A DNA stretch of 64,000 bases, taken from positions 1,248,001 to 1,312,000 of the forward strand of contig CAWBKB010000001.1 of assembly GCA_963789265.1 (NCBI GenBank). Direction: 5' to 3'. The position numbers and the translations under genes were made by a program. Below are positions 1-64,000 of this stretch, one piece after another; position 1 is the stretch's first letter, and each line of letters begins with the position of its first letter. Below the pieces are notes generated by a model. It did no database searches. It was not told where the DNA came from and saw only the letters and a list, made by a program, of their open reading frames with translations. Source of the DNA: an uncultured delta proteobacterium (GTDB taxonomy: Bacteria; Desulfobacterota; Desulfomonilia; Desulfomonilales; Desulfomonilaceae).

Positions 1-216
1 GCGATTCGATCCCCAGAAGACCGTATAGTGGGTAGCACCCGACACCGGTTGCCAGGTAATTTCAAGTCCTTGAGGTACAATAACCAGCCCCACATGTGTG
101 GGTGCCGCAGGCGGATTCCGCACCGTCCCGGGAGTGATCGAAGACGAACACGACAAAAGCAAGAGATGCGACAGCGCTAATACAGCGACCGCTAACTTAC
201 CAATTCTCTCCACCAC
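1..216 (-). CDS. Lipoprotein with fibronectin type III-like domain (5' part; runs off window start)
   Basis: Manual translation from GTG 216: MVERIGKLAVAVLALSHLLLLSC (lipobox-like LLSC) ...PPAAPTHV...LEITWQPVSGATHYTVFWG (FN3 W...Y pattern); AAGGGG upstream; not in ORF track. Confidence 0.7.
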   Translation of the reverse strand, partial: MVERIGKLAVAVLALSHLLLLSCSSSITPGTVRNPPAAPTHVGLVIVPQGLEITWQPVSGATHYTVFWGSNR

Positions 217-346
217 TAGAGCAACCCCTTCAACTAATAATCAACTTTTTTATTATAGATGCTTTTATCCTGAGAGGCAACAGGAGAATGTGCCGGGGTA
301 TTCTACCATAAGACGGGTGGTAGCGTCCTAATTGAGGATGTTGATC

Positions 347-373
347 GTCATTTCGCCGTACGCGGGAATCCAG
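347..373 (+). repeat. REP-like palindrome (GTCATT..CG..CGCGGGAATCCAG family)
   Basis: Related copies at about 1931-1958, 14682-14718 and inverted at 60981-61007. Confidence 0.6.
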
Positions 374-465
374 TGGGACCGGTTTCCGTGCCGGTAGCTT
401 ATGAGCCGCCGGCAGAGAGAAAGTGTCTCAAAATCGCGCATAAACGAAATTCGTAGCACGAAATT

Positions 466-558
466 CCCTCACCCTGACCCTCTCCCAAAGGGCGAGGGGA
501 CGGTAATAGAGCCCTTGGAACAGCTCCCGCTCCCTCTGGGAGAGGGAGCGGATGAGGG
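466..558. repeat. REP-like inverted-repeat doublet (CCCTCACCC..CCCTCTCCC..GGGAGAGGG family)
   Basis: Two hairpin units in opposite orientation. Confidence 0.7.
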
Positions 559-827
559 CAGCAACTATACCAATCAGGCGCAAGCGTGCCACGATTCCGG
601 ACATCAAAATAATTTTGAGACAGTTTCGAGACGCCGGCGCTACCCCCTGGATCGGGGTCTTGGGTGACGATTGGTGAAAATAGCCGATGTGTCCCAAATT
701 AGGACACTGCCAAACGGCTTACCAATTTGACTTGATTGGAGCCTTGTGATATAACGCTTCAAGCATCAAGGATAATCCCTTGTGATATTTAAGGGTTAAC
801 CCTAAGAGACGACAAAAGGAGACCCCC

Positions 828-1756
828 GTGTCATCAACCACATTCGTTTCCAAGGCTTTCTGGGCGCGGCTGCCCTGCTGATCTTTCTGCTTTCAGGCAT
901 CGCCCCTTCTTTCGCCGGCGATGAAAGTCAAGTCCTGGCTAAAATCGGCAATCAGACCATAACTGGAGCGGACTTGCAGGAATGGGTGAATGCGGTTCCG
1001 GACAGATTTCGGCAGCAGGTTCAAACCCCTGGAGGTAAGAAAAGGGCTCTTGACTACATTATCAACATACAGCTCATGGCCTCAGAAGCCCAAAGGCAAA
1101 GTATGGACAAGGCGCCGGATATTCAAAAGCTGCTGCAGCTCACCCGAAATGATCTTATGGCACGAATTTATCTAGACAAAATGACCAAAAACCTTCCCGC
1201 TCCCACTGAGCAAGAGGCAAAAGCCTATTACGAAAAGCATCGGAGCCAGTATGTTGTGCCGGAAAGTGTACACCTCAGCCACATACTTCTCAAAACCGAA
1301 AAGGAGGCGAATGAGGCTCTTGGAAGGATCAAGAAGGGGGAAAAGTTTGGAGATGTCGCAAGGCAGGTCTCAATATGCCCGAGCAGGACTAACGGGGGAG
1401 ACCTGGACTGGCTCCCCAAGGGCAGGCTGGTAAAGGAAATTGAAGATGTTGCCTTCTCTATGAAGCCCGATGAAATCAAGGGTCCTGTACATTCGAAGTT
1501 TGGATGGCACATTTTGCTTCAGCAGGGCAAGAGGCCGGCCCAGGAGAGTTCTTTCGATCAGGTGAAGGATTACATTATCGAGCAGCTCAAGTTTCAGAAG
1601 CAACAGGACGAATATGAAAAGCTGGCCGAATCCTTGCGTAAGAAAGCAGGCGTGCAGGTGATGTTTAACCCTGCCGCCTCAGCGGGTCCGAGCGTCCCCA
1701 AACAGCCGGCGACCAACGCACCCGCGCAGACCGGCCCAGCTCGGGGGCCTAAGTGA
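828..1756 (+). CDS. Exported PpiC/parvulin-type peptidyl-prolyl isomerase (PrsA/SurA-like); apparent 1-nt frameshift just after the GTG start
   Basis: HLSHILL, FGDVARQVSICPS, GGDLDW, KFGWHI parvulin motifs; RBS AAAGGA and GTG 828 are out of frame with an upstream signal-peptide-like stretch (FLGAAALLIFLLSGIAPSFA) that is in frame with ORF 974..1756. Confidence 0.85.
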
Positions 1757-1895
1757 TCTCGGCCCGGGTGTATTAGAAAGAAAAACGTTCATCGGGAAAG
1801 CAGGATTCACCGTCGTGTGGGAAGTGGGATGCTCGGGGGCCGCAGAGAAAACATGATTTTCTGCGGTCTCTGCATTCTGCCCGGTAATCCGGATT

Positions 1896-2062
1896 GTAGA
1901 GCACGGCATGCCGTGCATCTACGGAACGTTGTTATCCCCCCGCATGCGGGAATGCAGATTGTTTCTCATTCCCGCGCTCTGCCCGCAAACTGGCTTCATT
2001 TCACTATCATAGTCGAGGCAGAGCCTCGCGACACGCATTCCCAGGCAGAGCCCGGGCACGAG
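1896..2062. repeat. Cluster of three different REP-like palindromes
   Basis: gtagagcacggcatgccgtgcatctac (1896-1922); gttatccccccgcatgcgggaatgcag; ctcattcccgcgctctgcc...cattcccaggcagagcccgggcacgag. Confidence 0.7.
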
Positions 2063-2136
2063 AAACAATCGGAAAATATTTTGACAATTGGTATGACGTA
2101 TGCACCCAGTTACAGCAGGAATTAGCGAGTGGCTTC

Positions 2137-2228
2137 GTGGGGTGGGCTTTCTAGCCCGCCATTGAACAGGGGTTTTCCCGGCAGGCTGTCCCGCGCCTCG
2201 CGGGACTGCCCCACAAGACTGAATGGTT
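2137..2228 (+). repeat. Dispersed ~90-bp REP-like element, copy 1
   Basis: gtggggtgggcttt..agcccgccattgaac..cccggcaggctgtcccgcg..actgccccacaag.ctgaatggtt, near-identical to 10257-10341. Confidence 0.85.
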
Positions 2229-2608
2229 CCGCTATGATTTGAAATTTTGTTGACCTTCATGGTCGAATTGCTTATTCTCAATAAGCATGTAAGCTCCTTA
2301 TAATTAGCTGATTTGTACCACCTCAGCCTGAGGGGGCGAATGGGCATGTTTCCGGGCATCTAACGCAAATCCAGACTTCTAATTAATTTCCCCCGAGGGA
2401 CAGCGCATGGGGAGGCCAAAAGCGTCGGAAGCTGTGCTATAAGCGTCGTGCACGGGAGTTGTCCGGAATGAGGCTCGCCACCGAGCTTTCTTGGGCACCG
2501 CATGATTCGTACTAAAGCACGCCGAGCTCGCTATCAACAAGTGTTAGCGGGAATGAACGACCAAGGGTTCTCTTAACTGCGTTCCCCTGGCTTTTGCAGA
2601 GACGACGA

Positions 2609-2845
2609 ATGAAATGTTCTCAATGCGGATTTAGAAGTACCAGGGAAACAAGGTTCTGCGGTACATCCGGCGTCCGCTTCGAAAAAGCTTCCGCCTTCGG
2701 CTGCAATGCTAACAGACCGGCCGGTTCCGAGGTTAATCGAAGGGGCCGCGTAAATGTGCGTATATCTTTAGTGCCAACCGGGGATGAGGATCCAACTCAG
2801 CTTTTCGGGTACCGAAAAAGCCGTTCGCTTTTATCCGGCTCATAA
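2609..2845 (+). pseudogene. Degenerate double zinc-ribbon N-terminal fragment
   Basis: MKCSQCGF...TRFCGTSG...CNANRPAGS resembles CxxC..FCxxCG ribbon repeats with lost cysteines; no downstream domain. Confidence 0.4.
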
Positions 2846-2955
2846 AGAATAAAGACCGGAAAGGGAGGATTAAGAGTGCGAAAATAATGCCTATCTCAGC
2901 GCCTCAGATGCGGAAACTTCTGGAATAGGGATATTACTCTTGAGGGGAAACCTAC

Positions 2956-4197
2956 ATGAATTACAAGGGCAGGAGGAGAAAGGACCTTGTCCACGAGTTG
3001 GAGGAATTACGCGAACGAGTGGCCGAACTGACAGCCGGGAAATTAGGCCGAAATATCTCTGTCGAGGCCCTTCGCCAAAGTGAAGAAACCTCTCGGACCC
3101 TTCTGAATGCCACTACGGATGCAGCGTTACTCATGCACCCCGATGGTACCCTGCTTGCCCTGAACGAGGTAGCCGCACAAAAACTCGGCGGAACTGCTCA
3201 AGAACTAGTAGGCCGCAACTTGTTTGAGTTGTTGACGTATGACATGGCCGAAGAGTTTAGGGCGCGAGCCTCGGAGGTCACTAAATCAGGAGCCTCCGTG
3301 CGCTACGTGTATGCGAACGGAGGACAGTTCATCGACAACAGTCTGGTTCCGGTATTCCATGGAGCGGGCAAGGTAGACAGACTGGCGGTCTTTTCTCGAG
3401 ACATCACGAAGCAGGCGCTGGTCGAATTGGAACTGCACAAAGCCAGACAAGCTGCAGAAAGCGCCGACGTTGCTAAGAGCAGTTTCCTGGCACAGATGAG
3501 CCATGAATTGCGCACACCGCTGAATGCGATTATCGGCTTTTCGGAAATTCTTGAAGACCAGACTTTTGGCCCATTGAACGAACGACAGTTGAGATACATC
3601 AGCCACGTCCATGCCAGCGGGAGACACCTACTCGAACTCATAAATCAAATTTTGGACCTCTCCAAAGTTGAAGCCGGCAAAATGGAACTTCACGTTTCAA
3701 CGGTAAACATACCTCAACTCTTGGAGAGCGGCTTCATTATGGTCATGGAGAAGGCCAGAAAGCATGGGATCGAAATTGCTCTTCGTATTGAGTCCGAGCT
3801 CTCAAGGACCGAGATCCAAGCTGACGAGTTGAAGCTCAGGCAGATAGTCTTCAACCTTCTCTCCAACGCTGCCAAATTCACTCCGGACGGCGGCCGCATT
3901 GAACTGTCGGCCTGGAAGGAAGGGGGCGAACTCATGGTTAGCGTTTCGGACAACGGCATTGGACTCAGGCCTAAGGATTTGGAGCACATCTTTGTTGCAT
4001 TCGAGCAATTGGACTCCTCGTACGCAAGAAGGCAGCAGGGCACAGGTTTAGGGCTGACATTGGCTCAGAGCCTCGTGGAACTGCATGGCGGCAGAATCTG
4101 GGCGGAAAGCGAAGGGGAAGGCAAAGGCAGTAAGTTTACCTTCACAGTTCCGATCGTAGTTGCTTCAGGGATCTCGGAACAAAGCCAGGCCGTTTGA
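2956..4197 (+). CDS. Cytoplasmic PAS-domain sensor histidine kinase
   Basis: PAS; H-box MSHELRTPLN; N-box NLLSNAAKFT; DNGIG and GTGLGL G-boxes; no transmembrane segments. Confidence 0.95.
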   Translation: MNYKGRRRKDLVHELEELRERVAELTAGKLGRNISVEALRQSEETSRTLLNATTDAALLMHPDGTLLALNEVAAQKLGGTAQELVGRNLFELLTYDMAEEFRARASEVTKSGASVRYVYANGGQFIDNSLVPVFHGAGKVDRLAVFSRDITKQALVELELHKARQAAESADVAKSSFLAQMSHELRTPLNAIIGFSEILEDQTFGPLNERQLRYISHVHASGRHLLELINQILDLSKVEAGKMELHVSTVNIPQLLESGFIMVMEKARKHGIEIALRIESELSRTEIQADELKLRQIVFNLLSNAAKFTPDGGRIELSAWKEGGELMVSVSDNGIGLRPKDLEHIFVAFEQLDSSYARRQQGTGLGLTLAQSLVELHGGRIWAESEGEGKGSKFTFTVPIVVASGISEQSQAV

Positions 4198-4471
4198 CCG
4201 GTCGGGGGCAGAAAGTATTTGGGGCTTGTTTGTGAAATGTGTCTTTCACACACAGGCGATGCCTCAACCGTGAAAGTGAAGTAAAGGCAGTTTGCGGGCA
4301 GAGCCCGCTGGGCTAAGTTTGCGCTTATAGGGCTCTGACACCGGGTCCGTAGCGGCAGTCCCGAGAGGCGCCATTAATGCTGTGGAGCAGACTTTCCAGT
4401 CTGCGGACTTCCTGCGGCCGAATTTTCGATATGAGTGATGGCAAAATACCGCATTAGTTGGGGTAGCCGAG

Positions 4472-4858
4472 ATGAAAAAGAAGAAGGTTCTAGTGGTCGA
4501 GGATGACTCATTCAGCATGGAACTGGTCACGGACTTGCTGGAGGTAGCAGGTTTCGAGGTGCTCCCGGCCGAGACCGCAGAAGCAGGGATAGAGATAGCG
4601 AAAGCAGGAGACCTTGCGCTTATTCTAATGGACATTAGACTTCCCGGCATCGATGGCTTGGCCGCGACCGCCATACTGAAGGACGACCCTCGGACAACCA
4701 ACATCCCTGTGGTTGCTCTGACCGCCTCCACCATGAGAGGGGACGAGCGAAAATGCCTGGAAGCCGGCTGCACAGGGTACATCGCCAAGCCCATAAACAC
4801 GAGAGGATTTGCGAAGGCGGTGGCGGCATACATCAGCACCGTCGGTGGCACCAACTGA
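4472..4858 (+). CDS. Single-domain response regulator (DivK/CheY-like)
   Basis: VVEDD, LMDIRLPGIDG, ALTA, KP receiver motifs. Confidence 0.93.
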   Translation: MKKKKVLVVEDDSFSMELVTDLLEVAGFEVLPAETAEAGIEIAKAGDLALILMDIRLPGIDGLAATAILKDDPRTTNIPVVALTASTMRGDERKCLEAGCTGYIAKPINTRGFAKAVAAYISTVGGTN

Positions 4859-4899
4859 GAGGACCTCGCCTAACGCCGTCCTCGGCAGGAGGATGCTTC

Positions 4900-6687
4900 A
4901 TGAACCCGCGAAAAAGAATCTTGATAGTCGACGATGACGAACAGAATCGGGAGTTGCTGGAAGCCATGTTGGAGTCTCTGGGGTATAGGTCCGACCTGGC
5001 TGATAGCGGGATTAGCGCGTTGGCCAAGCTGAACGCGGACATCGATTTAGTGCTTATGGACATCATGATGCCCGGAATGGACGGTTTCGAAGCAGTCCGC
5101 AGAATTCGCAACCTTCCGGAAGTTGGAGACATTCCCATCATCATGGTTACCGTGCTCGGCGGAAAAAAGGACCGCCTGGAAGCAGTAGACGCCGGAGCCA
5201 ACGATTTCATCACCAAGCCCGTTGACAAACTCGAACTCCGGGTACGGGTTGCCTCTCTGTTGCGAATGAAGGAGGCGCAGGATGCAATCAAGCGCCACAA
5301 GGCCGAGCTCGAGGCAGAAGTTGAAAAACGGACTGCCGAGTTGAAGGAAAGCGAAGAGCGCTTCAGATATATTTTCGAAGCCGGCCAGGACTGTATGTTC
5401 GTGAAAGACGGGGACCGGAGATACTCTCACCTCAATCCCGCCATGCTTGCCATTGTGGAAAAGGACCCCACGGAAATCATCGGAAAAACAGATGAGGAGC
5501 TGTTCGCTGTGGAATGGGCGGCCCGGATGAAAAGCGTGGACGAGCGGGTCCTTCAAGGACAGCCGGCAGAATCCGAACTGAACCTTCTTTGTAAAGACCG
5601 GCCTACCACTTTCAACATTGTCAGATTCCCCATGCGAGATGGTTCGGGCAAAATAATAGGCCTGTGCGGGATAGCTCGTGACGTCACCGAACGCAGAGCG
5701 CGGGAATCTGAAATGAGAATTCGCTCTGGTCCTCCGGGCTCCAATATTATGCAGACCACGCTGGAGTTGGTACGCCGCGCGGCCAAGACTGACAGCTTGG
5801 TCCTTTTCACAGGCGAGAGCGGGAGCGGAAAGGATTATCTGGCTAAATACCTGCACCAACATTCAGGTCGGATTTCAGGTCCTTATTTCGCGATAAACTG
5901 TGCGGCCATTGCCCCAAATGTCGCAGAATCGGAACTTTTCGGACACGAAACGGGGTCTTTCACAGGCGCTCGTGGGCGCAAGCGGGGACTTCTTGAGTTG
6001 GCAGAAGGGGGAACCCTGCTGCTGAACGAGGTTGGCGAACTCTGTCCCGAGTTGCAGGCGAAGCTCCTCACGTTCATGGACACGCATACATTCACGCGAG
6101 TTGGCGGTGAAAGCAACATCCGGGTGAATACCAGAATCGTGGCCGCCACCAACCGTGACCTTGAAAAGGATGTTGAATCGGGAAGGTTCCGAAAAGACTT
6201 ATTCTTTCGGCTCAACGTCTTCCAAGTGACAGTCCCGCCGTTGCGGGAGAGAATAGAGGACTTGCCCACATTGATTGACGAGATACTCCCGGCTTTGGCT
6301 GAAAAAATTGGGCTTCATGATGCCCCCGCGATCGATTCCGATGCCAGGGATGCCCTTAGAAACTATAGCTGGCCCGGCAATGTCAGAGAGTTGCGCAACA
6401 CGCTGGAACGGGCGCTGATTCTCTGCGACAAGAAATATATCACCTCGAAGGACTTGTGCATGCATTCGGAGACGGAACCTTCCTCCGGACGCAAAGGAGA
6501 CATCTCGTTGACGCTTCATCTGGGCCGGGACGATTCAATGCACGATATACTGACGGAAACGAAGAGGTATCTTGTAACGGAGAGCCTGAAGCGATCCGGA
6601 GGCAGTATCAAAAAGGCGGCACAGTTCCTGGGGATTACACGCGACTCGCTTACCCACCACATGAGATCCCTTGGAATCCGCAAGTAG
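4900..6687 (+). CDS. Sigma54-dependent activator: receiver-PAS-AAA+-Fis HTH
   Basis: Receiver; PAS; Walker A GESGSGKD; GSFTGA loop; atypical Walker B LLLNEVGE; WPGNVREL; C-terminal HTH; RBS AGGAGG before ATG 4900. Confidence 0.93.
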   Translation: MNPRKRILIVDDDEQNRELLEAMLESLGYRSDLADSGISALAKLNADIDLVLMDIMMPGMDGFEAVRRIRNLPEVGDIPIIMVTVLGGKKDRLEAVDAGANDFITKPVDKLELRVRVASLLRMKEAQDAIKRHKAELEAEVEKRTAELKESEERFRYIFEAGQDCMFVKDGDRRYSHLNPAMLAIVEKDPTEIIGKTDEELFAVEWAARMKSVDERVLQGQPAESELNLLCKDRPTTFNIVRFPMRDGSGKIIGLCGIARDVTERRARESEMRIRSGPPGSNIMQTTLELVRRAAKTDSLVLFTGESGSGKDYLAKYLHQHSGRISGPYFAINCAAIAPNVAESELFGHETGSFTGARGRKRGLLELAEGGTLLLNEVGELCPELQAKLLTFMDTHTFTRVGGESNIRVNTRIVAATNRDLEKDVESGRFRKDLFFRLNVFQVTVPPLRERIEDLPTLIDEILPALAEKIGLHDAPAIDSDARDALRNYSWPGNVRELRNTLERALILCDKKYITSKDLCMHSETEPSSGRKGDISLTLHLGRDDSMHDILTETKRYLVTESLKRSGGSIKKAAQFLGITRDSLTHHMRSLGIRK

Positions 6688-6901
6688 TTTTCACGTACCG
6701 AATTGGGAACTATATGTGAAAATCACTCATGCTAAGGTTTGCATATCCTATCATTTTCTCACATAGCGAGCAGTATATGTCCTTTCCACTTATTTTCTAA
6801 CGTCTACGCATTGCCTCCGCTTCCGCCCCCGTGATTCGCCGGGCAGTGCAAGCCATTAGATTTCCTGCCTAATGACAGCTACATCTTACCGCATTGCCTT
6901 T

Positions 6902-6917
6902 TGGTACATCTCCTGCA
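6902..6917 (+). promoter_or_regulatory. Putative sigma54 -24/-12 promoter
   Basis: TGGTAC-atctc-CTGCA: GG-N10-GC spacing, 215 bp downstream of the activator gene and facing ORF 7223. Confidence 0.55.
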
Positions 6918-7222
6918 CAACAGATAAGCAAGTCAGTTCCGGACCGAGGTCGTGACAGATCCGAGTTCAATCCATTCCTTCAGTTGAACGCGACCAAGGT
7001 TGCAAGGGGGGGAACAGACACCGCGCCGATGATGCGCGGAAAAGGGGGAGAGCAGCTTTCGCCTTCTCTCCCCCAGCCTGTATCGTCCGGAAAAGGCGGC
7101 GGGCAGTCCTTCGGGTTGACTCCCTCGTGAGGACATAGCTTACGGGAATCGCTCTTGGGCCGATGCGGCAACTGATAGACGGGCAGGATGCCGTCTGCTC
7201 CAAATTATTAAGGAGAGGAACG

Positions 7223-7615
7223 ATGAAAAGCAAAGATACCTTGGGAAAAAGAGTTGTCCGGTCAATGGGAACAATCATGATGGTCACTTGGATGCTGATC
7301 CTTGGGCCGATAGGCGCTGTGTTACTCGGAGCCGTGGCGTATTCCATGCTGGCGAAAAATCCCATTCAGGGCGTGCTTTGCGGCATTCTGCTCTTTCTTC
7401 CCCTTTTCCTAACCATAGCTTGGGGGATTGAGAGGTGGCTCCATGCCCGCCGAGAACAGAACCTCCAAAGAGCGGCCCTTCTTTTGGCAACCGAGCCGAT
7501 TGGCTCTCCAAATCCTTCAATTGAAGAGCGGGAAAGGGTTGGAGGTGCGCTTATGAACGGAGGCGTTCTTATTTTTTGGCTACTCGGCACGCTCATATAC
7601 GAGCTCTGCAACTAG
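7223..7615 (+). CDS. Hypothetical membrane protein (about 3 hydrophobic segments)
   Basis: RBS AGGAGAGG; hydrophobic segments in translation. Confidence 0.6.
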   Translation: MKSKDTLGKRVVRSMGTIMMVTWMLILGPIGAVLLGAVAYSMLAKNPIQGVLCGILLFLPLFLTIAWGIERWLHARREQNLQRAALLLATEPIGSPNPSIEERERVGGALMNGGVLIFWLLGTLIYELCN

Positions 7616-7679
7616 CACGCCTATCAGCCGGTGGCCGTATCTCGACCGCATTGTCGGGTCCGCCTGGAGGATAATACCA

Positions 7680-7916
7680 ATGAGCGCTCACACGACACGA
7701 GATTTTCTTATCGACCATGGCAACGGACTGCTGTCCCAGGAACTAATGCTGAAGTACCATCTGTCCGACAAGGGGCTTGAGCAGATCTTCCGTATGCTGA
7801 GGCGATCTGATTTGCTTGTTCTGAGGAGGCTCTGGGAACAGGACAAACTGACAGACGCCGAATTTGCGAGGGCTTTCGATGAAGTAGAAAACCGCCTCGG
7901 CGACGATGAACAATGA
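7680..7916 (+). CDS. Small hypothetical protein with HTH-like 'LMxKYxLSxKGLxxxF' motif
   Basis: RBS GGAGG; motif shared with 8104..8343. Confidence 0.65.
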   Translation: MSAHTTRDFLIDHGNGLLSQELMLKYHLSDKGLEQIFRMLRRSDLLVLRRLWEQDKLTDAEFARAFDEVENRLGDDEQ

Positions 7917-8103
7917 CGTTTCCGATAGAGATTCCCTATGTGGCTCCGGGACCAGCGAAAATACTTTGCCATAGGCCATTTTGAAATTTTAAATGAAATC
8001 GGCGGACAAGATCGAGATTACGCCTCCGTCTGTAAGAAGACGCTGATAGTACGGCCGCTGTGCTAAGGTCAATTGCTTGTCCTGACATCGACGGGGGAAG
8101 AGT

Positions 8104-8343
8104 TTGGTAAAGCGAGTGATAAAGGCCAAAGAAGTCGTTGCCGATATTCGAGACGGTATGACCGACTTTGCATTGACCGAAAAGTACGATCTCAGTCCTC
8201 GCGGGTTCGAAAGACTCTTGAGTCACCTCGTTGACTCGGGGTTGCTTGGTGAGCGGGAACTTGAAGAGAGAGAACAACTCACGACCAGTCAAATCATTCG
8301 AGCTTTTATCAATTCGCGACGGGACAGAGAAATCCTCGGCTAA
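8104..8343 (+). CDS. Small hypothetical protein, same HTH-like family as 7680..7916
   Basis: IKAKEVVADIRDGMTDFALTEKYDLSPRGFERLL. Confidence 0.65.
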   Translation: MVKRVIKAKEVVADIRDGMTDFALTEKYDLSPRGFERLLSHLVDSGLLGERELEEREQLTTSQIIRAFINSRRDREILG

Positions 8344-8439
8344 AGGGTCATCAGAGTTCGCCGGCAATGGCCGAATCTGCTCAGGATGCGGCGAACTCCG
8401 CGCGAGACACGGCCTGGCCTGGACCCTGGATCGTCGTCC

Positions 8440-8624
8440 CGCAGGCGCTAACTTAAGGGCATTTCGTTACCTCTTGAGAGGTCCAACGGGCCATGCGCAT
8501 CAAAGTCCCTCTTTTTTAAAGGGGGATTTAGGGGGATTTTCAATGGCTTAGCTCAAAATCCCCCCTGACCCCCCTTTACGAAAGGGGGGAATCCAGCGCC
8601 CGCGTGGCTAAGTTAGCGCCTATG
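8440..8624 (+). mobile_element. MITE-like element, copy 1 (~185 bp) with terminal inverted repeats and degenerate 12-bp target duplication
   Basis: Ends cgcaggcgctaactta / taagttagcgcctatg; flanks ggatcgtcgtcc (8428-8439) and ggatcggtgtcc (8625-8636); internal CCCCCTTT..AAAGGGGG hairpins; homologous to 30908-31085 (inverted). Confidence 0.75.
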
Positions 8625-8726
8625 GGATCGGTGTCCGGGGTGACGGTTTCATTCCCTCAAGGTACACAAAGATTTTGTGAATTGTCATAATCGCCCCAAG
8701 ATTACGGGTCAATGAGACCCAAGAGT

Positions 8727-9528
8727 CTACTCTTCCAATGGCACGAACATGTCCTCGGCCTCTTCCGTCAAGGCGCTCACGTCTCCCACCTGGTCATGGA
8801 TTCTGTCGAAGGCATCTTCCGCGGTACGAGTCTTAAGGTCTTCCTCGCGCAACATGATGGAAACCAGCTCGTTAAAGTACGTCTCGTCCGCCAGGTGGAT
8901 CTTGGTAAGAATATCCAACGTCTCTTCGTCTGTAACCTCGAGATCGTCAGGCTTCAGCTCGCCGCGATCGAGTTTGACCAGGAAATCCGCAGGGAAGGAA
9001 CTATCTTCTTCGTCTTCGGCCGTATCCTTGGATTTCGCCCACGGTCTCAGCACCTTGTCCTGAAACGCTGAGGCCACCACCTTAATATCGAGATTCTTCA
9101 AGAGTCGGGCAAAGTCTGCATCTCCCTCCTCCAGGAAACTTACCATCCAATGGTAAGCGGTCTGCGGATCAGTGATGCCTTTCGTGGAAAATAACTCTTG
9201 ATCGAGGTCTAGTACCCGACTGCACTCGCTCGGGGTTCACCAGGGAAAGCACCCCGATGTGAGTAGAGCTCTGAGATTTCATTATCCGAAAGAGGGTCCT
9301 GTCGCCCAAACCATCGACAATCTCCCGGCTTTTGTTGTCATCCAATAGGAAAAGCAGCTCCTGCGCGGCTTTGGGATCGCGTAGAGCCTGGTGGCTCACC
9401 AGCGATATTTGCTCCTCGCCTGTGAGCGCTTCCATGAGTTGAGCCGCTTCGCGCGGATCTGTCTTGATCAGATCCAGGACGCGGCTTCCTCGCTCGGAAA
9501 TCGGAGCAAGGTACGTGTCCTGCCGCAT
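8727..9528 (-). CDS. Acidic helical hypothetical protein; one gene split by a frameshift at about 9215-9217
   Basis: Removing one G joins MRQDTY...ERVQS to VLDLDQELF...WMVSFLEEGD (ORF 8727..9146). Confidence 0.65.
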
Positions 9529-9533
9529 ATCTG

Positions 9534-10070
9534 TTATGTCTCCTCTGCTGTCGTCCAACGTGGGTCTTCGATGGAGCGCACTGTCTCCAGCATGGAGTCG
9601 TCGCCGCCGAAGTCTTCCGGAGTCCATCCCTCTTCGGGTGGAGCATAGGATTCCCCGAGATTTAGGGCGACTCTTCCGCGCTCCCTACCGATTGTCATCA
9701 ACTGGAAAGCCCTGACCAGATTTGAGCTGATCTCTTTATCAGGGACGTCCCGAAAGGAGAAAATGACCTCTCTCAAGGTAGGGGCGTGAGATTTGTCCAG
9801 TTGTAGTCCTTTTACCGCAAGGACGTCTTCGAGTGGCGGCATAGAATCATCGTTCAACGATCCGAGCAGCATGTCCATCAAGCCTCTGGACAGGCGAACG
9901 AGGTGCCGGATACTGAAGGCCAGGGTCACCGCGTCCATGTCGAGGGGATTCTTGCACACCACTTCCAGGTACTGCAATTCGCGGCCCGTATTCTCAGAGC
10001 AAAACTCTTCGAAGCTCGCGAAATCCTCGCTTATTTCCGGACTTACCGGGATCTCATCGTCTAAAGGCAT
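9534..10070 (-). CDS. Acidic hypothetical protein
   Basis: 178-aa ORF, RBS GGGAGGGA, 5 nt from the next gene. Confidence 0.65.
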   Translation of the reverse strand: MPLDDEIPVSPEISEDFASFEEFCSENTGRELQYLEVVCKNPLDMDAVTLAFSIRHLVRLSRGLMDMLLGSLNDDSMPPLEDVLAVKGLQLDKSHAPTLREVIFSFRDVPDKEISSNLVRAFQLMTIGRERGRVALNLGESYAPPEEGWTPEDFGGDDSMLETVRSIEDPRWTTAEET

Positions 10071-10256
10071 ACAGTCCCTCCCGCCACTTTAAAATTATTG
10101 TAACTCGATTCCTGGAAAGGTTTCAAGAGCAGTTGGCTCGGCCGCGTCTTCCCTCGACAGAGACTCAAGCAATCGTATACTTTAATCATAGAGGTGATTT
10201 CGACAGAAAATCAACCGAGATCGTATGCATTCAGTTACTGCCGGAATTTGCGGGTG

Positions 10257-10341
10257 GTGGGGTGGGCTTTCCAGCCCGCCATTGAACGGGGGGTTCCCCG
10301 GCAGGCTGTCCCGCGGAACTGCCCCACAAGGCTGAATGGTT
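10257..10341 (+). repeat. Dispersed ~90-bp REP-like element, copy 2
   Basis: Near-identical to 2137-2228. Confidence 0.85.
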
Positions 10342-10469
10342 ACCCGAGATCAGGATCGACATCTTCCTGGAGAGCCTTGGATTGAAGAAACCCCGCTCAT
10401 CGGGCAACACATAACCGCTGCGAAGGGGCCGAAGGGCGTTCGGGCTCTCAAGATAAGGAGGTTTCCTAT

Positions 10470-11246
10470 ATGATCACCGCAGGAATAGACTGTGGCGCCA
10501 AAGGCACGAAAACAGTCATTCTAAAGGACGGGAAAATAATCGGAAAGGCTGCCGTGCCAACCGGATTCGAGCAAGCTCAAGCCGTCAAGGAATCCTTCGA
10601 ACTCGCGTTGAAGGATGCCGGGATAACGAAGGATCAGATAGAACACATCGGCGGCACAGGCTCCGGCGCGAAATCCATTACTGAAGCCGATATAATGGTT
10701 AATGACATCAAGGCCATGGCCATGGCCGCACATTTCTCTTTTCCCAACGCTCGAACCGTTGCAGATATTGGTGCGGAAGAAAGTCGAGTCGCAAAATGTG
10801 ACGAAAACGGGAACGTGGAGGACTTCGTCATCAACGACAAATGTGCAGCAGGCGCCGGCGCGTTTATCGAAGCCATGGGACGGGCCCTTGAGACTTCTCT
10901 CAACGAGATGGGGCCTCTGGCCTTATCCTCGAACAATCCCATCCCCATGAATGCACAATGCACTATTTTTGCCGAATCCGAAGTAGTAGGGCTCATTCAC
11001 GCCAATACTGAAAAGAAGGACATCAGCAAGGCTATTCACGATGCCATGGCGAGCCGCATCGGTTCGATGATTCGTCGCATCGGTGTTACCCCTGACATCG
11101 TTATGATCGGCGGAGTGGCGTACAATCCGGGATTCGTCAGTGCTCTCCAGAAGGAACTTGCTGTGGACAAGATCTATATCCCGGATTGTCCTGAATTCGG
11201 GGCCGCAGTGGGAGCGGCCGCGGTCGCGGCGCGGGACGGCCGATAG
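10470..11246 (+). CDS. ASKHA-type ATPase of BcrAD/BadFG/HgdC family (BzdP-like benzoyl-CoA reductase activating subunit)
   Basis: GIDCGAKGTK, INDKCAAGAG, MNAQCTIFAESE motifs; upstream of BzdQ-like gene. Confidence 0.85.
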   Translation: MITAGIDCGAKGTKTVILKDGKIIGKAAVPTGFEQAQAVKESFELALKDAGITKDQIEHIGGTGSGAKSITEADIMVNDIKAMAMAAHFSFPNARTVADIGAEESRVAKCDENGNVEDFVINDKCAAGAGAFIEAMGRALETSLNEMGPLALSSNNPIPMNAQCTIFAESEVVGLIHANTEKKDISKAIHDAMASRIGSMIRRIGVTPDIVMIGGVAYNPGFVSALQKELAVDKIYIPDCPEFGAAVGAAAVAARDGR

Positions 11247-11279
11247 CAAGTATAGAAAGCGAGATCGAAGGATATACTC

Positions 11280-12167
11280 ATGGCTGAGGAACAAAAACGG
11301 GAATTCTGGAGGTGGTCAGAAACCAACTGGGTTGATCCCGATATAAAGTGGGAGGATGCCGAGTTCATCACAGTAGGGATTGATGTGGGATCGGTCAGTT
11401 CTCAAGCGGTAGTGATGGCTGACGGTCAATTCTATGCTTATGGCAACATGAGGACCGGCTCCGACAGCCCTAACAGCGCTCGAAACGCCCTCAAGTTTGC
11501 CCTGGAGAATACCACTTTAACCGAAGACAAGATCCATTATTGCATCGGCACCGGCTATGGGCGCGTCAACGTCCCGATGGCCGACAGAACCGTAACCGAA
11601 ATCGCTTGCCATGCAAGAGGGGCCAACTTCATCTACGGTCCCGCTGTACGGACCGTGCTGGATGTCGGAGGGCAGGACATCAAAGCCATCCGCTGTGATG
11701 ATAAAGGGAAGGTGACCAACTTCTTGATGAATGACAAGTGCGCGGCAGGAACCGGCCGAGGGATGGAGGTACTTTCAGATCTCCTCTCCGTGCCGATTGG
11801 TGATGTGGGTGACAGATCTTTTCAGATCGCCCACGAACCGAAACCTGTTTCGAGCACATGTGTGGTTTACGCCAAGTCCGAAGCGACAAGCCTGTTGCGG
11901 AAAGGACTTGATACCAATGAAGTCCTGGCTGCGTACTGCTCGGCAATGGCTGACAGAATCTACTCTCTTCTGGAGCGCGTCGGCGTGGAGCCGGAATTCG
12001 CCATAACCGGCGGCATGGCCAAGAATCGCGGAGTTGTCGACAGGCTGAAGAAAAAGTTGGGCCTGGAACCCATGAAGACCAAATGGGACACACAATTGGC
12101 CGGCGCGGCCGGCGCAGCACTATTCGGCCATGCTCTCTGCAAGAAGGGCAGAGCACGCGGTGAGTAG
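11280..12167 (+). CDS. bzdQ: Bzd-type benzoyl-CoA reductase subunit Q-like ATPase
   Basis: N-terminal EFWRWSE extension, GIDVGSVSSQAV, MRTGSDSP, TGYGR, EIACHARGA, MNDKCAAGTGR, SSTCVV. Confidence 0.8.
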   Translation: MAEEQKREFWRWSETNWVDPDIKWEDAEFITVGIDVGSVSSQAVVMADGQFYAYGNMRTGSDSPNSARNALKFALENTTLTEDKIHYCIGTGYGRVNVPMADRTVTEIACHARGANFIYGPAVRTVLDVGGQDIKAIRCDDKGKVTNFLMNDKCAAGTGRGMEVLSDLLSVPIGDVGDRSFQIAHEPKPVSSTCVVYAKSEATSLLRKGLDTNEVLAAYCSAMADRIYSLLERVGVEPEFAITGGMAKNRGVVDRLKKKLGLEPMKTKWDTQLAGAAGAALFGHALCKKGRARGE

Positions 12168-12253
12168 AGGACCTGTGCACGCATCCGGTAGGCCAGTGGG
12201 CCCACAGGGGTGGCCTCAAGTTCCAGTTCCCCTCCTCCACCATTAGATTGCTA

Positions 12254-12306
12254 GTGGGGCGGACTTTCCAGTCCGCCAAATCGCAGACAGGAAAGTCTGC
12301 GCCACA
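12254..12306. repeat. REP-like doublet (ACTTTCCAGTC family)
   Basis: gtggggcggactttccagtccgcc..gcagacaggaaagtctgcgccaca; related half-copy at about 4381-4404. Confidence 0.7.
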
Positions 12307-12408
12307 AGCTAGTTCCTGCGCGTAACTGAATAGCAACAAGTGGCGACTCAGGGACACCCTTCGCGGCCATGGTGACCCCCGGCCCATTCAAGAGACAGGA
12401 ATGAAATC

Positions 12409-12699
12409 ATGCTCGCTAACTACGGTTATAGTGACGGTTCAGGGAATTATTTCGTCACCATCGACACGGACAAGTGCAATGGTTGCCGTGATTGCGTGAC
12501 TGCCTGCCCCGCCGAGATCTTCGAGGTGGTGGACGAGGACCCGAACGATCCCATGAACGAGGAGCCTCTTGCCGTTGTCAGGCAAGACAAGAAGAAAAAG
12601 CTCAAGTACGAATGCGGTCCGTGCAAACCCCCGAAGGACAGACCCGAGCTTCCATGTATGGCGGCGTGCAAGGCCGGCGCTATCTCACACTCCTGGTAG
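12409..12699 (+). CDS. Ferredoxin of the type linked to bzd reductase genes (BzdM-like)
   Basis: MLANYGYSDGSG start; CNGCRDCVTACP; second split cluster CGPC...C...C; AISHSW end. Confidence 0.85.
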   Translation: MLANYGYSDGSGNYFVTIDTDKCNGCRDCVTACPAEIFEVVDEDPNDPMNEEPLAVVRQDKKKKLKYECGPCKPPKDRPELPCMAACKAGAISHSW

Positions 12700-12777
12700 A
12701 GCAGTTGCCAAAAATAATGTCCAATTGGAAAAACGAGATGAAGACCCCAGGAAGCCCGCCGACGGGCCTCCCCCCTC

Positions 12778-12860
12778 GTCATTCCGGCCAGCTCCGGACC
12801 GGAGTCCGGGGCAAGAGCCGGAATCCAGAATCTGGACTCCGGATCGGAGTCCGGGGTGAC
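12778..12860. repeat. REP/RPE-like palindrome (GTCATTCCGG..CCGGAATCCAG..CTGGACTCCGG..CCGGGGTGAC)
   Basis: Nested hairpins; same family as the hairpin interrupted by the MITE at 8419-8644. Confidence 0.7.
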
Positions 12861-13262
12861 GGACTCACTACCCCAAATCGGACAAAAATTTTGGCAATTG
12901 CTATAAGTGCATGCGGCGGAACAAAACGGAGGGGACAGACAAGGTGGCCGGTCCTACCGGAGGGGGGGTTAGGTCTTCGAGCGTCGTCCGCATCAAAATA
13001 CGCGACCGAAGCTATGAAGGAGGGCATTGAGCGCCGTCTCTCATTCTCCGATTCTCACTAATTGGAGAGCCGGACGAACACGTAGCTGAAGAATGAGATA
13101 TAATGGACAAAAGAGAATGCCTCGTTAGTCGTCAAGGTTTTCCCATCGCACGTTTTTCCCTTCGTCGCTGCGACCGGCGGGCATTCTCTATAATAATTTA
13201 GTCATATTGGACACGAAAGAGCCGAGTTGTCAGCGTCGTGAATATTCGTTTGAGGAGGTACT

Positions 13263-13826
13263 ATGATCAGGCAGGTTGAATACTTTGAGAAGCCCGGTAG
13301 GGAAAACACGTCTCGGTGTTTGGAGATAGTCTCCGGGCTTGTAGATGAAGGTTTCTCCCATCTCGTTGTGGCCACGACTGCGGGCGAAACCGGGTTGCTG
13401 TTCGCCAAGAAATTCGAGGGGAGGGCCTTGAGTATCGTGGCGGTTACACACAACGTAGGCTATGCAGGGCCAAATCAGGATGAATGCCCTGCTCAAGCAA
13501 GGCAGGAGTTGACCCGTCTCGGTGTCAAGATCTTCACCGGAGCCATTCTCAGTCGTGGAATCGAAGCCTCCTTCATGAAAAGGCATCAGGGGGTCTATTT
13601 GGGCTACATTGTCGCTCAAACGCTGAGACTGCTGGGCCAGGGCATAAAGGTTTGCGTTGAGATTGTTGTGGAAGCCTGCGACGCTGGCATGATACCGGAA
13701 GGGGAAGATATAATCGCGGTTGCCGGGACCGGAAAAGGCGCGGACACCGTGGCTATAGTCCAAGCTCATCCGTCCGACCGATTTCTTGACGTGCGGATCA
13801 GGCAAATCGTAGCCAAACCTTTATGA
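13263..13826 (+). CDS. Stand-alone pyruvate kinase C-terminal alpha/beta domain protein (MTH1675-like)
   Basis: YFEKPGRENT, VVATTAGETG, GQGIKVCVEI, AGTGKGADT motifs; RBS GAGGAGG. Confidence 0.85.
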   Translation: MIRQVEYFEKPGRENTSRCLEIVSGLVDEGFSHLVVATTAGETGLLFAKKFEGRALSIVAVTHNVGYAGPNQDECPAQARQELTRLGVKIFTGAILSRGIEASFMKRHQGVYLGYIVAQTLRLLGQGIKVCVEIVVEACDAGMIPEGEDIIAVAGTGKGADTVAIVQAHPSDRFLDVRIRQIVAKPL

Positions 13827-13938
13827 CACGCCGTGAAGACCGAGAGATCTGTTATTGGAAGCCGGACGGAGCGAGATTTTCTTCTTCGGCATGACGATAG
13901 CGTAAGAACTTCTTCTCAACCTGTGAAAGGAGTAGCCT

Positions 13939-14511
13939 GTGGATCTACACACTGCCATAACGGGACGCCGGAGCTGTCGCAACTTCTTGCCGGATGCCCT
14001 GAGCAAGGAAAACATTGAGCAGCTTCTTGAAGCCGCCACCTGGGCACCCTCTCCGGCCAACAATCAGCCGTGGGAATTCATGGTCATTGCCAGCCCCGAG
14101 CTCAAGGCAAAAATCTTTGCAGAAGCGGAAAACCGGCGACGGATGCTCTATGAGAAGAGCGGCTGGAAATGGCTGAACCGCTATGAAGTGGGCTTTATCA
14201 AAGAAGTGCCTGTGATTCTGGCCGTGATTGGAGATCCGAAGAAATCCGGGGCTGACATGTTCCTGAAGGATGGCGGCGTGGCCTACCAGCACACGTGCGC
14301 CGCGGCCATCCAGAATATTCTCTTGACGGCTCATTCCCTCGGTCTTGGAACCCTGTGGTTCACGCTGTTTGAGAAAGACGCTCTCCGCGAGATACTGAGC
14401 ATAGAACCGGAAAAAGATCCTTTAGCATTGATCTGTGTGGGCAAACCGGCAGGCGAACCGTTCCAGACTCCCAGAAAGACTGTTCAGGAAAAGACTACTT
14501 ACCGAGAGTAA
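13939..14511 (+). CDS. Nitroreductase family flavoprotein
   Basis: RRSCRNF, APSPANNQPWEF, AAAIQNILLTAHSLGLGTLW. Confidence 0.93.
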   Translation: MDLHTAITGRRSCRNFLPDALSKENIEQLLEAATWAPSPANNQPWEFMVIASPELKAKIFAEAENRRRMLYEKSGWKWLNRYEVGFIKEVPVILAVIGDPKKSGADMFLKDGGVAYQHTCAAAIQNILLTAHSLGLGTLWFTLFEKDALREILSIEPEKDPLALICVGKPAGEPFQTPRKTVQEKTTYRE

Positions 14512-14647
14512 AGTGAAAGAGTAAGTCAAGCTGACAGTTACAGAGAGGGTAGGGCGGGCGTTCCGGAGCCGGCCTCCCGCTTTCCGTGAGCCATTTTGAA
14601 CGGGACTAATACTGATTCGCTTTCAAACAAGTGACACCGTGTTTCTG

Positions 14648-14676
14648 GTAGGGGCGGGTTTCAAACCCGCCCTTAC
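14648..14676. repeat. REP palindrome GTAGGGGCGGGTTTCAAACCCGCCCTTAC
   Basis: GTAG-foot hairpin between convergent genes. Confidence 0.75.
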
Positions 14677-14737
14677 ATGTCGTCATGCCCGCGTACGCGT
14701 CCCGCGCGGGATGCTCCACCATATCCTCCCGGGATTG

Positions 14738-16947
14738 TTACTTGTGTGATAGCCCACTGGCATAAGGTAATCTTGCCAACGGCTTCCTGGGCACCAATTT
14801 TCCCATTGGTACTTTCTCAATAGCGCCATTAGTACCAGGAAAGAACACCGACATGGGGGATCTTAGGACAGGCCAATTGCCCTTCAAAACATTTACCGCC
14901 TTATCGCCCTCGAATACGAGATAGCTGTAGTTGTGGTAGTGCGGGAGTTTTCGTGCCAGCTCGCGGATGGCATCGGCCCGGTCACTGCCAATCCATGTCA
15001 AGGCAAGCTTGCTGTTTTTCGGATCCCTGACGGTCATGGCCACTGAGTGCCCCGTTTTCGGGACTCGATTTTCTCCAAGCGCCAAGATGTCGTGTTCGAG
15101 TCCGACGCCATATTTCGCCAATGGTGGAAACATTTGACTGCGAAAACGATTTTCCCATCCGAGAATTACGACTGAGGCATCCGATGGCAGTGTGTGCATT
15201 TCCGAATCCCTAACGACCTTCACCTCATCCGGGCCGGACTCACGCCAGGCTTGCGCGAGCCCTTGAAATGCCTTCATCAGGGTATCCGTGGCGGTGGACG
15301 GGAGCACTATCGTGAGTCTCTTGGCCCCGAAAACCTGCGACAACGCGGGGGGAACTTCTTCCGGCGAAAGCCTGCGGAAAAGGTCGAATTCTGGGTCCAC
15401 ATCTATCCGCAGAGGCAAGAGAGGTAACCTGAATTCCGCTTGGTGCCGCCTCTTCGTCATGCGCACCACGGTCTGATACGCACGATCTTGTCTCTTCATG
15501 GTTATCGCCACCGAAATATTCAAGCAGTAAGGTGCATCGGGCTGAACCTGTTCAAAAAGCACTTTGGCAAGATAACCCTTTCGTTCAGTCGTCACCCTGG
15601 CGTTACTTATCCTCAATTGCGGGGCGCCGGGTCTATCAATCCACTGGTGGAACACTCTGCTAAGATCTTTCCCGGAAACCGTTTCAAGGCTCTTGCGTAT
15701 GTCATCGAACGAGGCAAATTTAAATTTGTAGTTTTGGTAGAACCCGCGCAAACCCTTGACAAAAGCGTCGTCTCCGAGTTCCGTCCGCAACATGTGGAAA
15801 AACATGAGAGCCTTTCCATAGCCAATCGCTTCGGTGGCGGTACTGTGGCGAGATCTGAATTTGGTCAGCGGAAAATCTTTCCCTTGGGACACGTAGTCCG
15901 CGAACTTCTGTAAGACATCCCGTCGATACAGGCGTGCGGTGCCTCGCTGTTCCTGCATGAGATGATCGGCAAGGTATGCAGTCAGTCCCTCTGACCAATT
16001 TCCATTTCTCGAGTCGGGAAAGACGCCGTTCCCCCACCAATTGTGCAATATTTCATGAGGATAGGATGTGTAGACAATGAATGGCAGGCGGATCACTTTC
16101 GGCCCCATGAGTGTGAAGGACGGCATTCCATAACCTGTCTCCCAGAAATTCTCCACCAGTGCAAACTTCTTGTACGCATACGGCCCGATCATCTTTTCGT
16201 ACATGTCGAGGTATCGAGCGGCAGCAGCGAGATACGTGTCGGCAATTTTTCGGTCGTCCTCGCGCAAAAAGACCATCAATTCAATGTCTCCAGCCGCCCG
16301 GGCGTATTCAAAAAATCTTGCAGCAACAGCGAAGATCTCTTCCTGGGGATGTTCACATCGCCAGGTCACGCATTTGACATCGCCTTCCACCTGGTGTGAT
16401 GTGCGTTTCCCTGGCTCACGACGTCCCAGTCTCGTGGCAAATTGACTTCGAGGGTGAATGTTATCAACCCCTCCCCGAATTGGGGATACCAGTGCGAAAC
16501 TCCGGCTAGAAATACTCCTTCTTTTGAAATCATGCCTGGAGTGTCCCGCATACCTCCTGCGATTTCCTGTCCCGAAGTAGAGAGCGGATGGTAGATTTCT
16601 CCATCGAATTTGAGAACGAATGTCCTCGTACCCTCCGGCAGAGTGACACGGTAAGACTCAATCGGAACCTCTTGTTGCCCTCCGGACTCCCGAACTGCGG
16701 TCACGTTGGGTGTCAGAGAGACCGGTTCAAGTCCCTTGTGCAACGAGAAGTGAAGGACCCGCGGCCGGCTTTCAGGAACCGTGATCGTATCTTCAGCAGT
16801 GAAACGACGGCCTTCGGGGTCTAAAAAAACCTTGAGTTCATGATTGATGAGCGAATTGTCCCGGGACGAGTCATTTGCGACCGCAATTTCAGGCTTCACG
16901 ATCGCCGGCAAGAGCAAAACCAGCATAGTGAAAAGCACTCTTCGCAT
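14738..16947 (-). CDS. Exported M1-family zinc aminopeptidase; frameshift at about 16406-16408
   Basis: Signal peptide; HEILHNWWGN...EGLTAY (HExxH-x18-E); one missing base joins ORFs 16366..16947 and 14738..16390. Confidence 0.85.
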
Positions 16948-17061
16948 TGGATACTTTCATTTCCCTTCGCCACGGTCTCACCAATCACCCCCATTGATCC
17001 CCCTGTGGCGATCCGTTATGATAATCATGACACCGAATCAATCAAGGGGATTTGGGGCTTG

Positions 17062-17748
17062 TCAAGACTCTTCTTCCGACGACACTTCGATACAATCAGG
17101 AGCATCATAGCCGGCTTTGTTCACTTTGGGGTTGGCCGGAAGTGCTACCATCTCGTTCGATGGATAGGGGCGCAGGAGAGGATTCAATATCTTGGGTTCC
17201 TTGACCTCTGTGTCAAGCCACAGGTCATAGTCCTCCGGTTTGAGTATCACCGGCATCCGGTCATGGATAGGTCGAGTCAAATCGTTGGCATCGGTAGTGA
17301 GAATTGTACACGATTCGATGGTCTCACCCTCCGGTCCCTTCCAGCTTTCCCAAAGCCCCGCGAAAGCAAAGGGACTTCCCTCAGCATTTCTGACAAGATA
17401 GGGTTGTTTCTGTTTTCCTTCTGTCTTCTTCCATTCATAAAAACCGTCTGCAGGTACAAGGCATCTCCTGGTCTTGAAAGCTGACCTAAACGCCGGTTTC
17501 TCCGCGGCACTTTCTCCCCTTGCGTTTATGAGTCTATTTCCAATTGAGGTGTCCTTAGCCCAAAACGGGATGAGACCCCATTTGACCTGTACCAAGCGTC
17601 TCTGAAGCGTATCCCGGTCTAGTCTTATTATCACTACCATCTGCGTGGGAGCGATGTTGTAGCGAGGTTGCAGATCGGGGACTTCTTCCAGCCCGAAACG
17701 TTCCGCCAGGTCTTTGGCTAGCGTCATCAGTACCAATCTCCCGCACAT
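17062..17748 (-). CDS. SOS-response-associated peptidase (SRAP; YedK/HMCES-like abasic-site protein)
   Basis: MCGR start, RYNIAPTQ, WGLIP, INAR, GFYEW, IHDRMPVIL. Confidence 0.95.
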   Translation of the reverse strand: MCGRLVLMTLAKDLAERFGLEEVPDLQPRYNIAPTQMVVIIRLDRDTLQRRLVQVKWGLIPFWAKDTSIGNRLINARGESAAEKPAFRSAFKTRRCLVPADGFYEWKKTEGKQKQPYLVRNAEGSPFAFAGLWESWKGPEGETIESCTILTTDANDLTRPIHDRMPVILKPEDYDLWLDTEVKEPKILNPLLRPYPSNEMVALPANPKVNKAGYDAPDCIEVSSEEES

Positions 17749-17832
17749 TTTGGATTCCCCAAGCAAAGAATTCCATTTCCAGACTATAACATTATGCATT
17801 ATAAAGGAGTTTTACAATTAGAGGAGGTAACT

Positions 17833-18126
17833 GTGGCACTGACCAAGGCAGGCATAGCCCCAAAAGTCGCCAATGACTGCGGGTTCATGAAAGACCAAGC
17901 GATGGAAATGGTTGAAAAATTGCTAGAAATCATGAAGAAGAGTCTCATCGCTGGGGAAAACGTAATCATTTCTGGCTGCAGTAAGTGGAATGTCAGATCC
18001 AAACACGCTCGGAGGGGTAGGAACTCCAAGACCGGCGAGGAGATGGTGCTTGATCCCCGGAGGGTTGTGACGAGGAGTTATTCTCCTTGCTCGAAGATCG
18101 CTGTAAATAGGGGCTTGAAGAAATGA
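17833..18126 (+). CDS. IHF-alpha/HU-like DNA-binding protein, divergent or decaying copy
   Basis: ALTKA..., ARRGRNSKTGEE; GFG motif appears as GCS and the intercalating Pro (RNP) as Ser; RBS GAGGAGG. Confidence 0.75.
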   Translation: MALTKAGIAPKVANDCGFMKDQAMEMVEKLLEIMKKSLIAGENVIISGCSKWNVRSKHARRGRNSKTGEEMVLDPRRVVTRSYSPCSKIAVNRGLKK

Positions 18127-18509
18127 AGAAAAGAGAAAGTGTGAAGCGAGATTTCACGGAAAACATGATAAACCACGCGGTCCTCAATCATTGGTGGGAA
18201 CTCGTTCGGGCTGTGGAGTCCATACGAAACAACAGGGATGACCGGCTAGCCGGTTTTAATCTTGGCACAGCAATCCAAGGTCTTATATGTCTGAGCCTTG
18301 AATATGGAACTCATCGGTTATTGAAGGCTCTGCCACCTGAACAAAGGCACCGGTTGGAAACCATCATAGTAGATGGGACAGAGTTAGCCAGAGATGCTTT
18401 TGAAAATGGGACGCCTCTTTTTGAGGGGATGGATTTCCCCACGGCAGACAGCATTTTTGAACTCATTTCAGGAATAAGCCTTCGGAATTATGCGCTTGAC
18501 AAGCCCTGA
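18123..18509 (+). CDS. Hypothetical protein
   Basis: 128-aa ORF overlapping the IHF-like stop (ATGA). Confidence 0.55.
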   Translation: MKKRESVKRDFTENMINHAVLNHWWELVRAVESIRNNRDDRLAGFNLGTAIQGLICLSLEYGTHRLLKALPPEQRHRLETIIVDGTELARDAFENGTPLFEGMDFPTADSIFELISGISLRNYALDKP

Positions 18510-18872
18510 GGCCAGCCAAACGGATACTTGTCAAAGAACCTCTCTCCACGAGAAGTACAGGCTACCGTGTGTTGTACGTATCCTGTAGGCCCGCCCAAAG
18601 CCGTCTCGGTCCACAAATGCCCCATCGGTTGGGGAGGCCAGGATCGCCGCTAAAATCCTTGCCGCAAATCTCATCATGGTAACCAGCTTGTTCATTTGCC
18701 GACTCCCCTCCCGTCGAAGTCTCGTCGTTGTCCTCATTTGTCGTAATCGGCCAAGGCAGGTGACACAAGGTATGCCAACGGAGAAAAATAGATGTACTTC
18801 GGGATCTTCCGCGACGCTCCGCCCGTATCCTGTAACCCTTCAGTTACAGGCGGCGGATGCTCCATCCGGCCA

Positions 18873-18952
18873 TGTCATTGCGAGCGCAGCGAAGCAATCT
18901 CCCAGCCTGTCCAAGAGGGGATTGCTTCGTCGTTTCACTCCTCGCAATGACA
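18873..18952 (+). repeat. RPE-like palindrome TGTCATTGCGAG..GCAATCT..GATTGCTTCG..CTCGCAATGACA, copy 1
   Basis: Arms near-identical to 60520-60600, different loop. Confidence 0.85.
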
Positions 18953-19311
18953 CCGTCGACAGAATTCTCCCCGCGGAATTGAATGCTTGCTGTATCCTGC
19001 AAATAAGCCTTTACAATTCAAGTTATTAAAGACATACTACGCACCGCAGGGTTCTCCCAGGAATAACAACCAATACGATTCCGATTTTCCAGAGGGGGTA
19101 TTCATGAACGGACGTAGGCACTGGTTCAGTTGATGAGGGTGGCTCGAACGTTCATCTTTTGCCTATAGGGGATTCTTTCCGCCATTATCCGGTGTCACGT
19201 TTCATTCGCAAATACGACTAAAGAGTTTTGATGTCCGAATAATCTGATCCGAAGATAAGGTTCACGCTGGTTTATGAGGGAAACCACTCAAGGATGTTTC
19301 AGGAGGCTGCC

Positions 19312-22300
19312 ATGTTCAAGCGAATCGTAATTGTCCTGGTAATAGTGGCTGCGCTTTGCGTTCTTTCGTCATCCCCAACCGTGATGGCCCAGTCCAGGAA
19401 CGATGCCTTTCGTCTCCACAACGAAGCCGTCCGATTGTACAAAAAAGCCCAATCCAATGAGGACGTGAAGAGGGCTGTCCAGAAGTTCGAAGAAGCGGCA
19501 CGCATATACAGAAAGGTCGGGTATCCGCGAGGCGAAGGACAAGTCCTGAACAACCTCGGAGTCGTCTACCATGACAGGGACCAGTACGCCAAGGCAGTAG
19601 AGTATTATGAGAAGGCTCTGCAGATTGACCAAAACCTTGGTAACGTACGGGGACAAGGGATGACCCTGATGAACCTGGGTAACGTCTATTTGGATCAGGG
19701 CCAGTACGCTAAGGCAGTTCAGTATTATGAGAAGGCTCTAGAGATAAGCAGGAAGACCGGAGACGTCCGGACCCAAGGGCAAACCCTGGAGAACCTTGGT
19801 ATTGTCTACATGCAATGGGGTCAATATCCCAGGGCAGTGCGGTACCATGAGAAATCTCTGGAGATTATGAAAAGAGTTGGAGATGCAAGAGTGGAAGGGA
19901 ACATCCTGGGCAACTTGGGCGAGGTCTTCATGCGTTGGGGTCAATATGCCAAGGCCGTGGAGTATTTTGAGAAGTCTTTGAGGATAGCCAAAAAGGTTGG
20001 GGATGTTAAGACTGACGCGAAAGCCCTGGTGGGCCTCGGTTTGGTCTATAATGACTGGGGCCAGTACGCCAAGGCAGTAGAGTATTATGAGAAGGCTCTG
20101 CAGATTTACAAGAAGGTTGGGAAGGTAAGCGGAGAAGGGGTTGCCCTGGGCAACCTCGGTAATGTCTACGGGAGCTGGGGTCAATATGCCAAGGCGGTGG
20201 AGTATCATGAGAAGGCTCTGGCGATAGTCAGAAAGGTTGGGGATGTTAAGGGAGAAGGGCAAGAGCTGAACAACCTCGGTAGCGTCTATAGTGACTGGGG
20301 TCAATATGCCAAAGCCGTGGAGTATTTCGAGAAGGCTCTGGATATAACCAGGAAAATTGGAAACGTCGAGACTGAAGGGATAGCACTGGTATCCCTCGGT
20401 ACCGTCTATGGAGACTGGGGTCAATATGCCAAAGCCGTGGAGTATTTCGAGAAGGCCCTGGAGATTGACAAGAAGATTGGGGACGTACCCGGAGAGAGCT
20501 ATGTGCTTGGCAACCTCGGTATAGTCTATAGAGAGTGCGGTCAATATGCGAAAGCTGTGGAGCATTATGAGAAGGCTCTGCTGATAGCCATAAAGTTAGG
20601 GGATGTTCAGTCAGAAGCGACAGCCCTGCACCACCTCGGTCTCGTCTATGCAAGTCAAGGTCAATACTCGGAGGCCCTGACTAATTTCCAAAAAGCACTT
20701 GAGATGTTGAAAAGGATCGAGGTGCCCGCCAATCGGCTCAAGGATTCAATAGGCAATCTCTACCTCGACAAGGGTGACTTGGCAAGGGCCGAGCCGTTTA
20801 TCAGGGAGTCAGGAGATGCCGATTCCCTGGGACGACTCGCTCTCCTGAGGTCGGATTACACCAAAGCAAAGGGTCACTATGAGGAACTCCGCCAATCCGC
20901 AGATAAGAACCGAGCTGCATCCAGCCTCTTCACAGCATATACCGGCATCGGAATGGCATGTGAAGGGCTTGGAGACCTTCCAGGCGCAGCAGAGCATTTT
21001 CGCAAGGCTATCGATTACACGGAGGAGCTGCGTGCCGGTCTGAGTCCTGCCGAGAAAGCGGAGTTCTACAACGTCAGGGTCAGCGGCTTTTACAGAACCG
21101 CTCCGTACGAGGGCCTTGCCCGAGTGCTGGTGAAACTCAACAAGCCTCTGGATGCATTAAAGGAATCCGAATACACCAGAGCCCGTATGTTTGCCGAACG
21201 CATCTCAAAGCGAGCAGAAGGGTCTGCTCCGCACATTCCACAGGACGTGCGGGAAAAAGATTCTCACCTCAATCACAGTCTCGCTGCTTTGAGCAAAAAT
21301 CTCCAGAAAGCGTACGAGAAGCAGAACAAAGAGGTCATAGCCGCGCTTGAGCCCCAGGTGAAAACGGCCAAAGAAAACCTTGCCGCGCACATTGACATGC
21401 TCCGCAAACAGTATCCTCTCTTTGCCGCAACCAAGTACCCGGAACCGATGGGTTTGGATCAAACTGGCCTGAAAGATAACGAATGGGTGTTGGCGTACCA
21501 TGTTACGGACCCCGGTATCATCATCTACCTCACTAAAGGGAAGAATCTCGTAAAGGCGCTGTACAAACCGACTCCAAGAAAAGAGATTGACGAACTGGTC
21601 CGGAAGTTCCGCCAACCGATGGAACTTGGGCCGGATGATTCTCTCGCAAAGAAACTCAGTCAATTTGACTTCAAAACCGGTAAGAAACTATCGGACATTC
21701 TTCTTTCCGACATCCCTCCTGTCCTGCCCAAGAATACTCCGGTTATCATTGTCCCTGATGGTTCTCTCGGTGTCGTGCCGTTCGAGATGCTCGTCTTAAA
21801 CGATGGTGGAAAGATCGTAACAGACAATAAAAGACCTCAGACCTCAGGTGCTGAATTCTTCGGCGATCGCAACCCGATTTCGTATTACCAGTCGATCACG
21901 GCCCTGACTCTCGCCCGTACCCTTGGAAAACAACATAAACTCGGCGAAAAACTGCTCGTGATGGTGGACCCTGTTTTTTCTAGTGACGATCCTCGTCTGG
22001 TCAAACTTGCCAAACAGGAGAAGGACAGGCTTTTGGCTACTCTTCCAAAAGACCTCACCATGTCTATCGAGAGTGAGAGTGGGCTTACTTTTCCCCGGCT
22101 TCCGCTCACCGCTGAACTCGGCGAGTCCTTGAAGCAATCCGACCCTTCTAAGACCGATCTGTACGAAGGAATGACCGCCAAAAAGTCGGTCCTTCTAGGA
22201 AAAGACCTTACTCCGTACCGCTCCGTGGTGTTCGGCACACATGGGTATTTCGGGAAAGACCTTCCCGGAATACAAGAGCCTGTGCTGGTGCTCAGCCTTG

Positions 22301-22662
22301 TCGGTGAACCGAAGGGTCAGGATGGTTTTCTGAGATTGAGCGAGGTTATGGGCCTGAAGATCAACTGTGACATAGCTGCACTTACCGCATGCCAAACCGG
22401 GCTGGGACGACGCATCTCAGGCGAAGGCACGATGGGAATGGGAAGAGCTTTCCAGTACGCCGGTGCCAAAAGCGTGTTGATGAGTCTCTGGTCTGTGAGT
22501 GAAACGGCGTCGGTCAATCTGGTGGAGAGTTTCTTCAAGCATCTCAAGGAAGGAAAGAACAAGCTGGAGGCTTTGAGACTTGCCCGAGAAGAGATACGCA
22601 AGGCAGGTTACGACCATCCGTTTTATTGGGCTCCATTTATTCTGGTGGGAGAGGTGGAGTAG
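19312..22662 (+). CDS. Exported TPR-repeat CHAT (caspase-like) protease 1
   Basis: RBS AGGAGG; signal peptide MFKRIVIVLV...TVMA; about 10 40-aa TPRs; CHAT motifs IVPDGSL, FGTHG (His), LTACQTG (Cys), SLWSV, HPFYWAPF. Confidence 0.93.
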   Translation: MFKRIVIVLVIVAALCVLSSSPTVMAQSRNDAFRLHNEAVRLYKKAQSNEDVKRAVQKFEEAARIYRKVGYPRGEGQVLNNLGVVYHDRDQYAKAVEYYEKALQIDQNLGNVRGQGMTLMNLGNVYLDQGQYAKAVQYYEKALEISRKTGDVRTQGQTLENLGIVYMQWGQYPRAVRYHEKSLEIMKRVGDARVEGNILGNLGEVFMRWGQYAKAVEYFEKSLRIAKKVGDVKTDAKALVGLGLVYNDWGQYAKAVEYYEKALQIYKKVGKVSGEGVALGNLGNVYGSWGQYAKAVEYHEKALAIVRKVGDVKGEGQELNNLGSVYSDWGQYAKAVEYFEKALDITRKIGNVETEGIALVSLGTVYGDWGQYAKAVEYFEKALEIDKKIGDVPGESYVLGNLGIVYRECGQYAKAVEHYEKALLIAIKLGDVQSEATALHHLGLVYASQGQYSEALTNFQKALEMLKRIEVPANRLKDSIGNLYLDKGDLARAEPFIRESGDADSLGRLALLRSDYTKAKGHYEELRQSADKNRAASSLFTAYTGIGMACEGLGDLPGAAEHFRKAIDYTEELRAGLSPAEKAEFYNVRVSGFYRTAPYEGLARVLVKLNKPLDALKESEYTRARMFAERISKRAEGSAPHIPQDVREKDSHLNHSLAALSKNLQKAYEKQNKEVIAALEPQVKTAKENLAAHIDMLRKQYPLFAATKYPEPMGLDQTGLKDNEWVLAYHVTDPGIIIYLTKGKNLVKALYKPTPRKEIDELVRKFRQPMELGPDDSLAKKLSQFDFKTGKKLSDILLSDIPPVLPKNTPVIIVPDGSLGVVPFEMLVLNDGGKIVTDNKRPQTSGAEFFGDRNPISYYQSITALTLARTLGKQHKLGEKLLVMVDPVFSSDDPRLVKLAKQEKDRLLATLPKDLTMSIESESGLTFPRLPLTAELGESLKQSDPSKTDLYEGMTAKKSVLLGKDLTPYRSVVFGTHGYFGKDLPGIQEPVLVLSLVGEPKGQDGFLRLSEVMGLKINCDIAALTACQTGLGRRISGEGTMGMGRAFQYAGAKSVLMSLWSVSETASVNLVESFFKHLKEGKNKLEALRLAREEIRKAGYDHPFYWAPFILVGEVE
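19540..20700 (+). repeat. Intragenic 120-bp tandem repeat array encoding TPRs
   Basis: Core tggggtcaatatgccaaggc.gtggagta...gagaagg recurs every 120 nt; exact blocks at 19581/20061 and 20298/20418. Confidence 0.85.
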
Positions 22663-22735
22663 TATCGGCTGTTAAGGTTTTCAAGAGATTAGCAACCTGG
22701 CTTTGCCAGTACTGTGCATGAGATGGGGGTAACTT

Positions 22736-25706
22736 ATGTTAAGATTCCGGGTTTTCAGATCGATTCACGTTGTGCTCATTGTTTTTGGATTCATCCTTAT
22801 CCTTTCTGGACCCATTCAGCAAAGGGCTTCAGCCGCCGATTCAGACCATGCGCAAATTCAACGTCTTCAGAAGGTTATGGAAATCATCAAAAAGAACTAT
22901 TTGCGAGAAGTCCACGATGAAGAGCTACTGGACGGGGCCATCAGGGGGATGCTCCAATCATTGGACCCTAATTGCTCCTACTTCAATGCGGAAGCTTTAA
23001 AAGTATTACAAAGCGAAAACAAGGGTAGGTTCGGGGGGATAGGTGTGGAAATCACGCTGAAGGATGGCGCACTAACAGTTGTGAGCCCTTTAGGCGGATG
23101 TCCTGCCGACAAAGCAGGTGTCGAATCGGGAGATAGAATTGTAAGCATAAATGGCGAAACGACCCAGAACATCACCTTGCCCAATGCGGTTAAGTCGATG
23201 AGGGGCACTATAGGCAGCATCGTAACGCTTACTATAATGAGGGAGGGATTTCAGAAGCCCAGGGATTTCGTGATCACTCGGGACGAAATCCATGTCTCCC
23301 CGCTCAAGAAGGTCCTACTCGAGGAGGGCTATCCATATATTAAGCTTGTCAGCTTTCAGGAAGGAACAGACGAGGAACTCAGTAAAGCTTTTAAAGACTT
23401 TCGAAAGAAACACCCAATCAGGGGCCTGATCCTGGATTTGCGTGACAACCCCGGCGGGCTGCTTGATCAAGCAGTCAAAGTGGCCAATCTGTTCATAACC
23501 AAAGGTTTAATCTGCTACACCAACGGCCGATTGAAAGAGCAGCGAATGGAATTCCGAGCACAAAAAGGTGGTGAACATTACGAGTTCAAAATGGCGGTTC
23601 TTATCAACAAGGGATCGGCAGGTGCTTCCGAAATTGTCACAGCAGCTTTGCAAGACCATAATCGAGGTTTGGTCTTTGGCATCCATTCTTTTGGTAGAGC
23701 TGCAATACAGACCATCCATCTTATCGGTGACGGGTCCGCCCTGAGATTGACGACGGCACACTATTACACCCCAAATGGCAAGGATATTGACAAAGAAGGC
23801 ATCTTACCGGACGTAGATCTAGAAAAGGAAATCGTAGCCCGGACGTCAGTCACTGCGGGCGGCAAAAAAGCGGCAGCCAATATTAGGGAAAATCCGGGTA
23901 ATGATATTGCGATCAGAAAAGCTCTGCAATGGTTGAAATCCGAAACTTCGGTCATCGCGTATAAGGCGGCCAATCGGTCGCCGGAAGCATCAGCTCAATC
24001 ACAGAGCCAGCCGATTGTCAGCGCCGAGGCTCAAAAAAGAGAGATAACGAGAAAGGGGCGTCCGAAATACCAGGAGCTTGAGGCATCCAAAGATTACAAA
24101 GAGGCAAGGAAAAGATACCGTGTGGCCGCTGAAAGGGGTGATTTGGAAAGCCAAGTCTCTCTTGGGTATGTATACGAAAAGGCCTTGGGGGTGCCTAAAG
24201 ATTACCAGAAGGCGGCAAAATGGTACCGTATGGCGGCTGAGAAGGGGAACGCCAACGGTCAAGCTCTTCTGGGCCTGATGTACAAAAGAGGCTTAGGGGT
24301 TGCAAAGGATCTGGAAGAAGCTCGCCAGTGGTTCAAGAAATCCGCGGAACAGGAAAACCCCCTTGGCCAGAACGAGCTGGCTAACCTGTACTCGGAGGGG
24401 GTGGGCGTTGGTGAAGACTATGCCGAGGCACTAAGGTTGTATCGCAGATCCGCTGAACAGAATTATCCTGCGGCCCAATACAACATCGGCAGAATGTATC
24501 AGTACGGCAAGGGCGTACCAAAAGACGAAAAAGAAGCGGCGCAGTGGTATTTGAAAGCGGCTGAGCAGGGACACTCCCTGGCGGAAGATGGATTGGGAAG
24601 AATGTACAGGGACGGGGTAGGGATTCCCAAAGATGAAAAGGAGGCTCTCAAATGGTTCCGAAAAGCTGCTGAAGCTGGGTCGAAATATGGTGAGCTTGAT
24701 CTCGGATTGATGTATGCGCAGGGCCTTGGAGGGCCGCGCAATTACGAGGAGGCATTAACCTGGTTCAGGAGGGCCGCAGGCGAGGGTCTTGACGAGGCGC
24801 GTTACCGCATTGGACTCATGTATCTCGACGGCTTGGGAACTGAGAAAGATATGGTTGAAGCGGCCATCTGGTTTTCTAAGGCCGGGGCGAACGGATTCGA
24901 TAAATCGAAGGAAAAGATAAAAGAACTGATGGACCGGTTTCGTCCGCGTGCTGAAAAAAAGGATGCCGAGGCCCAGTATAATCTCGGAGTTCTTTATGAG
25001 GCCCAGGGAAACATAGAGAAGCATACAGGCCACGTTGCGGATGCCGTTAAGAGCTATGCGTATAATCACAAATGCTACATTCTGGCGGCCAGACAGGGAT
25101 ATGCCCCGGCTCAGTACCGTCTTGCATTAATTGCAGCAAATACCGGTAGCCCTGACGAGGCCCTGTCGTGGTGCCGCAAGGCGGCAGATAAGGGCTATTT
25201 TCGAGCCCAAGCGTACATAGGTGATCTTTATTTGATCGGCAAAGGAGGATTAAAGCAAAGCCCCGAGGAGGCTGCGAAGTGGTTTCGCAAGGCCGCGGAC
25301 CAGGGATTCGCGTACACGCAGAACAATCTCGGATTTTTGTATCTAAAAGGACGTGGTGTTCGTCAGAAACACCGACGAAGCGATAAAATGGTTTAGAAAA
25401 TCGGCCCAGGGGGGCGAGCCCATGGCTCAGACTTGGCTTGGATCTATGTACAGAAACGGGGTTGGACTACCCGTAAACTATCGGGAGGCTATGAAATGGT
25501 TGCGCAAGGCTGCCGATCAGGGTGAAGTAGGCGGGCAATTATTTCTGGGAGAAATGTATTTGAAGGGTATGGGCATGCCAAAGGACGATGCTGAAGCAGT
25601 GAAATGGTTTTCCAAAGCCACCACGCAGGGTAATGACAAAGCAAAGACGTATTTGCACCAAATGACTCTGGAGCTTCCCGAAGGTGCTCAAAGCAAGAAA
25701 CAATGA
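22736..25706 (+). CDS. Exported S41A (CtpA-like) PDZ-protease domain with substituted catalytic dyad, fused to about 13 Sel1 repeats; frameshift at about 25367-25369
   Basis: Signal peptide; FGGIGV PDZ loop; LDLRDNPGGLL; SAGASEI...SFGRAAIQ instead of SASASEI...TFGKGxVQ; Sel1 repeats continue in ORF 25353..25706 after removing one A. Confidence 0.88.
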
Positions 25707-26035
25707 CCTGAGGCATTTGAAACCGTCTTGAAAAACGGTGAGCAGGTGCCCGGCACAGAGTCTAGGGCTCCACTATTTGGCGGCCAGAAAAATCCCCCCT
25801 GGCGCCCCTTTAGAAAGGGGGGGAACGGGAGGTATTCCTATTCACCATTTATAAATAGGGTACGGGGATTCTGAAAGCACGTCCGACGCGCGCCCGGCTG
25901 TAAGAGCTTTGATCCAACGATGTGCATATCGGAGGTTCATTGACGTTCGGCCCCTGTGGTGACGCAACCATCAAGGAGCGTCACTACGAATTCCGAGTCA
26001 TTTTTGCGGCAGATGCCACCTCACAGGAGATTGTC

Positions 26036-29000
26036 ATGTCCAAGCCAATTCTAGTAGTTCTCACAATACTGTTGTCGTACTTTCTTGTCGGAGGGGAAAT
26101 GGCCCTGGGCCAGTCAAAAGAAGAAGGGATCAAAATCTTCAACGAAGGAAAGGCATTACAGGATGAGACCAAGTCTATCGCCAATCTAAAAAAGGCCGCT
26201 GAGAAATACCAGCTCGCTGGGAAAATCTTCGAGAAAGCTAAATTCGACAAGGGGACCGCGGCGGTAGACAACAACTTGGGCATGGTCTACGCCAAGTTGG
26301 GGGAGTACTCTAAGGCTGTGGATTACTGTGAGAGGGCGTTGACCATTTTCAGGAAGCTCGGTGATACGGAGAATGAATTCAATACCCTTACGGGGTTGGG
26401 AAACATCTACAAAGGCTGCCGACAATATGCCAAGGCGGTAGAACATTACGAAAAAGCATTGGCCATCGCCACAAAATACAATAACTTAAGTGCTAAACGA
26501 GAAAGCCTCACAAACTTGGGGAATGCCTATGAACACTGGGGTGAATACTCCAAGGCTGTAGAGCATTACCAACAAGCTTTGAAAATTGCTGAAAAGCTCG
26601 GAGACCGGGAGGGGACAGGGACAATTCTATTCAACCTGGGGTTTGTTTATGAAGCCTGGCGTCAATATTCGACGGCCGTAGAATGTTATGAAAAAGCGTT
26701 GGCGGTAAAGACAAAAGCTGGCGATAGGCTGGCTGAAGGGCAAATTTTCAACCAATTGGGCAATATCTACAAAGATTGGGGTCAGTACTCCACGGCTGTC
26801 AATTATTACGAAAAGGCGTTGGAAAAGGCCAACAAGTTACATGACCGGGAGGGTGAAGGGATAATACGATCCAACCTGGGAAACGTCTATTACTACTGGC
26901 GTCAATATCACAAGGCTGTAGAACATTACAAGAAGGCGCTGGATATCGCGAGAAGCATCGGGGACGAAGGGACGATTGGAGGGTGCTTCAACAATCTGGG
27001 GACCGTTTATAAAGATTTGGATCAACCCTCAAAGGCCGCAGATTATTTTGAGAAGGCCTTGGAGATTTGGAGAAAGACGGGCTACTCGCTAGGGCAGGCC
27101 GAGGCCCTCATGAATCTGGGTGTCATTCATAAGGACGACTGGGGCCGGTACTCAAAGGCTGTCGAGTATTATCGGGAATCCTTAAAGATTTTCACGGACG
27201 TCAAAGATACGAACTATGCAGGAGAGGCCTTGATGAACTTGGGGCACGTATATAAAGACTGGGGTCAGTATTCCAAGGCGATGGATTATTACAAAAAGTC
27301 ATTGGAAACATTCAAGACTACCGGTGTCCTGAGGGATGAAGGCACAGCCCGTGCAAGCCTCGCCGATGTTTATGCGATCCGGGGTCAATATTCCAAGGCA
27401 ATTGAAGGTTATCAAAGGTCACTGAAAATATTCAAGAAGCTCAAAGACACGAAGTTTGAAGGCGGAGTCCTAGGGGGACTGGGCGATGTTTATGCACAAG
27501 AGGGAGAATATGTGAACGCCCTGGAAAACTACAAGGCTGCGCTGGTCAAATGGAAGGAAGCTGGGATACCGGCCAGTACACCCGAGACACGCATAGGCGA
27601 CTTGTACCTCGATATGGGCGACGCCGCAAAGGCTGAGCCTATTCTCAAAGAAAGCCGGTCCAATTTGTCATTGGGAAGACTTTACCTTTCCAAATCAGAT
27701 TACCAGGCTGCGAAGAATTGCTATGCAGAGGTTCTCAAGTATGCAGAAGAGAGGGGTAACGTGGATGGTCTGTTTACCGGCTATACCGGGCTGGGGACAG
27801 TCTTTGAAAGGATGGGCGATGTGTCAGGAGCGAGGGATAGTTACGTGAAGGCGACGAAGCTGACCGAAGAGCTCAGGGCCGTCCTCAGCCGTGCTGAACG
27901 GGAACGGTTTTTTGATGTACGAATAAACGGTTTTTATAGGACAGCGCCTTACAAGGGACTAGCTCGAGTACTGCTACGCATGAATAAGGCTCTCGATGCT
28001 TTCAAAAATTCCGAATATACCAAAGCAAGAACGTTTGCCGACGCTATCTCGATATTTTACCAGGAGAAGAGATTTGGTGTACCACCGGAAATCCTAAAGC
28101 AAGATAATGATCTAAATGATCAGGTTGCAGCTCGGAAAAGGGCCAGGCAAAAAGCCTATGAGCAGGACAATAAGCAAGCCATCACCACTTTGGAGCCTCA
28201 GATAAGGCAATTGGAAAACGAGCTCGCGGCCCATATACGATTGCTAAGGGACCAATATCCCCTGTTTGCAGCCACAAAGTACCCTGAGCCTATGGACATT
28301 GATCAGACCGCTCTCAAGGATGACGAGTGGGTCCTGACTTATGACGTTACCGATTCTGGCATCATGATATACCTCACCAGAGGAAAGCGACTTGTGAAGG
28401 GCTTATTCAAGCCGGTGTCCGATAGGCAGCTAAAGGAGCTGGTGGACAAGTTCCGTCAGCCGATGGAGCTGGGTCCTGATGATTCTCTCGCAAAGAAGCT
28501 TGCGTCCTTTGACTTCAAATCCGGTAAGAAACTCTCTGACCTTCTCCTCAGCGACATCCTTTCAGATCTCCCCAAGGATACTCCTGTAATCATCGTCCCC
28601 GATGGCTCCCTGGGAGTCGTGCCGTTTGAGATGTTGGTCTTAAACGATGGCGGAAAGGTCGTAACGAACGGCAAGAGACCTCAGACTTTAGGTGCTGAAT
28701 TCTTCGGAGATCGCAATCCGATATCCTATTACCAGTCAATCACAGCCCTTACCCTCGCTCGTACACTGGGCAAACAACAGAAGCCGGGCGAAAAACTACT
28801 TGCAATGGTGGACCCTGTTTTTTCTAGTGACGATCCTCGTCTGGTGAAACTTGCCAAACAGGAGAAGAACAGATTGCTGGCTACTCTTCCAAAAGACCTC
28901 ACCATGTCCATCGAGACCGAGAGCGGGATTACTTTTCGTAGGCTTCCGCTCACCGCTCAACTCGGTGAGTCCTTGAAGAAATCCGACCCTTCGAAGACCG

Positions 29001-29506
29001 ATCTGTACGAAGGAATGACCGCCAAAAAGTCCTTACTTCTTGGGAAAGACCTTACTCCGTACCGCTCTCTCGTGTTCGGCACACATGGGTATTTCGGGAA
29101 AGATCTGCCCGGAATACAAGAGCCTGTGCTGGTGCTCAGCCTTGTCGGTGAACCGAAGGGACAGGATGGTTTCTTGAGGCTCAGTGAAGTCATGGGCCTG
29201 AAGATCAACTGTGACATAGCTGCACTGACCGCATGTCAAACAGGTCTCGGGCGACGCATCTCCGGCGAAGGCACGATGGGAATGGGCCGGGCATTTCAGT
29301 ACGCAGGCGCGAAAAGTGTGTTGATGAGTCTCTGGTCTGTGAGTGAAACGGCGTCGGTCAATCTGGTGGAGAGTTTCTTCAAGCATCTGAAAGAAGGAAA
29401 GAATAAACTTGAGGCATTGAGGCTGGCGAGAGATGAGATACGCAAGGCGGGCTATGACCATCCGTTTTATTGGGCCCCGTTTATTTTGGTGGGCGAAGTG
29501 AACTGA
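26036..29506 (+). CDS. Exported TPR-repeat CHAT (caspase-like) protease 2
   Basis: RBS CAGGAG before ATG 26036; signal peptide MSKPILVVLTILL...ALG; about 11 TPRs; FGTHG and LTACQTG intact. Confidence 0.93.
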   Translation: MSKPILVVLTILLSYFLVGGEMALGQSKEEGIKIFNEGKALQDETKSIANLKKAAEKYQLAGKIFEKAKFDKGTAAVDNNLGMVYAKLGEYSKAVDYCERALTIFRKLGDTENEFNTLTGLGNIYKGCRQYAKAVEHYEKALAIATKYNNLSAKRESLTNLGNAYEHWGEYSKAVEHYQQALKIAEKLGDREGTGTILFNLGFVYEAWRQYSTAVECYEKALAVKTKAGDRLAEGQIFNQLGNIYKDWGQYSTAVNYYEKALEKANKLHDREGEGIIRSNLGNVYYYWRQYHKAVEHYKKALDIARSIGDEGTIGGCFNNLGTVYKDLDQPSKAADYFEKALEIWRKTGYSLGQAEALMNLGVIHKDDWGRYSKAVEYYRESLKIFTDVKDTNYAGEALMNLGHVYKDWGQYSKAMDYYKKSLETFKTTGVLRDEGTARASLADVYAIRGQYSKAIEGYQRSLKIFKKLKDTKFEGGVLGGLGDVYAQEGEYVNALENYKAALVKWKEAGIPASTPETRIGDLYLDMGDAAKAEPILKESRSNLSLGRLYLSKSDYQAAKNCYAEVLKYAEERGNVDGLFTGYTGLGTVFERMGDVSGARDSYVKATKLTEELRAVLSRAERERFFDVRINGFYRTAPYKGLARVLLRMNKALDAFKNSEYTKARTFADAISIFYQEKRFGVPPEILKQDNDLNDQVAARKRARQKAYEQDNKQAITTLEPQIRQLENELAAHIRLLRDQYPLFAATKYPEPMDIDQTALKDDEWVLTYDVTDSGIMIYLTRGKRLVKGLFKPVSDRQLKELVDKFRQPMELGPDDSLAKKLASFDFKSGKKLSDLLLSDILSDLPKDTPVIIVPDGSLGVVPFEMLVLNDGGKVVTNGKRPQTLGAEFFGDRNPISYYQSITALTLARTLGKQQKPGEKLLAMVDPVFSSDDPRLVKLAKQEKNRLLATLPKDLTMSIETESGITFRRLPLTAQLGESLKKSDPSKTDLYEGMTAKKSLLLGKDLTPYRSLVFGTHGYFGKDLPGIQEPVLVLSLVGEPKGQDGFLRLSEVMGLKINCDIAALTACQTGLGRRISGEGTMGMGRAFQYAGAKSVLMSLWSVSETASVNLVESFFKHLKEGKNKLEALRLARDEIRKAGYDHPFYWAPFILVGEVN

Positions 29507-29522
29507 CAGGAAGACAAGAATT

Positions 29523-29594
29523 AACCACAGAGACACGGAGGACACTGAGAAAGAAAAATAATGGTTTTCTCTGTGAACTCTGTGCCTCTGTGGT
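29523..29594. repeat. ACCACAGAGACACGGAG..CTCTGTG..CTCTGTGGT inverted short-repeat element
   Basis: 9-nt periodic CACAGAG units and their reverse complement; related half-copy at about 30864-30890. Confidence 0.7.
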
Positions 29595-29674
29595 GCATCT
29601 TGATTGCCTGCTGAACGGTTGCCATTTTTCTTATGGGCAGAGGTCCGCATTTTTCTCGGTGTAAGAATATCGGG

Positions 29675-29947
29675 CTATTCCGTCTCTCCCGGCTTCCAGT
29701 CCGGAAATTTCAATCCCCGGAATTGGCCGTCTGACAACCGGAAACAAATGCTTCGAGGGCGGCCTCTCTCTACCTGCAATTCTTTCATTTGGACGTCGAT
29801 CCATTGCCAGGCCGATTTCATATCATCGAGTGTCCGAGGGGGCACTGGTATGGTTCGGATCTCGCCGTCGTCCCATGCGAACGTTACCGATCCCGGTTTC
29901 ATGCTGCAGATGATCTCTTCGTCCCAGAATGAACCACCCGTCCCCAT
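29675..29947 (-). CDS. Hypothetical protein
   Basis: RBS GGGAGG before ATG 29947; follows ecfT co-directionally. Confidence 0.5.
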   Translation of the reverse strand: MGTGGSFWDEEIICSMKPGSVTFAWDDGEIRTIPVPPRTLDDMKSAWQWIDVQMKELQVERGRPRSICFRLSDGQFRGLKFPDWKPGETE

Positions 29948-29989
29948 GTTTCCTCCCGTATGCACGCGCTCGATCTGGAACTATTAACT

Positions 29990-30799
29990 TTATCCGAAGA
30001 TGAAGAGACGGCAAAGAGAAAAAACCGCAAGAAACAGAAATGCTTCGTAATCGGGCTTGGTAAAGCGCAGTGGTCTATATTCCGATCGGGGTAGCCCGGG
30101 CTGAAAACCCCTGGCGGTCATCGCAACGGCCAGCAGGTCGCCGCGCCTCAGAGTCCCTGTCAGGGCAGGGACAAGCACAGCGATGAGGTCTCTGCACCTC
30201 GAGACGATCCCTCCGTGCCCGAATTCCACTCCTCGGGACTTCTGGGCGTCAATTGTAGCGCTCAACTCCTGTTGAAGTAACGGCACAAAGCGCATCGCCA
30301 GCAACAGTACCATTCCAATTTCTTCAACCGGCACGCGAAAACGCTTCAAGGGGCGGGCCAGACGTTCGAAACTCCTGGCAAGGTCCTGCGGCATGGTGGT
30401 AAAAGTCAAAACCATAGATAGGATTATTGCCTGCATAATCTGACCGGCAAACATCAGACCGCTTTGAAGCCCCTGCTGAGTTATGGGCAGCGTCCATCGG
30501 CCCAAAACCACAGGTTGGCCGCCCCTGGTGAAGGCAATGTTCATTCCTGCGGCAATTATCAGCATCCACGAGAAACGAAGCAAGCCCCACCACCAGACGC
30601 GCCATCCGATCCCGGACAGAAGAATGAGCGCCGGCATAAGGCAAAAGGTGGCAAGAAGGGTGCTCCATGTGCGGGTGGTAAACACCCAGACGAGCAGCAC
30701 AGCCAAGCCGGCCAACTTGGTCCGGGGATCGAGTCCGTGCAACACCGAGTCGCCTGGAATATAGCCGCCTATGAACACGTCCTGCATCAATTTGTTCAT
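29990..30799 (-). CDS. ecfT: ECF transporter transmembrane T component
   Basis: GGYIPGDSVLHGLDPRTKL, LAMRFVP, AQKSRG and AMTARG coupling motifs. Confidence 0.9.
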   Translation of the reverse strand: MNKLMQDVFIGGYIPGDSVLHGLDPRTKLAGLAVLLVWVFTTRTWSTLLATFCLMPALILLSGIGWRVWWWGLLRFSWMLIIAAGMNIAFTRGGQPVVLGRWTLPITQQGLQSGLMFAGQIMQAIILSMVLTFTTMPQDLARSFERLARPLKRFRVPVEEIGMVLLLAMRFVPLLQQELSATIDAQKSRGVEFGHGGIVSRCRDLIAVLVPALTGTLRRGDLLAVAMTARGFQPGLPRSEYRPLRFTKPDYEAFLFLAVFSLCRLFIFG

Positions 30800-30907
30800 G
30801 TTGGAATTCCCGCCATATTGAGTCTACGTAACACCTCTGTAAGGTCAGCTCGATTGTAATAGGCACCGCGGAGTACGCAGAGATCGCAGAGCATCCCGCG
30901 TCCTGCG

Positions 30908-31085
30908 CATGGGCGTTAAGATAACGATTTATTCCCCCCTTTCGTAAAGGGGGGCCAGGAGGGATTTTGGGATAACTCATTGAAAATCCCCCTAAATCCC
31001 CCTTTAGAAAAGGGGGACTTTGATCGCTCTCGGCCTGCATTCACCTCTTGAAAAGGAACGAAATTGCCTTAACTTAACGCGAATG
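30908..31085 (-). mobile_element. MITE-like element, copy 2 (~178 bp), 10-11-bp target duplication
   Basis: Ends catgggcgttaagataa / ttaacttaacgcgaatg; flanks cgcgtcctgcg (30897-30907) and tgcgtcctgcg (31086-31096); reverse complement aligns to 8440-8624. Confidence 0.78.
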
Positions 31086-31394
31086 TGCGTCCTGCGGGAC
31101 GGTGATCCCCGCGGACAGCAGGATTGTTTGCCGGGCGAACGGTTACAGTGGATTATACACCAACTGGATGGAGCTTGTAGCTTGACCCTGAACTCTGCCG
31201 CACATTACACAGGAGCTGCCGTCCGGACTGCCCCACAAACCCCGGAGAGGGCTTCAGCTTGACCATTATCGTTTAAGGCGATAGTCTTTGAAGTGGCGTC
31301 AACTGCAAGATGCAGGAAACATTTGACGGTAGGAGAGGAAGCTGCGCGAAAGAGCACAAAGGTTTTACCACCAAGTATTCAAGTTGTTAAGTCC

Positions 31395-31821
31395 ATGCCC
31401 AAAGATGCCTTTGATAATCTGACGGTACTCAAGAAATCGAGCACGCCATGTCCTGACAGTCCCGATAAGGCAAAACTCGAGAAGCTTTCCTAACATATAC
31501 TCGTCTCGTGACTACACCATTACGTTCGATTGTCCGGAGTTCACCAGCCTTTGTCCTGTAACGGGGCAGCCTGATTTTGCAAAAATCAGCATCGTTTACA
31601 TTCCGGACCTCAAGTGCATCGAATCCAAGTCGTTGAAACTATACCTCTTTTCCTTTAGAAACACAGGAATGTTTCACGAAGAGATCACGAATCGAATCCT
31701 TGACGATCTGGTAGCTGCTTGCGGGCCCCGGTGGGCCCGGGTACGGGGTGTGATGAATGCCAGAGGCGGGATCTCCATTGAGGTTACAGCGGAATACTCC
31801 AAGCCCGGCTTCGAACGCTAG
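31395..31821 (+). CDS. queF: NADPH-dependent preQ0 reductase (type I); frameshift at about 31482
   Basis: PEFTSLCPVTGQPDFA, ESKSLKLY QueF motif, FHEE, RGGI; one extra A joins MPKDAF...KLE to SFPNIY. Confidence 0.9.
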
Positions 31822-31867
31822 CCTTGCTTCAACCGAACCCTTTCGTTGGCAATTCTAGTGCCGCATT

Positions 31868-33322
31868 CTACTTGAAAAGTGAGAGTGCGAACCAAGGCGG
31901 CAACAAGTGGCCCAGCAAAATGCCCACAGCGGCAATTCCCCCAAAGGCCGCGATCCTCAGCAAAACATTCCTGGTGACAATCGCAGGGCTTGGCGAGAGA
32001 TTCGCCGAAACCGGTATCAGCCCCAGCAGGATGTGGAAGAACCAGCTCAGTTGTGGGTGCAAGAGACCATCCAGTACCTGATAGTGAAGAATGGCTCCGG
32101 AAAGTGGCAAGAAAAGCACCAGGGGGTGGAAAATGAATTCATCCGGCGGGCGGAAAACCATCCTCAGGAGCACCAACATCAAGAAAATCAGTGATGCAGT
32201 ATAGATTATCGTAAAAGGAAATCCCAAATCCGCTAGAAACGTGAAGAACATGTTTTCAGAAGTTCTCAAGCGGCTGGTCCATTTAACAAATGTGTCCTTG
32301 GAGATGTACGGATACTCGGGTTGGTAGTTTTCCAGGATCTTGCCGCGGGGGGCGAGAAGGCCATTTCCGAGCAGAGGATGGTCAGAGGCAATCTTCAACG
32401 AGAAAAAGATGCTCTCGGCCCTGTAAGCCACAGATTCACCTTGTTTCCCCCATTTCTTAACATGGTTGGCATCCTGATAGAAAAAGGCGTTCCCGGCTGC
32501 CAGTGAAATTGCAAACAACACCACAAGTAGAGGGACGATTTGCTTAAGTCGCCATTCCCGGAGGACCGCCGCAAGAAGGCACAGAACGATGGGAATAACA
32601 ACCGCGGACCCCATTGCAGCCGTGCGGGCCCCAAACAGTAGTATTATGTAGCTTGCGCACAACAAGATCACGCCGGCCGTGACTGCCCCGCGCGATCTAG
32701 TGCTCAGCAAGGTCAGCGGGGCAAACGAAAGCAGAATGAGCCTGTCGGCTACAGGGTGCCAATGCGAATCCAGGAATTGATAGATATTGCCCCTTATCGC
32801 GATACTGGCCGCACTCAGGACGAGAATTCCGCAAAGCATCAATATGCACAGATCTCGGAAATAGCGTTGCCTATCAGGAGAGCCAAGGAGGATCCTGGAA
32901 CACCAAAAACCGCCGAGACCGGACGCAAGAACAGTAAAGCCTCGCACCGAGGAGGACTCCGGTGTAAGGCTAAATAGCCCGCTCAATACCACCAGGAGCA
33001 GGAGCACGAGAGACACGATAATTTCCGCCGGCGTGGCACGGCCTGAGCCTTTCCTGCGGAAAGCCAGAGCAAAGACGAGACTGACCGCGCACAAGATAGC
33101 GGAAAAGACATTGGCTCGGCCGCCTGGAATGACAATCAGATAGGGGTTGAGAAACGCCAGTTGCAGCGATGTCAAGCAGAACGCTATCCACGCGACTTTT
33201 TCGCCCACGGATGATGCTGCGAGCCCTCCGGAAACTATGCCGGACAACCTATCGTTAATTGCCTCTACCTCCCCTGGGAGTTTTGCATTTGACAGCAGAC
33301 CTGCGTGAACCGAGTCAGTCAA
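31868..33322 (-). CDS. O-antigen ligase/Wzy_C-like polytopic membrane protein
   Basis: Many TM segments; SVAYR...IASDHPLLGNG...SENMF...LADLG pattern. Confidence 0.75.
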   Translation of the reverse strand: MTDSVHAGLLSNAKLPGEVEAINDRLSGIVSGGLAASSVGEKVAWIAFCLTSLQLAFLNPYLIVIPGGRANVFSAILCAVSLVFALAFRRKGSGRATPAEIIVSLVLLLLVVLSGLFSLTPESSSVRGFTVLASGLGGFWCSRILLGSPDRQRYFRDLCILMLCGILVLSAASIAIRGNIYQFLDSHWHPVADRLILLSFAPLTLLSTRSRGAVTAGVILLCASYIILLFGARTAAMGSAVVIPIVLCLLAAVLREWRLKQIVPLLVVLFAISLAAGNAFFYQDANHVKKWGKQGESVAYRAESIFFSLKIASDHPLLGNGLLAPRGKILENYQPEYPYISKDTFVKWTSRLRTSENMFFTFLADLGFPFTIIYTASLIFLMLVLLRMVFRPPDEFIFHPLVLFLPLSGAILHYQVLDGLLHPQLSWFFHILLGLIPVSANLSPSPAIVTRNVLLRIAAFGGIAAVGILLGHLLPPWFALSLFK

Positions 33323-33743
33323 GCCCGGAACGGTCGTACGGAAAGACGGCCGGATTGCCGGGTATTCCGAAAGAGTGGAATTTAGCCCCGGGATATCGAA
33401 CTAGACCTGGGTAACGAATTAAGATGCCGTAGATCCGTGCAATTTTCAAGGTATTTCAAAAAAGGTGGTGGGTTAGCCCGCTCGCAATGATAGTCTTTCG
33501 CCGCTGGTGGCTTAAGGCACAGAAGCCACCGCATGGGGATTTTCTTGAAAAATTACGGAAGATGCAGAATTAAGGATCTGATGGCAAGGCAACGCGGTCC
33601 TCGATAAGTGCGAGTGCGGCAAGTTCTTTAAAATCGTGGTTGACCCGGGGTCGCGCCGAGCGGTATGCTCGGACAAGGAGAAAGGCTCTCGGAGAGCCTT
33701 GTACCGACAATTTATCCGGCCATGCAAAGAAAGGGAACGAACC

Positions 33744-34715
33744 ATGCAAGACGTACCAAAGGCTCTCCAAGCGGTCGATCGAGTGGAGGTACTTACCCTT
33801 ATAGACAATTACGTGGATGTGCTGCTCGCAGACGGACCCGGTGTGATCAGAGCAGGGAACGCGAGGAAGGGCGAGGCCGAAATTCCTCGACAAACCTTGG
33901 TGGCCGAACACGGGCTGTCGCTCCTGATTACCGTGTATCGGAACGGAACGAGCCACACGGTACTCCTGGACACGGGGTATAATTCCGCATCTATGCTTCA
34001 CAACATGGAATACCTCGATGTCAGCCCGGCCGGCATCGAGGCTGTGGTGCTCAGCCACGGCCACATGGACCATTCAGGCGGCCTGAACCAACTCCTGGAA
34101 AAGCTGGGTAACGGTGTTAGTGTGGTGGCGCACCCGGACGTTTTCCGGCAGCGATTCCTCGTCCGACCTCAGGTGGGAAAGCTGAGCCTTCCGATTCTAG
34201 CGGACATGGAAAACCTTCGAAGCCTGAATGCAACGTTCACTGATGCAAGCGGTCCGGTCTATTTGGCGGAGAACATGATACTGGTGAGCGGCGAAGTCCC
34301 TCGCATTACTGACTTCGAGAAGGGGATGCCCGGCGCATTCATGGAAGAGCAGGGAGAAATGGTTCCAGATGCAATCAGGGACGATCAAGCCGTGGTTGTC
34401 GAACTTGCCGGCCAGGGTCTGGTGGTTATTTCGGGATGCGCTCATTCAGGAATTATAAATTCCATACTCTATGCGAAGCAACTGGCGGGTGAGTCCCGTG
34501 TTGCAGGGATAATAGGCGGCTTTCACCTGTCGGGTCCGGATATGGCACCCGCGGTCGAGATTACTATCCGCGAGCTGAAGCAGCTATCTCCGGGCCTGAT
34601 CATGCCCATGCACTGCACCGGCTGGAACGCGATACAGCGCTTGCAGAATGAATTTCCCGGGGCATTTGTACTGAGTAGCGTGGGCACAAAGGTGGTTCTG
34701 CCGCGGGAGGTGTGA
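33744..34715 (+). CDS. Metallo-beta-lactamase-fold hydrolase (MJ0301/DHPS-like subgroup)
   Basis: AEHGLS, LDTG, SHGHMDHSGG, GCAHSG, GGFHL, PMHCTG. Confidence 0.9.
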   Translation: MQDVPKALQAVDRVEVLTLIDNYVDVLLADGPGVIRAGNARKGEAEIPRQTLVAEHGLSLLITVYRNGTSHTVLLDTGYNSASMLHNMEYLDVSPAGIEAVVLSHGHMDHSGGLNQLLEKLGNGVSVVAHPDVFRQRFLVRPQVGKLSLPILADMENLRSLNATFTDASGPVYLAENMILVSGEVPRITDFEKGMPGAFMEEQGEMVPDAIRDDQAVVVELAGQGLVVISGCAHSGIINSILYAKQLAGESRVAGIIGGFHLSGPDMAPAVEITIRELKQLSPGLIMPMHCTGWNAIQRLQNEFPGAFVLSSVGTKVVLPREV

Positions 34716-34814
34716 AAGCGGGGTTAATCGTCTAGGTATCTGCCAGAACATAGAACTAATCGGGCTATGTGCTTCCGACAGCCTTCCACGTCAATAATTG
34801 GGGATGGCGGGGCG

Positions 34815-34860
34815 AGCTCTCGACGCCGGCGGCCGGGTGGAAGTGAACGGTGTAATTCAC
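34815..34860 (-). pseudogene. 5' remnant of a ParE/RelE-like toxin
   Basis: GTG overlapping the antitoxin stop (GTGA): MNYTVHFHPAA, then similarity lost. Confidence 0.45.
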
Positions 34861-35087
34861 GACAGTCGCGCCCGAGCATCTCGGAAGACTTCTTCCGTGT
34901 CTCGCAACGCCACTTTGCCCGCTTCAATCTCTTCATCACGACGAATTGCCTCTTCCAGCCATAGCCTCTCCGTCTCAGATTCCGATGGTTCATCTAAGCT
35001 AAGCAAGAGCCTGCCGGCCAACTGTACCCGCTCCTCAATATTTAATTGGAGGGCCGCTGTTATAATTTCATCGAGTTACTTTCCCAT
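34857..35087 (-). pseudogene. Addiction-module antitoxin (TIGR02574-like) with in-frame TAA at codon 4
   Basis: MGK*LDEIITAALQLNIEERVQLAGRLLLSLDE...LWLEEAIRRDEEIEAGKV...EEVFRDARARLS; manual translation. Confidence 0.75.
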
Positions 35088-35106
35088 GTTCTCAACTTCC
35101 TCTCCA

Positions 35107-35481
35107 TTAGCGCTCGGGCTGCAACGGTAGTCGTGTGATACGGACGCGTTTCTTGTCCACGACGCAGATTGAGCTTTGCAAAATCTCCACAGATACTATC
35201 CTCAGCACCGTCTCCAACAAATCACACATCTCTATATCGGAATAATTCCCGCCGCGAAACAGGATTATGCCCGGCCCGTCGGCCAAGCTGAGCGCCAAGA
35301 GACGAGGAAAATCCAAATCCGCTGTGATGATAACACGGCCGTCGCTACGGGCGAAATTCAACAATTCGATATCCGGAGCACGATCTTTGCCGATTTGATT
35401 GGCGTGAACTCCTTGATGTCCGTACGTGTGAAGGACTTTGAGCAGAAGAGAAGAGACCGGCATATCAAAAAGGAATTTCAT
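35107..35481 (-). CDS. DUF5615 PIN-like toxin (VapC45-like)
   Basis: MKFLFDM, APDIELL, IITADLDF, RVRITRLP. Confidence 0.88.
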   Translation of the reverse strand: MKFLFDMPVSSLLLKVLHTYGHQGVHANQIGKDRAPDIELLNFARSDGRVIITADLDFPRLLALSLADGPGIILFRGGNYSDIEMCDLLETVLRIVSVEILQSSICVVDKKRVRITRLPLQPER

Positions 35482-35702
35482 GAAGCGAACTCGACCACTT
35501 GTTCATCAGCCAGGAAAGCCGCGTAATTGAGGGCTTCTTGGATGTCCTCCGATTCCAGGTAAGGGTATGCCTTCAAGATAGACTCCTTAGTTTCTCCTGC
35601 TGCCAGCAGTCCCAGCAATCGTGAAACCGGGAACCGTAACCCGCGAATCACAGGCTTCCCACCGCAGATTTCGGGATTCACGGTAATCCGTTGCAGAGTC
35701 AT
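35478..35702 (-). CDS. DUF433 antitoxin (VapB45-like)
   Basis: RITVNPEICGGKPVIRGLRFPV...YPYLE.EDI..AL.YAA; 4-nt overlap with toxin. Confidence 0.92.
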   Translation of the reverse strand: MTLQRITVNPEICGGKPVIRGLRFPVSRLLGLLAAGETKESILKAYPYLESEDIQEALNYAAFLADEQVVEFAS

Positions 35703-36348
35703 CGTGGATACCTCCTGTTCGGGCTTTATAGATAGACGAAAATCGGTCTCTTCTCAACGTGCTTCGTGACCGGGGCGGTGTCAAGAACAAAAGACCCCTT
35801 TTCGTAGCTGTTCGGTTATCCTGGGTCGAGTGTGGTCTTTCATAAATTCAGCCAACAGAACTTAGGCAGCGCTGAACAGGCAGCCCAGCCGCCTTTTGCA
35901 AAAAAAAATTGAGAATCAACTTGGAAAAAATGACGAGTCTGTGGTATTGAAAGATTAGTGTTTTTGTCGGGGATCATGGAGCGAGGGCTGCAAGTTTTCT
36001 CCCAGGCTGGACAGGTTGGCTTTTTCACTCCCGGAAACATTGTTCCCGAACCCGAGGTGGGCCTGAATACCTTGACTAGCGAATCAGTACCCTGTCCGCG
36101 CCGCCTCCATCCGCAAAGATTTTCCAGCGTCTGTCTGTAAAAAAACCGGCGCCCCGCTAAGCGCCATATCTTACAAAGGACAGTGAATACTCGAACCCAA
36201 AACCCTTGCACCCTCCCAGGAGAACGCGACGAAAGCCTTAAGAAGGTTTTCATTTGAATTTTTCCTGATTGCGGCGATAATGACCGTCTGTCCTTGTTAG
36301 TCAGTTACAACGCGGGATTGAAGACAGAAAGGCGGAAATAAGGGCGAA

Positions 36349-37203
36349 ATGGATTTCGTTATTCTTGAAGTGCTTAACGGCCTCGCGTTCGCCATGCTGC
36401 TTTTCCTGGTTACTTCCGGTCTCTCCCTGATTTTCGGATTGATGCGCCTCATAAACCTGGTCCACGCTTCGTTCTACTTGCTGGCAGGTTATGTCGCACT
36501 GACCGTGATCGGTCGGACCGGCAGCTTTCTGTCGGGTCTGGTTGTAGCCTGCCTGGTGGTGCCGCTCGTCGGCATCTGTGTGCAGCGAGTCTTCCTGCGC
36601 CGATTCGAACGAAACGAACTCGCTCAGGTGCTTGTCACGTTTGGTTTGATTTTCATTATAGGGGATGCTTGTCTTTGGATCTGGGGCGGGTTGCCAAGGT
36701 CTATCCTCAAACCTTCCTTTCTCAACAGAGCAATCTTCTTTGGGGACATTGTTTTTCCCGCTTACCGCCTCTTCATAATGGTCACGGGATTCGTCGTGGC
36801 AGTGGCACTTTGGCTCTTCCTGGACAAGACGAGAGCGGGAGCCATGATCAGAGCGAGTGTGGACAATCCGGATATGGCAGCAGCGGTGGGGGTGAATGTT
36901 CCGATGCTGTTCATGGCGGTGTATGCTCTGGGGACATTTCTAGCGGCACTGGCGGGGGTCCTGGGTGGGGCATTCGTAGGAGTGTATCCAGGAGCAGATC
37001 TTGATATCCTTCTATTAGCACTGGTAACGCTTATCATCGGCGGTGAGGGGAGCCTCCTGGGCGCGTTCGTCGGCAGCATCCTGGTAGGCATGATGGACAA
37101 TTTCGGTAGATCCCTCTTCCCGGAACTCTCATTGTTCATGGTCTTTGCGCCTATGGCCATAATCCTGGCGGTCAGGCCGCAGGGTTTGTTCGGTAAAAAA
37201 TGA
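36349..37203 (+). CDS. LIV-type ABC transporter permease (LivH-like)
   Basis: GLSLIFGLMRLINL, RPQGLFG. Confidence 0.92.
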   Translation: MDFVILEVLNGLAFAMLLFLVTSGLSLIFGLMRLINLVHASFYLLAGYVALTVIGRTGSFLSGLVVACLVVPLVGICVQRVFLRRFERNELAQVLVTFGLIFIIGDACLWIWGGLPRSILKPSFLNRAIFFGDIVFPAYRLFIMVTGFVVAVALWLFLDKTRAGAMIRASVDNPDMAAAVGVNVPMLFMAVYALGTFLAALAGVLGGAFVGVYPGADLDILLLALVTLIIGGEGSLLGAFVGSILVGMMDNFGRSLFPELSLFMVFAPMAIILAVRPQGLFGKK

Positions 37204-38138
37204 AACTCACTATCTCACTACTATTGATGGTCGTTATCACCCTGGTCCTGCTGGCTTGCCCCTTGTTTCTCTCCTCGTATTACATGAGTCTGATGACCCA
37301 GGTGCTGATATTCGCCCTCTTTGCGATGAGTCTCGATCTCCTGGTTGGGAGTTTGGGATTGCCTTCTTTGGGCCATGCTGTTTATTTCGGAGTAGCGGCC
37401 TATACTGCGGGGTTGTTGGCTTTAAAAGTCACCGCGAATTTCTGGTTTTGTCTTTTGGCGGGAACAGGCGTAGGGCTCATAACCGCAGCCTTGTTCGGTT
37501 TTTTGGCTGTCCGCACCTACGGATCTTCTTTTCTTATGATTACTTTGGCACTTGCGCAGGTCGTCTGGGGAATAGCTTATAAGTGGCGATCGTTTACCGG
37601 TGGTGACGATGGCCTTTCGGGAATTGGCGTTCCGCATCTCGGTCTACCGTTGGTTGTCACACAAAACACGTACTATTACCTGGTTCTCGTAGTCTTCGGT
37701 GTTGCAAGCTTTATGCTGACTATCATCGTAAGGTCCCCGTTTGGTAACACGCTCACCGGCATAAGAGAGAGCGAGTCCAGGATGAGATCGCTTGGGTACA
37801 ACCCCGTCTTGTACAAGTATCTCTGCTTCGTTCTGGCCGGTGGATTCGCATCGGTTTCCGGCGTGCTGTTTGTGTTTCAAAATCGCTTTGTCGGGCCCAG
37901 CGACTTGGGATTGGTGCTGTCCGCGAAAGGGTTGCTCATGGTGATTCTCGGAGGGGCCGGGACTCTCTGGGGTGCGGCACTCGGTGCGGCAGTCATCACC
38001 TTGTCGGAAAATATAATCAGCGCTTACATTGATCGCTGGATCATGGTTCTTGGTATCATATACGTCATTTCCATCATGTTTTTTCCCCAGGGAATAGTGG
38101 GAGCGATCAGAGGCAGACAGGGAGAGGGGTCATCTTGA
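37200..38138 (+). CDS. LIV-type ABC transporter permease (LivM-like)
   Basis: SLGHA, MITLALAQ, TGGDDG, GIRESE.R. Confidence 0.92.
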   Translation: MKLTISLLLMVVITLVLLACPLFLSSYYMSLMTQVLIFALFAMSLDLLVGSLGLPSLGHAVYFGVAAYTAGLLALKVTANFWFCLLAGTGVGLITAALFGFLAVRTYGSSFLMITLALAQVVWGIAYKWRSFTGGDDGLSGIGVPHLGLPLVVTQNTYYYLVLVVFGVASFMLTIIVRSPFGNTLTGIRESESRMRSLGYNPVLYKYLCFVLAGGFASVSGVLFVFQNRFVGPSDLGLVLSAKGLLMVILGGAGTLWGAALGAAVITLSENIISAYIDRWIMVLGIIYVISIMFFPQGIVGAIRGRQGEGSS

Positions 38139-38899
38139 CGCAGCCATTGAGAGTGGAAAAAGTGGGCAAGATGTTTGGCAAAGTCGCGGTCCTCCTGGGG
38201 GTTTCTCTCGGACTCGAACCCGGGGAGAGACACGCTATCTTGGGGCCCAATGGCGCGGGCAAGACAACACTCTTCAACGTCATCTCAGGGATTCATGGGC
38301 TTAGCTCCGGCCGAGTCTTTCTGTTTGGCGAGGATGTATCAAGAATGCCGGTTCAGCGCCGGGCATCCATGGGATTGGGTAGGACGTTTCAGATTACCAA
38401 TCTGTTCGGTGCGTTGACGGTATTCCAAAACATAATGCTTGCACGACAGTCCTTAGAGCCCTATCGTTTTACCTTTTTTAAGCCACTGACCCGTTATCCA
38501 AGACTTATGTCGGAAGTGGAGAATATCCTGTGCCAGTGGGGAATCGAGGAGAAACACGATCAGGTGGTGAGCACCCTCTCCTACGGAGAGCAACGGCAGC
38601 TTGAAGTTATTATGGCGATGGCCAACAAGCCGAAGTTGCTGCTTCTAGATGAGCCTACCGCAGGATTGTCCCCATCCGAGACGGCGAGTATGACAACGTT
38701 TCTTAGCAAGCTGGAAGACTCCATTACCATACTTCTGGTAGAGCACGACATGGATGTGGTCTTTTCCCTGGCAGAGAAAATCACAGTGATGCATTACGGG
38801 AACGTGGTCGCGCAAGGGCCGGTGCAGGAGATCAAAGGGAATCCCCAAGTCATGGCGGCATATCTCGGAGAGGAACCCGAGCAGCATGTTACTGGTTGA
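38135..38899 (+). CDS. LIV-type ABC ATPase (LivG-like)
   Basis: GPNGAGKTT, LSYGEQR, LLDEP, VEHDM. Confidence 0.93.
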   Translation: MTQPLRVEKVGKMFGKVAVLLGVSLGLEPGERHAILGPNGAGKTTLFNVISGIHGLSSGRVFLFGEDVSRMPVQRRASMGLGRTFQITNLFGALTVFQNIMLARQSLEPYRFTFFKPLTRYPRLMSEVENILCQWGIEEKHDQVVSTLSYGEQRQLEVIMAMANKPKLLLLDEPTAGLSPSETASMTTFLSKLEDSITILLVEHDMDVVFSLAEKITVMHYGNVVAQGPVQEIKGNPQVMAAYLGEEPEQHVTG

Positions 38900-39590
38900 A
38901 GATATCCATACTTATCTGGGCAAAAGTTACGTAATCCAAGGTACTTCTCTGAGAGTCGAGGAGGGGAGGGTCGTTGCCGTACTCGGCAGGAATGGAGTCG
39001 GAAAGACCACTTTGATACGTTCCATTATGGGACTGGTGCCGACGAGGCAAGGACGAATTGTCTTCCGCGATGAAGACGTCACGAACCTCAAGCCATATAC
39101 CCGAGCTAGAAAAGGGCTGGGCCTCGTTCCCCAGGGAAGGCAAATTTTTCCTTCTTTGACGGTGCTGGAAAACCTTCAGATAAACGCTCGAGCTGCGAGC
39201 CGGGAAAAGGAAGCCCGATGGAATCTGAAGAAGATCCTTGAGCTGTTCCCTCGACTGAAAGTAAGATTGTCCAATAGTGGGGACCAACTCAGCGGCGGAG
39301 AGCAGCAGATGCTCGCAATAGGACGCGCGCTGGCCGGAAATCCCGCTTTTATGCTTATGGACGAGCCCTCGGAAGGTCTCGCTCCCATTGTAGTGAAGGA
39401 AATTGCCGACCTCGTGGCTGAGCTAAAAGCTCAGGGGCTTTCCATTCTACTTGTGGAACAGAATTTTAAACTTGCGATGACGGCCGCGGATCACGTCTAC
39501 ATTATGAGCAAAGGCCGAATAGTGTACGAATCCGAGCCCACGGACCTCGTAGAAAACAAGGAAATTAAGGAGAAATGGCTCGGGATCTGA
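38886..39590 (+). CDS. LIV-type ABC ATPase (LivF-like)
   Basis: GRNGVGKTT, LSGGEQQMLAIGRAL, MDEPSEGLAP. Confidence 0.93.
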   Translation: MLLVEDIHTYLGKSYVIQGTSLRVEEGRVVAVLGRNGVGKTTLIRSIMGLVPTRQGRIVFRDEDVTNLKPYTRARKGLGLVPQGRQIFPSLTVLENLQINARAASREKEARWNLKKILELFPRLKVRLSNSGDQLSGGEQQMLAIGRALAGNPAFMLMDEPSEGLAPIVVKEIADLVAELKAQGLSILLVEQNFKLAMTAADHVYIMSKGRIVYESEPTDLVENKEIKEKWLGI

Positions 39591-39745
39591 TCGAAGGTCG
39601 CGGGTCGCATAATAATTGCCAAAGTACTTTCCCGAGTTGCTCGGCGTCTCGGAAGAGTATGCCCGACTTGTCTGTCGAGCAAAGGAAAGCCCCACTTGGG
39701 ACGCGGGGCGAACACCTCAGTAAGCCAAGTCGCAAGGGATTGAAC

Positions 39746-39973
39746 TCAATGGTATCCCATTGCGCAAAAAGGACTGGCCTGCATGGACGGAAGATGACAC
39801 AGCAGGGATCGTCTGGATTCGTCGTGTGAGGACACCCAGAGTTGCCAAAGATCGTCCGGCCAGACTTCGACTCGCGGCCGAGTCATTTCTTCCTCGATTC
39901 GTATATCGTTGCTTTCGGTTAGGACCCTGAAAACATCTCCTTCGCTGAAGTCTTCATACTCAATGTCGGACAT
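39746..39973 (-). CDS. Small hypothetical protein
   Basis: Strong RBS AAGGAGGTGA before ATG. Confidence 0.5.
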   Translation of the reverse strand: MSDIEYEDFSEGDVFRVLTESNDIRIEEEMTRPRVEVWPDDLWQLWVSSHDESRRSLLCHLPSMQASPFCAMGYH

Positions 39974-40051
39974 TTACTATTCACCTCCTTATATGATCGA
40001 CGATCCTACGCTCTTTAATTAATCACTTGTCACAGGCAGTCAAGCCGTCCG

Positions 40052-41192
40052 TCACTTCAGGAGGCGCGGGCTCAACGGGATGATGATGCCCAGGATAACT
40101 GATAGAGCGGCCACTAGTCCGATCGGCACAATAGCATCTTTCACCGCCCCCTTGGGCAAGGGCCCCAGCTCCGTTTGAATGGTCCCGGCGGCGCGGTCCA
40201 ATATTCCCAGGGTTTCCTGATTACGGGCGAGATAGATCCAGTAAGAAACCCAGCCGAGGATTGCCATCGCAGCCATTACAGCGTCGACTACCGCGGCACT
40301 CCCTACCATCCCGAGTTTGGAACCGACCCATAGGACTATCAGACCGGGTGAAAAACTCACCAGCCCGATTGCCACCACACGAAAAGCCAAAGACAGATAG
40401 AGACCGCCCGCCTGCGCTTCCTTTGTATAGAACACCACGATTCCAGCCCTCCTTTGACCCCATGAGAGGCCGCGGTTGAAGATTGGAAAGACAAATGAAA
40501 CTAAAACTAGGGTCAGAGCGGGTAAGAAACAACGGGAATGAAGTGAATGCCGCGTTCAGGTATGCATCCCCGAAGTGCGCGGGCACCCATTCCAGAGGTA
40601 CAAAACAGAAGATGAACAACATGATGAGACAAGAGTACACCGCCAGAAACAGCGAAAAGGTATGTATGGACGCAAGAATCCTTCGCCTCCTCGAGGCGGG
40701 TGTCCTGTTGCCGTAAATATTGCGGGGGAATTCGGACAAGGGGTCTTTGTTCAGGATTGCACTGACCCGATCGGGGTGCTCGGCAGGACGAGTGACGACC
40801 TGCAAGCCGCAGCGAGGGCAATCCCCGCGTATCAAGAGCACGTCGTCCTCTCGGGTCGCCGTGTACCCGCATTTGGGACAGAGATTGGTGTCGTTCCAAG
40901 CGGCCTTGGGCTCATCCTCCGGCATTTGATCCGCCGGGTTTGCCGGCACAGGCTGTTTTGCGTCAGGTTCAATACGTGATACGGCGCCGGCCCCTTCAAT
41001 CAGAACCTGTTGTTTTAAGGCCACGCTGTGGTCGAGTCCACGTGCGATCACGGTAGGGTTGCCCGACAGAAGTTCAGCAATTACCTCGACGTCGCGTCTG
41101 AAAAGCGCGGATAGTTTCTTGACTGCTATAGGCCGTTCAAAGCCTTCCCGTATTTTGCCCTCAAGAACGAGTTTGTATGACTGATCCTCCAT
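40052..41192 (-). CDS. Membrane protein with zinc ribbon and RDD-like domain; frameshift at about 40520-40522
   Basis: CPKCG...CPRCG; PASRRRRILA; removing one C gives ALTLVLV...WGQRRAGI, joining ORF 40052..40438 (ILDRAAGT). Confidence 0.7.
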
Positions 41193-41326
41193 GCCTGATC
41201 CTTGGTTCCCGTGGAGCAAATGATGTGGCCTGCAAACGCGCTTCATGGTACCATATTTTACGGATCTTGACTCTACGTACGGAAACATATATTTTTATAA
41301 GCACTTACTGATTTTGTGGAGGAAAG

Positions 41327-41968
41327 ATGGCAGAGAAAGTGTCAGAGGACTCGTTTACACAATCCGGAGAGGACCTTTCAAGTGAAAGGTTGGAACAGAT
41401 CGTCGCCTCAATGCCCGATTCCGCGAATGCTCATTACAATTTAGGGCTGGCTTTTGTCAGGGAGCGCGAATGGGATCGCGGGCTGCGAGAATTTCAGACC
41501 GCCCTCAGGCTGAAACCGGGCTTATTGGAGGCCCGGGTCAATTTAGCCGGGATACTTTTGCAGAAGGGCGACTATGATGGGTGTATAGAAGAAAGCCTCA
41601 AGGCGCTCCAGTACAGACCTGACCTTATTCAAGGGTGTATCAATATCGGCATAGCATTCATGCAAAAGGGGGCGCTGGAGCAGGCGATTCAGAGTTTCCA
41701 GAATGCGCTCAAGATAGATCCCGACTCCGCAGTCGCGCATTTGAACTTGGGAATCGCCTACCTGTCACTCGGTGAAATCGACCAAAGCATCGAACACAAC
41801 AAGCGAGCCATCGAGATACACTCGGGATTTGCAGTCGCGCATAACAATCTCGCGGCCGCTCTTTTTCAAAAAGGGGAAACCACGAAAGCTCGTGAGTACG
41901 CGCTTCAAGCCAGGAGTCTCGGGTACCCGGTGAGCACGGAATTCCTTAAACAGCTTGGTGTAGAATGA
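41327..41968 (+). CDS. TPR-repeat protein
   Basis: Five 34-aa TPRs (AHYNLG, ARVNLA, AHLNLG, AHNNLA). Confidence 0.9.
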   Translation: MAEKVSEDSFTQSGEDLSSERLEQIVASMPDSANAHYNLGLAFVREREWDRGLREFQTALRLKPGLLEARVNLAGILLQKGDYDGCIEESLKALQYRPDLIQGCINIGIAFMQKGALEQAIQSFQNALKIDPDSAVAHLNLGIAYLSLGEIDQSIEHNKRAIEIHSGFAVAHNNLAAALFQKGETTKAREYALQARSLGYPVSTEFLKQLGVE

Positions 41969-42347
41969 CTTGCAGAGGAGTTTCCAACGATAAACAACCG
42001 ACCGTCCCATCTATTGACAGCTTCTTAGAAGCGGCTTAGCATCGAGACATTGCCCCGTTTCATAAAGAGAGAATGGAGGACCTCGGATACCAACCTGTCT
42101 CGGAAATCACTACGTTGACCGGGCATTGGTATCAATGCAGTCACGGACCGGCTTGGCTGAGCACAGGATTCAGGCATCCGAATAGTCTTTGACAATTATA
42201 ACATGGCAAGTGCTCTCAACCGGGTTGATCGGAACTGGAATGGAATCCGAAAGAACGAAAGGAGCAGGTTGCGGCGGCGCCTGAGCACCGCCATGCCCCA
42301 CCAGCCCCGATCACCGTTGAAGAAGAAATGGATACCATCTTTGGCAG

Positions 42348-43460
42348 CTATTCTCCTGTAGCCGCGGCGACCATTGCCCGAACATTATCCAATTTGGCAT
42401 TGACCGGAATATCGCAGCCCGAATGTAAGATGAATCCCTCGGGTCCCAATGTTTCGATGAGTTTGGTGCAATATTCGTGGACGGCATCCGGTGAACCCAT
42501 GCTCAGCATAGTGGCCGGCACATCGCCCATCAGACACATATGATCTCCGAGCAGTTCCTTAGCCTTGAAAAGGTCTGTTTGACCGTCTGTCGCCATGATG
42601 CATTTTCCTTTGGGCAGCTCTCTGAAGCGGGCCAGATCGCGGGTCCAATTGGCATCCAGATGTAAAATGGCCACCAGTCCGCGGTCGATGACATCATTGA
42701 CCATCTTGCTATAGTATGGCCAAACAAAACGGTCCCACAGTTTGGGCGACAGCATCTGGCTGGCCGATCGCCAGCCGCCCAACCATATACCCGTGTAACC
42801 GCCATTCACGCTAATGTCCAGAAACGGGCCGTACACATGGGGTGCAATCAAATCCATGACCGCTTGAACTTTGTCAGGGATTGTAAACAGGTCGTGGATG
42901 AATTTGGTCATGGAGCGTCCGCCGCAGAGCATTTCAAAGGGTGAAGACAGGGGAACACCGGCAGTGAGCACTGGAATCCCCAGGGGATCACAGACCGTTT
43001 TTGCATCAAAGGGTGGTTGGTTGAAAGGCAAAAGCTCTGGAGCCACGTCGTTGAAGACACGGTTGTGCATATAATCTTCATAAAACTCAGGCCAGCCTTT
43101 GTCCAAGATCGTGTCATAGTCTTCGATCTTCATCAATTCCGATTCAGCCACCTGATAGGGCACGTCATGGTCCAGTTCCTTGCCGGGAATTTTGACCTTC
43201 GAAAGCCACAATTGGCTCAACCCGTAGGTGGCAAACCCCAGGTAGTCGGTGCCGTCGGCATCGCCGCACAGCTCATAGGTCTTGATCATCGCTTCGGCCG
43301 AATTGACGACGGATGCACAGAAATCTCCGAATGGCATTCCCACCGTTTTGGCGGCAAACAGTGCGTAAAGCAGAACCACAGGAGTTCGGTCAGGCTTCTC
43401 CAGTGCAATAGCTTTTCGGATGCGAGCCATTCTCTCCTTCAGAAGGTCAGCTTTGTTCAT
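42348..43460 (-). CDS. UroD-family corrinoid methyltransferase-like protein (MtaA/CmuA superfamily)
   Basis: KPDRTPV, LSPKLWDRFVWPY, LHLD, CLMGDVP, FILHSGCDIP. Confidence 0.88.
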   Translation of the reverse strand: MNKADLLKERMARIRKAIALEKPDRTPVVLLYALFAAKTVGMPFGDFCASVVNSAEAMIKTYELCGDADGTDYLGFATYGLSQLWLSKVKIPGKELDHDVPYQVAESELMKIEDYDTILDKGWPEFYEDYMHNRVFNDVAPELLPFNQPPFDAKTVCDPLGIPVLTAGVPLSSPFEMLCGGRSMTKFIHDLFTIPDKVQAVMDLIAPHVYGPFLDISVNGGYTGIWLGGWRSASQMLSPKLWDRFVWPYYSKMVNDVIDRGLVAILHLDANWTRDLARFRELPKGKCIMATDGQTDLFKAKELLGDHMCLMGDVPATMLSMGSPDAVHEYCTKLIETLGPEGFILHSGCDIPVNAKLDNVRAMVAAATGE

Positions 43461-44092
43461 GTCGATCCTCCAGCCAATTTCTGAGCTGTGATCACGGCCG
43501 AGTTGGCATCCGGGCAAAAAGCGTCCGCTCCTACATACTTGCAGGCATCCGCTGTGATGGCGGCACCTCCGATCATGATGGACAAGTCTGTACGCAATCC
43601 CGCGTTTTGTATGGCATCCACGGTCCCCTTGAGGCTTTCGAATGCCGAGGTCAGCAAACAGGATAGGCCCACCACTGAGGGGTGATGAGTCTTGATTGCC
43701 TCCATGAAAGCTTCGGCCGGCTGATCCACGCCGAGATCCACTACTTTAAATCCCTGGCAACCCAAGAGATTAGCGACAATGTCCTTGCCAATGTCGTGGA
43801 TGTCTCCTTTCACCGTGCCAATCACATACGTACCGTACTTGGAATCACTTTCATCCTCGGCACTCATGCGCTTCTTCACGCCTTCCACCGCCTGCTTGAA
43901 GATAGTCGCCGACATGATGAGCTCGGACAAAAAGTAGTTCTCCGCTTCATACTCTTCGCCGACCTGCCGCATGCCGTCCTGGAGGGCGGCAAGAATCTTT
44001 ATGGGATCGGCTCCCTGCTCGTTGAGCCGTCGCACCTCGGAAAGCACGGCGGCTTCATCCAAGTTCTTCATGAAAGTGGTAAGCTGGACCAT
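43457..44092 (-). CDS. Corrinoid (B12-binding) methyl-carrier protein
   Basis: Cap domain YFLSELIM; GTVKGDIHDIGK (DxHxxG); DLGVD; GLSCL; IGGA. Confidence 0.93.
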   Translation of the reverse strand: MVQLTTFMKNLDEAAVLSEVRRLNEQGADPIKILAALQDGMRQVGEEYEAENYFLSELIMSATIFKQAVEGVKKRMSAEDESDSKYGTYVIGTVKGDIHDIGKDIVANLLGCQGFKVVDLGVDQPAEAFMEAIKTHHPSVVGLSCLLTSAFESLKGTVDAIQNAGLRTDLSIMIGGAAITADACKYVGADAFCPDANSAVITAQKLAGGST

Positions 44093-44140
44093 ATTGACCT
44101 CATGTCTCATCTGATGGACCCCGGGAAAGCTTGAGCTCGC

Positions 44141-45418
44141 CTATGAAATGGGAACTAAGCTTCCTGCAGCAGGAATCTCGGGATGCTCGCGATTGTAAAC
44201 AACGGTAACCTCCCAGGGCCATTTCTTACCCTTGCGCCATTGGCCGCCGACTACCGGTGTGCGGCAGTAATTGTCTTTATTGAATTGGATATGCCCCACC
44301 ATGGTCTTCAGGTTGGTCGCAGCGATGTTCTTGCGCAAGACTTCCTTGTTCAGACTTCCGGAGCGCTTGAGTACATCCGCTGCGATTTCGTAGGCTGCGT
44401 ACTCATATCCCAAGGGTTGGGTCCAACATTTGCCCGCGCCCTTTTCATAGGCGTCGCACAACTCCTTGGCGCTGTAGCCTGTCAGGGAGGAGGAATACGG
44501 ATGATCCGGACTCCACCAAACCTCAGTGCTGATACCCTCGGCCAAGTTCCCGCCCATGGCGTCCATAGCCGACGGAAAGAGGCACGCTCTGCCAATGGTG
44601 GCCACCTTGGGTTTGTATCCCATCTGGAAGCATTGGCGCCAACAGGAGATCCAGTCGGGTGGGCTGGTATTTCCCACGATGATGTCGACATTTTCTTTGC
44701 GCCACTTGTCAATATATGCGCTATAGTCCTTGGCCCCGGGTTGGAACATTCCCTCATCGATCACAGTATACCCTTTGGGCCCCAACAGGTGCTTGAAAGT
44801 ATTGTACCAGGGAATGCCGCCCGGGTCAGAGGCGAAGAACAAGCCGACCTTTTTATTGGTGGGCACCTGCTCCCACATTCCTGTATAGATCGGTACAATA
44901 TCATCCACCACTGTCCAGAAGCTCAAAAATGCCCACTTGTGGGGGGCATTTTCGATAAAGGAATCCAGGGGAGAGTCCAGCGCAATGCACGGCATCTGAT
45001 AGCGTTCGCAAACAGATGTCACCGGGTCCACGGTGGTAGGCGCATGTAACACTACCATCAAATCTACTTTATCTCCGAGGATGAGCTTAGAGGCCATCTC
45101 GGCAGCAGTGTTGGGATCGCTCTGTGTATCCGCCACCTTGACCTTAACCGGAAGTTTTTTCCCAGCCGCTTTGATGAAGATGCCGCCGTCGCGGTTGATC
45201 TCCCCGACCACTCGTTTGGTCAGCCACATCGTGGGTTCTCCGAATGGCGCCAGGGGACCGGTCAAGGGGCTTGGCTGACCAATCAGAATATAATCGCGCT
45301 GGGCCGCCGCTGCTGTTCCGACTAATCGGGGCGACAGCATTGCAACACCGGCGGTGGCCGCACCAGCGGCTAGTTGTTTGATAAACCTTCTTCGATCGAT
45401 ACCGCTGCCTCTTTTCAT
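44141..45418 (-). CDS. LIV-family ABC substrate-binding protein with Tat signal
   Basis: IDRRRFIK twin-arginine leader; PLTGPLAPFG, DTQSDP; RBS AAAGGAG. Confidence 0.9.
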   Translation of the reverse strand: MKRGSGIDRRRFIKQLAAGAATAGVAMLSPRLVGTAAAAQRDYILIGQPSPLTGPLAPFGEPTMWLTKRVVGEINRDGGIFIKAAGKKLPVKVKVADTQSDPNTAAEMASKLILGDKVDLMVVLHAPTTVDPVTSVCERYQMPCIALDSPLDSFIENAPHKWAFLSFWTVVDDIVPIYTGMWEQVPTNKKVGLFFASDPGGIPWYNTFKHLLGPKGYTVIDEGMFQPGAKDYSAYIDKWRKENVDIIVGNTSPPDWISCWRQCFQMGYKPKVATIGRACLFPSAMDAMGGNLAEGISTEVWWSPDHPYSSSLTGYSAKELCDAYEKGAGKCWTQPLGYEYAAYEIAADVLKRSGSLNKEVLRKNIAATNLKTMVGHIQFNKDNYCRTPVVGGQWRKGKKWPWEVTVVYNREHPEIPAAGSLVPIS

Positions 45419-45468
45419 CTGCAACTCCTTTCGCTGCGTGTGGGGTTATGGACGGACGATCCGCCAAA

Positions 45469-46410
45469 CTACATCCTTCGGGGCGATAGAAACTCGAACC
45501 CGATTTTTTCCTGAACCGTACCCATGATACCTTTGGGCATCAGCAGCATGATCACTACGCTAACCGTGCCTAAAATTATCATGCTGATGCTTGCGTACTC
45601 CGCTAAATACTGCTGAAATAGGACGAAGATCAGCGCACCGATAATGGGCCCTTCAATGGTTCCAATGCCGCCAATGATGACGATGAAACACAGATTGACG
45701 GTCCATCCAATGTCAAACGCTTTGTAAGGTTGAATATAGACTTGGTTGAGGAATAGAACGCCGGAAGTGATTCCGGTGACGCAAGCGGCAATCAAGAAGC
45801 AAAGCAACTTAGAGCGGAAGATATTGATACCGATGCTCCGACAAACCCCTACATCGTCGCGCATGGCCATCAGACTGAGTCCCAGGCGGGAACGCAGCAG
45901 TAAATAGACCAGCGCGACCGAGCCGATGCCCATGCAGATCGCCATGTAGTAGATCTGGTTGATGGAAAGGGTATAGGCCGCCTTAATGAAAACGCCCGAA
46001 CCTTTTTTGGTAAGGTCCCAGTTGGAAAACCAGATCATCAGAGCTTCGGCCACAATCCAGGAGCCGATGGCAAAATAGACGCCGCTCATGCGAAAGATGG
46101 GCACAGAGATGATCAGGGCAAAGAGGACGCTCACCAGGCCGCCCGTTATGATGCTCAGCCAAATCGGCCAGTGGAAATTGAGGGTCATAATCGCCAAGGT
46201 GTAGCCGCCCAGGCCGATAAAGATCTGCTGACCCAATGAGATCAGTCCGGAATATCCGGCCAAAAGGTTCCACATTTGGGCAAGAGCCAAATAGAGCCCA
46301 AAGATCATAAATACGAGGACAAAGTATTGCGAACTCCAGAGGGGCAAAGTGAACAACGCTCCAAGAATCGCTAGAATCGCCACAAAACGCCAATATTGGG
46401 CCATCATCAT
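45469..46410 (-). CDS. LIV-type ABC permease (LivM-like)
   Basis: WNLLAGYSGLISLGQQ, IIGGIGTIEGP. Confidence 0.92.
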   Translation of the reverse strand: MMMAQYWRFVAILAILGALFTLPLWSSQYFVLVFMIFGLYLALAQMWNLLAGYSGLISLGQQIFIGLGGYTLAIMTLNFHWPIWLSIITGGLVSVLFALIISVPIFRMSGVYFAIGSWIVAEALMIWFSNWDLTKKGSGVFIKAAYTLSINQIYYMAICMGIGSVALVYLLLRSRLGLSLMAMRDDVGVCRSIGINIFRSKLLCFLIAACVTGITSGVLFLNQVYIQPYKAFDIGWTVNLCFIVIIGGIGTIEGPIIGALIFVLFQQYLAEYASISMIILGTVSVVIMLLMPKGIMGTVQEKIGFEFLSPRRM

Positions 46411-46411
46411 T

Positions 46412-47284
46412 TCATGCCACCCTCTCTGCCTTGCCGAATAAGCCCTGGGGCCGAATTGTTAGCACGGTGAGCAAGATCAAATATCCGGATAGAAGCTGAT
46501 ACCCGGGTCCCAAGAAATGTGCTCCCAAGACCTGGGCCAGTCCCAGGATCACCCCGCCCACAAGAGTGCCGACCAAGGAACCCACACCGCCGATGATGAC
46601 CACGCCGAAGGCGATAATGAGATATTGGGGGCCAGTATGAGGGAAAAAGGTAAAGGTAGTCCCCACCATCACGCCCGCCACGGACGCAGTCAGCATGGAA
46701 AGGCCCATGGCGTAGGCGAAGACGCGGTGGGTGTCGACTCCCATGAATTGTGCAGCTTCAGCATCGTCGGAGGCTGCCCGAATGGCCAGACCGAGGTAGT
46801 TGTAGCGGAAAAAGAGAAGTATCCCTCCGATGACAATCAGGCCTATCACACAGCCCACGAGGTAGATGACCGGTATGCCGCAATTTTTCGAAACATAGAT
46901 GCTTTTGACCGCAAGAGAAGTCGATAGGGATCGGGCATCAGGGGAAAAGATCGTCAGCAGGGCATTCTGAAGAATAATGGACACACCAAAGGCAACGATC
47001 AGAGGAGGTTCCATGCCCTTGTCCAGCACCCGGTTGAGGATGAATATTTGCAGCAGGACTCCAACAGCAAACATTACCGGGATAACCATTACCAGGGCTA
47101 GGTAGGGGGAGATGCCAAACTCCGTTGCTAAAACCAGGGTAAGGTAGCTTGCGAGGATCATCAAGTCGCCGTGGGCCAGATTGACCAGACGCATGATACC
47201 GAAGATCATGGATAGGCCGACCCCCACGGTGGCATAGATGATGCCAAGCAGAATGCCGTTAATCAAAGGCTGAATGAGGTCCAC
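46412..47284 (-). CDS. LIV-type ABC permease (LivH-like)
   Basis: GLSMIFGIMRLVNLAHG, RPQGLFG. Confidence 0.92.
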   Translation of the reverse strand: MDLIQPLINGILLGIIYATVGVGLSMIFGIMRLVNLAHGDLMILASYLTLVLATEFGISPYLALVMVIPVMFAVGVLLQIFILNRVLDKGMEPPLIVAFGVSIILQNALLTIFSPDARSLSTSLAVKSIYVSKNCGIPVIYLVGCVIGLIVIGGILLFFRYNYLGLAIRAASDDAEAAQFMGVDTHRVFAYAMGLSMLTASVAGVMVGTTFTFFPHTGPQYLIIAFGVVIIGGVGSLVGTLVGGVILGLAQVLGAHFLGPGYQLLSGYLILLTVLTIRPQGLFGKAERVA

Positions 47285-47302
47285 GTAACACCTCGCGTCA
47301 AA

Positions 47303-48019
47303 TTAAAGACCAAAATAGGCTTTCTTAACAGCCTCTTCGGTCAAATTCTTCGGATCGCCCTGCAAAGCAACCTTGCCTTCCTGCATGACAAAGGCCCAAT
47401 CCGCTGCCTTCAAGCTTCTCTGGATATCCTGCTCAACCAGAATCAGAGTGACGCCCTCGCCGTTGATCTCCTTGAGTTTGCTGTAGATATTATTAATGAT
47501 CACCGGAGCCAAGCCGAGGGAAATCTCATCGAATAGGATCAGACGGGGCTCGGACATCAAGGCGCGTCCTATGGCAAGCATCTGCTGTTCCCCACCGCTC
47601 AAGTTTGTTCCCAATTGATTAATTCGTTCCATCAGGCGAGGAAACAACTGGCACACCTTTTCAAGATTCTGCTTTCGATTTTTACGGGCCCTCATCGCAT
47701 AGGCCCCAATCAGCAGGTTTTCCCGCACGGTCAGGCGCTGAAAGATGCGGCGCCCTTCCGGTACCAGGGCCAGGCCGTTTGCCAAAGTCTGGTACGGGGT
47801 CAAAGAGGTGATCATCTCTCCTCGGAAAACCACCTGGCCACGGCTGGGTTGCAAAGCGCCCGCGATAGTTTTCAGCAGGGTCGATTTGCCGGCGCCGTTG
47901 GCGCCGATGATTGAAACCGTGCTGCCCGCGGCGACATTCAGAGAGACATCCCAAATGGCTTGAAATTCACCGTAGTGTACATCCAACTGATGGACGCTCA
48001 GGACAGATTCCGATCCCAT
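47303..48019 (-). CDS. LIV-type ABC ATPase (LivF-like)
   Basis: GANGAGKST, LSGGEQQM, DEISLGLAP. Confidence 0.93.
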   Translation of the reverse strand: MGSESVLSVHQLDVHYGEFQAIWDVSLNVAAGSTVSIIGANGAGKSTLLKTIAGALQPSRGQVVFRGEMITSLTPYQTLANGLALVPEGRRIFQRLTVRENLLIGAYAMRARKNRKQNLEKVCQLFPRLMERINQLGTNLSGGEQQMLAIGRALMSEPRLILFDEISLGLAPVIINNIYSKLKEINGEGVTLILVEQDIQRSLKAADWAFVMQEGKVALQGDPKNLTEEAVKKAYFGL

Positions 48020-48741
48020 CAGCCCTCCTGAATTCCTAGGTAGCACTGTAATACTTCTTTGGCGTTCATGACCTCCTGGGGACCCCCGCAGATAAGCATT
48101 CCACCTTGATCCAGGGCCAGGATTCGATCCACTCCACTCATCATCATGAGAATGTGTTCAATCCACACCACAGTCACCCCGTTGTCTCGAATCTGATGGA
48201 CGATTTCGAGGACTTGTCGTGATTCCGCTTCAGTCAACCCGGCGGCAACCTCGTCCAGAAGCAGTAAAGAGGGCTTCGTGGCCATTGCACGGGCCAGTTC
48301 CAGACGCTTACGATCCAACAATCGCAAGGTCCTGGCAAAATGGTGACGACAGTTGCTAAGGCCGGTAAAGACCAAGATTTGGTCCGCTTCGATGCGGGCC
48401 CTTTTTTCGGTAAGACCGCCCCCGTGTGTCGCGGCCACCAACAAATTTTCCAGAACGGTCATATTGCCGAAGGGCCGCGGAATCTGGTAGGTTCGGCCAA
48501 TACCCTTCCTGGAACGCTGGTCAGCCGAACTCTTCGTGATATCGCTACCTTCAAAATAGATTTTGCCTCGGTCCGGTGGATAGACACCGGTTAAGACATT
48601 GAAAAGGGTGGTCTTGCCCGAACCATTAGGCCCCAGTATGCCCAGAATCTCCCCCTGCCTTACGTCCATCGTGAGACCGGTGAGTGCTTGAACCTTTCCG
48701 AAGGCCTTTGCCAGGTTTTCCGTTTTCAGTAGCTCCGTCAT
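48019..48741 (-). CDS. LIV-type ABC ATPase (LivG-like)
   Basis: GPNGSGKTT, RKRLELARA, LLDEVAAG, WIEH. Confidence 0.93.
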   Translation of the reverse strand: MTELLKTENLAKAFGKVQALTGLTMDVRQGEILGILGPNGSGKTTLFNVLTGVYPPDRGKIYFEGSDITKSSADQRSRKGIGRTYQIPRPFGNMTVLENLLVAATHGGGLTEKRARIEADQILVFTGLSNCRHHFARTLRLLDRKRLELARAMATKPSLLLLDEVAAGLTEAESRQVLEIVHQIRDNGVTVVWIEHILMMMSGVDRILALDQGGMLICGGPQEVMNAKEVLQCYLGIQEG

Positions 48742-50886
48742 TGCCTATTCTCGCTGTCAGCGCTCGATGCCCTGTAAATCTTACACAATACACCCCTGAG
48801 GGGCTCTGCTCCGATATCCGGGTCATAGTCCATGTCCCCGTAGAGCACGTTAAGATTTGATCTTTGCCATCCGTAATCCGGCGGTCCTTCCTCCGGGAAC
48901 CACCAGCCGGGCTGGGCACCGATAACGTCTCTGCGAATGTCCCGGGTCAGCTTGGCACGTTGAGTCATTCTCCCCTCGGATGTTTCGATCCAAATCCAAT
49001 CATCGTCTGAGATCCCGTAGTGCCCTGCTGTGTCAGGATGCAGGTACACCACCGGGTCCGGGTGGCGGCGACGCAAGCGTTGGATCTGACGCCCCTCACT
49101 GAGGAAAAATTCTTGAATGCGACCCGAAGCTGTTAATATCAATGGATACTGTGCAAGAAGTTTCGGTGTTGACAGGGGACTGATCGCCGGTTCCCTGTAG
49201 ATCGGCAAAGGTTCCACATTAATGGTTTTCAAAGCTTCCGAATAAAACTCGAATTTTCCCGAAGGAGTGGCAAAACCGTATTCCCGATATTTGTAGTAAC
49301 GTTGCTCCGCCTGGACTATACCTTTGCGGCAGAATTCTTCGAAATCCATTCCGCTGGGCGCTAGGACCCAGTTGAGGTAGTCCCGGTAATCTCTCCAGGG
49401 AAATGCGTCGGCAAGTCCCAGACGCTGGGCCATTTCAAGCAGCACCGAACGGTCGGCACGGGTTTCTCCTATCTGGGCCAGCTTGGGCCGTGCCAGGATG
49501 CACCAGATTTTATGCAGGCAGGCCACATCTTCGGTTTCGAGCCAAGAGGCTGCGGGCAGTACCAGATCTGCCATTTGAGCGGTGGGAGTCATAAAAAGAT
49601 CCGACACCACGACAAACTTCAGTAGACCCAAAGCTTTCTTGACTTCATGGACATGAGTGGCGGTGATCATCGGATTGGAGCCTACGATCCATAGAGCCTC
49701 CATCCGGTAAGGCCGGGCCGAAATGATGGACTGCCAAAAAGAGGGTTCCTGTATTCCAGGATTCAAGGGGAATCGGTCGGCATCGATACTACGCTCCCTT
49801 TTTTGCGGTGGAAGAAAGGCAGCACCTGACAGCGAGGGTTCGTGCCACGGTGATTTTCGAAACACCGGTGCCGGCGCTATCCACAGGGCGTCCCCGCCGG
49901 GGCGGTCAATATTGCCTGTCAGGGCGCTCAGAGTCAGAATGGCCCGTGCGGTCTGAAAACTGCCAGCGGTTCATATCCAGCGCATGGCCCCACTGGATGC
50001 AGGCTGGTCGAGTACTGGCATAAGTTCGGGTTGCCTGGCGGATCAGGTCCGTCTCAATGCCGGTTATCCTTGAGGCCCATTCGGGACTAAATTGACGCAC
50101 ATGGGCCTTCAGGGCGTCAAAGCCCAGCGTATGCTCGCGTACAAATTCATGGTCAATCAAATCTTCTTCCATCAACAAATGGATCATCGCAAGAGCCAGG
50201 GCCCCGTCCGTCCCCGGCCGGATTTGGAGAAAGTGAGTGGCCTTGCGGGCCGGGCCGTTGCGTATCGGGTCCACCACGATAACTTTTTCAGCCGTTTTAA
50301 GGGCACGCTTCACCATGCCGCCGCACATGCCGTCAGCAGCGCCGCTTTCGGTAACGTTACAGCCCCAGATCAGCACGCAGGCCGGCCGCTGCCCTCCGAA
50401 ACCGTAGACATCGGCCACAGGCAGTTGGCCGCAAGAGTAGCGAGAAGCCATCTGTCGTGCAAGGTAGCAAAAATGGAGGGGTTCGGTCATATTGGGTGTG
50501 CCGAAGGCGTTGGCGAAGCGTGCCACAAAGCCCGAATAGGCGCGCCCCGTACCCTGCATCATTCCCAGATATTCACTTTTTCCGGCCTTGCGCAAGGCGT
50601 CGAATTTTTCCGTCATCTCGGTCAAGGCTTCTTCCCACGAGATGGGGGTCCATTCGTTGGCCCCGCGCTGGCCGCGGCGACGCAGCGGGCGGGTCAGGCG
50701 GTCCGGGTGATAGAGCAAATCCACAGACGCGGCGCCCTTGGTGCACAGATATCCCCGACTGGTGGGGCTTTCGGGATCGCCGGTGATCTTGACGACCTTT
50801 TGGCCTTTCAGATGGACCTGAACCTGGCACACACCATGGCACATCCGACAGGCCGAGGTGACCGATTCTATGCTGTTTTTCATCAT
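48738..50886 (-). CDS. Cytoplasmic Mo/W-bisPGD enzyme, acetylene-hydratase-like (about 715 aa); frameshift at about 49956-49964
   Basis: CRMCHGVC...C [4Fe-4S]; HFCY putative Cys ligand; IRPGTDGAL; TGNIDRPGG after repair; DLFMTPTAQMADLVLPAA; FATPSGK; no Tat leader; no partner Fe-S subunit. Confidence 0.85.
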
Positions 50887-50916
50887 CTTCTCCAACTCAA
50901 GCGGAAGAACCGCCGT

Positions 50917-51837
50917 CTAGTAGCCGACCTTGTCCAGACCTTTGAGGCCGAGGATCTTGCGGCCCTCCTCGGGTGTGGCCGGCTCGATGCCGAATTCTTT
51001 GGCGATCCGAATGATTTTTTGTACTTGCTCTGCGTTGCTTCTTGCCAGAATTCCCTTTTCCAGGTAGAGGTTGTCCTCCAAGCCCACCCGGGCGTGACCG
51101 CCCATCAAAAGCGAATGAGTGCACATGCGAAACTGTGTGCTTCCGGCGGCACAGACGGAAAATTCAAATTCCGGTATCAGCTTGCGGGCGGTTTCCAGTA
51201 AGAAAACCAGGTTTTCAGGTGTGGCCGGAATACCTCCCAGGATACCCAGGACAAACTGAAGATAAACCGGGGTCTTAACGATTCCTTTTTCGATTAGAAA
51301 GGAGAGATTGTTAAGCATGCCGGTGTCGTAGATTTCAAATTCGGGTTTCGTCCCGGTTTGTGCGAAGATCCCCAAGAATTCACGCATAGTCTTGAAGGTG
51401 TTGGGGAAGATGAAGTCCTCGGTATTGAGGAGGTATTCTTCTTCCCAGTCGTATTGATACGTCTTGATTTTGTCCGCCACCTGGAAGAGGGCAAAATTCA
51501 AGGAGCCGGCGTTTAAGGAGGCCAGCTCGGGCTTTAAGGTTGAAGCGACCCTGACGCGCCGGGAGACCGGCTCCCCCAGACGGCCGCCGGTGGTTGTACA
51601 CAGGATAATATCGCAGTGCTTTTTCACTTCGGAAGCAATGGCAAGATATAGATCCTGGTCGGCGTTGGGTAGGCCGGTTTCTTGGTCGCGGACATGCACG
51701 TGGGCTACGGTGCCGCCGGCCGAATGCACGGCCAGGATTTCGTCCGTGATTTGACGGGCAGTCACGGGCAGGTGGGGCGACATGCTGGGAGTGTGAATAG
51801 ATCCGGTAATGGCCGCGGTAATAATAGCTTTGGACAT
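50917..51837 (-). CDS. Beta-keto acid cleavage enzyme (BKACE/DUF849); candidate triacetate acetoacetate-lyase
   Basis: IITAAITG, HVHVRD, PELASLNAGS, KPEFEIYD, RVGLEDN. Confidence 0.9.
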   Translation of the reverse strand: MSKAIITAAITGSIHTPSMSPHLPVTARQITDEILAVHSAGGTVAHVHVRDQETGLPNADQDLYLAIASEVKKHCDIILCTTTGGRLGEPVSRRVRVASTLKPELASLNAGSLNFALFQVADKIKTYQYDWEEEYLLNTEDFIFPNTFKTMREFLGIFAQTGTKPEFEIYDTGMLNNLSFLIEKGIVKTPVYLQFVLGILGGIPATPENLVFLLETARKLIPEFEFSVCAAGSTQFRMCTHSLLMGGHARVGLEDNLYLEKGILARSNAEQVQKIIRIAKEFGIEPATPEEGRKILGLKGLDKVGY

Positions 51838-51838
51838 A

Positions 51839-52774
51839 TCAATCATCCTGTTGTCGTTTTTTTTGAGAAGCGATCAGATGGAGCAAAAGTCCTTTCCGGA
51901 CTGCCGCCATCTTCTTTTGGTCCCAACTTGAAAATCCTTTCCCGGACTTAAATCCGAAATGTCCATCATTCACGAGCTTTTGGAGATAGGGCGACGGCCG
52001 CGGAGAACTTTCAATGTGCTTGAGGACGTAATCGTGGATAGAAAGTGTCAAGTCGGTTCCCACGAGGTCTGCGTTTTCCAAAGGTCCCAGGAACGGTAAC
52101 CGCAGGCCGAAGCTGTATTTCACGCACTCGTCGACTGTGGCGGCATCGGCGATGCCGTTTTCGACGATGGAGATGGCTTCGCGCCACAGTGCGTGTTGCA
52201 TTCTGTTGGCTACAAAGCCGGGCACATCCTTCTTGACCTTAACAGGATGCTTGCCTGCCTCTGCGAGCAAGCCGAAGATTCGATCAACAGTCTCCGGCGC
52301 CGTATCGCGGCCCGGCACCACTTCAACCAAGGGAATCAAGTAGGGCGGATTCCAAAAATGAGTTCCGACGATGCGCCTTCGACATCTTGAAGGGCTTGCA
52401 ATTTCTGTAATGCTGATCACTGAAGTGTTGGATGCCAGGACTGCTTGCTCGGGGCAATACTCATCCAATTGCTTGAATAGCCGTTGCTTGAGTTTCAGAT
52501 CTTCCGGAACCGCCTCGAAGACTACGTCCGCCTTAGCAACGCCCTCGCGCAGATTCGTTGTGAAACAAATGCCATCGAGTCCCGTTTCCTTTTTTCGCGC
52601 CGATATCACACCGTTTTCGAACAGGAGTGTCAAATTGGCTTGAATCTGTTCCCGTGCGTGGTTCAGCACTTGTTCGCTAATATCCACCAAGGTGACCGGA
52701 TGCCCTTCAACGGCAAAAATCATGGCAATGCCATGTCCCATCAACCCTGCGCCGACAACGACAATTTGTTCCAT
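51839..52774 (-). CDS. 3-hydroxyacyl-CoA dehydrogenase family NAD enzyme; candidate 3-hydroxy-5-oxohexanoate dehydrogenase
   Basis: GAGLMGHG, EAVPEDLKLK, SNTS, THFWNPPYLIPLVE, GFVANR. Confidence 0.88.
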   Translation of the reverse strand: MEQIVVVGAGLMGHGIAMIFAVEGHPVTLVDISEQVLNHAREQIQANLTLLFENGVISARKKETGLDGICFTTNLREGVAKADVVFEAVPEDLKLKQRLFKQLDEYCPEQAVLASNTSVISITEIASPSRCRRRIVGTHFWNPPYLIPLVEVVPGRDTAPETVDRIFGLLAEAGKHPVKVKKDVPGFVANRMQHALWREAISIVENGIADAATVDECVKYSFGLRLPFLGPLENADLVGTDLTLSIHDYVLKHIESSPRPSPYLQKLVNDGHFGFKSGKGFSSWDQKKMAAVRKGLLLHLIASQKKRQQDD

Positions 52775-52789
52775 GCCAATCCTTCTCTT

Positions 52790-53569
52790 CTAGCCCGCGG
52801 AGTAGCCACCATCCACGTTGAGAATTGCTCCGGTCATAAAATCTGAGGCCTTGGACGACAGATAGATCAGGGTACCAAGAAAGTCTTCGGGTTCGCCCAA
52901 TCGGCCTACGGGGATTCTTTTGAGGAAATTCAGATAGAATGCCTTGTCGTCGAACATCCATTGGGTCAAGGCGGTGCGGAAGACAGTGGGAGCTATGGCG
53001 TTGACATTGATTTTGTGCGGTCCCCATTCGCACCCCAAGGTTTTGGCCAAAAGATGAATGGCCCCTTTGGAGGGACTGTAGGCCGAGTAGTTGGCCATGC
53101 CCAGTTCGCCTCGCGCTGAACCAAGCAGCACCACTTTGCCGCCGCGGCCCTGGGCGATCATGACCTTGCCAACCTCTTTGCAGAAGAGATAGGTGCCCTT
53201 AACATTGGCATCCATGATCATTTCCCATTCTTCAAGCGGCTGCTGGACGATGGGGCCGGGTTTGTTGACGCCGGCGGCAGTGATAAGAATGTCGATGCCT
53301 CCGAAGGTGCTCAGAGTATCGGCTACGATTTTGGCTACGGCAACTGGGTCTGTGGGAGGCCCGGCCGAGAAAGCCGCCGTACCTCCGGCAGCTTCTATTT
53401 CGGCTATCAGGGATTTCAAGGTCTCTGGACTGCGGCCGGTCGCCATTATTTTTACACCGCTGGTTGCCAGTCCCAGACAGGCGGCTTTGCCGAATCCGCC
53501 CGTGGCACCGGTAATCAGGGCAACCTTGCCGGACACATCAAACAGAGCGCTTATTTCGTCCTTATTCAT
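52790..53569 (-). CDS. SDR oxidoreductase, probably NADPH-dependent; candidate phloroglucinol reductase
   Basis: TGATGGFG, basic residue after beta2 (TGRS), YSPSK, APTVFR; substrate call is from cluster context. Confidence 0.85.
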   Translation of the reverse strand: MNKDEISALFDVSGKVALITGATGGFGKAACLGLATSGVKIMATGRSPETLKSLIAEIEAAGGTAAFSAGPPTDPVAVAKIVADTLSTFGGIDILITAAGVNKPGPIVQQPLEEWEMIMDANVKGTYLFCKEVGKVMIAQGRGGKVVLLGSARGELGMANYSAYSPSKGAIHLLAKTLGCEWGPHKINVNAIAPTVFRTALTQWMFDDKAFYLNFLKRIPVGRLGEPEDFLGTLIYLSSKASDFMTGAILNVDGGYSAG

Positions 53570-53608
53570 GCTTCAACCTCGTGAGGGTTTGCTGTGTGAT
53601 CTTTGCTA

Positions 53609-53953
53609 TCAATCCGGATAATTGATGATTACCAGCATGCTGGCCGGCCTGGGCGTCTTATTTATCACGCTACGCCCCTCATTGGGGCCTAAATAAAGGG
53701 CATCCCACTGCCTCAAAACGTGCTCTTCGGTGCTGCTCTTGACGGTGATTTCCCCTTCCAGCACAAAGTAGATTTTCTCCAAGGGGTTGTCTTCGTAAGC
53801 CCACTCCGCACCGCCGCCCGGCAAAAAATGGGAGAGACCCATCCAGAATTTCTGCGCCCCGGTCTCTTCCTTGCCGATCAAGCGCATCGCGGTCATATTG
53901 AAATGCTTTGGAGCTCCATACGGCTTAACATCCTTAAGTTCCACCTTTTTCAT
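53609..53953 (-). CDS. Small cupin-domain protein
   Basis: SHFLPGGGAE...EKIYFVLEGE...LGPNEGRSV; RBS AGGGG. Confidence 0.85.
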   Translation of the reverse strand: MKKVELKDVKPYGAPKHFNMTAMRLIGKEETGAQKFWMGLSHFLPGGGAEWAYEDNPLEKIYFVLEGEITVKSSTEEHVLRQWDALYLGPNEGRSVINKTPRPASMLVIINYPD

Positions 53954-54038
53954 GCTTTCTTCGCCCCTTTCGCTAAAATTGGTCCGATGAGGTTCGGCGT
54001 GGCGAGGTTTACCCCGCCTGTGGCTCTCTAGATCTTTA

Positions 54039-55408
54039 TCACTGCCTTGAAAAGCTGTACTCATCCTGAACAAGCAGGATTGCGAGGGCAGCGACCAGAA
54101 CCGGGTACGGCCAAACCCATGAAGTTGACAAATAGTGACACCTTTATATGGATCAAAACGCCGGCCAGCGTCGGGCCAAAGATGGCACCCAGCCGACCGA
54201 TGCCGAAAGCGAAGCCCATCGCTGTGGATCGCATGGCCGGCGGATAGAATAGGGACACATAGCTGTTAGCCAGATTTTGCCCGGCAAAGTAACCGGTACC
54301 CGCCATGGCAACCAGAGTCGCCAACAAATAGAAATCTCTAGTTTGACTCAACAAAGCTATTGAGGCAAAGGCCGTCAAAAAACAAACAGCCAGCGTCGGC
54401 TTGGAGCCGCAACGGTCAGCAATTACCCCGGCAATCTGGCTTCCAAATAAAGCGGCCAGTTGAAGAATTAGCAAGAACAATAGCCCTGATCCCAGAGCAA
54501 AGCCGGCATTCATCATCAGTTTCGGCAACCAAATGCCAAGCCCGAAGATCATGTACATATTCATGAAAAACATGATCCAGAAACAGGATCGTGCTGAACC
54601 CACGGTGTTCACGAAAAAGATCAATAATCGGCGCCCTGCCCGAGCCTTTATCAATGTCAAAAGTTACATCGTCCGGGAAGGGCTCTGCCGGCCGTGCTCT
54701 CCTCAGGATTGCTTTCAATTCCGCAACACGGCCCTCAGCAATTAGACGAGTTGGAGATTCGGGCAGCATCTTCACATATACGGGTAGCAGAAGCAGCGGA
54801 AGAGCACCCAAGTAAAATACCGATCGCCAGCCGAACAAGGGGAAGAGCCATATACTGAAACCGGCGGCAGCTATGCCGCCGACTTGCATACCCGAAAAGA
54901 TCGCCGCAATCATCAGAGCCCGGTTCCTGAGAGGAGCGTACTCCGACGCCAAGGCGACTATGTTGGGCATGACCCCTCCAATTCCTAAGCCTGCGCAAAA
55001 ACGGCACAATCCAAACGTGCCGGGACCATGGGTCGTACCTGTCAACCCGGTGGCCAGGCTGAGCACAGCGACGCAGATGATGACGGCCACCTTTCGGCCG
55101 ATCTTATCCGCCAGCGAACCGAATATCAGTGCGCCTACCGCGGCTCCGATCAACGCATAACTGCCGATGACGCCGGCCTGGGTCGGGTTAATCCCAAACT
55201 CCTTCAGAAGTACAGGAACAGCCGCCCCGTAAATGACCAAGTCATAACCATCGAAGGTGATGATGCAAACTGACAACAAGAACAGGTACGCATGAAAGCT
55301 GGAAAACTTACTCTCATCGAGCCATTTGTTGACGTTCAAAACTGTGCATGTCGATGGGGGGCCGGCTTTTAATAGCCTGAGGTTCCCGGCCATCGTTTGT
55401 CCCTCCAT
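54039..55408 (-). CDS. Aromatic acid:H+ symporter (AAHS/BenK-like MFS); frameshifts at about 54582 and 54099
   Basis: FDGYDL, LADKIGRK, GLGIGGVMPN, LPESP, YPPAMRSTAMG, GRLGAI across joined frames. Confidence 0.85.
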
Positions 55409-55526
55409 CTTTTTTCCTTCGATGAGCGAATTCACGCGAGTTTCGATCTTGGGCGATGACTTGCCGTATATTCTCGAGGCGGCCGGCACGCAGCTATCTG
55501 CCGTGAAAGCAGAGGCATGTCATTGC

Positions 55527-56756
55527 TCATTCCACCGGGAAGTCTACAAACTTGCCGTTCTTCAGGTACCCTGCCTTCTCATACAGGTCGAACTGCGGAG
55601 GGGTGGCGCAACCGCTAGCGTTCATCGGACCGAGAGCGTCTTTGTGGTTTCCAGTCCCGTGTTTGACTAGCGCTGGAGCATAGAGAATGTCGCCGATCTC
55701 CGCTTCGATCCACCGGCTTTCCAAATAAGCCATACCCGGGGCGTCCCAGAAAATGATAGCGTCCTCTGATATGGGATGAACATGAGGTTTAAAGGCAATC
55801 CCCGGCAAATGGCAGGCATTGTGTAGCCCACAGTTTTTGGCCCCCACGCCGGGCCATACGATGAACTTCATGGCTCCGCCGTACCCATGGAAGGGAGCGC
55901 CGCGGTAAATGTTGAAGACCCCGCCCTTCCGAGCAACTTCGCTGTAACCGATCGCTTCCGCTCTGTATCTCCCACCCAGCTCGTTGGCCCTCATCACGCA
56001 TTCCCGCGGAATGGTGTCAGGCACCATGTTGAGCATCAGTTTGTCAACATCTTCGACTTTGAATTCGCCGTTCTGCATTAAGCCGATTTCCTGGTAAAAC
56101 TCTAGAGGAGAAGGGCAGATGTAAGCTAAGGCAACAAAATCTTCTTTGGAATTTGGAGCGCAGCGGGTACCAAACGGGACTCCCATGGGCACGAAAATGA
56201 CGTTGCCGGCCTCGATTCTTTCCCAGCCCGCCTCACCGAGATTGACTTCCCCAGCCCCCCGGATGCAGGTCATGCTCACTTCGGATATGACGCGAATCTG
56301 TGTGTCGAACTTACCGCCAGGCTTGTGAATAAGCAGGTGGAAGGAGACCATGCGTGTGCCTACGGCGGGCCAGCCGATAAGCCGGGTGATGCAACCCTTT
56401 CCGTTCTCGATGTCCAGGCCCTCGTTGATGTTGAAGATAGCCCCTCGAGTGCGAATCTCATCACGAGTGCGGTTATACGCGCGGGCAGGATCGTCTCTAA
56501 GCAGTGGAATTTGCACCTGAGTCTCCTCTAACATGCCTGTCATGCCGAGGAAGGAGTTCCTCCTCGCTGAAAAAAACCAGGCAATCTTGCCGTAATCGGA
56601 ACCGTCAAGACGTAAGGATCCGTCCGCCGTTGCGAAAATCCGCGAGCCAGATGTGCGCATCAACGGAAGAACACTGGAGCATCGCCGGTCATCTTTCCTT
56701 GCCGTCTCAAGCGAATGGAAAAACAATGCATTCTGCACCGGGGCGGTCGTTGACAA
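55527..56756 (-). CDS. Bicupin protein with a metal site only in the C-terminal cupin
   Basis: Internal duplication GAIFNI..IGWP../GGVFNI..IVWP..; C-terminal PHVHPISED...KHGTG; N-terminal counterpart TQIRVISEV...PFGTR. Confidence 0.75.
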   Translation of the reverse strand: MSTTAPVQNALFFHSLETARKDDRRCSSVLPLMRTSGSRIFATADGSLRLDGSDYGKIAWFFSARRNSFLGMTGMLEETQVQIPLLRDDPARAYNRTRDEIRTRGAIFNINEGLDIENGKGCITRLIGWPAVGTRMVSFHLLIHKPGGKFDTQIRVISEVSMTCIRGAGEVNLGEAGWERIEAGNVIFVPMGVPFGTRCAPNSKEDFVALAYICPSPLEFYQEIGLMQNGEFKVEDVDKLMLNMVPDTIPRECVMRANELGGRYRAEAIGYSEVARKGGVFNIYRGAPFHGYGGAMKFIVWPGVGAKNCGLHNACHLPGIAFKPHVHPISEDAIIFWDAPGMAYLESRWIEAEIGDILYAPALVKHGTGNHKDALGPMNASGCATPPQFDLYEKAGYLKNGKFVDFPVE

Positions 56757-56787
56757 CGCCGCCCCTTGAAAAGATCACCCGAATAAG

Positions 56788-57552
56788 TTAGTCCTCTTCT
56801 TCCAAAATGGCCACCAGGCGCACGATGGACCCGTCCCCTTTCTGCCAGCGGATGGGAAAGCCCGAGATGGTCACTCGTTTTCCGACGACCTGCTCCAAAT
56901 CGCCGCCAACGTTTTCCCATCCCATGATGCCGTTGCGCAACAGCAAGTTGTGGCACGGTTCCCAATACGGGAAATCTTCCTTCACCTCCCGGCCGGTCTC
57001 TCGTTTGTACTCTTCGCAAATGTCGGGCCTGAGGGGTCCTCCAGGGCCATGGGGGCCGATAGCCGTTCCCAGTGGATGATCCAGGGCCTGCTGATCCACG
57101 CCCACTGCTTTGACGCCCTTCTGAACAAACCACTCTCCGGCTTCTTTATACAGGCCCGGTGAGTAGCAGAAGTATTCCGTACTGTCGCCCCACTTTTTGT
57201 GCCAACCGGTATGAACGATAACGATATCGTCCTTTTCGATCTTGGGACGTGCGTTTTCCAGATCCTCAGCGGTGATGACGCCCCATTTACCCTTCGGAAT
57301 GTCAACAACCACACCGGTGCCGTAGTATTTTTCCAAAGGAATCTCATCGGTATACTGACCCCCTTCGAACACATGGGCCGGGGAGTCCGCATGAGTGGTG
57401 CAGTGCATGGTGGTGGTAATCACCTGGGAAAGGACCCCGGATTTGGCGTGGTAATGCATGCGTTCGATCTTGACATCCTGAAAATAGGGCCATAGCGGGC
57501 ATTTGTCCCCAAAGGGCTGACTGAGATCGACCAATCTAATCTTCTTGCTCAT
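56788..57552 (-). CDS. Cyclase family (kynurenine formamidase fold) metallohydrolase; candidate ring-opening cyclohydrolase
   Basis: DLSQP, HCTTHADSPAH, HTGW, GVDQQALDHP, H..LL..GI.G.ENVGG, GDGS.VR. Confidence 0.88.
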   Translation of the reverse strand: MSKKIRLVDLSQPFGDKCPLWPYFQDVKIERMHYHAKSGVLSQVITTTMHCTTHADSPAHVFEGGQYTDEIPLEKYYGTGVVVDIPKGKWGVITAEDLENARPKIEKDDIVIVHTGWHKKWGDSTEYFCYSPGLYKEAGEWFVQKGVKAVGVDQQALDHPLGTAIGPHGPGGPLRPDICEEYKRETGREVKEDFPYWEPCHNLLLRNGIMGWENVGGDLEQVVGKRVTISGFPIRWQKGDGSIVRLVAILEEED

Positions 57553-57607
57553 CGCTGTCGCCTCCTCTTTGCTTCGCATATTTTGGGTCGTCGTTTGGTT
57601 GAGGGGC

Positions 57608-57964
57608 CTACTCCTCAATTAGTGTTTTAGAGAGATCTTGCTCATCGTCCCTGAGTTTAACCACGAGATCAAAATCAGAGATGGCAGAGACGCTGTAAAA
57701 CCGCATGCTGGGTCTTTCGACGGCCATGTCCATAACGGCCAGGATGCCACGGAAATCAGCCGAACAAATGTGACGCTTTAGATGTTCGAAGGAATCCCAT
57801 TGCTCAAAAAGGATGAATTCGTTGTCGCATTTGACATCGATCCAGAGTTTGAAATGCCGACAGCCGGGCTGCACCGAAATCGGACCAAGGATGGTGTCAA
57901 AGATGCGCAAGGCTTCTTGAACCTTTGACTGAATCAAGCGCATGCGCAGAATCATCATGTTCAT
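57608..57964 (-). CDS. ABM (antibiotic biosynthesis monooxygenase)-like ferredoxin-fold protein
   Basis: VQPGC..F.L...EQWDS.EHLKRHI.S..F. Confidence 0.7.
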   Translation of the reverse strand: MNMMILRMRLIQSKVQEALRIFDTILGPISVQPGCRHFKLWIDVKCDNEFILFEQWDSFEHLKRHICSADFRGILAVMDMAVERPSMRFYSVSAISDFDLVVKLRDDEQDLSKTLIEE

Positions 57965-58028
57965 GAGAATGCCTGCTGGTTTGTGATATTTCGACATTAA
58001 TTTGATTAAGGTCAGTGACCAATCTTGT

Positions 58029-58044
58029 AACAATAAGCGTGCCA
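58029..58044 (-). promoter_or_regulatory. Putative sigma54 promoter of the catabolic cluster (imperfect -12)
   Basis: TGGCAC-gctta-TTGTT on the minus strand (GG-N10-GT), just downstream of a sigma54 activator gene, AT-rich tract upstream. Confidence 0.45.
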
Positions 58045-58203
58045 TATTGGGTCGACAGGTATCTTGCGATCGTAACATAGTGAAAAGAAATAGTTAAACT
58101 CTATTTGTTCGTATTCGCCAGAGGGCACGATGGAGAAAGAAACTAACGCCATTCCGCTAAGCTAACGAAATAGCGACAAAGAGAGGTGCCGGCCCATGAT
58201 GGG

Positions 58204-60054
58204 TCAGCGCCAAGTCGATGGGGATGAATCCAGTCGGACAATGTTCAATTTTTGCATTTTAGATCGCAGGGTGGACACCTTCAAGCCCAGTAGCCGAGCA
58301 GCTCCTCCGGGGCCGGAAATACGACCTCGAGACTTTCTTAGGGTGTGGAGAATATGATTGCGGATGACATCGTCCAGGAGCTGTTCGTCAGTCTGGATAC
58401 AGTCTTCGGTCTCAAGCAGTCCCACGGTCAATGTGTCACCACTGGTAAGAATCATTGCTCTTTCGATCACATTGCGCAACTGACGGACATTTCCCGGCCA
58501 GTCCTGAGCCTTGAGTAATTCCATGGTTTTGTTGGGGATATATTTTATGGATTTACCCATGCTTTGGGAAAATTCTTTCACAAAGGCCCACACCAGTAAG
58601 GGGATGTCTTCCTGACGCTCTCTTAAAGTCGGCATGGTGATGGGAAAGACATTGAGGCGGTAGTAGAGATCTCGCCGAAACTTCTTTAATTTAACCTGAT
58701 CTGCCAGATTGGAATTGGTGGCGGCAATCACTCGCACATCCACGGAGATGGTTTGTGCGCTGCCCAAGCGCTCAAAGCGATGGTCTTGGAGTACGCTTAA
58801 TAATTTGGCCTGAAGGTCGAGAGGCAAGTCCCCGATTTCGTCCAAGAAGAGGGTCGATTGGTTGGCGGCCTCAAAACGTCCGATTTGTTTGGCGGTGGCA
58901 CCGGTAAAAGCCCCTTTTTCGCGACCGAACAGTTCACCTTCGATTAACGTGGCGGGCAGTGCGGCACAATTGACTTTGATCATTGAGCGACCTTTGCGCG
59001 GGCTCATATTATGAATAGCCCGGGCCAAAATCTCCTTTCCGGTGCCCGTTTCTCCCAAAATGAGCACGCAGGTATCTTTTCCGGCAACTTTTTCTGCGGC
59101 TGCCAGAACCTTCTTTATGGGCAGGGTTTCACCTACAATATCCTCATGCCGGTAGCGGACCTCAATCTCCTCCCGTAAAAAGGTATTCTCCTGCTCCAGT
59201 TGATTTTTCAATTTCCGGATTTCTTCAAGGGCACTTTTCAGCTTGTTTTCCGCTCGCTTGCGTTCGGTCACGTCCCGCGTCAAGGATAACAGGAGGGACT
59301 GGTTAAGGAAATCAAGCCGGCTCAAGCGGACTTCCACCGGGAAGGTGCGCCCATCTTTTCGCCGTTGGGTACCCTCGAAGGTGATATATTCTCCCGAAGC
59401 GAGCCGTTCCCAAAAGCGGTTGCGATGCCTACTTTGAGAAACTTCCAAATCGATGTCAGCGATATTCATCTTCAAGAGTTCGTGCCGGTCGTATCCCAGG
59501 CTTCGACACGCCTCCTGATTGACATCGTAGATATGACCGGCATAGTCGTGGACAAAGAAGGCATCACCGGCTTGTTCTACCAATGTCCGAAATCGGCTTT
59601 CACTTTCGTGCAGGGTAGCTTCGGCTTTTTTCGATGCCGTGATATCCTGAACAAAGCCTTCACTGACTATGTGGCCATCGGCGGTTTTTGCGGGGTGTGC
59701 GCTGATGCTGATCCAGATCGTCTCCCCGTCCATGCGCTTGGCTTGGGCTTCGACTGAATCGACAAACCCGCGGCTGCTCATTTCCGCCACCATGAGATGA
59801 CGATCCTCTGGATGGACCCACAGCTCGCGGGCGTTGGTCACCGATGCCAGGAAAGCCTTTTCGGATTCGTAACCGAATATTTCGGCCATTTTTCGATTCA
59901 CCCAATGAAATTGGCCTTGCAGGGTCACTCGGAAGACCCCCAGGACTGCATGGGCAACTAAATCTTTCCATAGCTTTGCTTCTGAAGATAACTGCGCATT
60001 GCTGCTAAGTAGTCGGTTATTTTCCTCTTTCAGCCGCTTGATCTCTTCAGTCAT
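58204..60054 (-). CDS. PAS-PAS sigma54-dependent activator (FhlA-like AAA+/HTH)
   Basis: Two PAS/PAC; GETGTGKE; GAFTGA; LFLDEIGD; WPGNVRQL; GAARLLGLK.STLRSKM. Confidence 0.95.
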   Translation of the reverse strand: MTEEIKRLKEENNRLLSSNAQLSSEAKLWKDLVAHAVLGVFRVTLQGQFHWVNRKMAEIFGYESEKAFLASVTNARELWVHPEDRHLMVAEMSSRGFVDSVEAQAKRMDGETIWISISAHPAKTADGHIVSEGFVQDITASKKAEATLHESESRFRTLVEQAGDAFFVHDYAGHIYDVNQEACRSLGYDRHELLKMNIADIDLEVSQSRHRNRFWERLASGEYITFEGTQRRKDGRTFPVEVRLSRLDFLNQSLLLSLTRDVTERKRAENKLKSALEEIRKLKNQLEQENTFLREEIEVRYRHEDIVGETLPIKKVLAAAEKVAGKDTCVLILGETGTGKEILARAIHNMSPRKGRSMIKVNCAALPATLIEGELFGREKGAFTGATAKQIGRFEAANQSTLFLDEIGDLPLDLQAKLLSVLQDHRFERLGSAQTISVDVRVIAATNSNLADQVKLKKFRRDLYYRLNVFPITMPTLRERQEDIPLLVWAFVKEFSQSMGKSIKYIPNKTMELLKAQDWPGNVRQLRNVIERAMILTSGDTLTVGLLETEDCIQTDEQLLDDVIRNHILHTLRKSRGRISGPGGAARLLGLKVSTLRSKMQKLNIVRLDSSPSTWR

Positions 60055-60519
60055 AGTAAACGAACCCATTCTTCAGAGACGGTGGGTGCAGTTTAGGCGG
60101 GCAAATCGGTTCCTCCCCCGACCAATCACGAGGTATCATTCCATTGACTTGCTCCGAAGGAAAAAGTCGGCGGACATACCTCCAGCCGACATTAGAGGGT
60201 TATTCAACCAAAGTCAATGATTGCATAATCCTCGCGATCACCCGGCATGGCGGTGTCGCGAACCACGACGTCACATGACGATTGTCGATCATCCGTTAGG
60301 CGCTCGGTTCAACTCTGATTTCGAAGCGATAAGGTCTGACATGCTCTTGATTCCGGCGATTAATCCCAACCTCCCAGAGCACCCTGACGATCCATGCAAC
60401 TGTAAAACGATTACGCTTGATCCCGACCTGCTATCGACCCCGGATACTGCCACAAAACTAACTCAGAATTCGGCCGCGGTAGGTCGCTCGTAACCATTCA
60501 CTTACGAGCGGTAAAGGAT

Positions 60520-60600
60520 TGTCATTGCGAGCGAAGCGAAGCAATCTCTTCCTCTAAACGCCACTTAGATTGCTTCGTCGTTTCACTCCTCGCAATGACA
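60520..60600 (+). repeat. RPE-like palindrome, copy 2
   Basis: Arms match 18873-18952. Confidence 0.85.
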
Positions 60601-61057
60601 AGGTGCAGAAGATCCCCCGCACAAGTGAATGGTTTCGGCCGCTCCGAGAATTTGCTTGACTGTGTTGTTAACTGATGGTAGTTTTCTGACTCATCGGCAA
60701 TACACTTTAACATGAGTAAAGAAATCGTGTAGTACGTCGATGTCCGTCGGCGCTTCATAGGCGCGGCACAAACGATCTGGCAGGCCATGACGTGTCGAAT
60801 TCAAGACATGGCTACCGCCGGATGCGGACAAGGTGGTCCTACCCGCTGCCGGCCCGAGTGGGAGAAGTGTCTATCCTTCTCATACCTTAGTACAGAATTT
60901 CATAATTACGGTGCCAATTGCACGGTAGCGCCGGCGTCCCTGCCGGCGTTTCGCGAAAACTGGCATAGAGGCCGGTCCTACTGGATTCCCGCGTGCGCGG
61001 GAATGACGGCTACGGCACCAGAATACGAGACCGTATTTGCGAAAAGGAGTACTTAGT

Positions 61058-61777
61058 GTGTCTCAACGAATCATGAGCAAAGAGATTCCATCAATACAGG
61101 ACAGGCGCAAAAAGCTCATTCAAGGGAGGCGCGAAAGGGAGAGATCTCAGAGGATTCAGAGCATTCTTGACGCGGCGAAAAAGAACTTCTTTTCAAAAGG
61201 ATACATCAAGGCAACGATGGATGAAATCGCCCTCGAAGCCGAGATCAGCAAGCCTACCATATATACTTACTTCAAGACCAAGGATGACCTCTTTTTTTCC
61301 TTGATTCTCCCTGTGGTGGAAGACATCGGAACGCAACTGGCACAAATTGAAAGCGCTCTCGCAGAAAACCGATACAAAAGCGGCGGATCTTTGATCCGTA
61401 ATCTGTTCGAGAAACTCTTCCAAACGTATGAGAAAGAACCGGTAACTTTTGGAATCGTACAGCTTTTCCAACAAACCGGACTCGTGTGGGAACTCAATGA
61501 CGAGATTCAGTCGGCCCTGAATAACAAGGGTCGCCGTAACTTCGAAACCATGAGGAGGATACTCAGGTCCGCCATCAAGCAAGGGCTGTTAAGAAAGTCG
61601 AACGTCTATCAGCTAGGGGATGTGATTTGGGGCACATTTGTGGGAATCGTTCAACTTGAAGCTATCAAATCTCAGCACAGGGATGCAAATACATTCCTGA
61701 AGCCGGCATTGAGGCTGGCTCAAAGGATTCTTCTAGACGGGACGGCGCCGACCAGGGGGGCTGGAGGAAGTGGATAA
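61058..61777 (+). CDS. TetR/AcrR family regulator
   Basis: ILDAA..F..KGY..ATMDEIA..AEISKPTIYTYFKTKDDL; RBS AAGGAG before GTG 61058. Confidence 0.92.
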   Translation: MSQRIMSKEIPSIQDRRKKLIQGRRERERSQRIQSILDAAKKNFFSKGYIKATMDEIALEAEISKPTIYTYFKTKDDLFFSLILPVVEDIGTQLAQIESALAENRYKSGGSLIRNLFEKLFQTYEKEPVTFGIVQLFQQTGLVWELNDEIQSALNNKGRRNFETMRRILRSAIKQGLLRKSNVYQLGDVIWGTFVGIVQLEAIKSQHRDANTFLKPALRLAQRILLDGTAPTRGAGGSG

Positions 61778-61937
61778 CGGCAGATTACAGCGCCCATGAT
61801 TCGAGGCATTGGCCACTGCACATGACCAGGGAACAAGCTCACGAACGCACGAGCGTCACTTTCGATCCCGAACACTCAGACGAAAGAATTTCGCTCGCAT
61901 AAGCCCGATAGGACCCTAATGGGCAGGAGGAAACGAG

Positions 61938-62825
61938 ATGGCTTACGAGACGATTCTGTACGAAAAGCGAGACCGGATCGGAACGATAACTCTAAACCGT
62001 CCGGAAAAATTCAACACTATCAGGCCGCCTATGCCCGACGAAATTGAGCATGCGTTGGCCGCGGCAAATGCCGATCGAGAAGTGCGTGTCATCATATTGC
62101 AAGGTGCGGGCAAAGCGTTTTGCGCGGGGTTCGACTTCTCGGAAAACCTGGACCATTTCTCCGGATGGGGATTGCCTTCCGGCTCTGGGCAATGGGATCC
62201 TGGTGAAGACATGATGGTTGTTACGAGCCCCTTCAGGGGCCCGGTACCGAAGTTGATGAGCATCTGGCGAAGTCCAAAGCCTGTCATCGCCCGAGTGCAC
62301 GGCTGGTGCGTGGGCGGGGGGTCAGATATGGCGCTGCTGGCCGACGTCATAATCTCTTCCGAGGACGCCCGATTCGGAACGCCATATTCCAGGGTGTGGG
62401 GTTGTTATCTTACCGGAATGTGGATCTACCGGTTGGGGCTCACGCGGGTGAAATTGCTCGCACTCACGGGCGATTCCATAGACGGAAAAGAAGCGGAAGC
62501 CATAGGGCTGATCAATCGGGCGGTGCCGGCACGGAAACTTGACGAGGAAGTCATGTATTGGGCGCAAAGAATGGCCCAATGTCCGGCTTCACAGCTTGCG
62601 GCAATGAAGCTGGCGATTAACCAGGCTTTCGAAAACATGGGCCTGCACAGCACGCAACTTCTTGGCTGCATTTTGGATGGGTATATGCGCAACACTCCGG
62701 AGGGCCTGGACTTCGTGAAGACGGCGATGGAAAAAGGTGTCGGAGAGGCAATAGAGCAGCGTGACGGACCTTTCGGTGATTACAGTCAAGCCCCGGCTTC
62801 CCGGAAACCGCATGGCGTTCCTTGA
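61938..62825 (+). CDS. Crotonase/enoyl-CoA hydratase family protein
   Basis: ITLNRPEK, AFCAGFD, PKPVIARVHGWCVGGG. Confidence 0.92.
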   Translation: MAYETILYEKRDRIGTITLNRPEKFNTIRPPMPDEIEHALAAANADREVRVIILQGAGKAFCAGFDFSENLDHFSGWGLPSGSGQWDPGEDMMVVTSPFRGPVPKLMSIWRSPKPVIARVHGWCVGGGSDMALLADVIISSEDARFGTPYSRVWGCYLTGMWIYRLGLTRVKLLALTGDSIDGKEAEAIGLINRAVPARKLDEEVMYWAQRMAQCPASQLAAMKLAINQAFENMGLHSTQLLGCILDGYMRNTPEGLDFVKTAMEKGVGEAIEQRDGPFGDYSQAPASRKPHGVP

Positions 62826-62977
62826 ACTGCCGCCGTGAAAAGGCACCTTAACAGAAAAGGAGACGATACGGCTCGGCTGATACGACCACCGGTCTATTGA
62901 GAAGCATGCACGGGCGCTCGCTGTCCGGGTTTTTTCCCTCTCAAACCGTTGGTCTCAATGTGGTAGGGAGATCAGGC

Positions 62978-63772
62978 ATGTTGTTGCGTGGCAAAGTAGT
63001 CTTGATAACCGGGGCCGCCCGAGGCATAGGGCGAGTGGCAGCGCTGGTCATGGCGGATGAAGGCGCGGACGTGGCGGTTGCAGACATTTCGCCCGCGGTT
63101 GAAGCCACCGCGGAAGAAGTGAAACAACGGGGAACACGTTCAGCCGCGGCTGTCTTCAACATTGCAGATCCTTCTCAGGTGCACGAAGGTGTCGAGAAGA
63201 TCGTGCAGGAATTGGGCGACGTCAACATCCTCGTAAACAACGCGGGGATCGTCAACAACATTGCACGGATGACCAAGATGACTCATGAGGCGTGGAGTCG
63301 AGAGATATCGGTCAACCTCTCGGGGGCATTCAATATGATCAAAGAAGTCATCGGGCAGATGGTTGAACGCAAATGGGGGAGGATTGTCAACATATCTTCC
63401 CTGGCCGCGATCAGGGGGCTCGACAGGCAGGTGGCCTACGCAGCGAGCAAGGCCGGCCTGCTTGGTCTCACCAAGACCGTGGCTCTGGAACACGCCAGAG
63501 ATGGAATCACCTGCAACGCCATCCTTCCAGGACTGATCGAGACGGAAATGGTCCGGCAGATGCCCGAGGAAATCAGAAACGCTGGAATCTCAAGGATACC
63601 GACTCAGAGAATGGGTTCGATGGAGGAAGTGGGCCATCTCATCACATTCCTTGCATCTGATCGTGCTGCCTACATCAATGGAGAAGAGATTTGCATCGAC
63701 GGAGGACTCAGACTCAACGTGACGACCTTGGGAAGCCGCAAGGAAGTCGCAGGGGGTACCCACGCCGGATGA
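62978..63772 (+). CDS. FabG-like SDR oxidoreductase
   Basis: TGAARGIG, NNAG, NISS, YAASK. Confidence 0.92.
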   Translation: MLLRGKVVLITGAARGIGRVAALVMADEGADVAVADISPAVEATAEEVKQRGTRSAAAVFNIADPSQVHEGVEKIVQELGDVNILVNNAGIVNNIARMTKMTHEAWSREISVNLSGAFNMIKEVIGQMVERKWGRIVNISSLAAIRGLDRQVAYAASKAGLLGLTKTVALEHARDGITCNAILPGLIETEMVRQMPEEIRNAGISRIPTQRMGSMEEVGHLITFLASDRAAYINGEEICIDGGLRLNVTTLGSRKEVAGGTHAG

Positions 63773-63820
63773 CTCGCGCTTGAGACCTCACTGAATTTCT
63801 CTCCATGGAGACCACCTGAA

Positions 63821-64000
63821 ATGGCACAACATAGTCGATCAGGAATACCGCTAAAGCCGGTCTATACTCCCGAAGACGTTATCAATCTCGATTATCGGCG
63901 ACAACTCGGCGCTCCCGGTGAGTTCCCATTCACACGCGGGAGGCTGCGTGAGCGGAGAGGCGGATGGATTCAACGGCAGCTTTCCGGCGAAGGTGACCCT
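63821..64000 (+). CDS. AdoCbl-dependent acyl-CoA mutase large subunit (5' part; runs off window)
   Basis: Manual translation: SRSGIPLKPVYTPED...LGAPGEFPFTRG...WIQRQLSG. Confidence 0.88.
   Translation, partial: MAQHSRSGIPLKPVYTPEDVINLDYRRQLGAPGEFPFTRGRLRERRGGWIQRQLSGEGDP

What the first reader, a model, noticed from the sequence alone, without database searches (positions are those of the whole stretch)
22736..25706. CtpA-like pseudoprotease: catalytic Ser and Lys both replaced, PDZ loop kept
Established: S41A proteases use the Ser in SA-S-ASE and a Lys 25 residues later (TFG-K). Seen: SA-G-ASE (codon GGT) and, exactly 25 residues later, SFG-R (codon AGA). The PDZ carboxylate-binding loop (FGGIGV), DLRDNPGG and YYTPNG remain intact. 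Two substitutions hitting exactly the dyad are unlike the indel-type errors elsewhere in the window. Inference: a peptide/C-terminus-binding pseudoenzyme. The Sel1 fusion parallels TPR adaptors of CTPs (NlpI-Prc, LbcA-CtpA) but in one polypeptide.
Basis: partly seen in the sequence, partly recalled or inferred. Interest (0 to 1): 0.75.

Follow-up and report, generated by a model that had tools for sequence, protein, structure and literature searches.

The report
Dead CtpA-like protease fused to Sel1 repeats
This gene encodes an exported copy of a bacterial tail-specific (CtpA-type) protease that has lost its catalytic serine and lysine but kept its peptide-binding parts and a long Sel1 repeat tail, so it is probably a binding protein, not an enzyme.

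Summary
ORF 22736-25396 (886 aa) is signal peptide + CtpB_N + PDZ + Peptidase_S41 + about 11 Sel1 repeats. It continues after a +1 frameshift near 25358-25366 into ORF 25353-25706 (more Sel1). Aligned to solved P. aeruginosa CtpA, Gly296 (GGT, 23621) sits on catalytic Ser302 and Arg321 (AGA, 23696) on Lys327; Gln325 is kept. The PDZ loop and all tunnel residues that hold substrate in CtpA are kept, and an AF2 model (pLDDT 91) matches CtpA.

No orthologue exists in the searched databases (best identity 61%), so conservation of G/R cannot be tested directly. The protein is a fast-evolving offshoot (end branch 0.94) of the slowly evolving Desulfomonile-type CtpA clade. Its substitutions avoid conserved columns, so it is not drifting neutrally.

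Among 416 relatives, 22 others lack Ser and/or Lys. These losses arose several times independently. The serine becomes only G or A, and the lysine mostly R.

The gene lies between two exported TPR-CHAT (caspase-like) paralogues, and several relatives are S41-caspase fusions.

Verdict: a real pseudoprotease, a new variant of a known kind. Its partner and function are inferred. Raw reads were not checked.

The parts
22736..25396 (+). Main ORF (886 aa, P0001): signal peptide, CtpB_N-like helices, PDZ, Peptidase_S41 core with dead dyad, linker, about 11 Sel1 repeats; ends at a stop created by a frameshift
   Evidence: Pfam (Peptidase_S41 3.9e-48, Sel1 9.8e-78, PDZ_6 1.5e-10, CtpB_N-like 6.9e-12); NCBIfam TIGR00225 292.2 bits vs cut-off 218.6
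22736..22834 (+). Predicted Sec signal peptide (residues 1-33, hydrophobic core VVLIVFGFILIL, ...RASA|AD)
   Evidence: read from the translation; helix 2-23 in the model; cleavage site is my inference, no predictor was run
23024..23047 (+). PDZ carboxylate-binding loop GRFGGIGV (residues 97-104), intact
   Evidence: G97, F99, G101, G103 are 92-100% conserved in canonical relatives and kept
23336..23818 (+). Peptidase_S41 core domain (residues 201-361)
   Evidence: Pfam; AF2 model; Foldseek to CtpA 8sxh_B TM 0.75
23450..23464 (+). Tunnel strand P239-G240-G241-L242-L243 (= CtpA P245-G246-G247-V248-L249), kept
   Evidence: alignment mapped onto PMC11021448 section 11
23621..23623 (+). Codon GGT = Gly296 at the position of the catalytic Ser (CtpA Ser302, CtpB Ser309)
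23696..23698 (+). Codon AGA = Arg321 at the position of the catalytic Lys (CtpA Lys327)
23705..23716 (+). I324-Q325-T326-I327 (= CtpA V330-Q331-T332-V333): triad Gln and second tunnel strand, kept
24104..25393 (+). Sel1 repeat solenoid (about 11 repeats, residues ~457-886)
   Evidence: Pfam (8 stretches above threshold); motif count
25358..25366 (+). Frameshift site (CGTCAGAAA): one extra base between GRGV and NTDEAIKWFRK inside a Sel1 repeat, next to an A-run
   Evidence: frame 0 ...LKGRGVRQKHRRSDKMV*, frame +1 ...VRNTDEAIKWFRKSAQGG; exact base not determinable
25353..25706 (+). Continuation of the same gene in frame +1 (117-aa ORF): 2-3 more Sel1 repeats and the true C-terminus
   Evidence: Pfam Sel1 5.6e-28, 2 stretches
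19294..22662 (+). Upstream neighbour: exported TPR(x~10)-CHAT caspase-like protease, His (GTHGY) and Cys (TACQTG) present; stop 74 nt before the S41 start
   Evidence: Pfam CHAT 2.5e-47, TPR_12 1.1e-105
25922..29506 (+). Downstream neighbour: paralogous TPR-CHAT (59% identity overall, 93% in the last 341 aa); likely real start ATG at 26036 (MSKPILVV...)
   Evidence: CHAT-domain dN/dS 0.071

Best explanation
The gene encodes an exported, catalytically dead paralogue of the Desulfomonile-type C-terminal processing protease CtpA.

Shown:
- The nucleophile Ser is Gly and the general-base Lys is Arg.
- The CTP fold, the PDZ carboxylate-binding loop, the two beta-strands and hydrophobic residues that hold the substrate in the CtpA tunnel, the triad Gln and the family's C-terminal helix motif (ALxWLKS) are all kept.
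- About 13 Sel1 repeats follow in the same polypeptide.
- The protein arose by duplication of a canonical CtpA and then evolved many times faster than its sisters, but with substitutions that avoid conserved positions.

Inferred:
- It binds C-terminal tails or extended peptides in the PDZ and dead tunnel, and binds protein partners on the Sel1 superhelix, without cutting them. That makes it a substrate receptor, adaptor or decoy in the periplasm.
- The most likely partners are the two flanking secreted TPR-CHAT caspase-like proteases. An alternative partner is the genome's own active CtpA, reached through the retained oligomerisation elements.
- The 3' frameshift is most likely an assembly indel.
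For: - Dead dyad on the catalytic positions. In the cited paper, S302A alone kills CtpA (PMC8764530, passages read).
- Fold intact: AF2 pLDDT 91.4, pTM 0.84; Foldseek to CtpA 8sxh_B TM 0.75, rmsd 2.4 A.
- Tunnel residues P239-G240-G241-L242-L243, F319, I324, Q325-T326-I327 match those that hold the heptapeptide in CtpA (PMC11021448 section 11).
- Of 81 columns at least 85% conserved in 247 canonical rows, P0001 keeps 71. Six of the 10 changes lie in the two catalytic motifs: G296, A303, R321, A322, A323, I324.
- Against 147 closest-clade members, mismatches are 37/165 at columns >=95% conserved, 42/102 at intermediate columns and 44/59 at variable columns (Fisher p 2.4e-12). This means constraint, not neutral decay.
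- An 886-codon frame stays open on a branch of 0.94 changes per site.
- Recurrence: 22 other proteins of 416 lack Ser and/or Lys. Where changed, the Ser site is only G (9) or A (7), and the Lys site is R in 9 of 16. At least 3 (parsimony 6) independent changes are needed on the careful trees. Near-identical cluster mates from other sources keep the same odd residues.
- Partner lead: TPR-CHAT genes lie on both sides on the same strand, with a 74-nt gap upstream. Their CHAT domains are under strong purifying selection (dN/dS 0.07). There were 0 CHAT hits in 1.30 Mb around 80 ordinary CtpA genes. Six of the 15 relatives >=600 aa carry a caspase (PF00656) domain, three more were found, both domain orders occur, and two (P0006 G/K, P0120 A/K) have a dead S41.
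- Other genes in the window are split by frame changes: the MFS transporter at 54061-55489 and the Mo-oxidoreductase at 48738-50895. An assembly indel in the Sel1 tail is therefore unsurprising.
Against: - No orthologue exists (best 61% identity; 90% cluster of one member). Conservation of G/R in this lineage and dN/dS cannot be measured.
- The gene carries a frameshift, which also fits a recent pseudogene.
- Its constraint is clearly relaxed compared with canonical members (37/165 against 1-4/165 changes at conserved columns).
- Each dyad change could be a single A>G step from AGT or AAA (17 of 81 and 30 of 81 canonical genes use those codons), and reads were not seen.
- The CHAT link rests on one locus plus fusions to a different clan-CD domain (C14, not CHAT). 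No second genome with CHAT-S41 adjacency was found, because the one genome scan returned only generic CtpA loci.
- No binding was tested.
Confidence: 0.68

Rival explanations
1. Decaying pseudogene: a redundant CtpA duplicate that lost its dyad, later acquired a frameshift, and has no function.
For: Frameshift near 25358-25366. Both catalytic residues are lost. Singleton with a very long branch (0.86-0.94 against 0.01-0.2 for canonical sisters). There are 37 changes at 165 family-invariant columns against 1-4 in canonical members.
Against: Substitutions strongly avoid conserved columns (p 2.4e-12) and are mostly conservative (L/I, K/R, D/E). The 886-codon frame is open despite roughly 0.9 changes per site. 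The single frameshift is near the 3' end, beside an A-run, in a window where other evidently needed genes are also split; even if real, it removes only the last 2-3 of about 13 repeats. The fold is predicted with high confidence. Flanking genes are under purifying selection.
Confidence: 0.13
2. Regulatory subunit of the genome's active CtpA: the dead paralogue co-assembles into the CtpA hexamer and supplies a built-in Sel1 adaptor, so the CHAT neighbours are incidental.
For: The N-terminal helices (CtpB_N-like) and the family's conserved C-terminal ALxWLKS helix are kept. It is 55-64% identical to canonical clade members. In P. aeruginosa only one subunit of each CtpA dimer is activated by the TPR partner LbcA (abstract of PMC11021448), so a non-catalytic partner subunit is mechanistically plausible. 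Sel1 tails also occur on relatives with an intact dyad (P0003).
Against: No canonical ctpA lies in the window (one S41 hit only) and the rest of the genome was not available. This reading does not explain the flanking CHAT pair or the S41-caspase fusions.
Confidence: 0.2
3. Base-call or assembly error: the real gene has Ser and Lys and is an ordinary active CtpA-Sel1 fusion.
For: GGT and AGA are each one A>G change from AGT and AAA, codons used at these sites by 17 of 81 and 30 of 81 canonical genes. The assembly has indel-type defects.
Against: The errors seen elsewhere are indels, not substitutions. Four further family-conserved residues beside the dyad are also changed (A303, A322, A323, I324), and 35 other invariant columns differ, so the whole protein is a divergent paralogue. 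The same G/A + R pattern is seen in independent relatives and in their cluster mates.
Confidence: 0.04
4. Still a protease, using another nucleophile (Ser294 or Ser298 in GSAGASE) with Arg321/Gln325.
For: Two serines flank Gly296 and Gln325 is kept.
Against: Ser294 and Ser298 are also present in canonical enzymes (89% and 85% conserved), where S302A alone abolishes activity (PMC8764530). Arg is a poor general base. The residues after the Lys (GSV to AAI) are remodelled.
Confidence: 0.03

Closest known systems
Pseudomonas aeruginosa CtpA with its TPR lipoprotein LbcA (PDB 7RPQ, 8SXE-8SXH)
   Same: Best sequence and structure match (E 1.4e-86; TM 0.75). Same N-helix/PDZ/S41 layout, same tunnel residues, and a superhelical repeat partner.
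   Different: Ser302 is Gly and Lys327 is Arg. The repeat domain is Sel1-type and fused in cis, not a separate lipoprotein. There is no lipobox. No cell-wall hydrolase substrate is implied.
Desulfomonile/Desulfomonilaceae canonical CtpA (about 435 aa; e.g. P0278, P0285, P0410)
   Same: Parent clade (100/99 support). 50-64% identity and a shared C-terminal ALxWLKS motif.
   Different: 145 of 147 members are S/K/Q with very short branches and have no Sel1 tail. P0001 is a fast-evolving duplicate with a dead dyad.
E. coli Prc-NlpI and B. subtilis CtpB (PDB 5WQL, 4C2C-4C2H)
   Same: Same family and PDZ-gated tunnel. Prc also uses a TPR adaptor.
   Different: More distant (E 2.7e-23 and 8.8e-55), and both are active enzymes.
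Bacterial pseudoproteases of other families: MamO (HtrA-like), CspC/CspA (subtilisin-like), pseudo-orthocaspases
   Same: Works-like analogy: protease folds kept for binding or regulation after loss of catalytic residues (PMC4794232, PMC4619724, PMC6426788; search listings and abstracts only).
   Different: Unrelated folds. No S41 example turned up in my searches.
S41-caspase (Peptidase_C14) fusion proteins, e.g. P0054 'caspase family protein [Geomonas sp. Red875]'
   Same: They combine a CtpA-like PDZ-S41 module with a clan-CD cysteine protease, as the window does in trans. P0006 (G/K) and P0120 (A/K) also have a dead S41.
   Different: One polypeptide, C14 rather than CHAT, no Sel1. Most keep S/K.
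Myxococcus xanthus DdvA periplasmic TPR-CHAT (for the neighbours)
   Same: Shows that TPR-CHAT modules work in the periplasm (PMC11506125, passages read).
   Different: DdvA is a membrane anti-sigma factor. The window's proteins are soluble secreted TPR-CHAT proteins with no anti-sigma domain.

Membership tests
Peptidase family S41 / C-terminal processing peptidase (homology) | Peptidase_S41 domain above Pfam gathering score | tested here: met
   163.6 bits vs 24
Peptidase family S41 / C-terminal processing peptidase (homology) | NCBIfam TIGR00225 'prc' subfamily cut-off | tested here: met
   292.2 bits vs 218.6
Peptidase family S41 / C-terminal processing peptidase (homology) | PDZ domain inserted before the S41 core, with carboxylate-binding loop | tested here: met
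   PDZ_6/PDZ/PDZ_2 at 100-171; GRFGGIGV kept
Peptidase family S41 / C-terminal processing peptidase (homology) | CTP three-dimensional fold | tested here: met
   AF2 pLDDT 91.4; Foldseek CtpA TM 0.75, rmsd 2.4 A; CtpB 4c2h TM 0.74
Active S41 peptidase (enzyme) | Nucleophile Ser (CtpA Ser302) | tested here: not met
   Gly296, codon GGT
Active S41 peptidase (enzyme) | General-base Lys (CtpA Lys327) | tested here: not met
   Arg321, codon AGA
Active S41 peptidase (enzyme) | Triad Gln (CtpA Gln331) | tested here: met
   Gln325
Active S41 peptidase (enzyme) | Measured proteolytic activity | not testable with these tools
   needs a protease assay
Sel1-like repeat (SLR) proteins | Tandem PF08238 repeats | tested here: met
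   9.8e-78, 8 stretches, plus 2 in the downstream frame
Pseudoprotease (maintained non-catalytic protease homologue) | Fold and binding sites kept, catalytic residues lost | tested here: met
Pseudoprotease (maintained non-catalytic protease homologue) | Maintained by selection (orthologues keep the state, dN/dS below 1) | tested here: inconclusive
   No orthologue. Indirect support comes from the site pattern of substitutions and an open 886-codon frame. One 3' frameshift is present.
CTP plus separate TPR lipoprotein adaptor (LbcA-CtpA, NlpI-Prc type) | Separate TPR lipoprotein that binds and activates an active CTP | tested here: not met
   Repeats are Sel1-type and fused in cis to a dead CTP. 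No lipobox in the N-terminus. The resemblance is functional analogy only.

The most novel reading that the evidence does not exclude
The dead CtpA-Sel1 protein is the substrate-recognition or regulatory subunit of a periplasmic caspase-like protease module. Its PDZ and dead tunnel read C-terminal tails, its Sel1 solenoid docks the flanking TPR-CHAT proteases, and the trio forms a two-family proteolytic switch. The single-chain version of that switch would be the S41-caspase fusions seen in related bacteria. On this reading, the repeated birth of dead CtpA paralogues in Desulfomonilaceae is the evolutionary route to such receptors.
Probability: 0.2. Interest if true: 0.72.

Novelty: new variant of a known kind. 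Interest (0 to 1): 0.48.

Why it matters
C-terminal processing proteases control cell-wall hydrolases, signalling and virulence, and all characterised members are active enzymes. A maintained, exported dead member that keeps its peptide-binding apparatus and carries its own repeat adaptor would add S41 to the short list of bacterial protease families known to produce pseudoenzymes. The survey around it also found three broader things:
- Loss of the dyad has happened repeatedly in one clade, always to small residues at the Ser site and mostly Arg at the Lys site.
- Automated annotation still names these proteins 'S41 family peptidase' or 'carboxyl-terminal processing protease'.
- CtpA-like modules are repeatedly joined to caspase-like proteases.

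If the link to the TPR-CHAT neighbours is real, it gives a testable entry point into the almost unstudied secreted CHAT proteases of bacteria.

Tried and rejected
- Genome scan for related loci. The 80 loci kept are generic CtpA genes at 48% identity or less. The window's own genome and the Desulfomonilaceae relatives were not recovered, so no second example of the neighbourhood could be examined. The loci served only as a control.
- Complex prediction for S41 part + CHAT domain: tool unavailable, nothing folded. Binding stays untested.
- Grouping of P0001 with the other long-branch dead forms P0141/P0187: rejected as long-branch attraction. Without them P0001 joins canonical P0274/P0278/P0285/P0358 (92/97).
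- Promoter/terminator scan of 18500-30200: counts near shuffled expectation, nothing usable.
- PADLOC: no defence-system match for P0001; only generic TPR matches for the CHAT proteins.
- Programmed frameshifting at 25358-25366: considered; I saw no known slippery or stimulatory motif in the sequence read. Judged unlikely, not tested.
- Literature: 'pseudoprotease' + 'C-terminal processing', 'C-terminal processing protease' + 'pseudoenzyme', 'orthocaspase' + 'Peptidase_S41', 'non-peptidase homologue' + 'S41' (swamped by journal DOIs), and searches found no described bacterial S41 pseudoprotease or S41-caspase fusion. Subscription-only papers are not covered.
- From memory only: MEROPS lists non-peptidase homologues in S41, and vertebrate IRBP is related. 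Neither was checked.
- Atlas search: best score 0.88, only generic S41 and S41+TPR clusters.
- A full-length structure model and a read-through translation were not made.
Full report
**What is in the sequence**

On the + strand, ORF 22736-25396 encodes 886 residues. Pfam finds, in order:
- CtpB_N-like (27-86);
- PDZ (100-171);
- Peptidase_S41 (201-361, 3.9e-48, 163.6 bits against a cut-off of 24);
- Sel1 repeats (9.8e-78, 8 stretches above threshold).

NCBIfam's 'prc' C-terminal processing peptidase subfamily model is passed (292.2 against 218.6 bits).

The N-terminus (MLRFRVFRSIHVVLIVFGFILILSGPIQQRASA|AD) looks like a Sec signal peptide. That is my reading; no predictor was run. A GGGGG stretch lies 7-11 nt before the ATG.

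The ORF ends at a stop that is an artefact of a frame change. Frame 0 reads ...LYLKGRGVRQKHRRSDKMV*, while frame +1 reads ...VRNTDEAIKWFRKSAQGG... and continues for 117 codons to 25706. That ORF scores Sel1 5.6e-28 with two repeats. Between GRGV and NTDEA a Sel1 repeat needs two residues, but the DNA holds seven bases (CGTCAGA) next to an A-run. So there is one extra base somewhere in about 25358-25366. Read through, the protein would have about 13 Sel1 repeats.

**Checking the observation**

- Gly296 is codon GGT at 23621-23623, and Arg321 is codon AGA at 23696-23698, 25 residues apart.
- The best PDB match is P. aeruginosa CtpA (E 1.4e-86, residues 41-379).
- The printed alignments contain an internal control. 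Wild-type 7RPQ reads gsaSaae, the S302A mutant 7RQH reads gsaAaae, and the query reads gsaGase in the same gap-free column. So Gly296 is Ser302.
- sfgR lies on sfgK (Lys327), and Gln325 lies on Gln331.
- The triad Ser302-Lys327-Gln331 (CtpB: Ser309-Lys334-Gln338), and the fact that S302A is protease-dead, come from PMC8764530 (passages read).
- The PDZ loop GRFGGIGV, LDLRDNPGGL and HYYTPNG are intact.

An AlphaFold2 model of residues 1-400, built with a 101-sequence alignment, has mean pLDDT 91.4 and pTM 0.84. It superposes on CtpA 8sxh_B (TM 0.75, rmsd 2.4 A over 325 columns), on H. pylori CtpA and on CtpB.

**Are the binding parts kept?**

Section 11 of PMC11021448 (read) describes a heptapeptide held in the CtpA tunnel. 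It pairs by backbone with Pro245-Gly246-Gly247-Val248-Leu249 and with Gln331-Thr332-Val333. Val330, Leu249, Val248 and Val333 surround P1-P3, and Phe325 lies beyond the active site. G246M and F325A nearly abolish activity.

Using the gap-free alignment (offset 6), the counterparts in the window's protein are Pro239-Gly240-Gly241-Leu242-Leu243, Gln325-Thr326-Ile327, Ile324 and Phe319. All are identical or conservatively hydrophobic.

So the peptide-holding apparatus is intact while the chemistry is gone. That it actually binds peptides is inference.

**Is the loss more than noise?**

- Among 268 aligned rows from the first two searches, 247 are S/K. In those, 81 columns are at least 85% conserved. 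The window's protein keeps 71 of them, and six of its ten changes sit in the two catalytic motifs (G296, A303, R321, A322, A323, I324).
- Against the 147 members of the closest clade, it differs from the consensus at 37 of 165 columns that are >=95% conserved, at 42 of 102 intermediate columns and at 44 of 59 variable columns (Fisher p 2.4e-12). Canonical members differ at only 1-4 of the 165.
- The protein therefore evolves under relaxed or shifted but real constraint. Neutral decay would hit all columns alike, and would not leave 886 codons open on a branch of about 0.9 changes per site.
- The remodelled residues beside the dyad also argue against two isolated base errors. However, GGT and AGA are each one A>G step from codons that 17 of 81 (AGT) and 30 of 81 (AAA) canonical genes use at these sites, and reads were not available.

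**Relatives**

No orthologue was found.
- The protein's 90% cluster has one member, on a 2.59-Mb contig.
- It is its own representative in the 50% library.
- A profile search and a single-sequence search over lengths 220-700 give at most 61% identity.
- The top hits are about 435-aa proteins. All 118 new ones are S/K/Q. Where a source names them, they are S41 peptidases of Desulfomonile tiedjei or Desulfomonilaceae.

The window probably comes from that family, which is inference from best hits only.

**A recurrent pattern**

Across everything fetched, 420 rows from 416 proteins cover both sites, and 392 are S/K. This set is made of top hits to the query, not a random sample.
- Twenty-eight rows are non-canonical. 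That is 23 after removing five 90%-cluster mates, counting the query itself.
- At the Ser site these 23 have G in 9, A in 7 and S in 7.
- At the Lys site they have R in 9, K in 7 and another residue in 7.
- Gln is kept in 19 of 23.
- Other G/R forms are P0123 (with mate P0384 from another source), P0186 (mates P0386, P0387) and the second domain of P0203. A/R forms are P0122, P0265 (mate P0388) and P0412.

The trees show independent origins.
- On a careful IQ-TREE of 49 rows, the Desulfomonile-type clade is supported 100/99. Canonical end branches are 0.01-0.2, and the non-canonical ones are long: P0001 0.86, P0123 0.97, P0122 0.84, P0006 0.47.
- P0389 (S/T) and P0412 (A/R) nest with canonical P0344/P0365 (100/97). 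P0006 (G/K) nests with P0271/P0290 (99/95).
- The non-canonical state needs six changes, at least three of them forced by well-supported branches.
- P0001's apparent grouping with P0141/P0187 was flagged as a meeting of long branches. With those two left out, P0001 (end branch 0.94) joins canonical P0274, P0278, P0285 and P0358 at 92/97.

I read this as repeated duplication of a slowly evolving CtpA, each time followed by fast divergence and loss of the dyad to small residues and, mostly, Arg. Such replacements preserve the local structure.

**Architecture in relatives**

- Sel1 tails also occur on P0003 (S/K, Pfam Sel1 8.2e-45) and P0122 (A/R), and by eye on P0192 (S/K).
- The Atlas lists large S41+TPR clusters, for example 1814 members with TPR_2 on 47%.
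- So a repeat adaptor fused to a CTP is not peculiar to the dead form.

**Neighbourhood**

The gene lies between two same-strand genes, 19294-22662 and 25922-29506 (likely start 26036).
- Each encodes a signal peptide, about ten TPRs and a CHAT domain (2.5e-47 and 2.9e-47), with the His (GTHGY) and Cys (TACQTG) motifs present.
- They are paralogues: 59% identical overall and 93% over the last 341 residues, but only 83.6% at the DNA level. The CHAT domains have dN/dS 0.071 at dS 0.62. Both are therefore maintained.
- These are the only CHAT copies and the only S41 copy in the window.
- As a control, the 80 generic CtpA loci (1.30 Mb) contain no CHAT hit, and all 81 of their S41 matches are S/K/Q.

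Fusions in relatives point the same way.
- Six of the 15 relatives of 600 aa or more carry a caspase domain (PF00656): P0006, P0030, P0045, P0054, P0058, P0120.
- Pfam adds P0137, P0180 and P0207.
- Both domain orders occur, and caspase His and Cys motifs were both found in seven of the nine; P0207 matched the Cys pattern only and P0120 neither.
- P0006 and P0120 have a dead S41.

This is a lead that CtpA-like modules work with clan-CD proteases. It is not a demonstration: CHAT and C14 are different domains, and only one locus shows the adjacency. Periplasmic TPR-CHAT function has a precedent in DdvA (PMC11506125, passages read).

**The frameshift**

Other genes in the window are split in the same way.
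- An MFS transporter is split (54416-55489 and 54061-54660, overlapping in different frames).
- A molybdopterin oxidoreductase is split (49906-50895 carrying profile positions 1-183, and 48738-49865 carrying 254-351 plus the dinucleotide-binding domain).

An assembly indel is therefore the simplest reading, but a real mutation cannot be excluded.

**Conclusion**

- Best explanation (confidence 0.68): a maintained, exported pseudo-CtpA that binds but does not cut, with a cis Sel1 adaptor.
- Who it works with is open: the flanking TPR-CHAT proteases (about 0.2-0.3) or the genome's active CtpA (about 0.2).
- Rivals are a recent pseudogene (0.13), base error (0.04) and residual activity (0.03).
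- I found no description of a bacterial S41 pseudoprotease or of S41-caspase fusions in the searchable literature. From memory, MEROPS records non-peptidase S41 homologues.
- Novelty: a new variant of a known kind. Interest is moderate, raised somewhat by the recurrent-loss pattern and the caspase link.

Noticed in passing
window 25353-25706 and about 25358-25366: The S41-Sel1 gene is interrupted by a +1 frameshift inside a Sel1 repeat beside an A-run. The 117-aa downstream ORF is its true tail.
   Followed up: yes
window 19294-22662 and 25922-29506: Two paralogous secreted TPR-CHAT genes flank the gene. Their CHAT domains are 93% identical in protein but 83.6% in DNA (dN/dS 0.071), so they are old duplicates under strong constraint, not a recent repeat.
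   Followed up: yes
relatives P0006, P0030, P0045, P0054, P0058, P0120, P0137, P0180, P0207: CtpA-like PDZ-S41 modules are fused to caspase (Peptidase_C14) domains in both domain orders. Two of them (P0006 G/K, P0120 A/K) have a dead S41 active site. I found no paper on this architecture.
   Followed up: partly
relatives P0121, P0122, P0235 (alignment A1, columns 300-500): Some non-canonical relatives carry a duplicated N-terminal CtpB_N-like helical segment (two Pfam stretches in P0121 and P0122).
   Followed up: no
window 48738-50895 (-) and 54061-55489 (-): A molybdopterin oxidoreductase and an MFS transporter are each split into two ORFs in different frames. These are further indel-type defects or pseudogenes in this assembly.
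   Followed up: partly
window 17794-18126 (+) and 17062-17799 (-): An IHF-alpha-like ORF that scores below the NCBIfam cut-off (80 against 111 bits) and has an odd N-terminus lies head to head with an SRAP (SOS-response-associated peptidase) gene. About 790 nt with no long ORF precede the first CHAT gene.
   Followed up: no
window 10470-12167 (+); 36349-39590 (+) and 44141-48741 (-): A pair of BcrAD/BadFG-type ATPase genes and two separate branched-chain-amino-acid-type ABC transporter clusters. This fits an anaerobic aromatic-degrading Desulfobacterota genome.
   Followed up: no
window 25707-26035: The 330-nt gap before the second CHAT gene holds a C-run/G-run inverted repeat (tcccccc...ggggggga) and a short hairpin right after the stop. 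Possibly a terminator or regulatory element.
   Followed up: no

Follow-up and report, generated by a model that had tools for sequence, protein, structure and literature searches.

A probable sigma54-controlled phloroglucinol gene cluster with a putative mosaic upper part in an uncultured Desulfomonilaceae bacterium

The gene cluster for phloroglucinol (PG) degradation in Clostridium scatologenes encodes CsPGR, CsDPGC, CsTfD, and CsTAL, for which diagnostic residues have been published, and sulfate-reducing Deltaproteobacteria and Archaeoglobus are already among the listed carriers of the pathway (PMC10470551). Cupins, corrinoid proteins, and demethylation are not mentioned in the main text of that paper, and in the open literature, consulted mostly at the record level, no described cupin, demethylase, or tetrahydroxybenzene step was found in anaerobic PG clusters; the fungal tetrahydroxybenzene pathway involves a DUF3500 protein and no cupin. 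The UroD superfamily includes CdmB and the corrinoid-dependent O-demethylases MtvB/OdmB/VdmB/MtoB (PMC13222342, PMC8630106), and the catechol dehydroxylases Dadh, Dodh, and others (PMC7028382, PMC11887054) were taken for comparison with the Mo/W enzyme. The cluster analyzed here resembles that of C. scatologenes in its four enzyme families, its MFS transporter, its regulator, and its PGR and DPGC motifs, whereas its cyclase is of the short form, its BKACE belongs to another subfamily, and a bicupin, an ABM protein, a Mo/W enzyme, a LIV importer, and a corrinoid/UroD pair are present in addition.

In the window (the whole stretch of 64,000 nucleotides analyzed), all 17 genes were found on the minus strand from 42348 to 60069, with the families named in the first-pass annotation (Table 1). 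The tight packing described there holds from the MFS gene to the UroD gene (gaps of -8 to about 90 nt), but not further upstream, where the genes for activator, cyclase, and bicupin are followed by gaps of 239, 253, and 118 nt, respectively. The MFS and Mo enzyme genes are each split into two ORFs in the window sequence. The bases at 49963, 54099, and 54581 are absent from short-read contigs of runs X1 and X2 (a single study, which possibly used the source sample itself; depth 3.5-5.3, one contig per site), and after removal of these three bases the Mo enzyme (715 aa) and the MFS protein (455 aa) are both free of stops. Since the short-read contigs omit these bases and the corrected reading is stop-free, the two genes are taken to be intact, the three frameshifts being one-base assembly insertions, and their interpretation as pseudogenes was ruled out. 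The dsrA gene, at another locus of the same assembly, is likewise split. The set of cyclase, cupin, SDR, dehydrogenase, and BKACE genes was found again in 80 metagenome loci, so the cluster is not a matter of chance adjacency.

Table 1. Features of the cluster, from higher to lower coordinates. For the ABM, cyclase, bicupin, small cupin, and UroD genes, the higher coordinate is probably the true start.
Feature	Position	Strand	Basis or remark
PAS-PAS sigma54-dependent activator	58204..60069, start may be 60054	-	Pfam PAS x2, Sigma54_activat, HTH_8
sigma54 (-24/-12) promoter-like site	58030..58044	-	66 nt upstream of ABM start
ABM-fold small protein	57608..57964	-	PF03992; first gene downstream of promoter-like site
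Predicted dihydrophloroglucinol cyclohydrolase (DPGC), short 253-aa form	56788..57552	-	PF04199
Uncharacterized bicupin	55527..56534	-	Two-barrel cupin, predicted structure
AAHS MFS, aromatic acid:H+ symporter, intact	54039..55408	-	TIGR00895 on both pieces, each below cut-off; two of the assembly insertions
Small cupin	53609..53953	-	NCBIfam NF050094 (Rv1717 type), below cut-off
Predicted phloroglucinol reductase (PGR), NADPH SDR	52790..53569	-	PDB 5G4K/5G4L match, motifs, clade
Predicted 3-hydroxy-5-oxohexanoate dehydrogenase (TfD-like)	51839..52774	-	3HCDH
BKACE, 3,5-dioxohexanoate:acetyl-CoA transferase type (predicted TAL function)	50917..51846	-	NF053538 below cut-off, PDB matches
Cytoplasmic Mo/W enzyme with bis-MGD, Cys ligand, and [4Fe-4S], similar to acetylene hydratase/catechol dehydroxylases	48738..50886	-	Intact
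LIV-type ABC importer livG-F-H-M-K	44141..48741	-	Binding protein with twin-arginine leader
Corrinoid protein (methyl carrier)	43457..44092	-	B12-binding domains; TIGR02370 below cut-off
Methyltransferase I of the UroD superfamily, probable O-demethylase	42348..43460	-	PF01208

That the core families fit the steps of PG degradation, as first proposed, was borne out: genes of the PGR, DPGC, TfD, and TAL families are co-located, and the core is strongly predicted to be the known PG pathway because of its diagnostic residues, the trees, and the conserved synteny. The reductase showed its best PDB match with 5G4K/5G4L (231 bits, the next match reaching 159 bits), 5G4L being a PGR; its T-x-R-(S/N) NADPH motif reads TGRS, the substrate-loop signatures are present, and it groups with the Emergencia PGR (clade support 99). 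The W-x-Y substrate motif of the cyclase (Trp20/Tyr22) reads W-P-Y and the metal ligands are kept; W-P-Y occurs in 82/82 relatives at 60% or more and is missing from distant cyclases, and the Emergencia DPGC, which is named in the published list (PMC10470551), falls within the clade of this cyclase with a support of 99. The published diagnostics of TfD are the retention of the catalytic Ser/His/Asn and the loss of the CoA-binding Lys56/Asn221, of which the comparison covered the former: the dehydrogenase, present in 47 of the 80 metagenome loci, keeps the catalytic S/H/N and falls into a clade with the Emergencia enzyme which also includes one paralog from this genome. The phylogenetic check suggested in the first-pass annotation turned out well for the reductase and the cyclase, but BKACE lies outside the CsTAL subfamily. 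It scored 389 bits against NF053538 (cut-off 430) and matched PDB entries 3LOT (312 bits), 3E02 (282 bits), and 8RIO (255 bits), the last of which takes 3,5-dioxohexanoate; Ile, not Trp, is present at the site of CsTAL Trp16, the residue replacing Glu14 of Kce, and a paralog 57-68% alike is encoded in the same genome. This BKACE is of the NF053538/8RIO type, with a predicted TAL-like function. The orthology is based on PDB 5G4K and on the Emergencia proteins, themselves predicted; a search with the DPGC primer (PMC10470551) gave six loci, four of which are PG clusters of the Emergencia/Eubacterium type and none of which is from C. scatologenes.

The closest relatives of the activator (75%, 62%, 55%, and 53%) all adjoin PG clusters, in genomes G029, G114, G244, and G208, and its PAS region matches those of G029 and G244 at 75% and 51%, respectively. 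The promoter-like site is the sole exact match to the sigma54 pattern within the window, although with one mismatch allowed three matches are found where 2.07 are expected, so that the pattern by itself is not significant; similar sites precede the operons in G029, G208, G551, and Emergencia. A terminator-like hairpin (58147-58175) lies between the activator and this site, and hairpins also occur within the 253-nt gap downstream of the cyclase, across which co-transcription is putative. The small cupin, which shows 59-61% identity to the Emergencia-type clusters, occurs in 60 of the 80 metagenome loci, and full-length LIV binding proteins (53-58%) in 11/80 cyclase loci, mostly with identical gene order, while a LIV paralog (54%) is encoded elsewhere in this genome. 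Like the sigma54 control, both recur with the PG core, and they are conserved parts of it which the first-pass annotation had not singled out. The ABM protein, by contrast, had been assigned to an upstream funnel; it has no match in the 80 loci and a single partial one (36% over 66 aa), downstream of the sigma54 site in the G029 cluster, and with support limited to this weak match it was not retained as a pathway enzyme.

The bicupin, placed in the same funnel, is strongly linked to PG and pyrogallol genes. All of the seven other close orthologs of which the surroundings were read lie in or beside such genes or share the same gene order: within the PG operon of G551; in the transhydroxylase operons of G556, G557, and G559, the last of which also has amidohydrolase-type decarboxylase candidates; on a 3.3-kb contig of G555 showing the FmdE/binding-protein/LIV order of those three; beside the cyclase in G398; and together with the core and transhydroxylase in L097. 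In a Syntrophorhabdales MAG, the linkage shows in accessions four apart. In one order, 11 of 96 genomes carry the cyclohydrolase and 6/6 bicupin carriers are among those 11, the carriers belonging to few lineages and four of the six to a single genus. The family comprises 44 clusters at E<1e-20, its full-length form occurs in just one of the 80 metagenome loci, the ESM Atlas returned only generic cupin clusters, and plasmids gave two weak partial matches. Judged from these relatives, it is a rare family of anaerobes and an undescribed, conserved putative enzyme accompanying the PG pathway in several unrelated ones; we infer that it serves specifically as an accessory when trihydroxybenzenes are broken down anaerobically. 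By sequence it gave zero PDB matches at E<=1. The AF2 model has a pLDDT of 94.5. According to the alignment, the C-terminal barrel has an H-x-H-x3-E...H metal site, whereas the N-terminal site is degenerate in this copy. It shares the two-barrel fold and the 3His-1Glu site with YxaG, OxdC, and ureidoglycine aminohydrolase, but with 10-14% identity it forms a family of its own tied to anaerobic trihydroxybenzene genes. The leading, still tentative, candidate role is the metal-dependent removal of ring substituents, foremost the decarboxylation of trihydroxybenzoate; a tautomerase or lactonase would be less likely, and an O2-dependent, quercetinase-like enzyme quite unlikely.

The linkage of the corrinoid/UroD pair, a further proposed member of the funnel, is modest. 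The best match of the corrinoid protein (53%) stands beside a UroD ortholog (56%) in G349, a member of a distant family, about 10 kb from the PG core, and a tree of uncharacterized proteins places the UroD protein as the sister of its G349 counterpart with a support of 98; four other UroD relatives (47-54%), however, stand apart from PG genes. Additional corrinoid or MT2/activase genes occur in L077, L104, L075, and L080. As in corrinoid O-demethylases, a UroD-fold MT1 is translationally coupled to a corrinoid protein, and ACS, RACo, and MT2 are encoded in the genome outside the operon, so that the components of an O-demethylase are present with MT2 and the activase in trans; unlike in those systems, the operon contains two of the four components, and the UroD protein is distant from CdmB, its sole PDB match (9RUI, E 3e-17). 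The superfamily also has haloalkane methyltransferases, and the substrate class is therefore not fixed. The chances that the pair O-demethylates methoxylated PG-type rings appear about even.

The Mo/W enzyme is present as first described, although its membership of the funnel is called into question by relatives outside PG clusters and by the absence of an FeS partner. Its identification as the pyrogallol transhydroxylase AthL/BthL was ruled out (about 25% identity to PDB 4V4C, no PF21423, no adjacent FeS beta subunit). AthL, elsewhere the upstream Mo enzyme that usually goes with this cyclase clade, was not found in this genome (G000) by either of two tests that included a positive control, PF21423 being matched in G029, G349, and G551 and not in G000; at 95.6% completeness, AthL could be absent from the assembly alone. 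The Mo enzyme shares Cys-ligated bis-MGD and an N-terminal [4Fe-4S] cluster with the catechol dehydroxylases and acetylene hydratase (PDB 2E7Z), and its N-terminal motif is that of the Desulfomonile tiedjei sequence in a published alignment of dehydroxylase homologs. Both known types of catechol dehydroxylase have an FeS subunit, whereas here livG follows directly with a 4-nt overlap. The second cluster Cys is followed by His rather than by the Asp of acetylene hydratase, which we take to be the catalytic Asp13, and the raw score is higher with polysulfide reductase (171 bits) than with acetylene hydratase (129 bits). In a quick tree (SH-aLRT only, a long branch for this protein, no characterized Cdh or other characterized member), its nearest relatives lie outside PG clusters and the sister clade is PG-linked; membership of that PG-linked clade (CKxCHGGC type) was ruled out, the protein being on a separate branch. 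It looks like a local addition.

Several of these observations would fit a plain operon for PG, made up of the core with small cupin, MFS, LIV, and bicupin, which shares a catabolic island with a Mo enzyme and a corrinoid/UroD pair that are cargo for other substrates. The neighbors of the Mo clade are non-PG genes, the Mo gene has diverged (62%) from a genus-wide enzyme of which it is a second copy, the genome encodes five further corrinoid proteins, four further UroD proteins, and numerous Mo enzymes, and corrinoid and UroD genes occur in only 2/80 and 1/80 metagenome loci. The genes from BKACE through UroD are nevertheless separated by -4 to 50 nt, a distant family has the sister UroD/corrinoid pair close to a PG core, and related Mo enzymes have repeatedly been recruited into PG clusters. 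Acquisition of the unit is supported by the occurrence of the cyclohydrolase in 2 of 70 genomes of the family and in none of six congeners; in 5/5 congeners examined, the shared flank stops at window positions 41958-41993, another region follows, the whole block is missing at this site, and UroD was not found. We consider the cargo explanation unlikely.

It is very unlikely that the bicupin works with O2 as a flavonol dioxygenase releasing a PG-carboxylate depside at oxic-anoxic interfaces, with the Mo enzyme dehydroxylating the catechol B-ring product instead of supplying PG. The nearest folds are indeed quercetinases (Z 23.1 for YxaG, and 22.4; 13% identity), the metal site is of the 3His-1Glu type, and an AAHS transporter is encoded next door; yet bicupins of unrelated function (ureidoglycine aminohydrolase, YlbA, oxalate decarboxylase) follow within 2-4 units (Z 21.0-19.4, 10-14% identity), so that quercetinase is not clearly separated, the named relatives are MAGs from anaerobic groups, and the cluster is without a depside esterase. 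Highly improbable, finally, is a reading in which the clade of short-form cyclases and the partner enzymes act not on PG itself but on a 1,3-dihydroxy ring of related structure (substituted PG or a different cyclic 1,3-dione), the substrate which the accessories would tailor: identity to the Emergencia-type proteins is low (cyclase 38-41%, dehydrogenase 35%, BKACE 36%) and no biochemically characterized short-form cyclase was found in the literature examined, but the diagnostic residues are retained and pyrogallol transhydroxylase, the product of which is PG, is the commonest enzyme neighbor of the cyclase clade (18/80 loci), PhlG occurring in five. A PhlG is also encoded in the present genome.

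The explanation which we consider probable is a sigma54-controlled catabolic unit for PG and its near precursors, with a homology-based core and a putative mosaic upper part, which the lineage would have gained recently. The SDR would reduce PG with NADPH to dihydro-PG, the cyclase would convert this into 3-hydroxy-5-oxohexanoate, the dehydrogenase would form triacetate, and BKACE would yield acetoacetate and acetoacetyl-CoA; acetoacetate might be recovered by an acetoacetyl-CoA synthetase. A gene for the latter is present elsewhere in the genome. The bicupin may decarboxylate trihydroxybenzoate imported by the neighboring aromatic-acid symporter, and UroD and the corrinoid protein may carry out O-demethylation with the MT2, activase, and Wood-Ljungdahl pathway encoded elsewhere. 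If the Mo enzyme serves the operon, its likeliest role, though one of low probability, would be to remove one hydroxyl from 1,2,3,5-tetrahydroxybenzene to give PG in this genome where no transhydroxylase was found. The single integrated funnel first proposed, in which the corrinoid system would act together with the Mo enzyme, the bicupin, and ABM, is a doubtful hypothesis. Rather unlikely is a complete, transhydroxylase-independent entry to PG combining these O-demethylation, decarboxylation, and stand-alone dehydroxylation steps, which would act on methoxylated tri/tetrahydroxybenzenes derived from lignin and 6- or 8-methoxyflavonoids (2,6-dimethoxyhydroquinone, 3,4,5-trimethoxyphenol, iretol, or their carboxylates) and in which the sister Mo clade would perform the same dehydroxylation in other sulfate reducers without AthL (G244, G114).

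The host is a soil sulfite-reducing bacterium with a predicted oxygen-free pathway for PG, a fragment of plant phenols. How the rings of plant polyphenols are opened without oxygen in soils and wetlands is relevant to carbon storage, and little is known, beyond gut clostridia, of the genes upstream of PG. The core extends the pathway published in 2023 into another sulfite-reducing lineage, as was to be expected. The novelty lies in a small, expressible bicupin family, for which no described function was found, travelling with PG and pyrogallol genes in several anaerobic lineages; the methyltransferase sub-clade near PG clusters and the dehydroxylase-like Mo enzymes repeatedly recruited into the clusters of transhydroxylase-free genomes provide two further leads.

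All 17 genes of the cluster lie on the minus strand, and the gene families named in the first-pass annotation were found to be present. The sigma54 activator comes first, and after it come ABM, cyclase (predicted dihydrophloroglucinol cyclohydrolase, DPGC), bicupin, MFS transporter, small cupin, SDR (predicted phloroglucinol (PG) reductase, PGR), 3-hydroxyacyl-CoA dehydrogenase family and BKACE (beta-keto acid cleavage enzyme), followed by the Mo enzyme, livG-F-H-M-K, the corrinoid protein and the UroD protein. The MFS and Mo genes each appear as two ORFs in the window as assembled. Short-read contigs from two runs of a single soil metagenome study, possibly the source sample, lack one base relative to the window at each of three sites (one contig per site, depth 3.5-5.3). 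Since reading without the inserted bases gives stop-free genes of 715 (Mo) and 455 (MFS) residues, both genes are intact. Additional apparent frameshifts point to indel errors scattered over the assembly of the source genome (G000; 6.06 Mb, 95.6% complete, 6% contamination), which encodes dsrA, ACS and the RACo activase.

Coordinates of the features discussed (L, extracted loci; G, genomes; C, contigs)
Feature	Location	Remarks
17-gene cluster	window 60069 to 42348	minus strand
Single-base differences from short-read contigs	window 49963, 54099, 54581	one base missing in the contigs at each
Further apparent frameshifts	window 40221-41288; G000:C6:339556-340795; G000:C1:2281940	second, dsrA; third, BKACE paralogue
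End of flank shared with congeners	window 41958-41993	at about 41990
REP-like element	window 60489-60637	nested inverted repeats; recruits many unrelated contigs
Two BadG/BzdQ-like ATPase genes; large TPR-CHAT and S41 peptidase/Sel1 genes	window 10470-12167 and 19294-29506	names from translations read by eye, not from a domain scan
Sister Mo clade	L030:14371-17066; L057:3317-5278; L060:17117-19237; L193 (G244:C3); L194 (G114:C20)	in PG clusters
Separate PhlG module	G000:C1:255073 (L110:7587-11192)	PhlG/phloretin hydrolase, MFS, Cache-domain sigma54 activator
DUF362 protein	L104:2253-3518; L040; L192:5444-6709; L215:9930-11198	beside PG clusters or a corrinoid/UroD pair
SnoaL-like protein	L189:10420-11292 (G349)	immediately 5' of the cyclase

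The core very probably functions like the PG pathway of Clostridium scatologenes, to which it is assigned on the sequences of its first two enzymes. Emergencia timonensis, a predicted carrier in the list of the authors of that study (PMC10470551), served as the stand-in reference for the C. scatologenes enzymes. The best PDB relative of the SDR is 5G4K/5G4L (231 bits, the next best scoring 159), and 5G4L is described as a characterised phloroglucinol reductase (PMC10470551). The SDR carries the T-x-R-S NADPH motif and, like the Emergencia-type proteins, the PTVFR-x-x-LT-x-WMF and Y-x-NF-x-KR signatures; it falls in one clade with these proteins (support 99). The W-x-Y residues said to separate DPGC from isatin hydrolase (PMC10470551) are present in the cyclase and in all 82 relatives at 60% identity or more, and absent from distant cyclases; the longer Emergencia form is nested within the clade of this cyclase. 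The assignment was less clear-cut for the dehydrogenase, the catalytic residues of which are retained but the clade of which also includes a G000 paralogue, and the BKACE lies outside the subfamily of the C. scatologenes enzyme CsTAL: where CsTAL has a tryptophan, the BKACE has Ile, and it is assigned to the NF053538 type at a score of 389 bits, below the cut-off of 430. It lies near PDB 3LOT, 3E02 and 8RIO, and 3,5-dioxohexanoate is among the confirmed substrates of the 8RIO enzyme (PMC11961710). Two further SDR subtypes (38-48% identical to this SDR), in which the PGR substrate-loop signatures are absent, replace or accompany PGR in many clusters (e.g., L084, L097, L117, and L193).

Of the 583 metagenome loci carrying the cyclase, the best 80 (78-92% identity, 730 kb in total, many of them incomplete) were used to count neighbours. 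Of these 80 loci, 60 have the small cupin, 56 an SDR, 47 the dehydrogenase, 29 LivK and 28 a BKACE. The most frequent additional enzyme was pyrogallol transhydroxylase (AthL/BthL; 18 loci), and PhlG occurred in 5. Both of these enzymes form PG, and no other independent evidence points to the substrate as strongly as this context does; the separate PhlG module of G000 could be a source of PG. An FmdE-family gene, possibly encoding a maturation factor, repeatedly lies just 3' of AthL/BthL (L064, L075, L187, L195, and L228-L232), a RidA-family gene is present in 16 loci, and the SnoaL-like protein of G349 is another candidate decarboxylase or cyclase.

Among the accessory genes, the bicupin matched no PDB sequence. 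A search for its family gave 126 representatives (E<=0.001) and, with the threshold at E<=1e-20, 44 clusters; the named ones among these clusters are from anaerobic groups. The predicted model is a two-barrel cupin (pLDDT 94.5), the nearest folds being quercetinases (Z 23.1 and 22.4); YlbA, ureidoglycine aminohydrolase and oxalate decarboxylase come close behind (Z 19-21). Given this small spread and the 10-14% identity to the fold matches, the function is not readable from the fold. The C-terminal H-x-H-x3-E...H site is conserved, while the N-terminal site is partly retained in relatives and lost in the G000 copy; more of it is preserved in the G551 and G398 bicupins. The bicupin lies within the core operon in G551, adjoins the cyclase in G398, follows AthL-BthL-FmdE and a binding protein on the 3' side in G556, G557 and G559 (G555 has a 3.3-kb contig with a matching local gene order), and in L097 accompanies AthL and a PhlG-like gene as well as the core. 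In a Syntrophorhabdales MAG, the bicupin and cyclase accessions are four apart; among 96 genomes of that order, 11 carry the cyclase and 6 the bicupin, and every bicupin carrier also has the cyclase. These 6 belong to three genera only, which amounts to about three events, plus G000 and L097. G096 has a distant, interrupted relative (42%) that lacks such neighbours. The bicupin is an optional accessory: only 1 of the best 80 metagenome loci, and 2 of another 400 genomes of the phylum, contain it at full length. As to its role, decarboxylation or a similar removal of a substituent is ranked first, because the gene precedes an aromatic-acid symporter and the operon holds no other decarboxylase candidate, while a UbiD-like piece occurs in G029, which has no bicupin, and amidohydrolases in L030 and L060; this reading is weakened by the fact that G559 has both the bicupin and amidohydrolase-type candidates.

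The proposal that the Mo enzyme, bicupin, ABM and corrinoid system form one funnel into the PG core is a hypothesis and, as a whole, less likely than not. The Mo enzyme is cytoplasmic and has a four-Cys cluster motif; one Cys aligns with the residue that binds the metal in acetylene hydratase and PsrA, and a His stands at the Asp position of acetylene hydratase. Its N-terminal motif matches the Desulfomonile tiedjei entry of an alignment of dehydroxylase homologues, most of which, as its authors caution, are uncharacterised (PMC7028382). Its identification as AthL was rejected; AthL was not found in G000 by tblastn or with PF21423, a model that did match in 5 of the 10 PG-cluster genomes used as controls. 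A sister Mo clade, with a CKxCHGGC motif matching the Archaeoglobus fulgidus sequence of the eLife alignment, does occur in PG clusters, including those of G244 and G114, where no AthL domain was detected; it is acetylene-hydratase/Cdh-like (Cdh, catechol dehydroxylase), and a small FeS subunit accompanies it in loci that extend far enough. No FeS subunit lies beside the G000 enzyme, whereas known catechol dehydroxylases have one. A quick tree built from 33 sequences puts the G000 enzyme on a long branch together with its own paralogue and G366. Of its 6 nearest outside relatives examined, none adjoins PG genes, and the paralogue is present at 82-91% in congeners that lack the core. This enzyme family thus recurs in PG clusters, the G000 copy probably being a separate local recruitment. 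Dehydroxylation of a tetrahydroxybenzene by this enzyme is speculative.

CdmB, the sole solved relative of the UroD protein, belongs to a superfamily which includes the O-demethylases MtvB, OdmB, VdmB and MtoB, but also haloalkane methyltransferases (PMC13222342, PMC8630106). The best match in 400 genomes of the phylum (G349, 57%; sisters, support 98) is coupled to a 53% corrinoid protein about 10 kb from the core of G349 on the same strand; the PG operon of L077 includes a corrinoid protein and two other UroD proteins, L104 has a corrinoid gene, and L075 and L080 have MT2 or activase genes. However, four UroD relatives (47-54%) stand alone outside any such neighbourhood, and several other corrinoid/UroD-type pairs occur elsewhere in G000, where MT2 and the activase are encoded in trans. 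O-demethylation by this pair is plausible.

An exact sigma54 site, a pattern which by itself is not beyond chance, lies 66 nt upstream of ABM; similar sites lie ahead of the PG operons in G029, G208, G551 and Emergencia, and the four closest relatives of the activator each flank PG clusters. The cyclohydrolase was detected in 2 of 70 genomes of the family and 20 of 401 of the phylum (E<=1e-40), and in none of the 6 congeners searched (76-98% complete). In all 5 congeners examined, the shared flank ends at the same breakpoint, past which a TPR gene continues into the efp/atp region, located about 670 kb away in the G000 assembly, and no UroD gene was found in these 5. This rarity, the break and the lack of UroD indicate that the block was gained, or assembled, within this lineage.

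The PG core pathway is known and the core itself is common. The worth of this cluster lies in its accessory enzymes, and what is new is above all the conserved bicupin: no account of this family was found in the literature on anaerobic PG clusters, and it is a real, conserved and, as far as the literature found goes, undescribed accessory.
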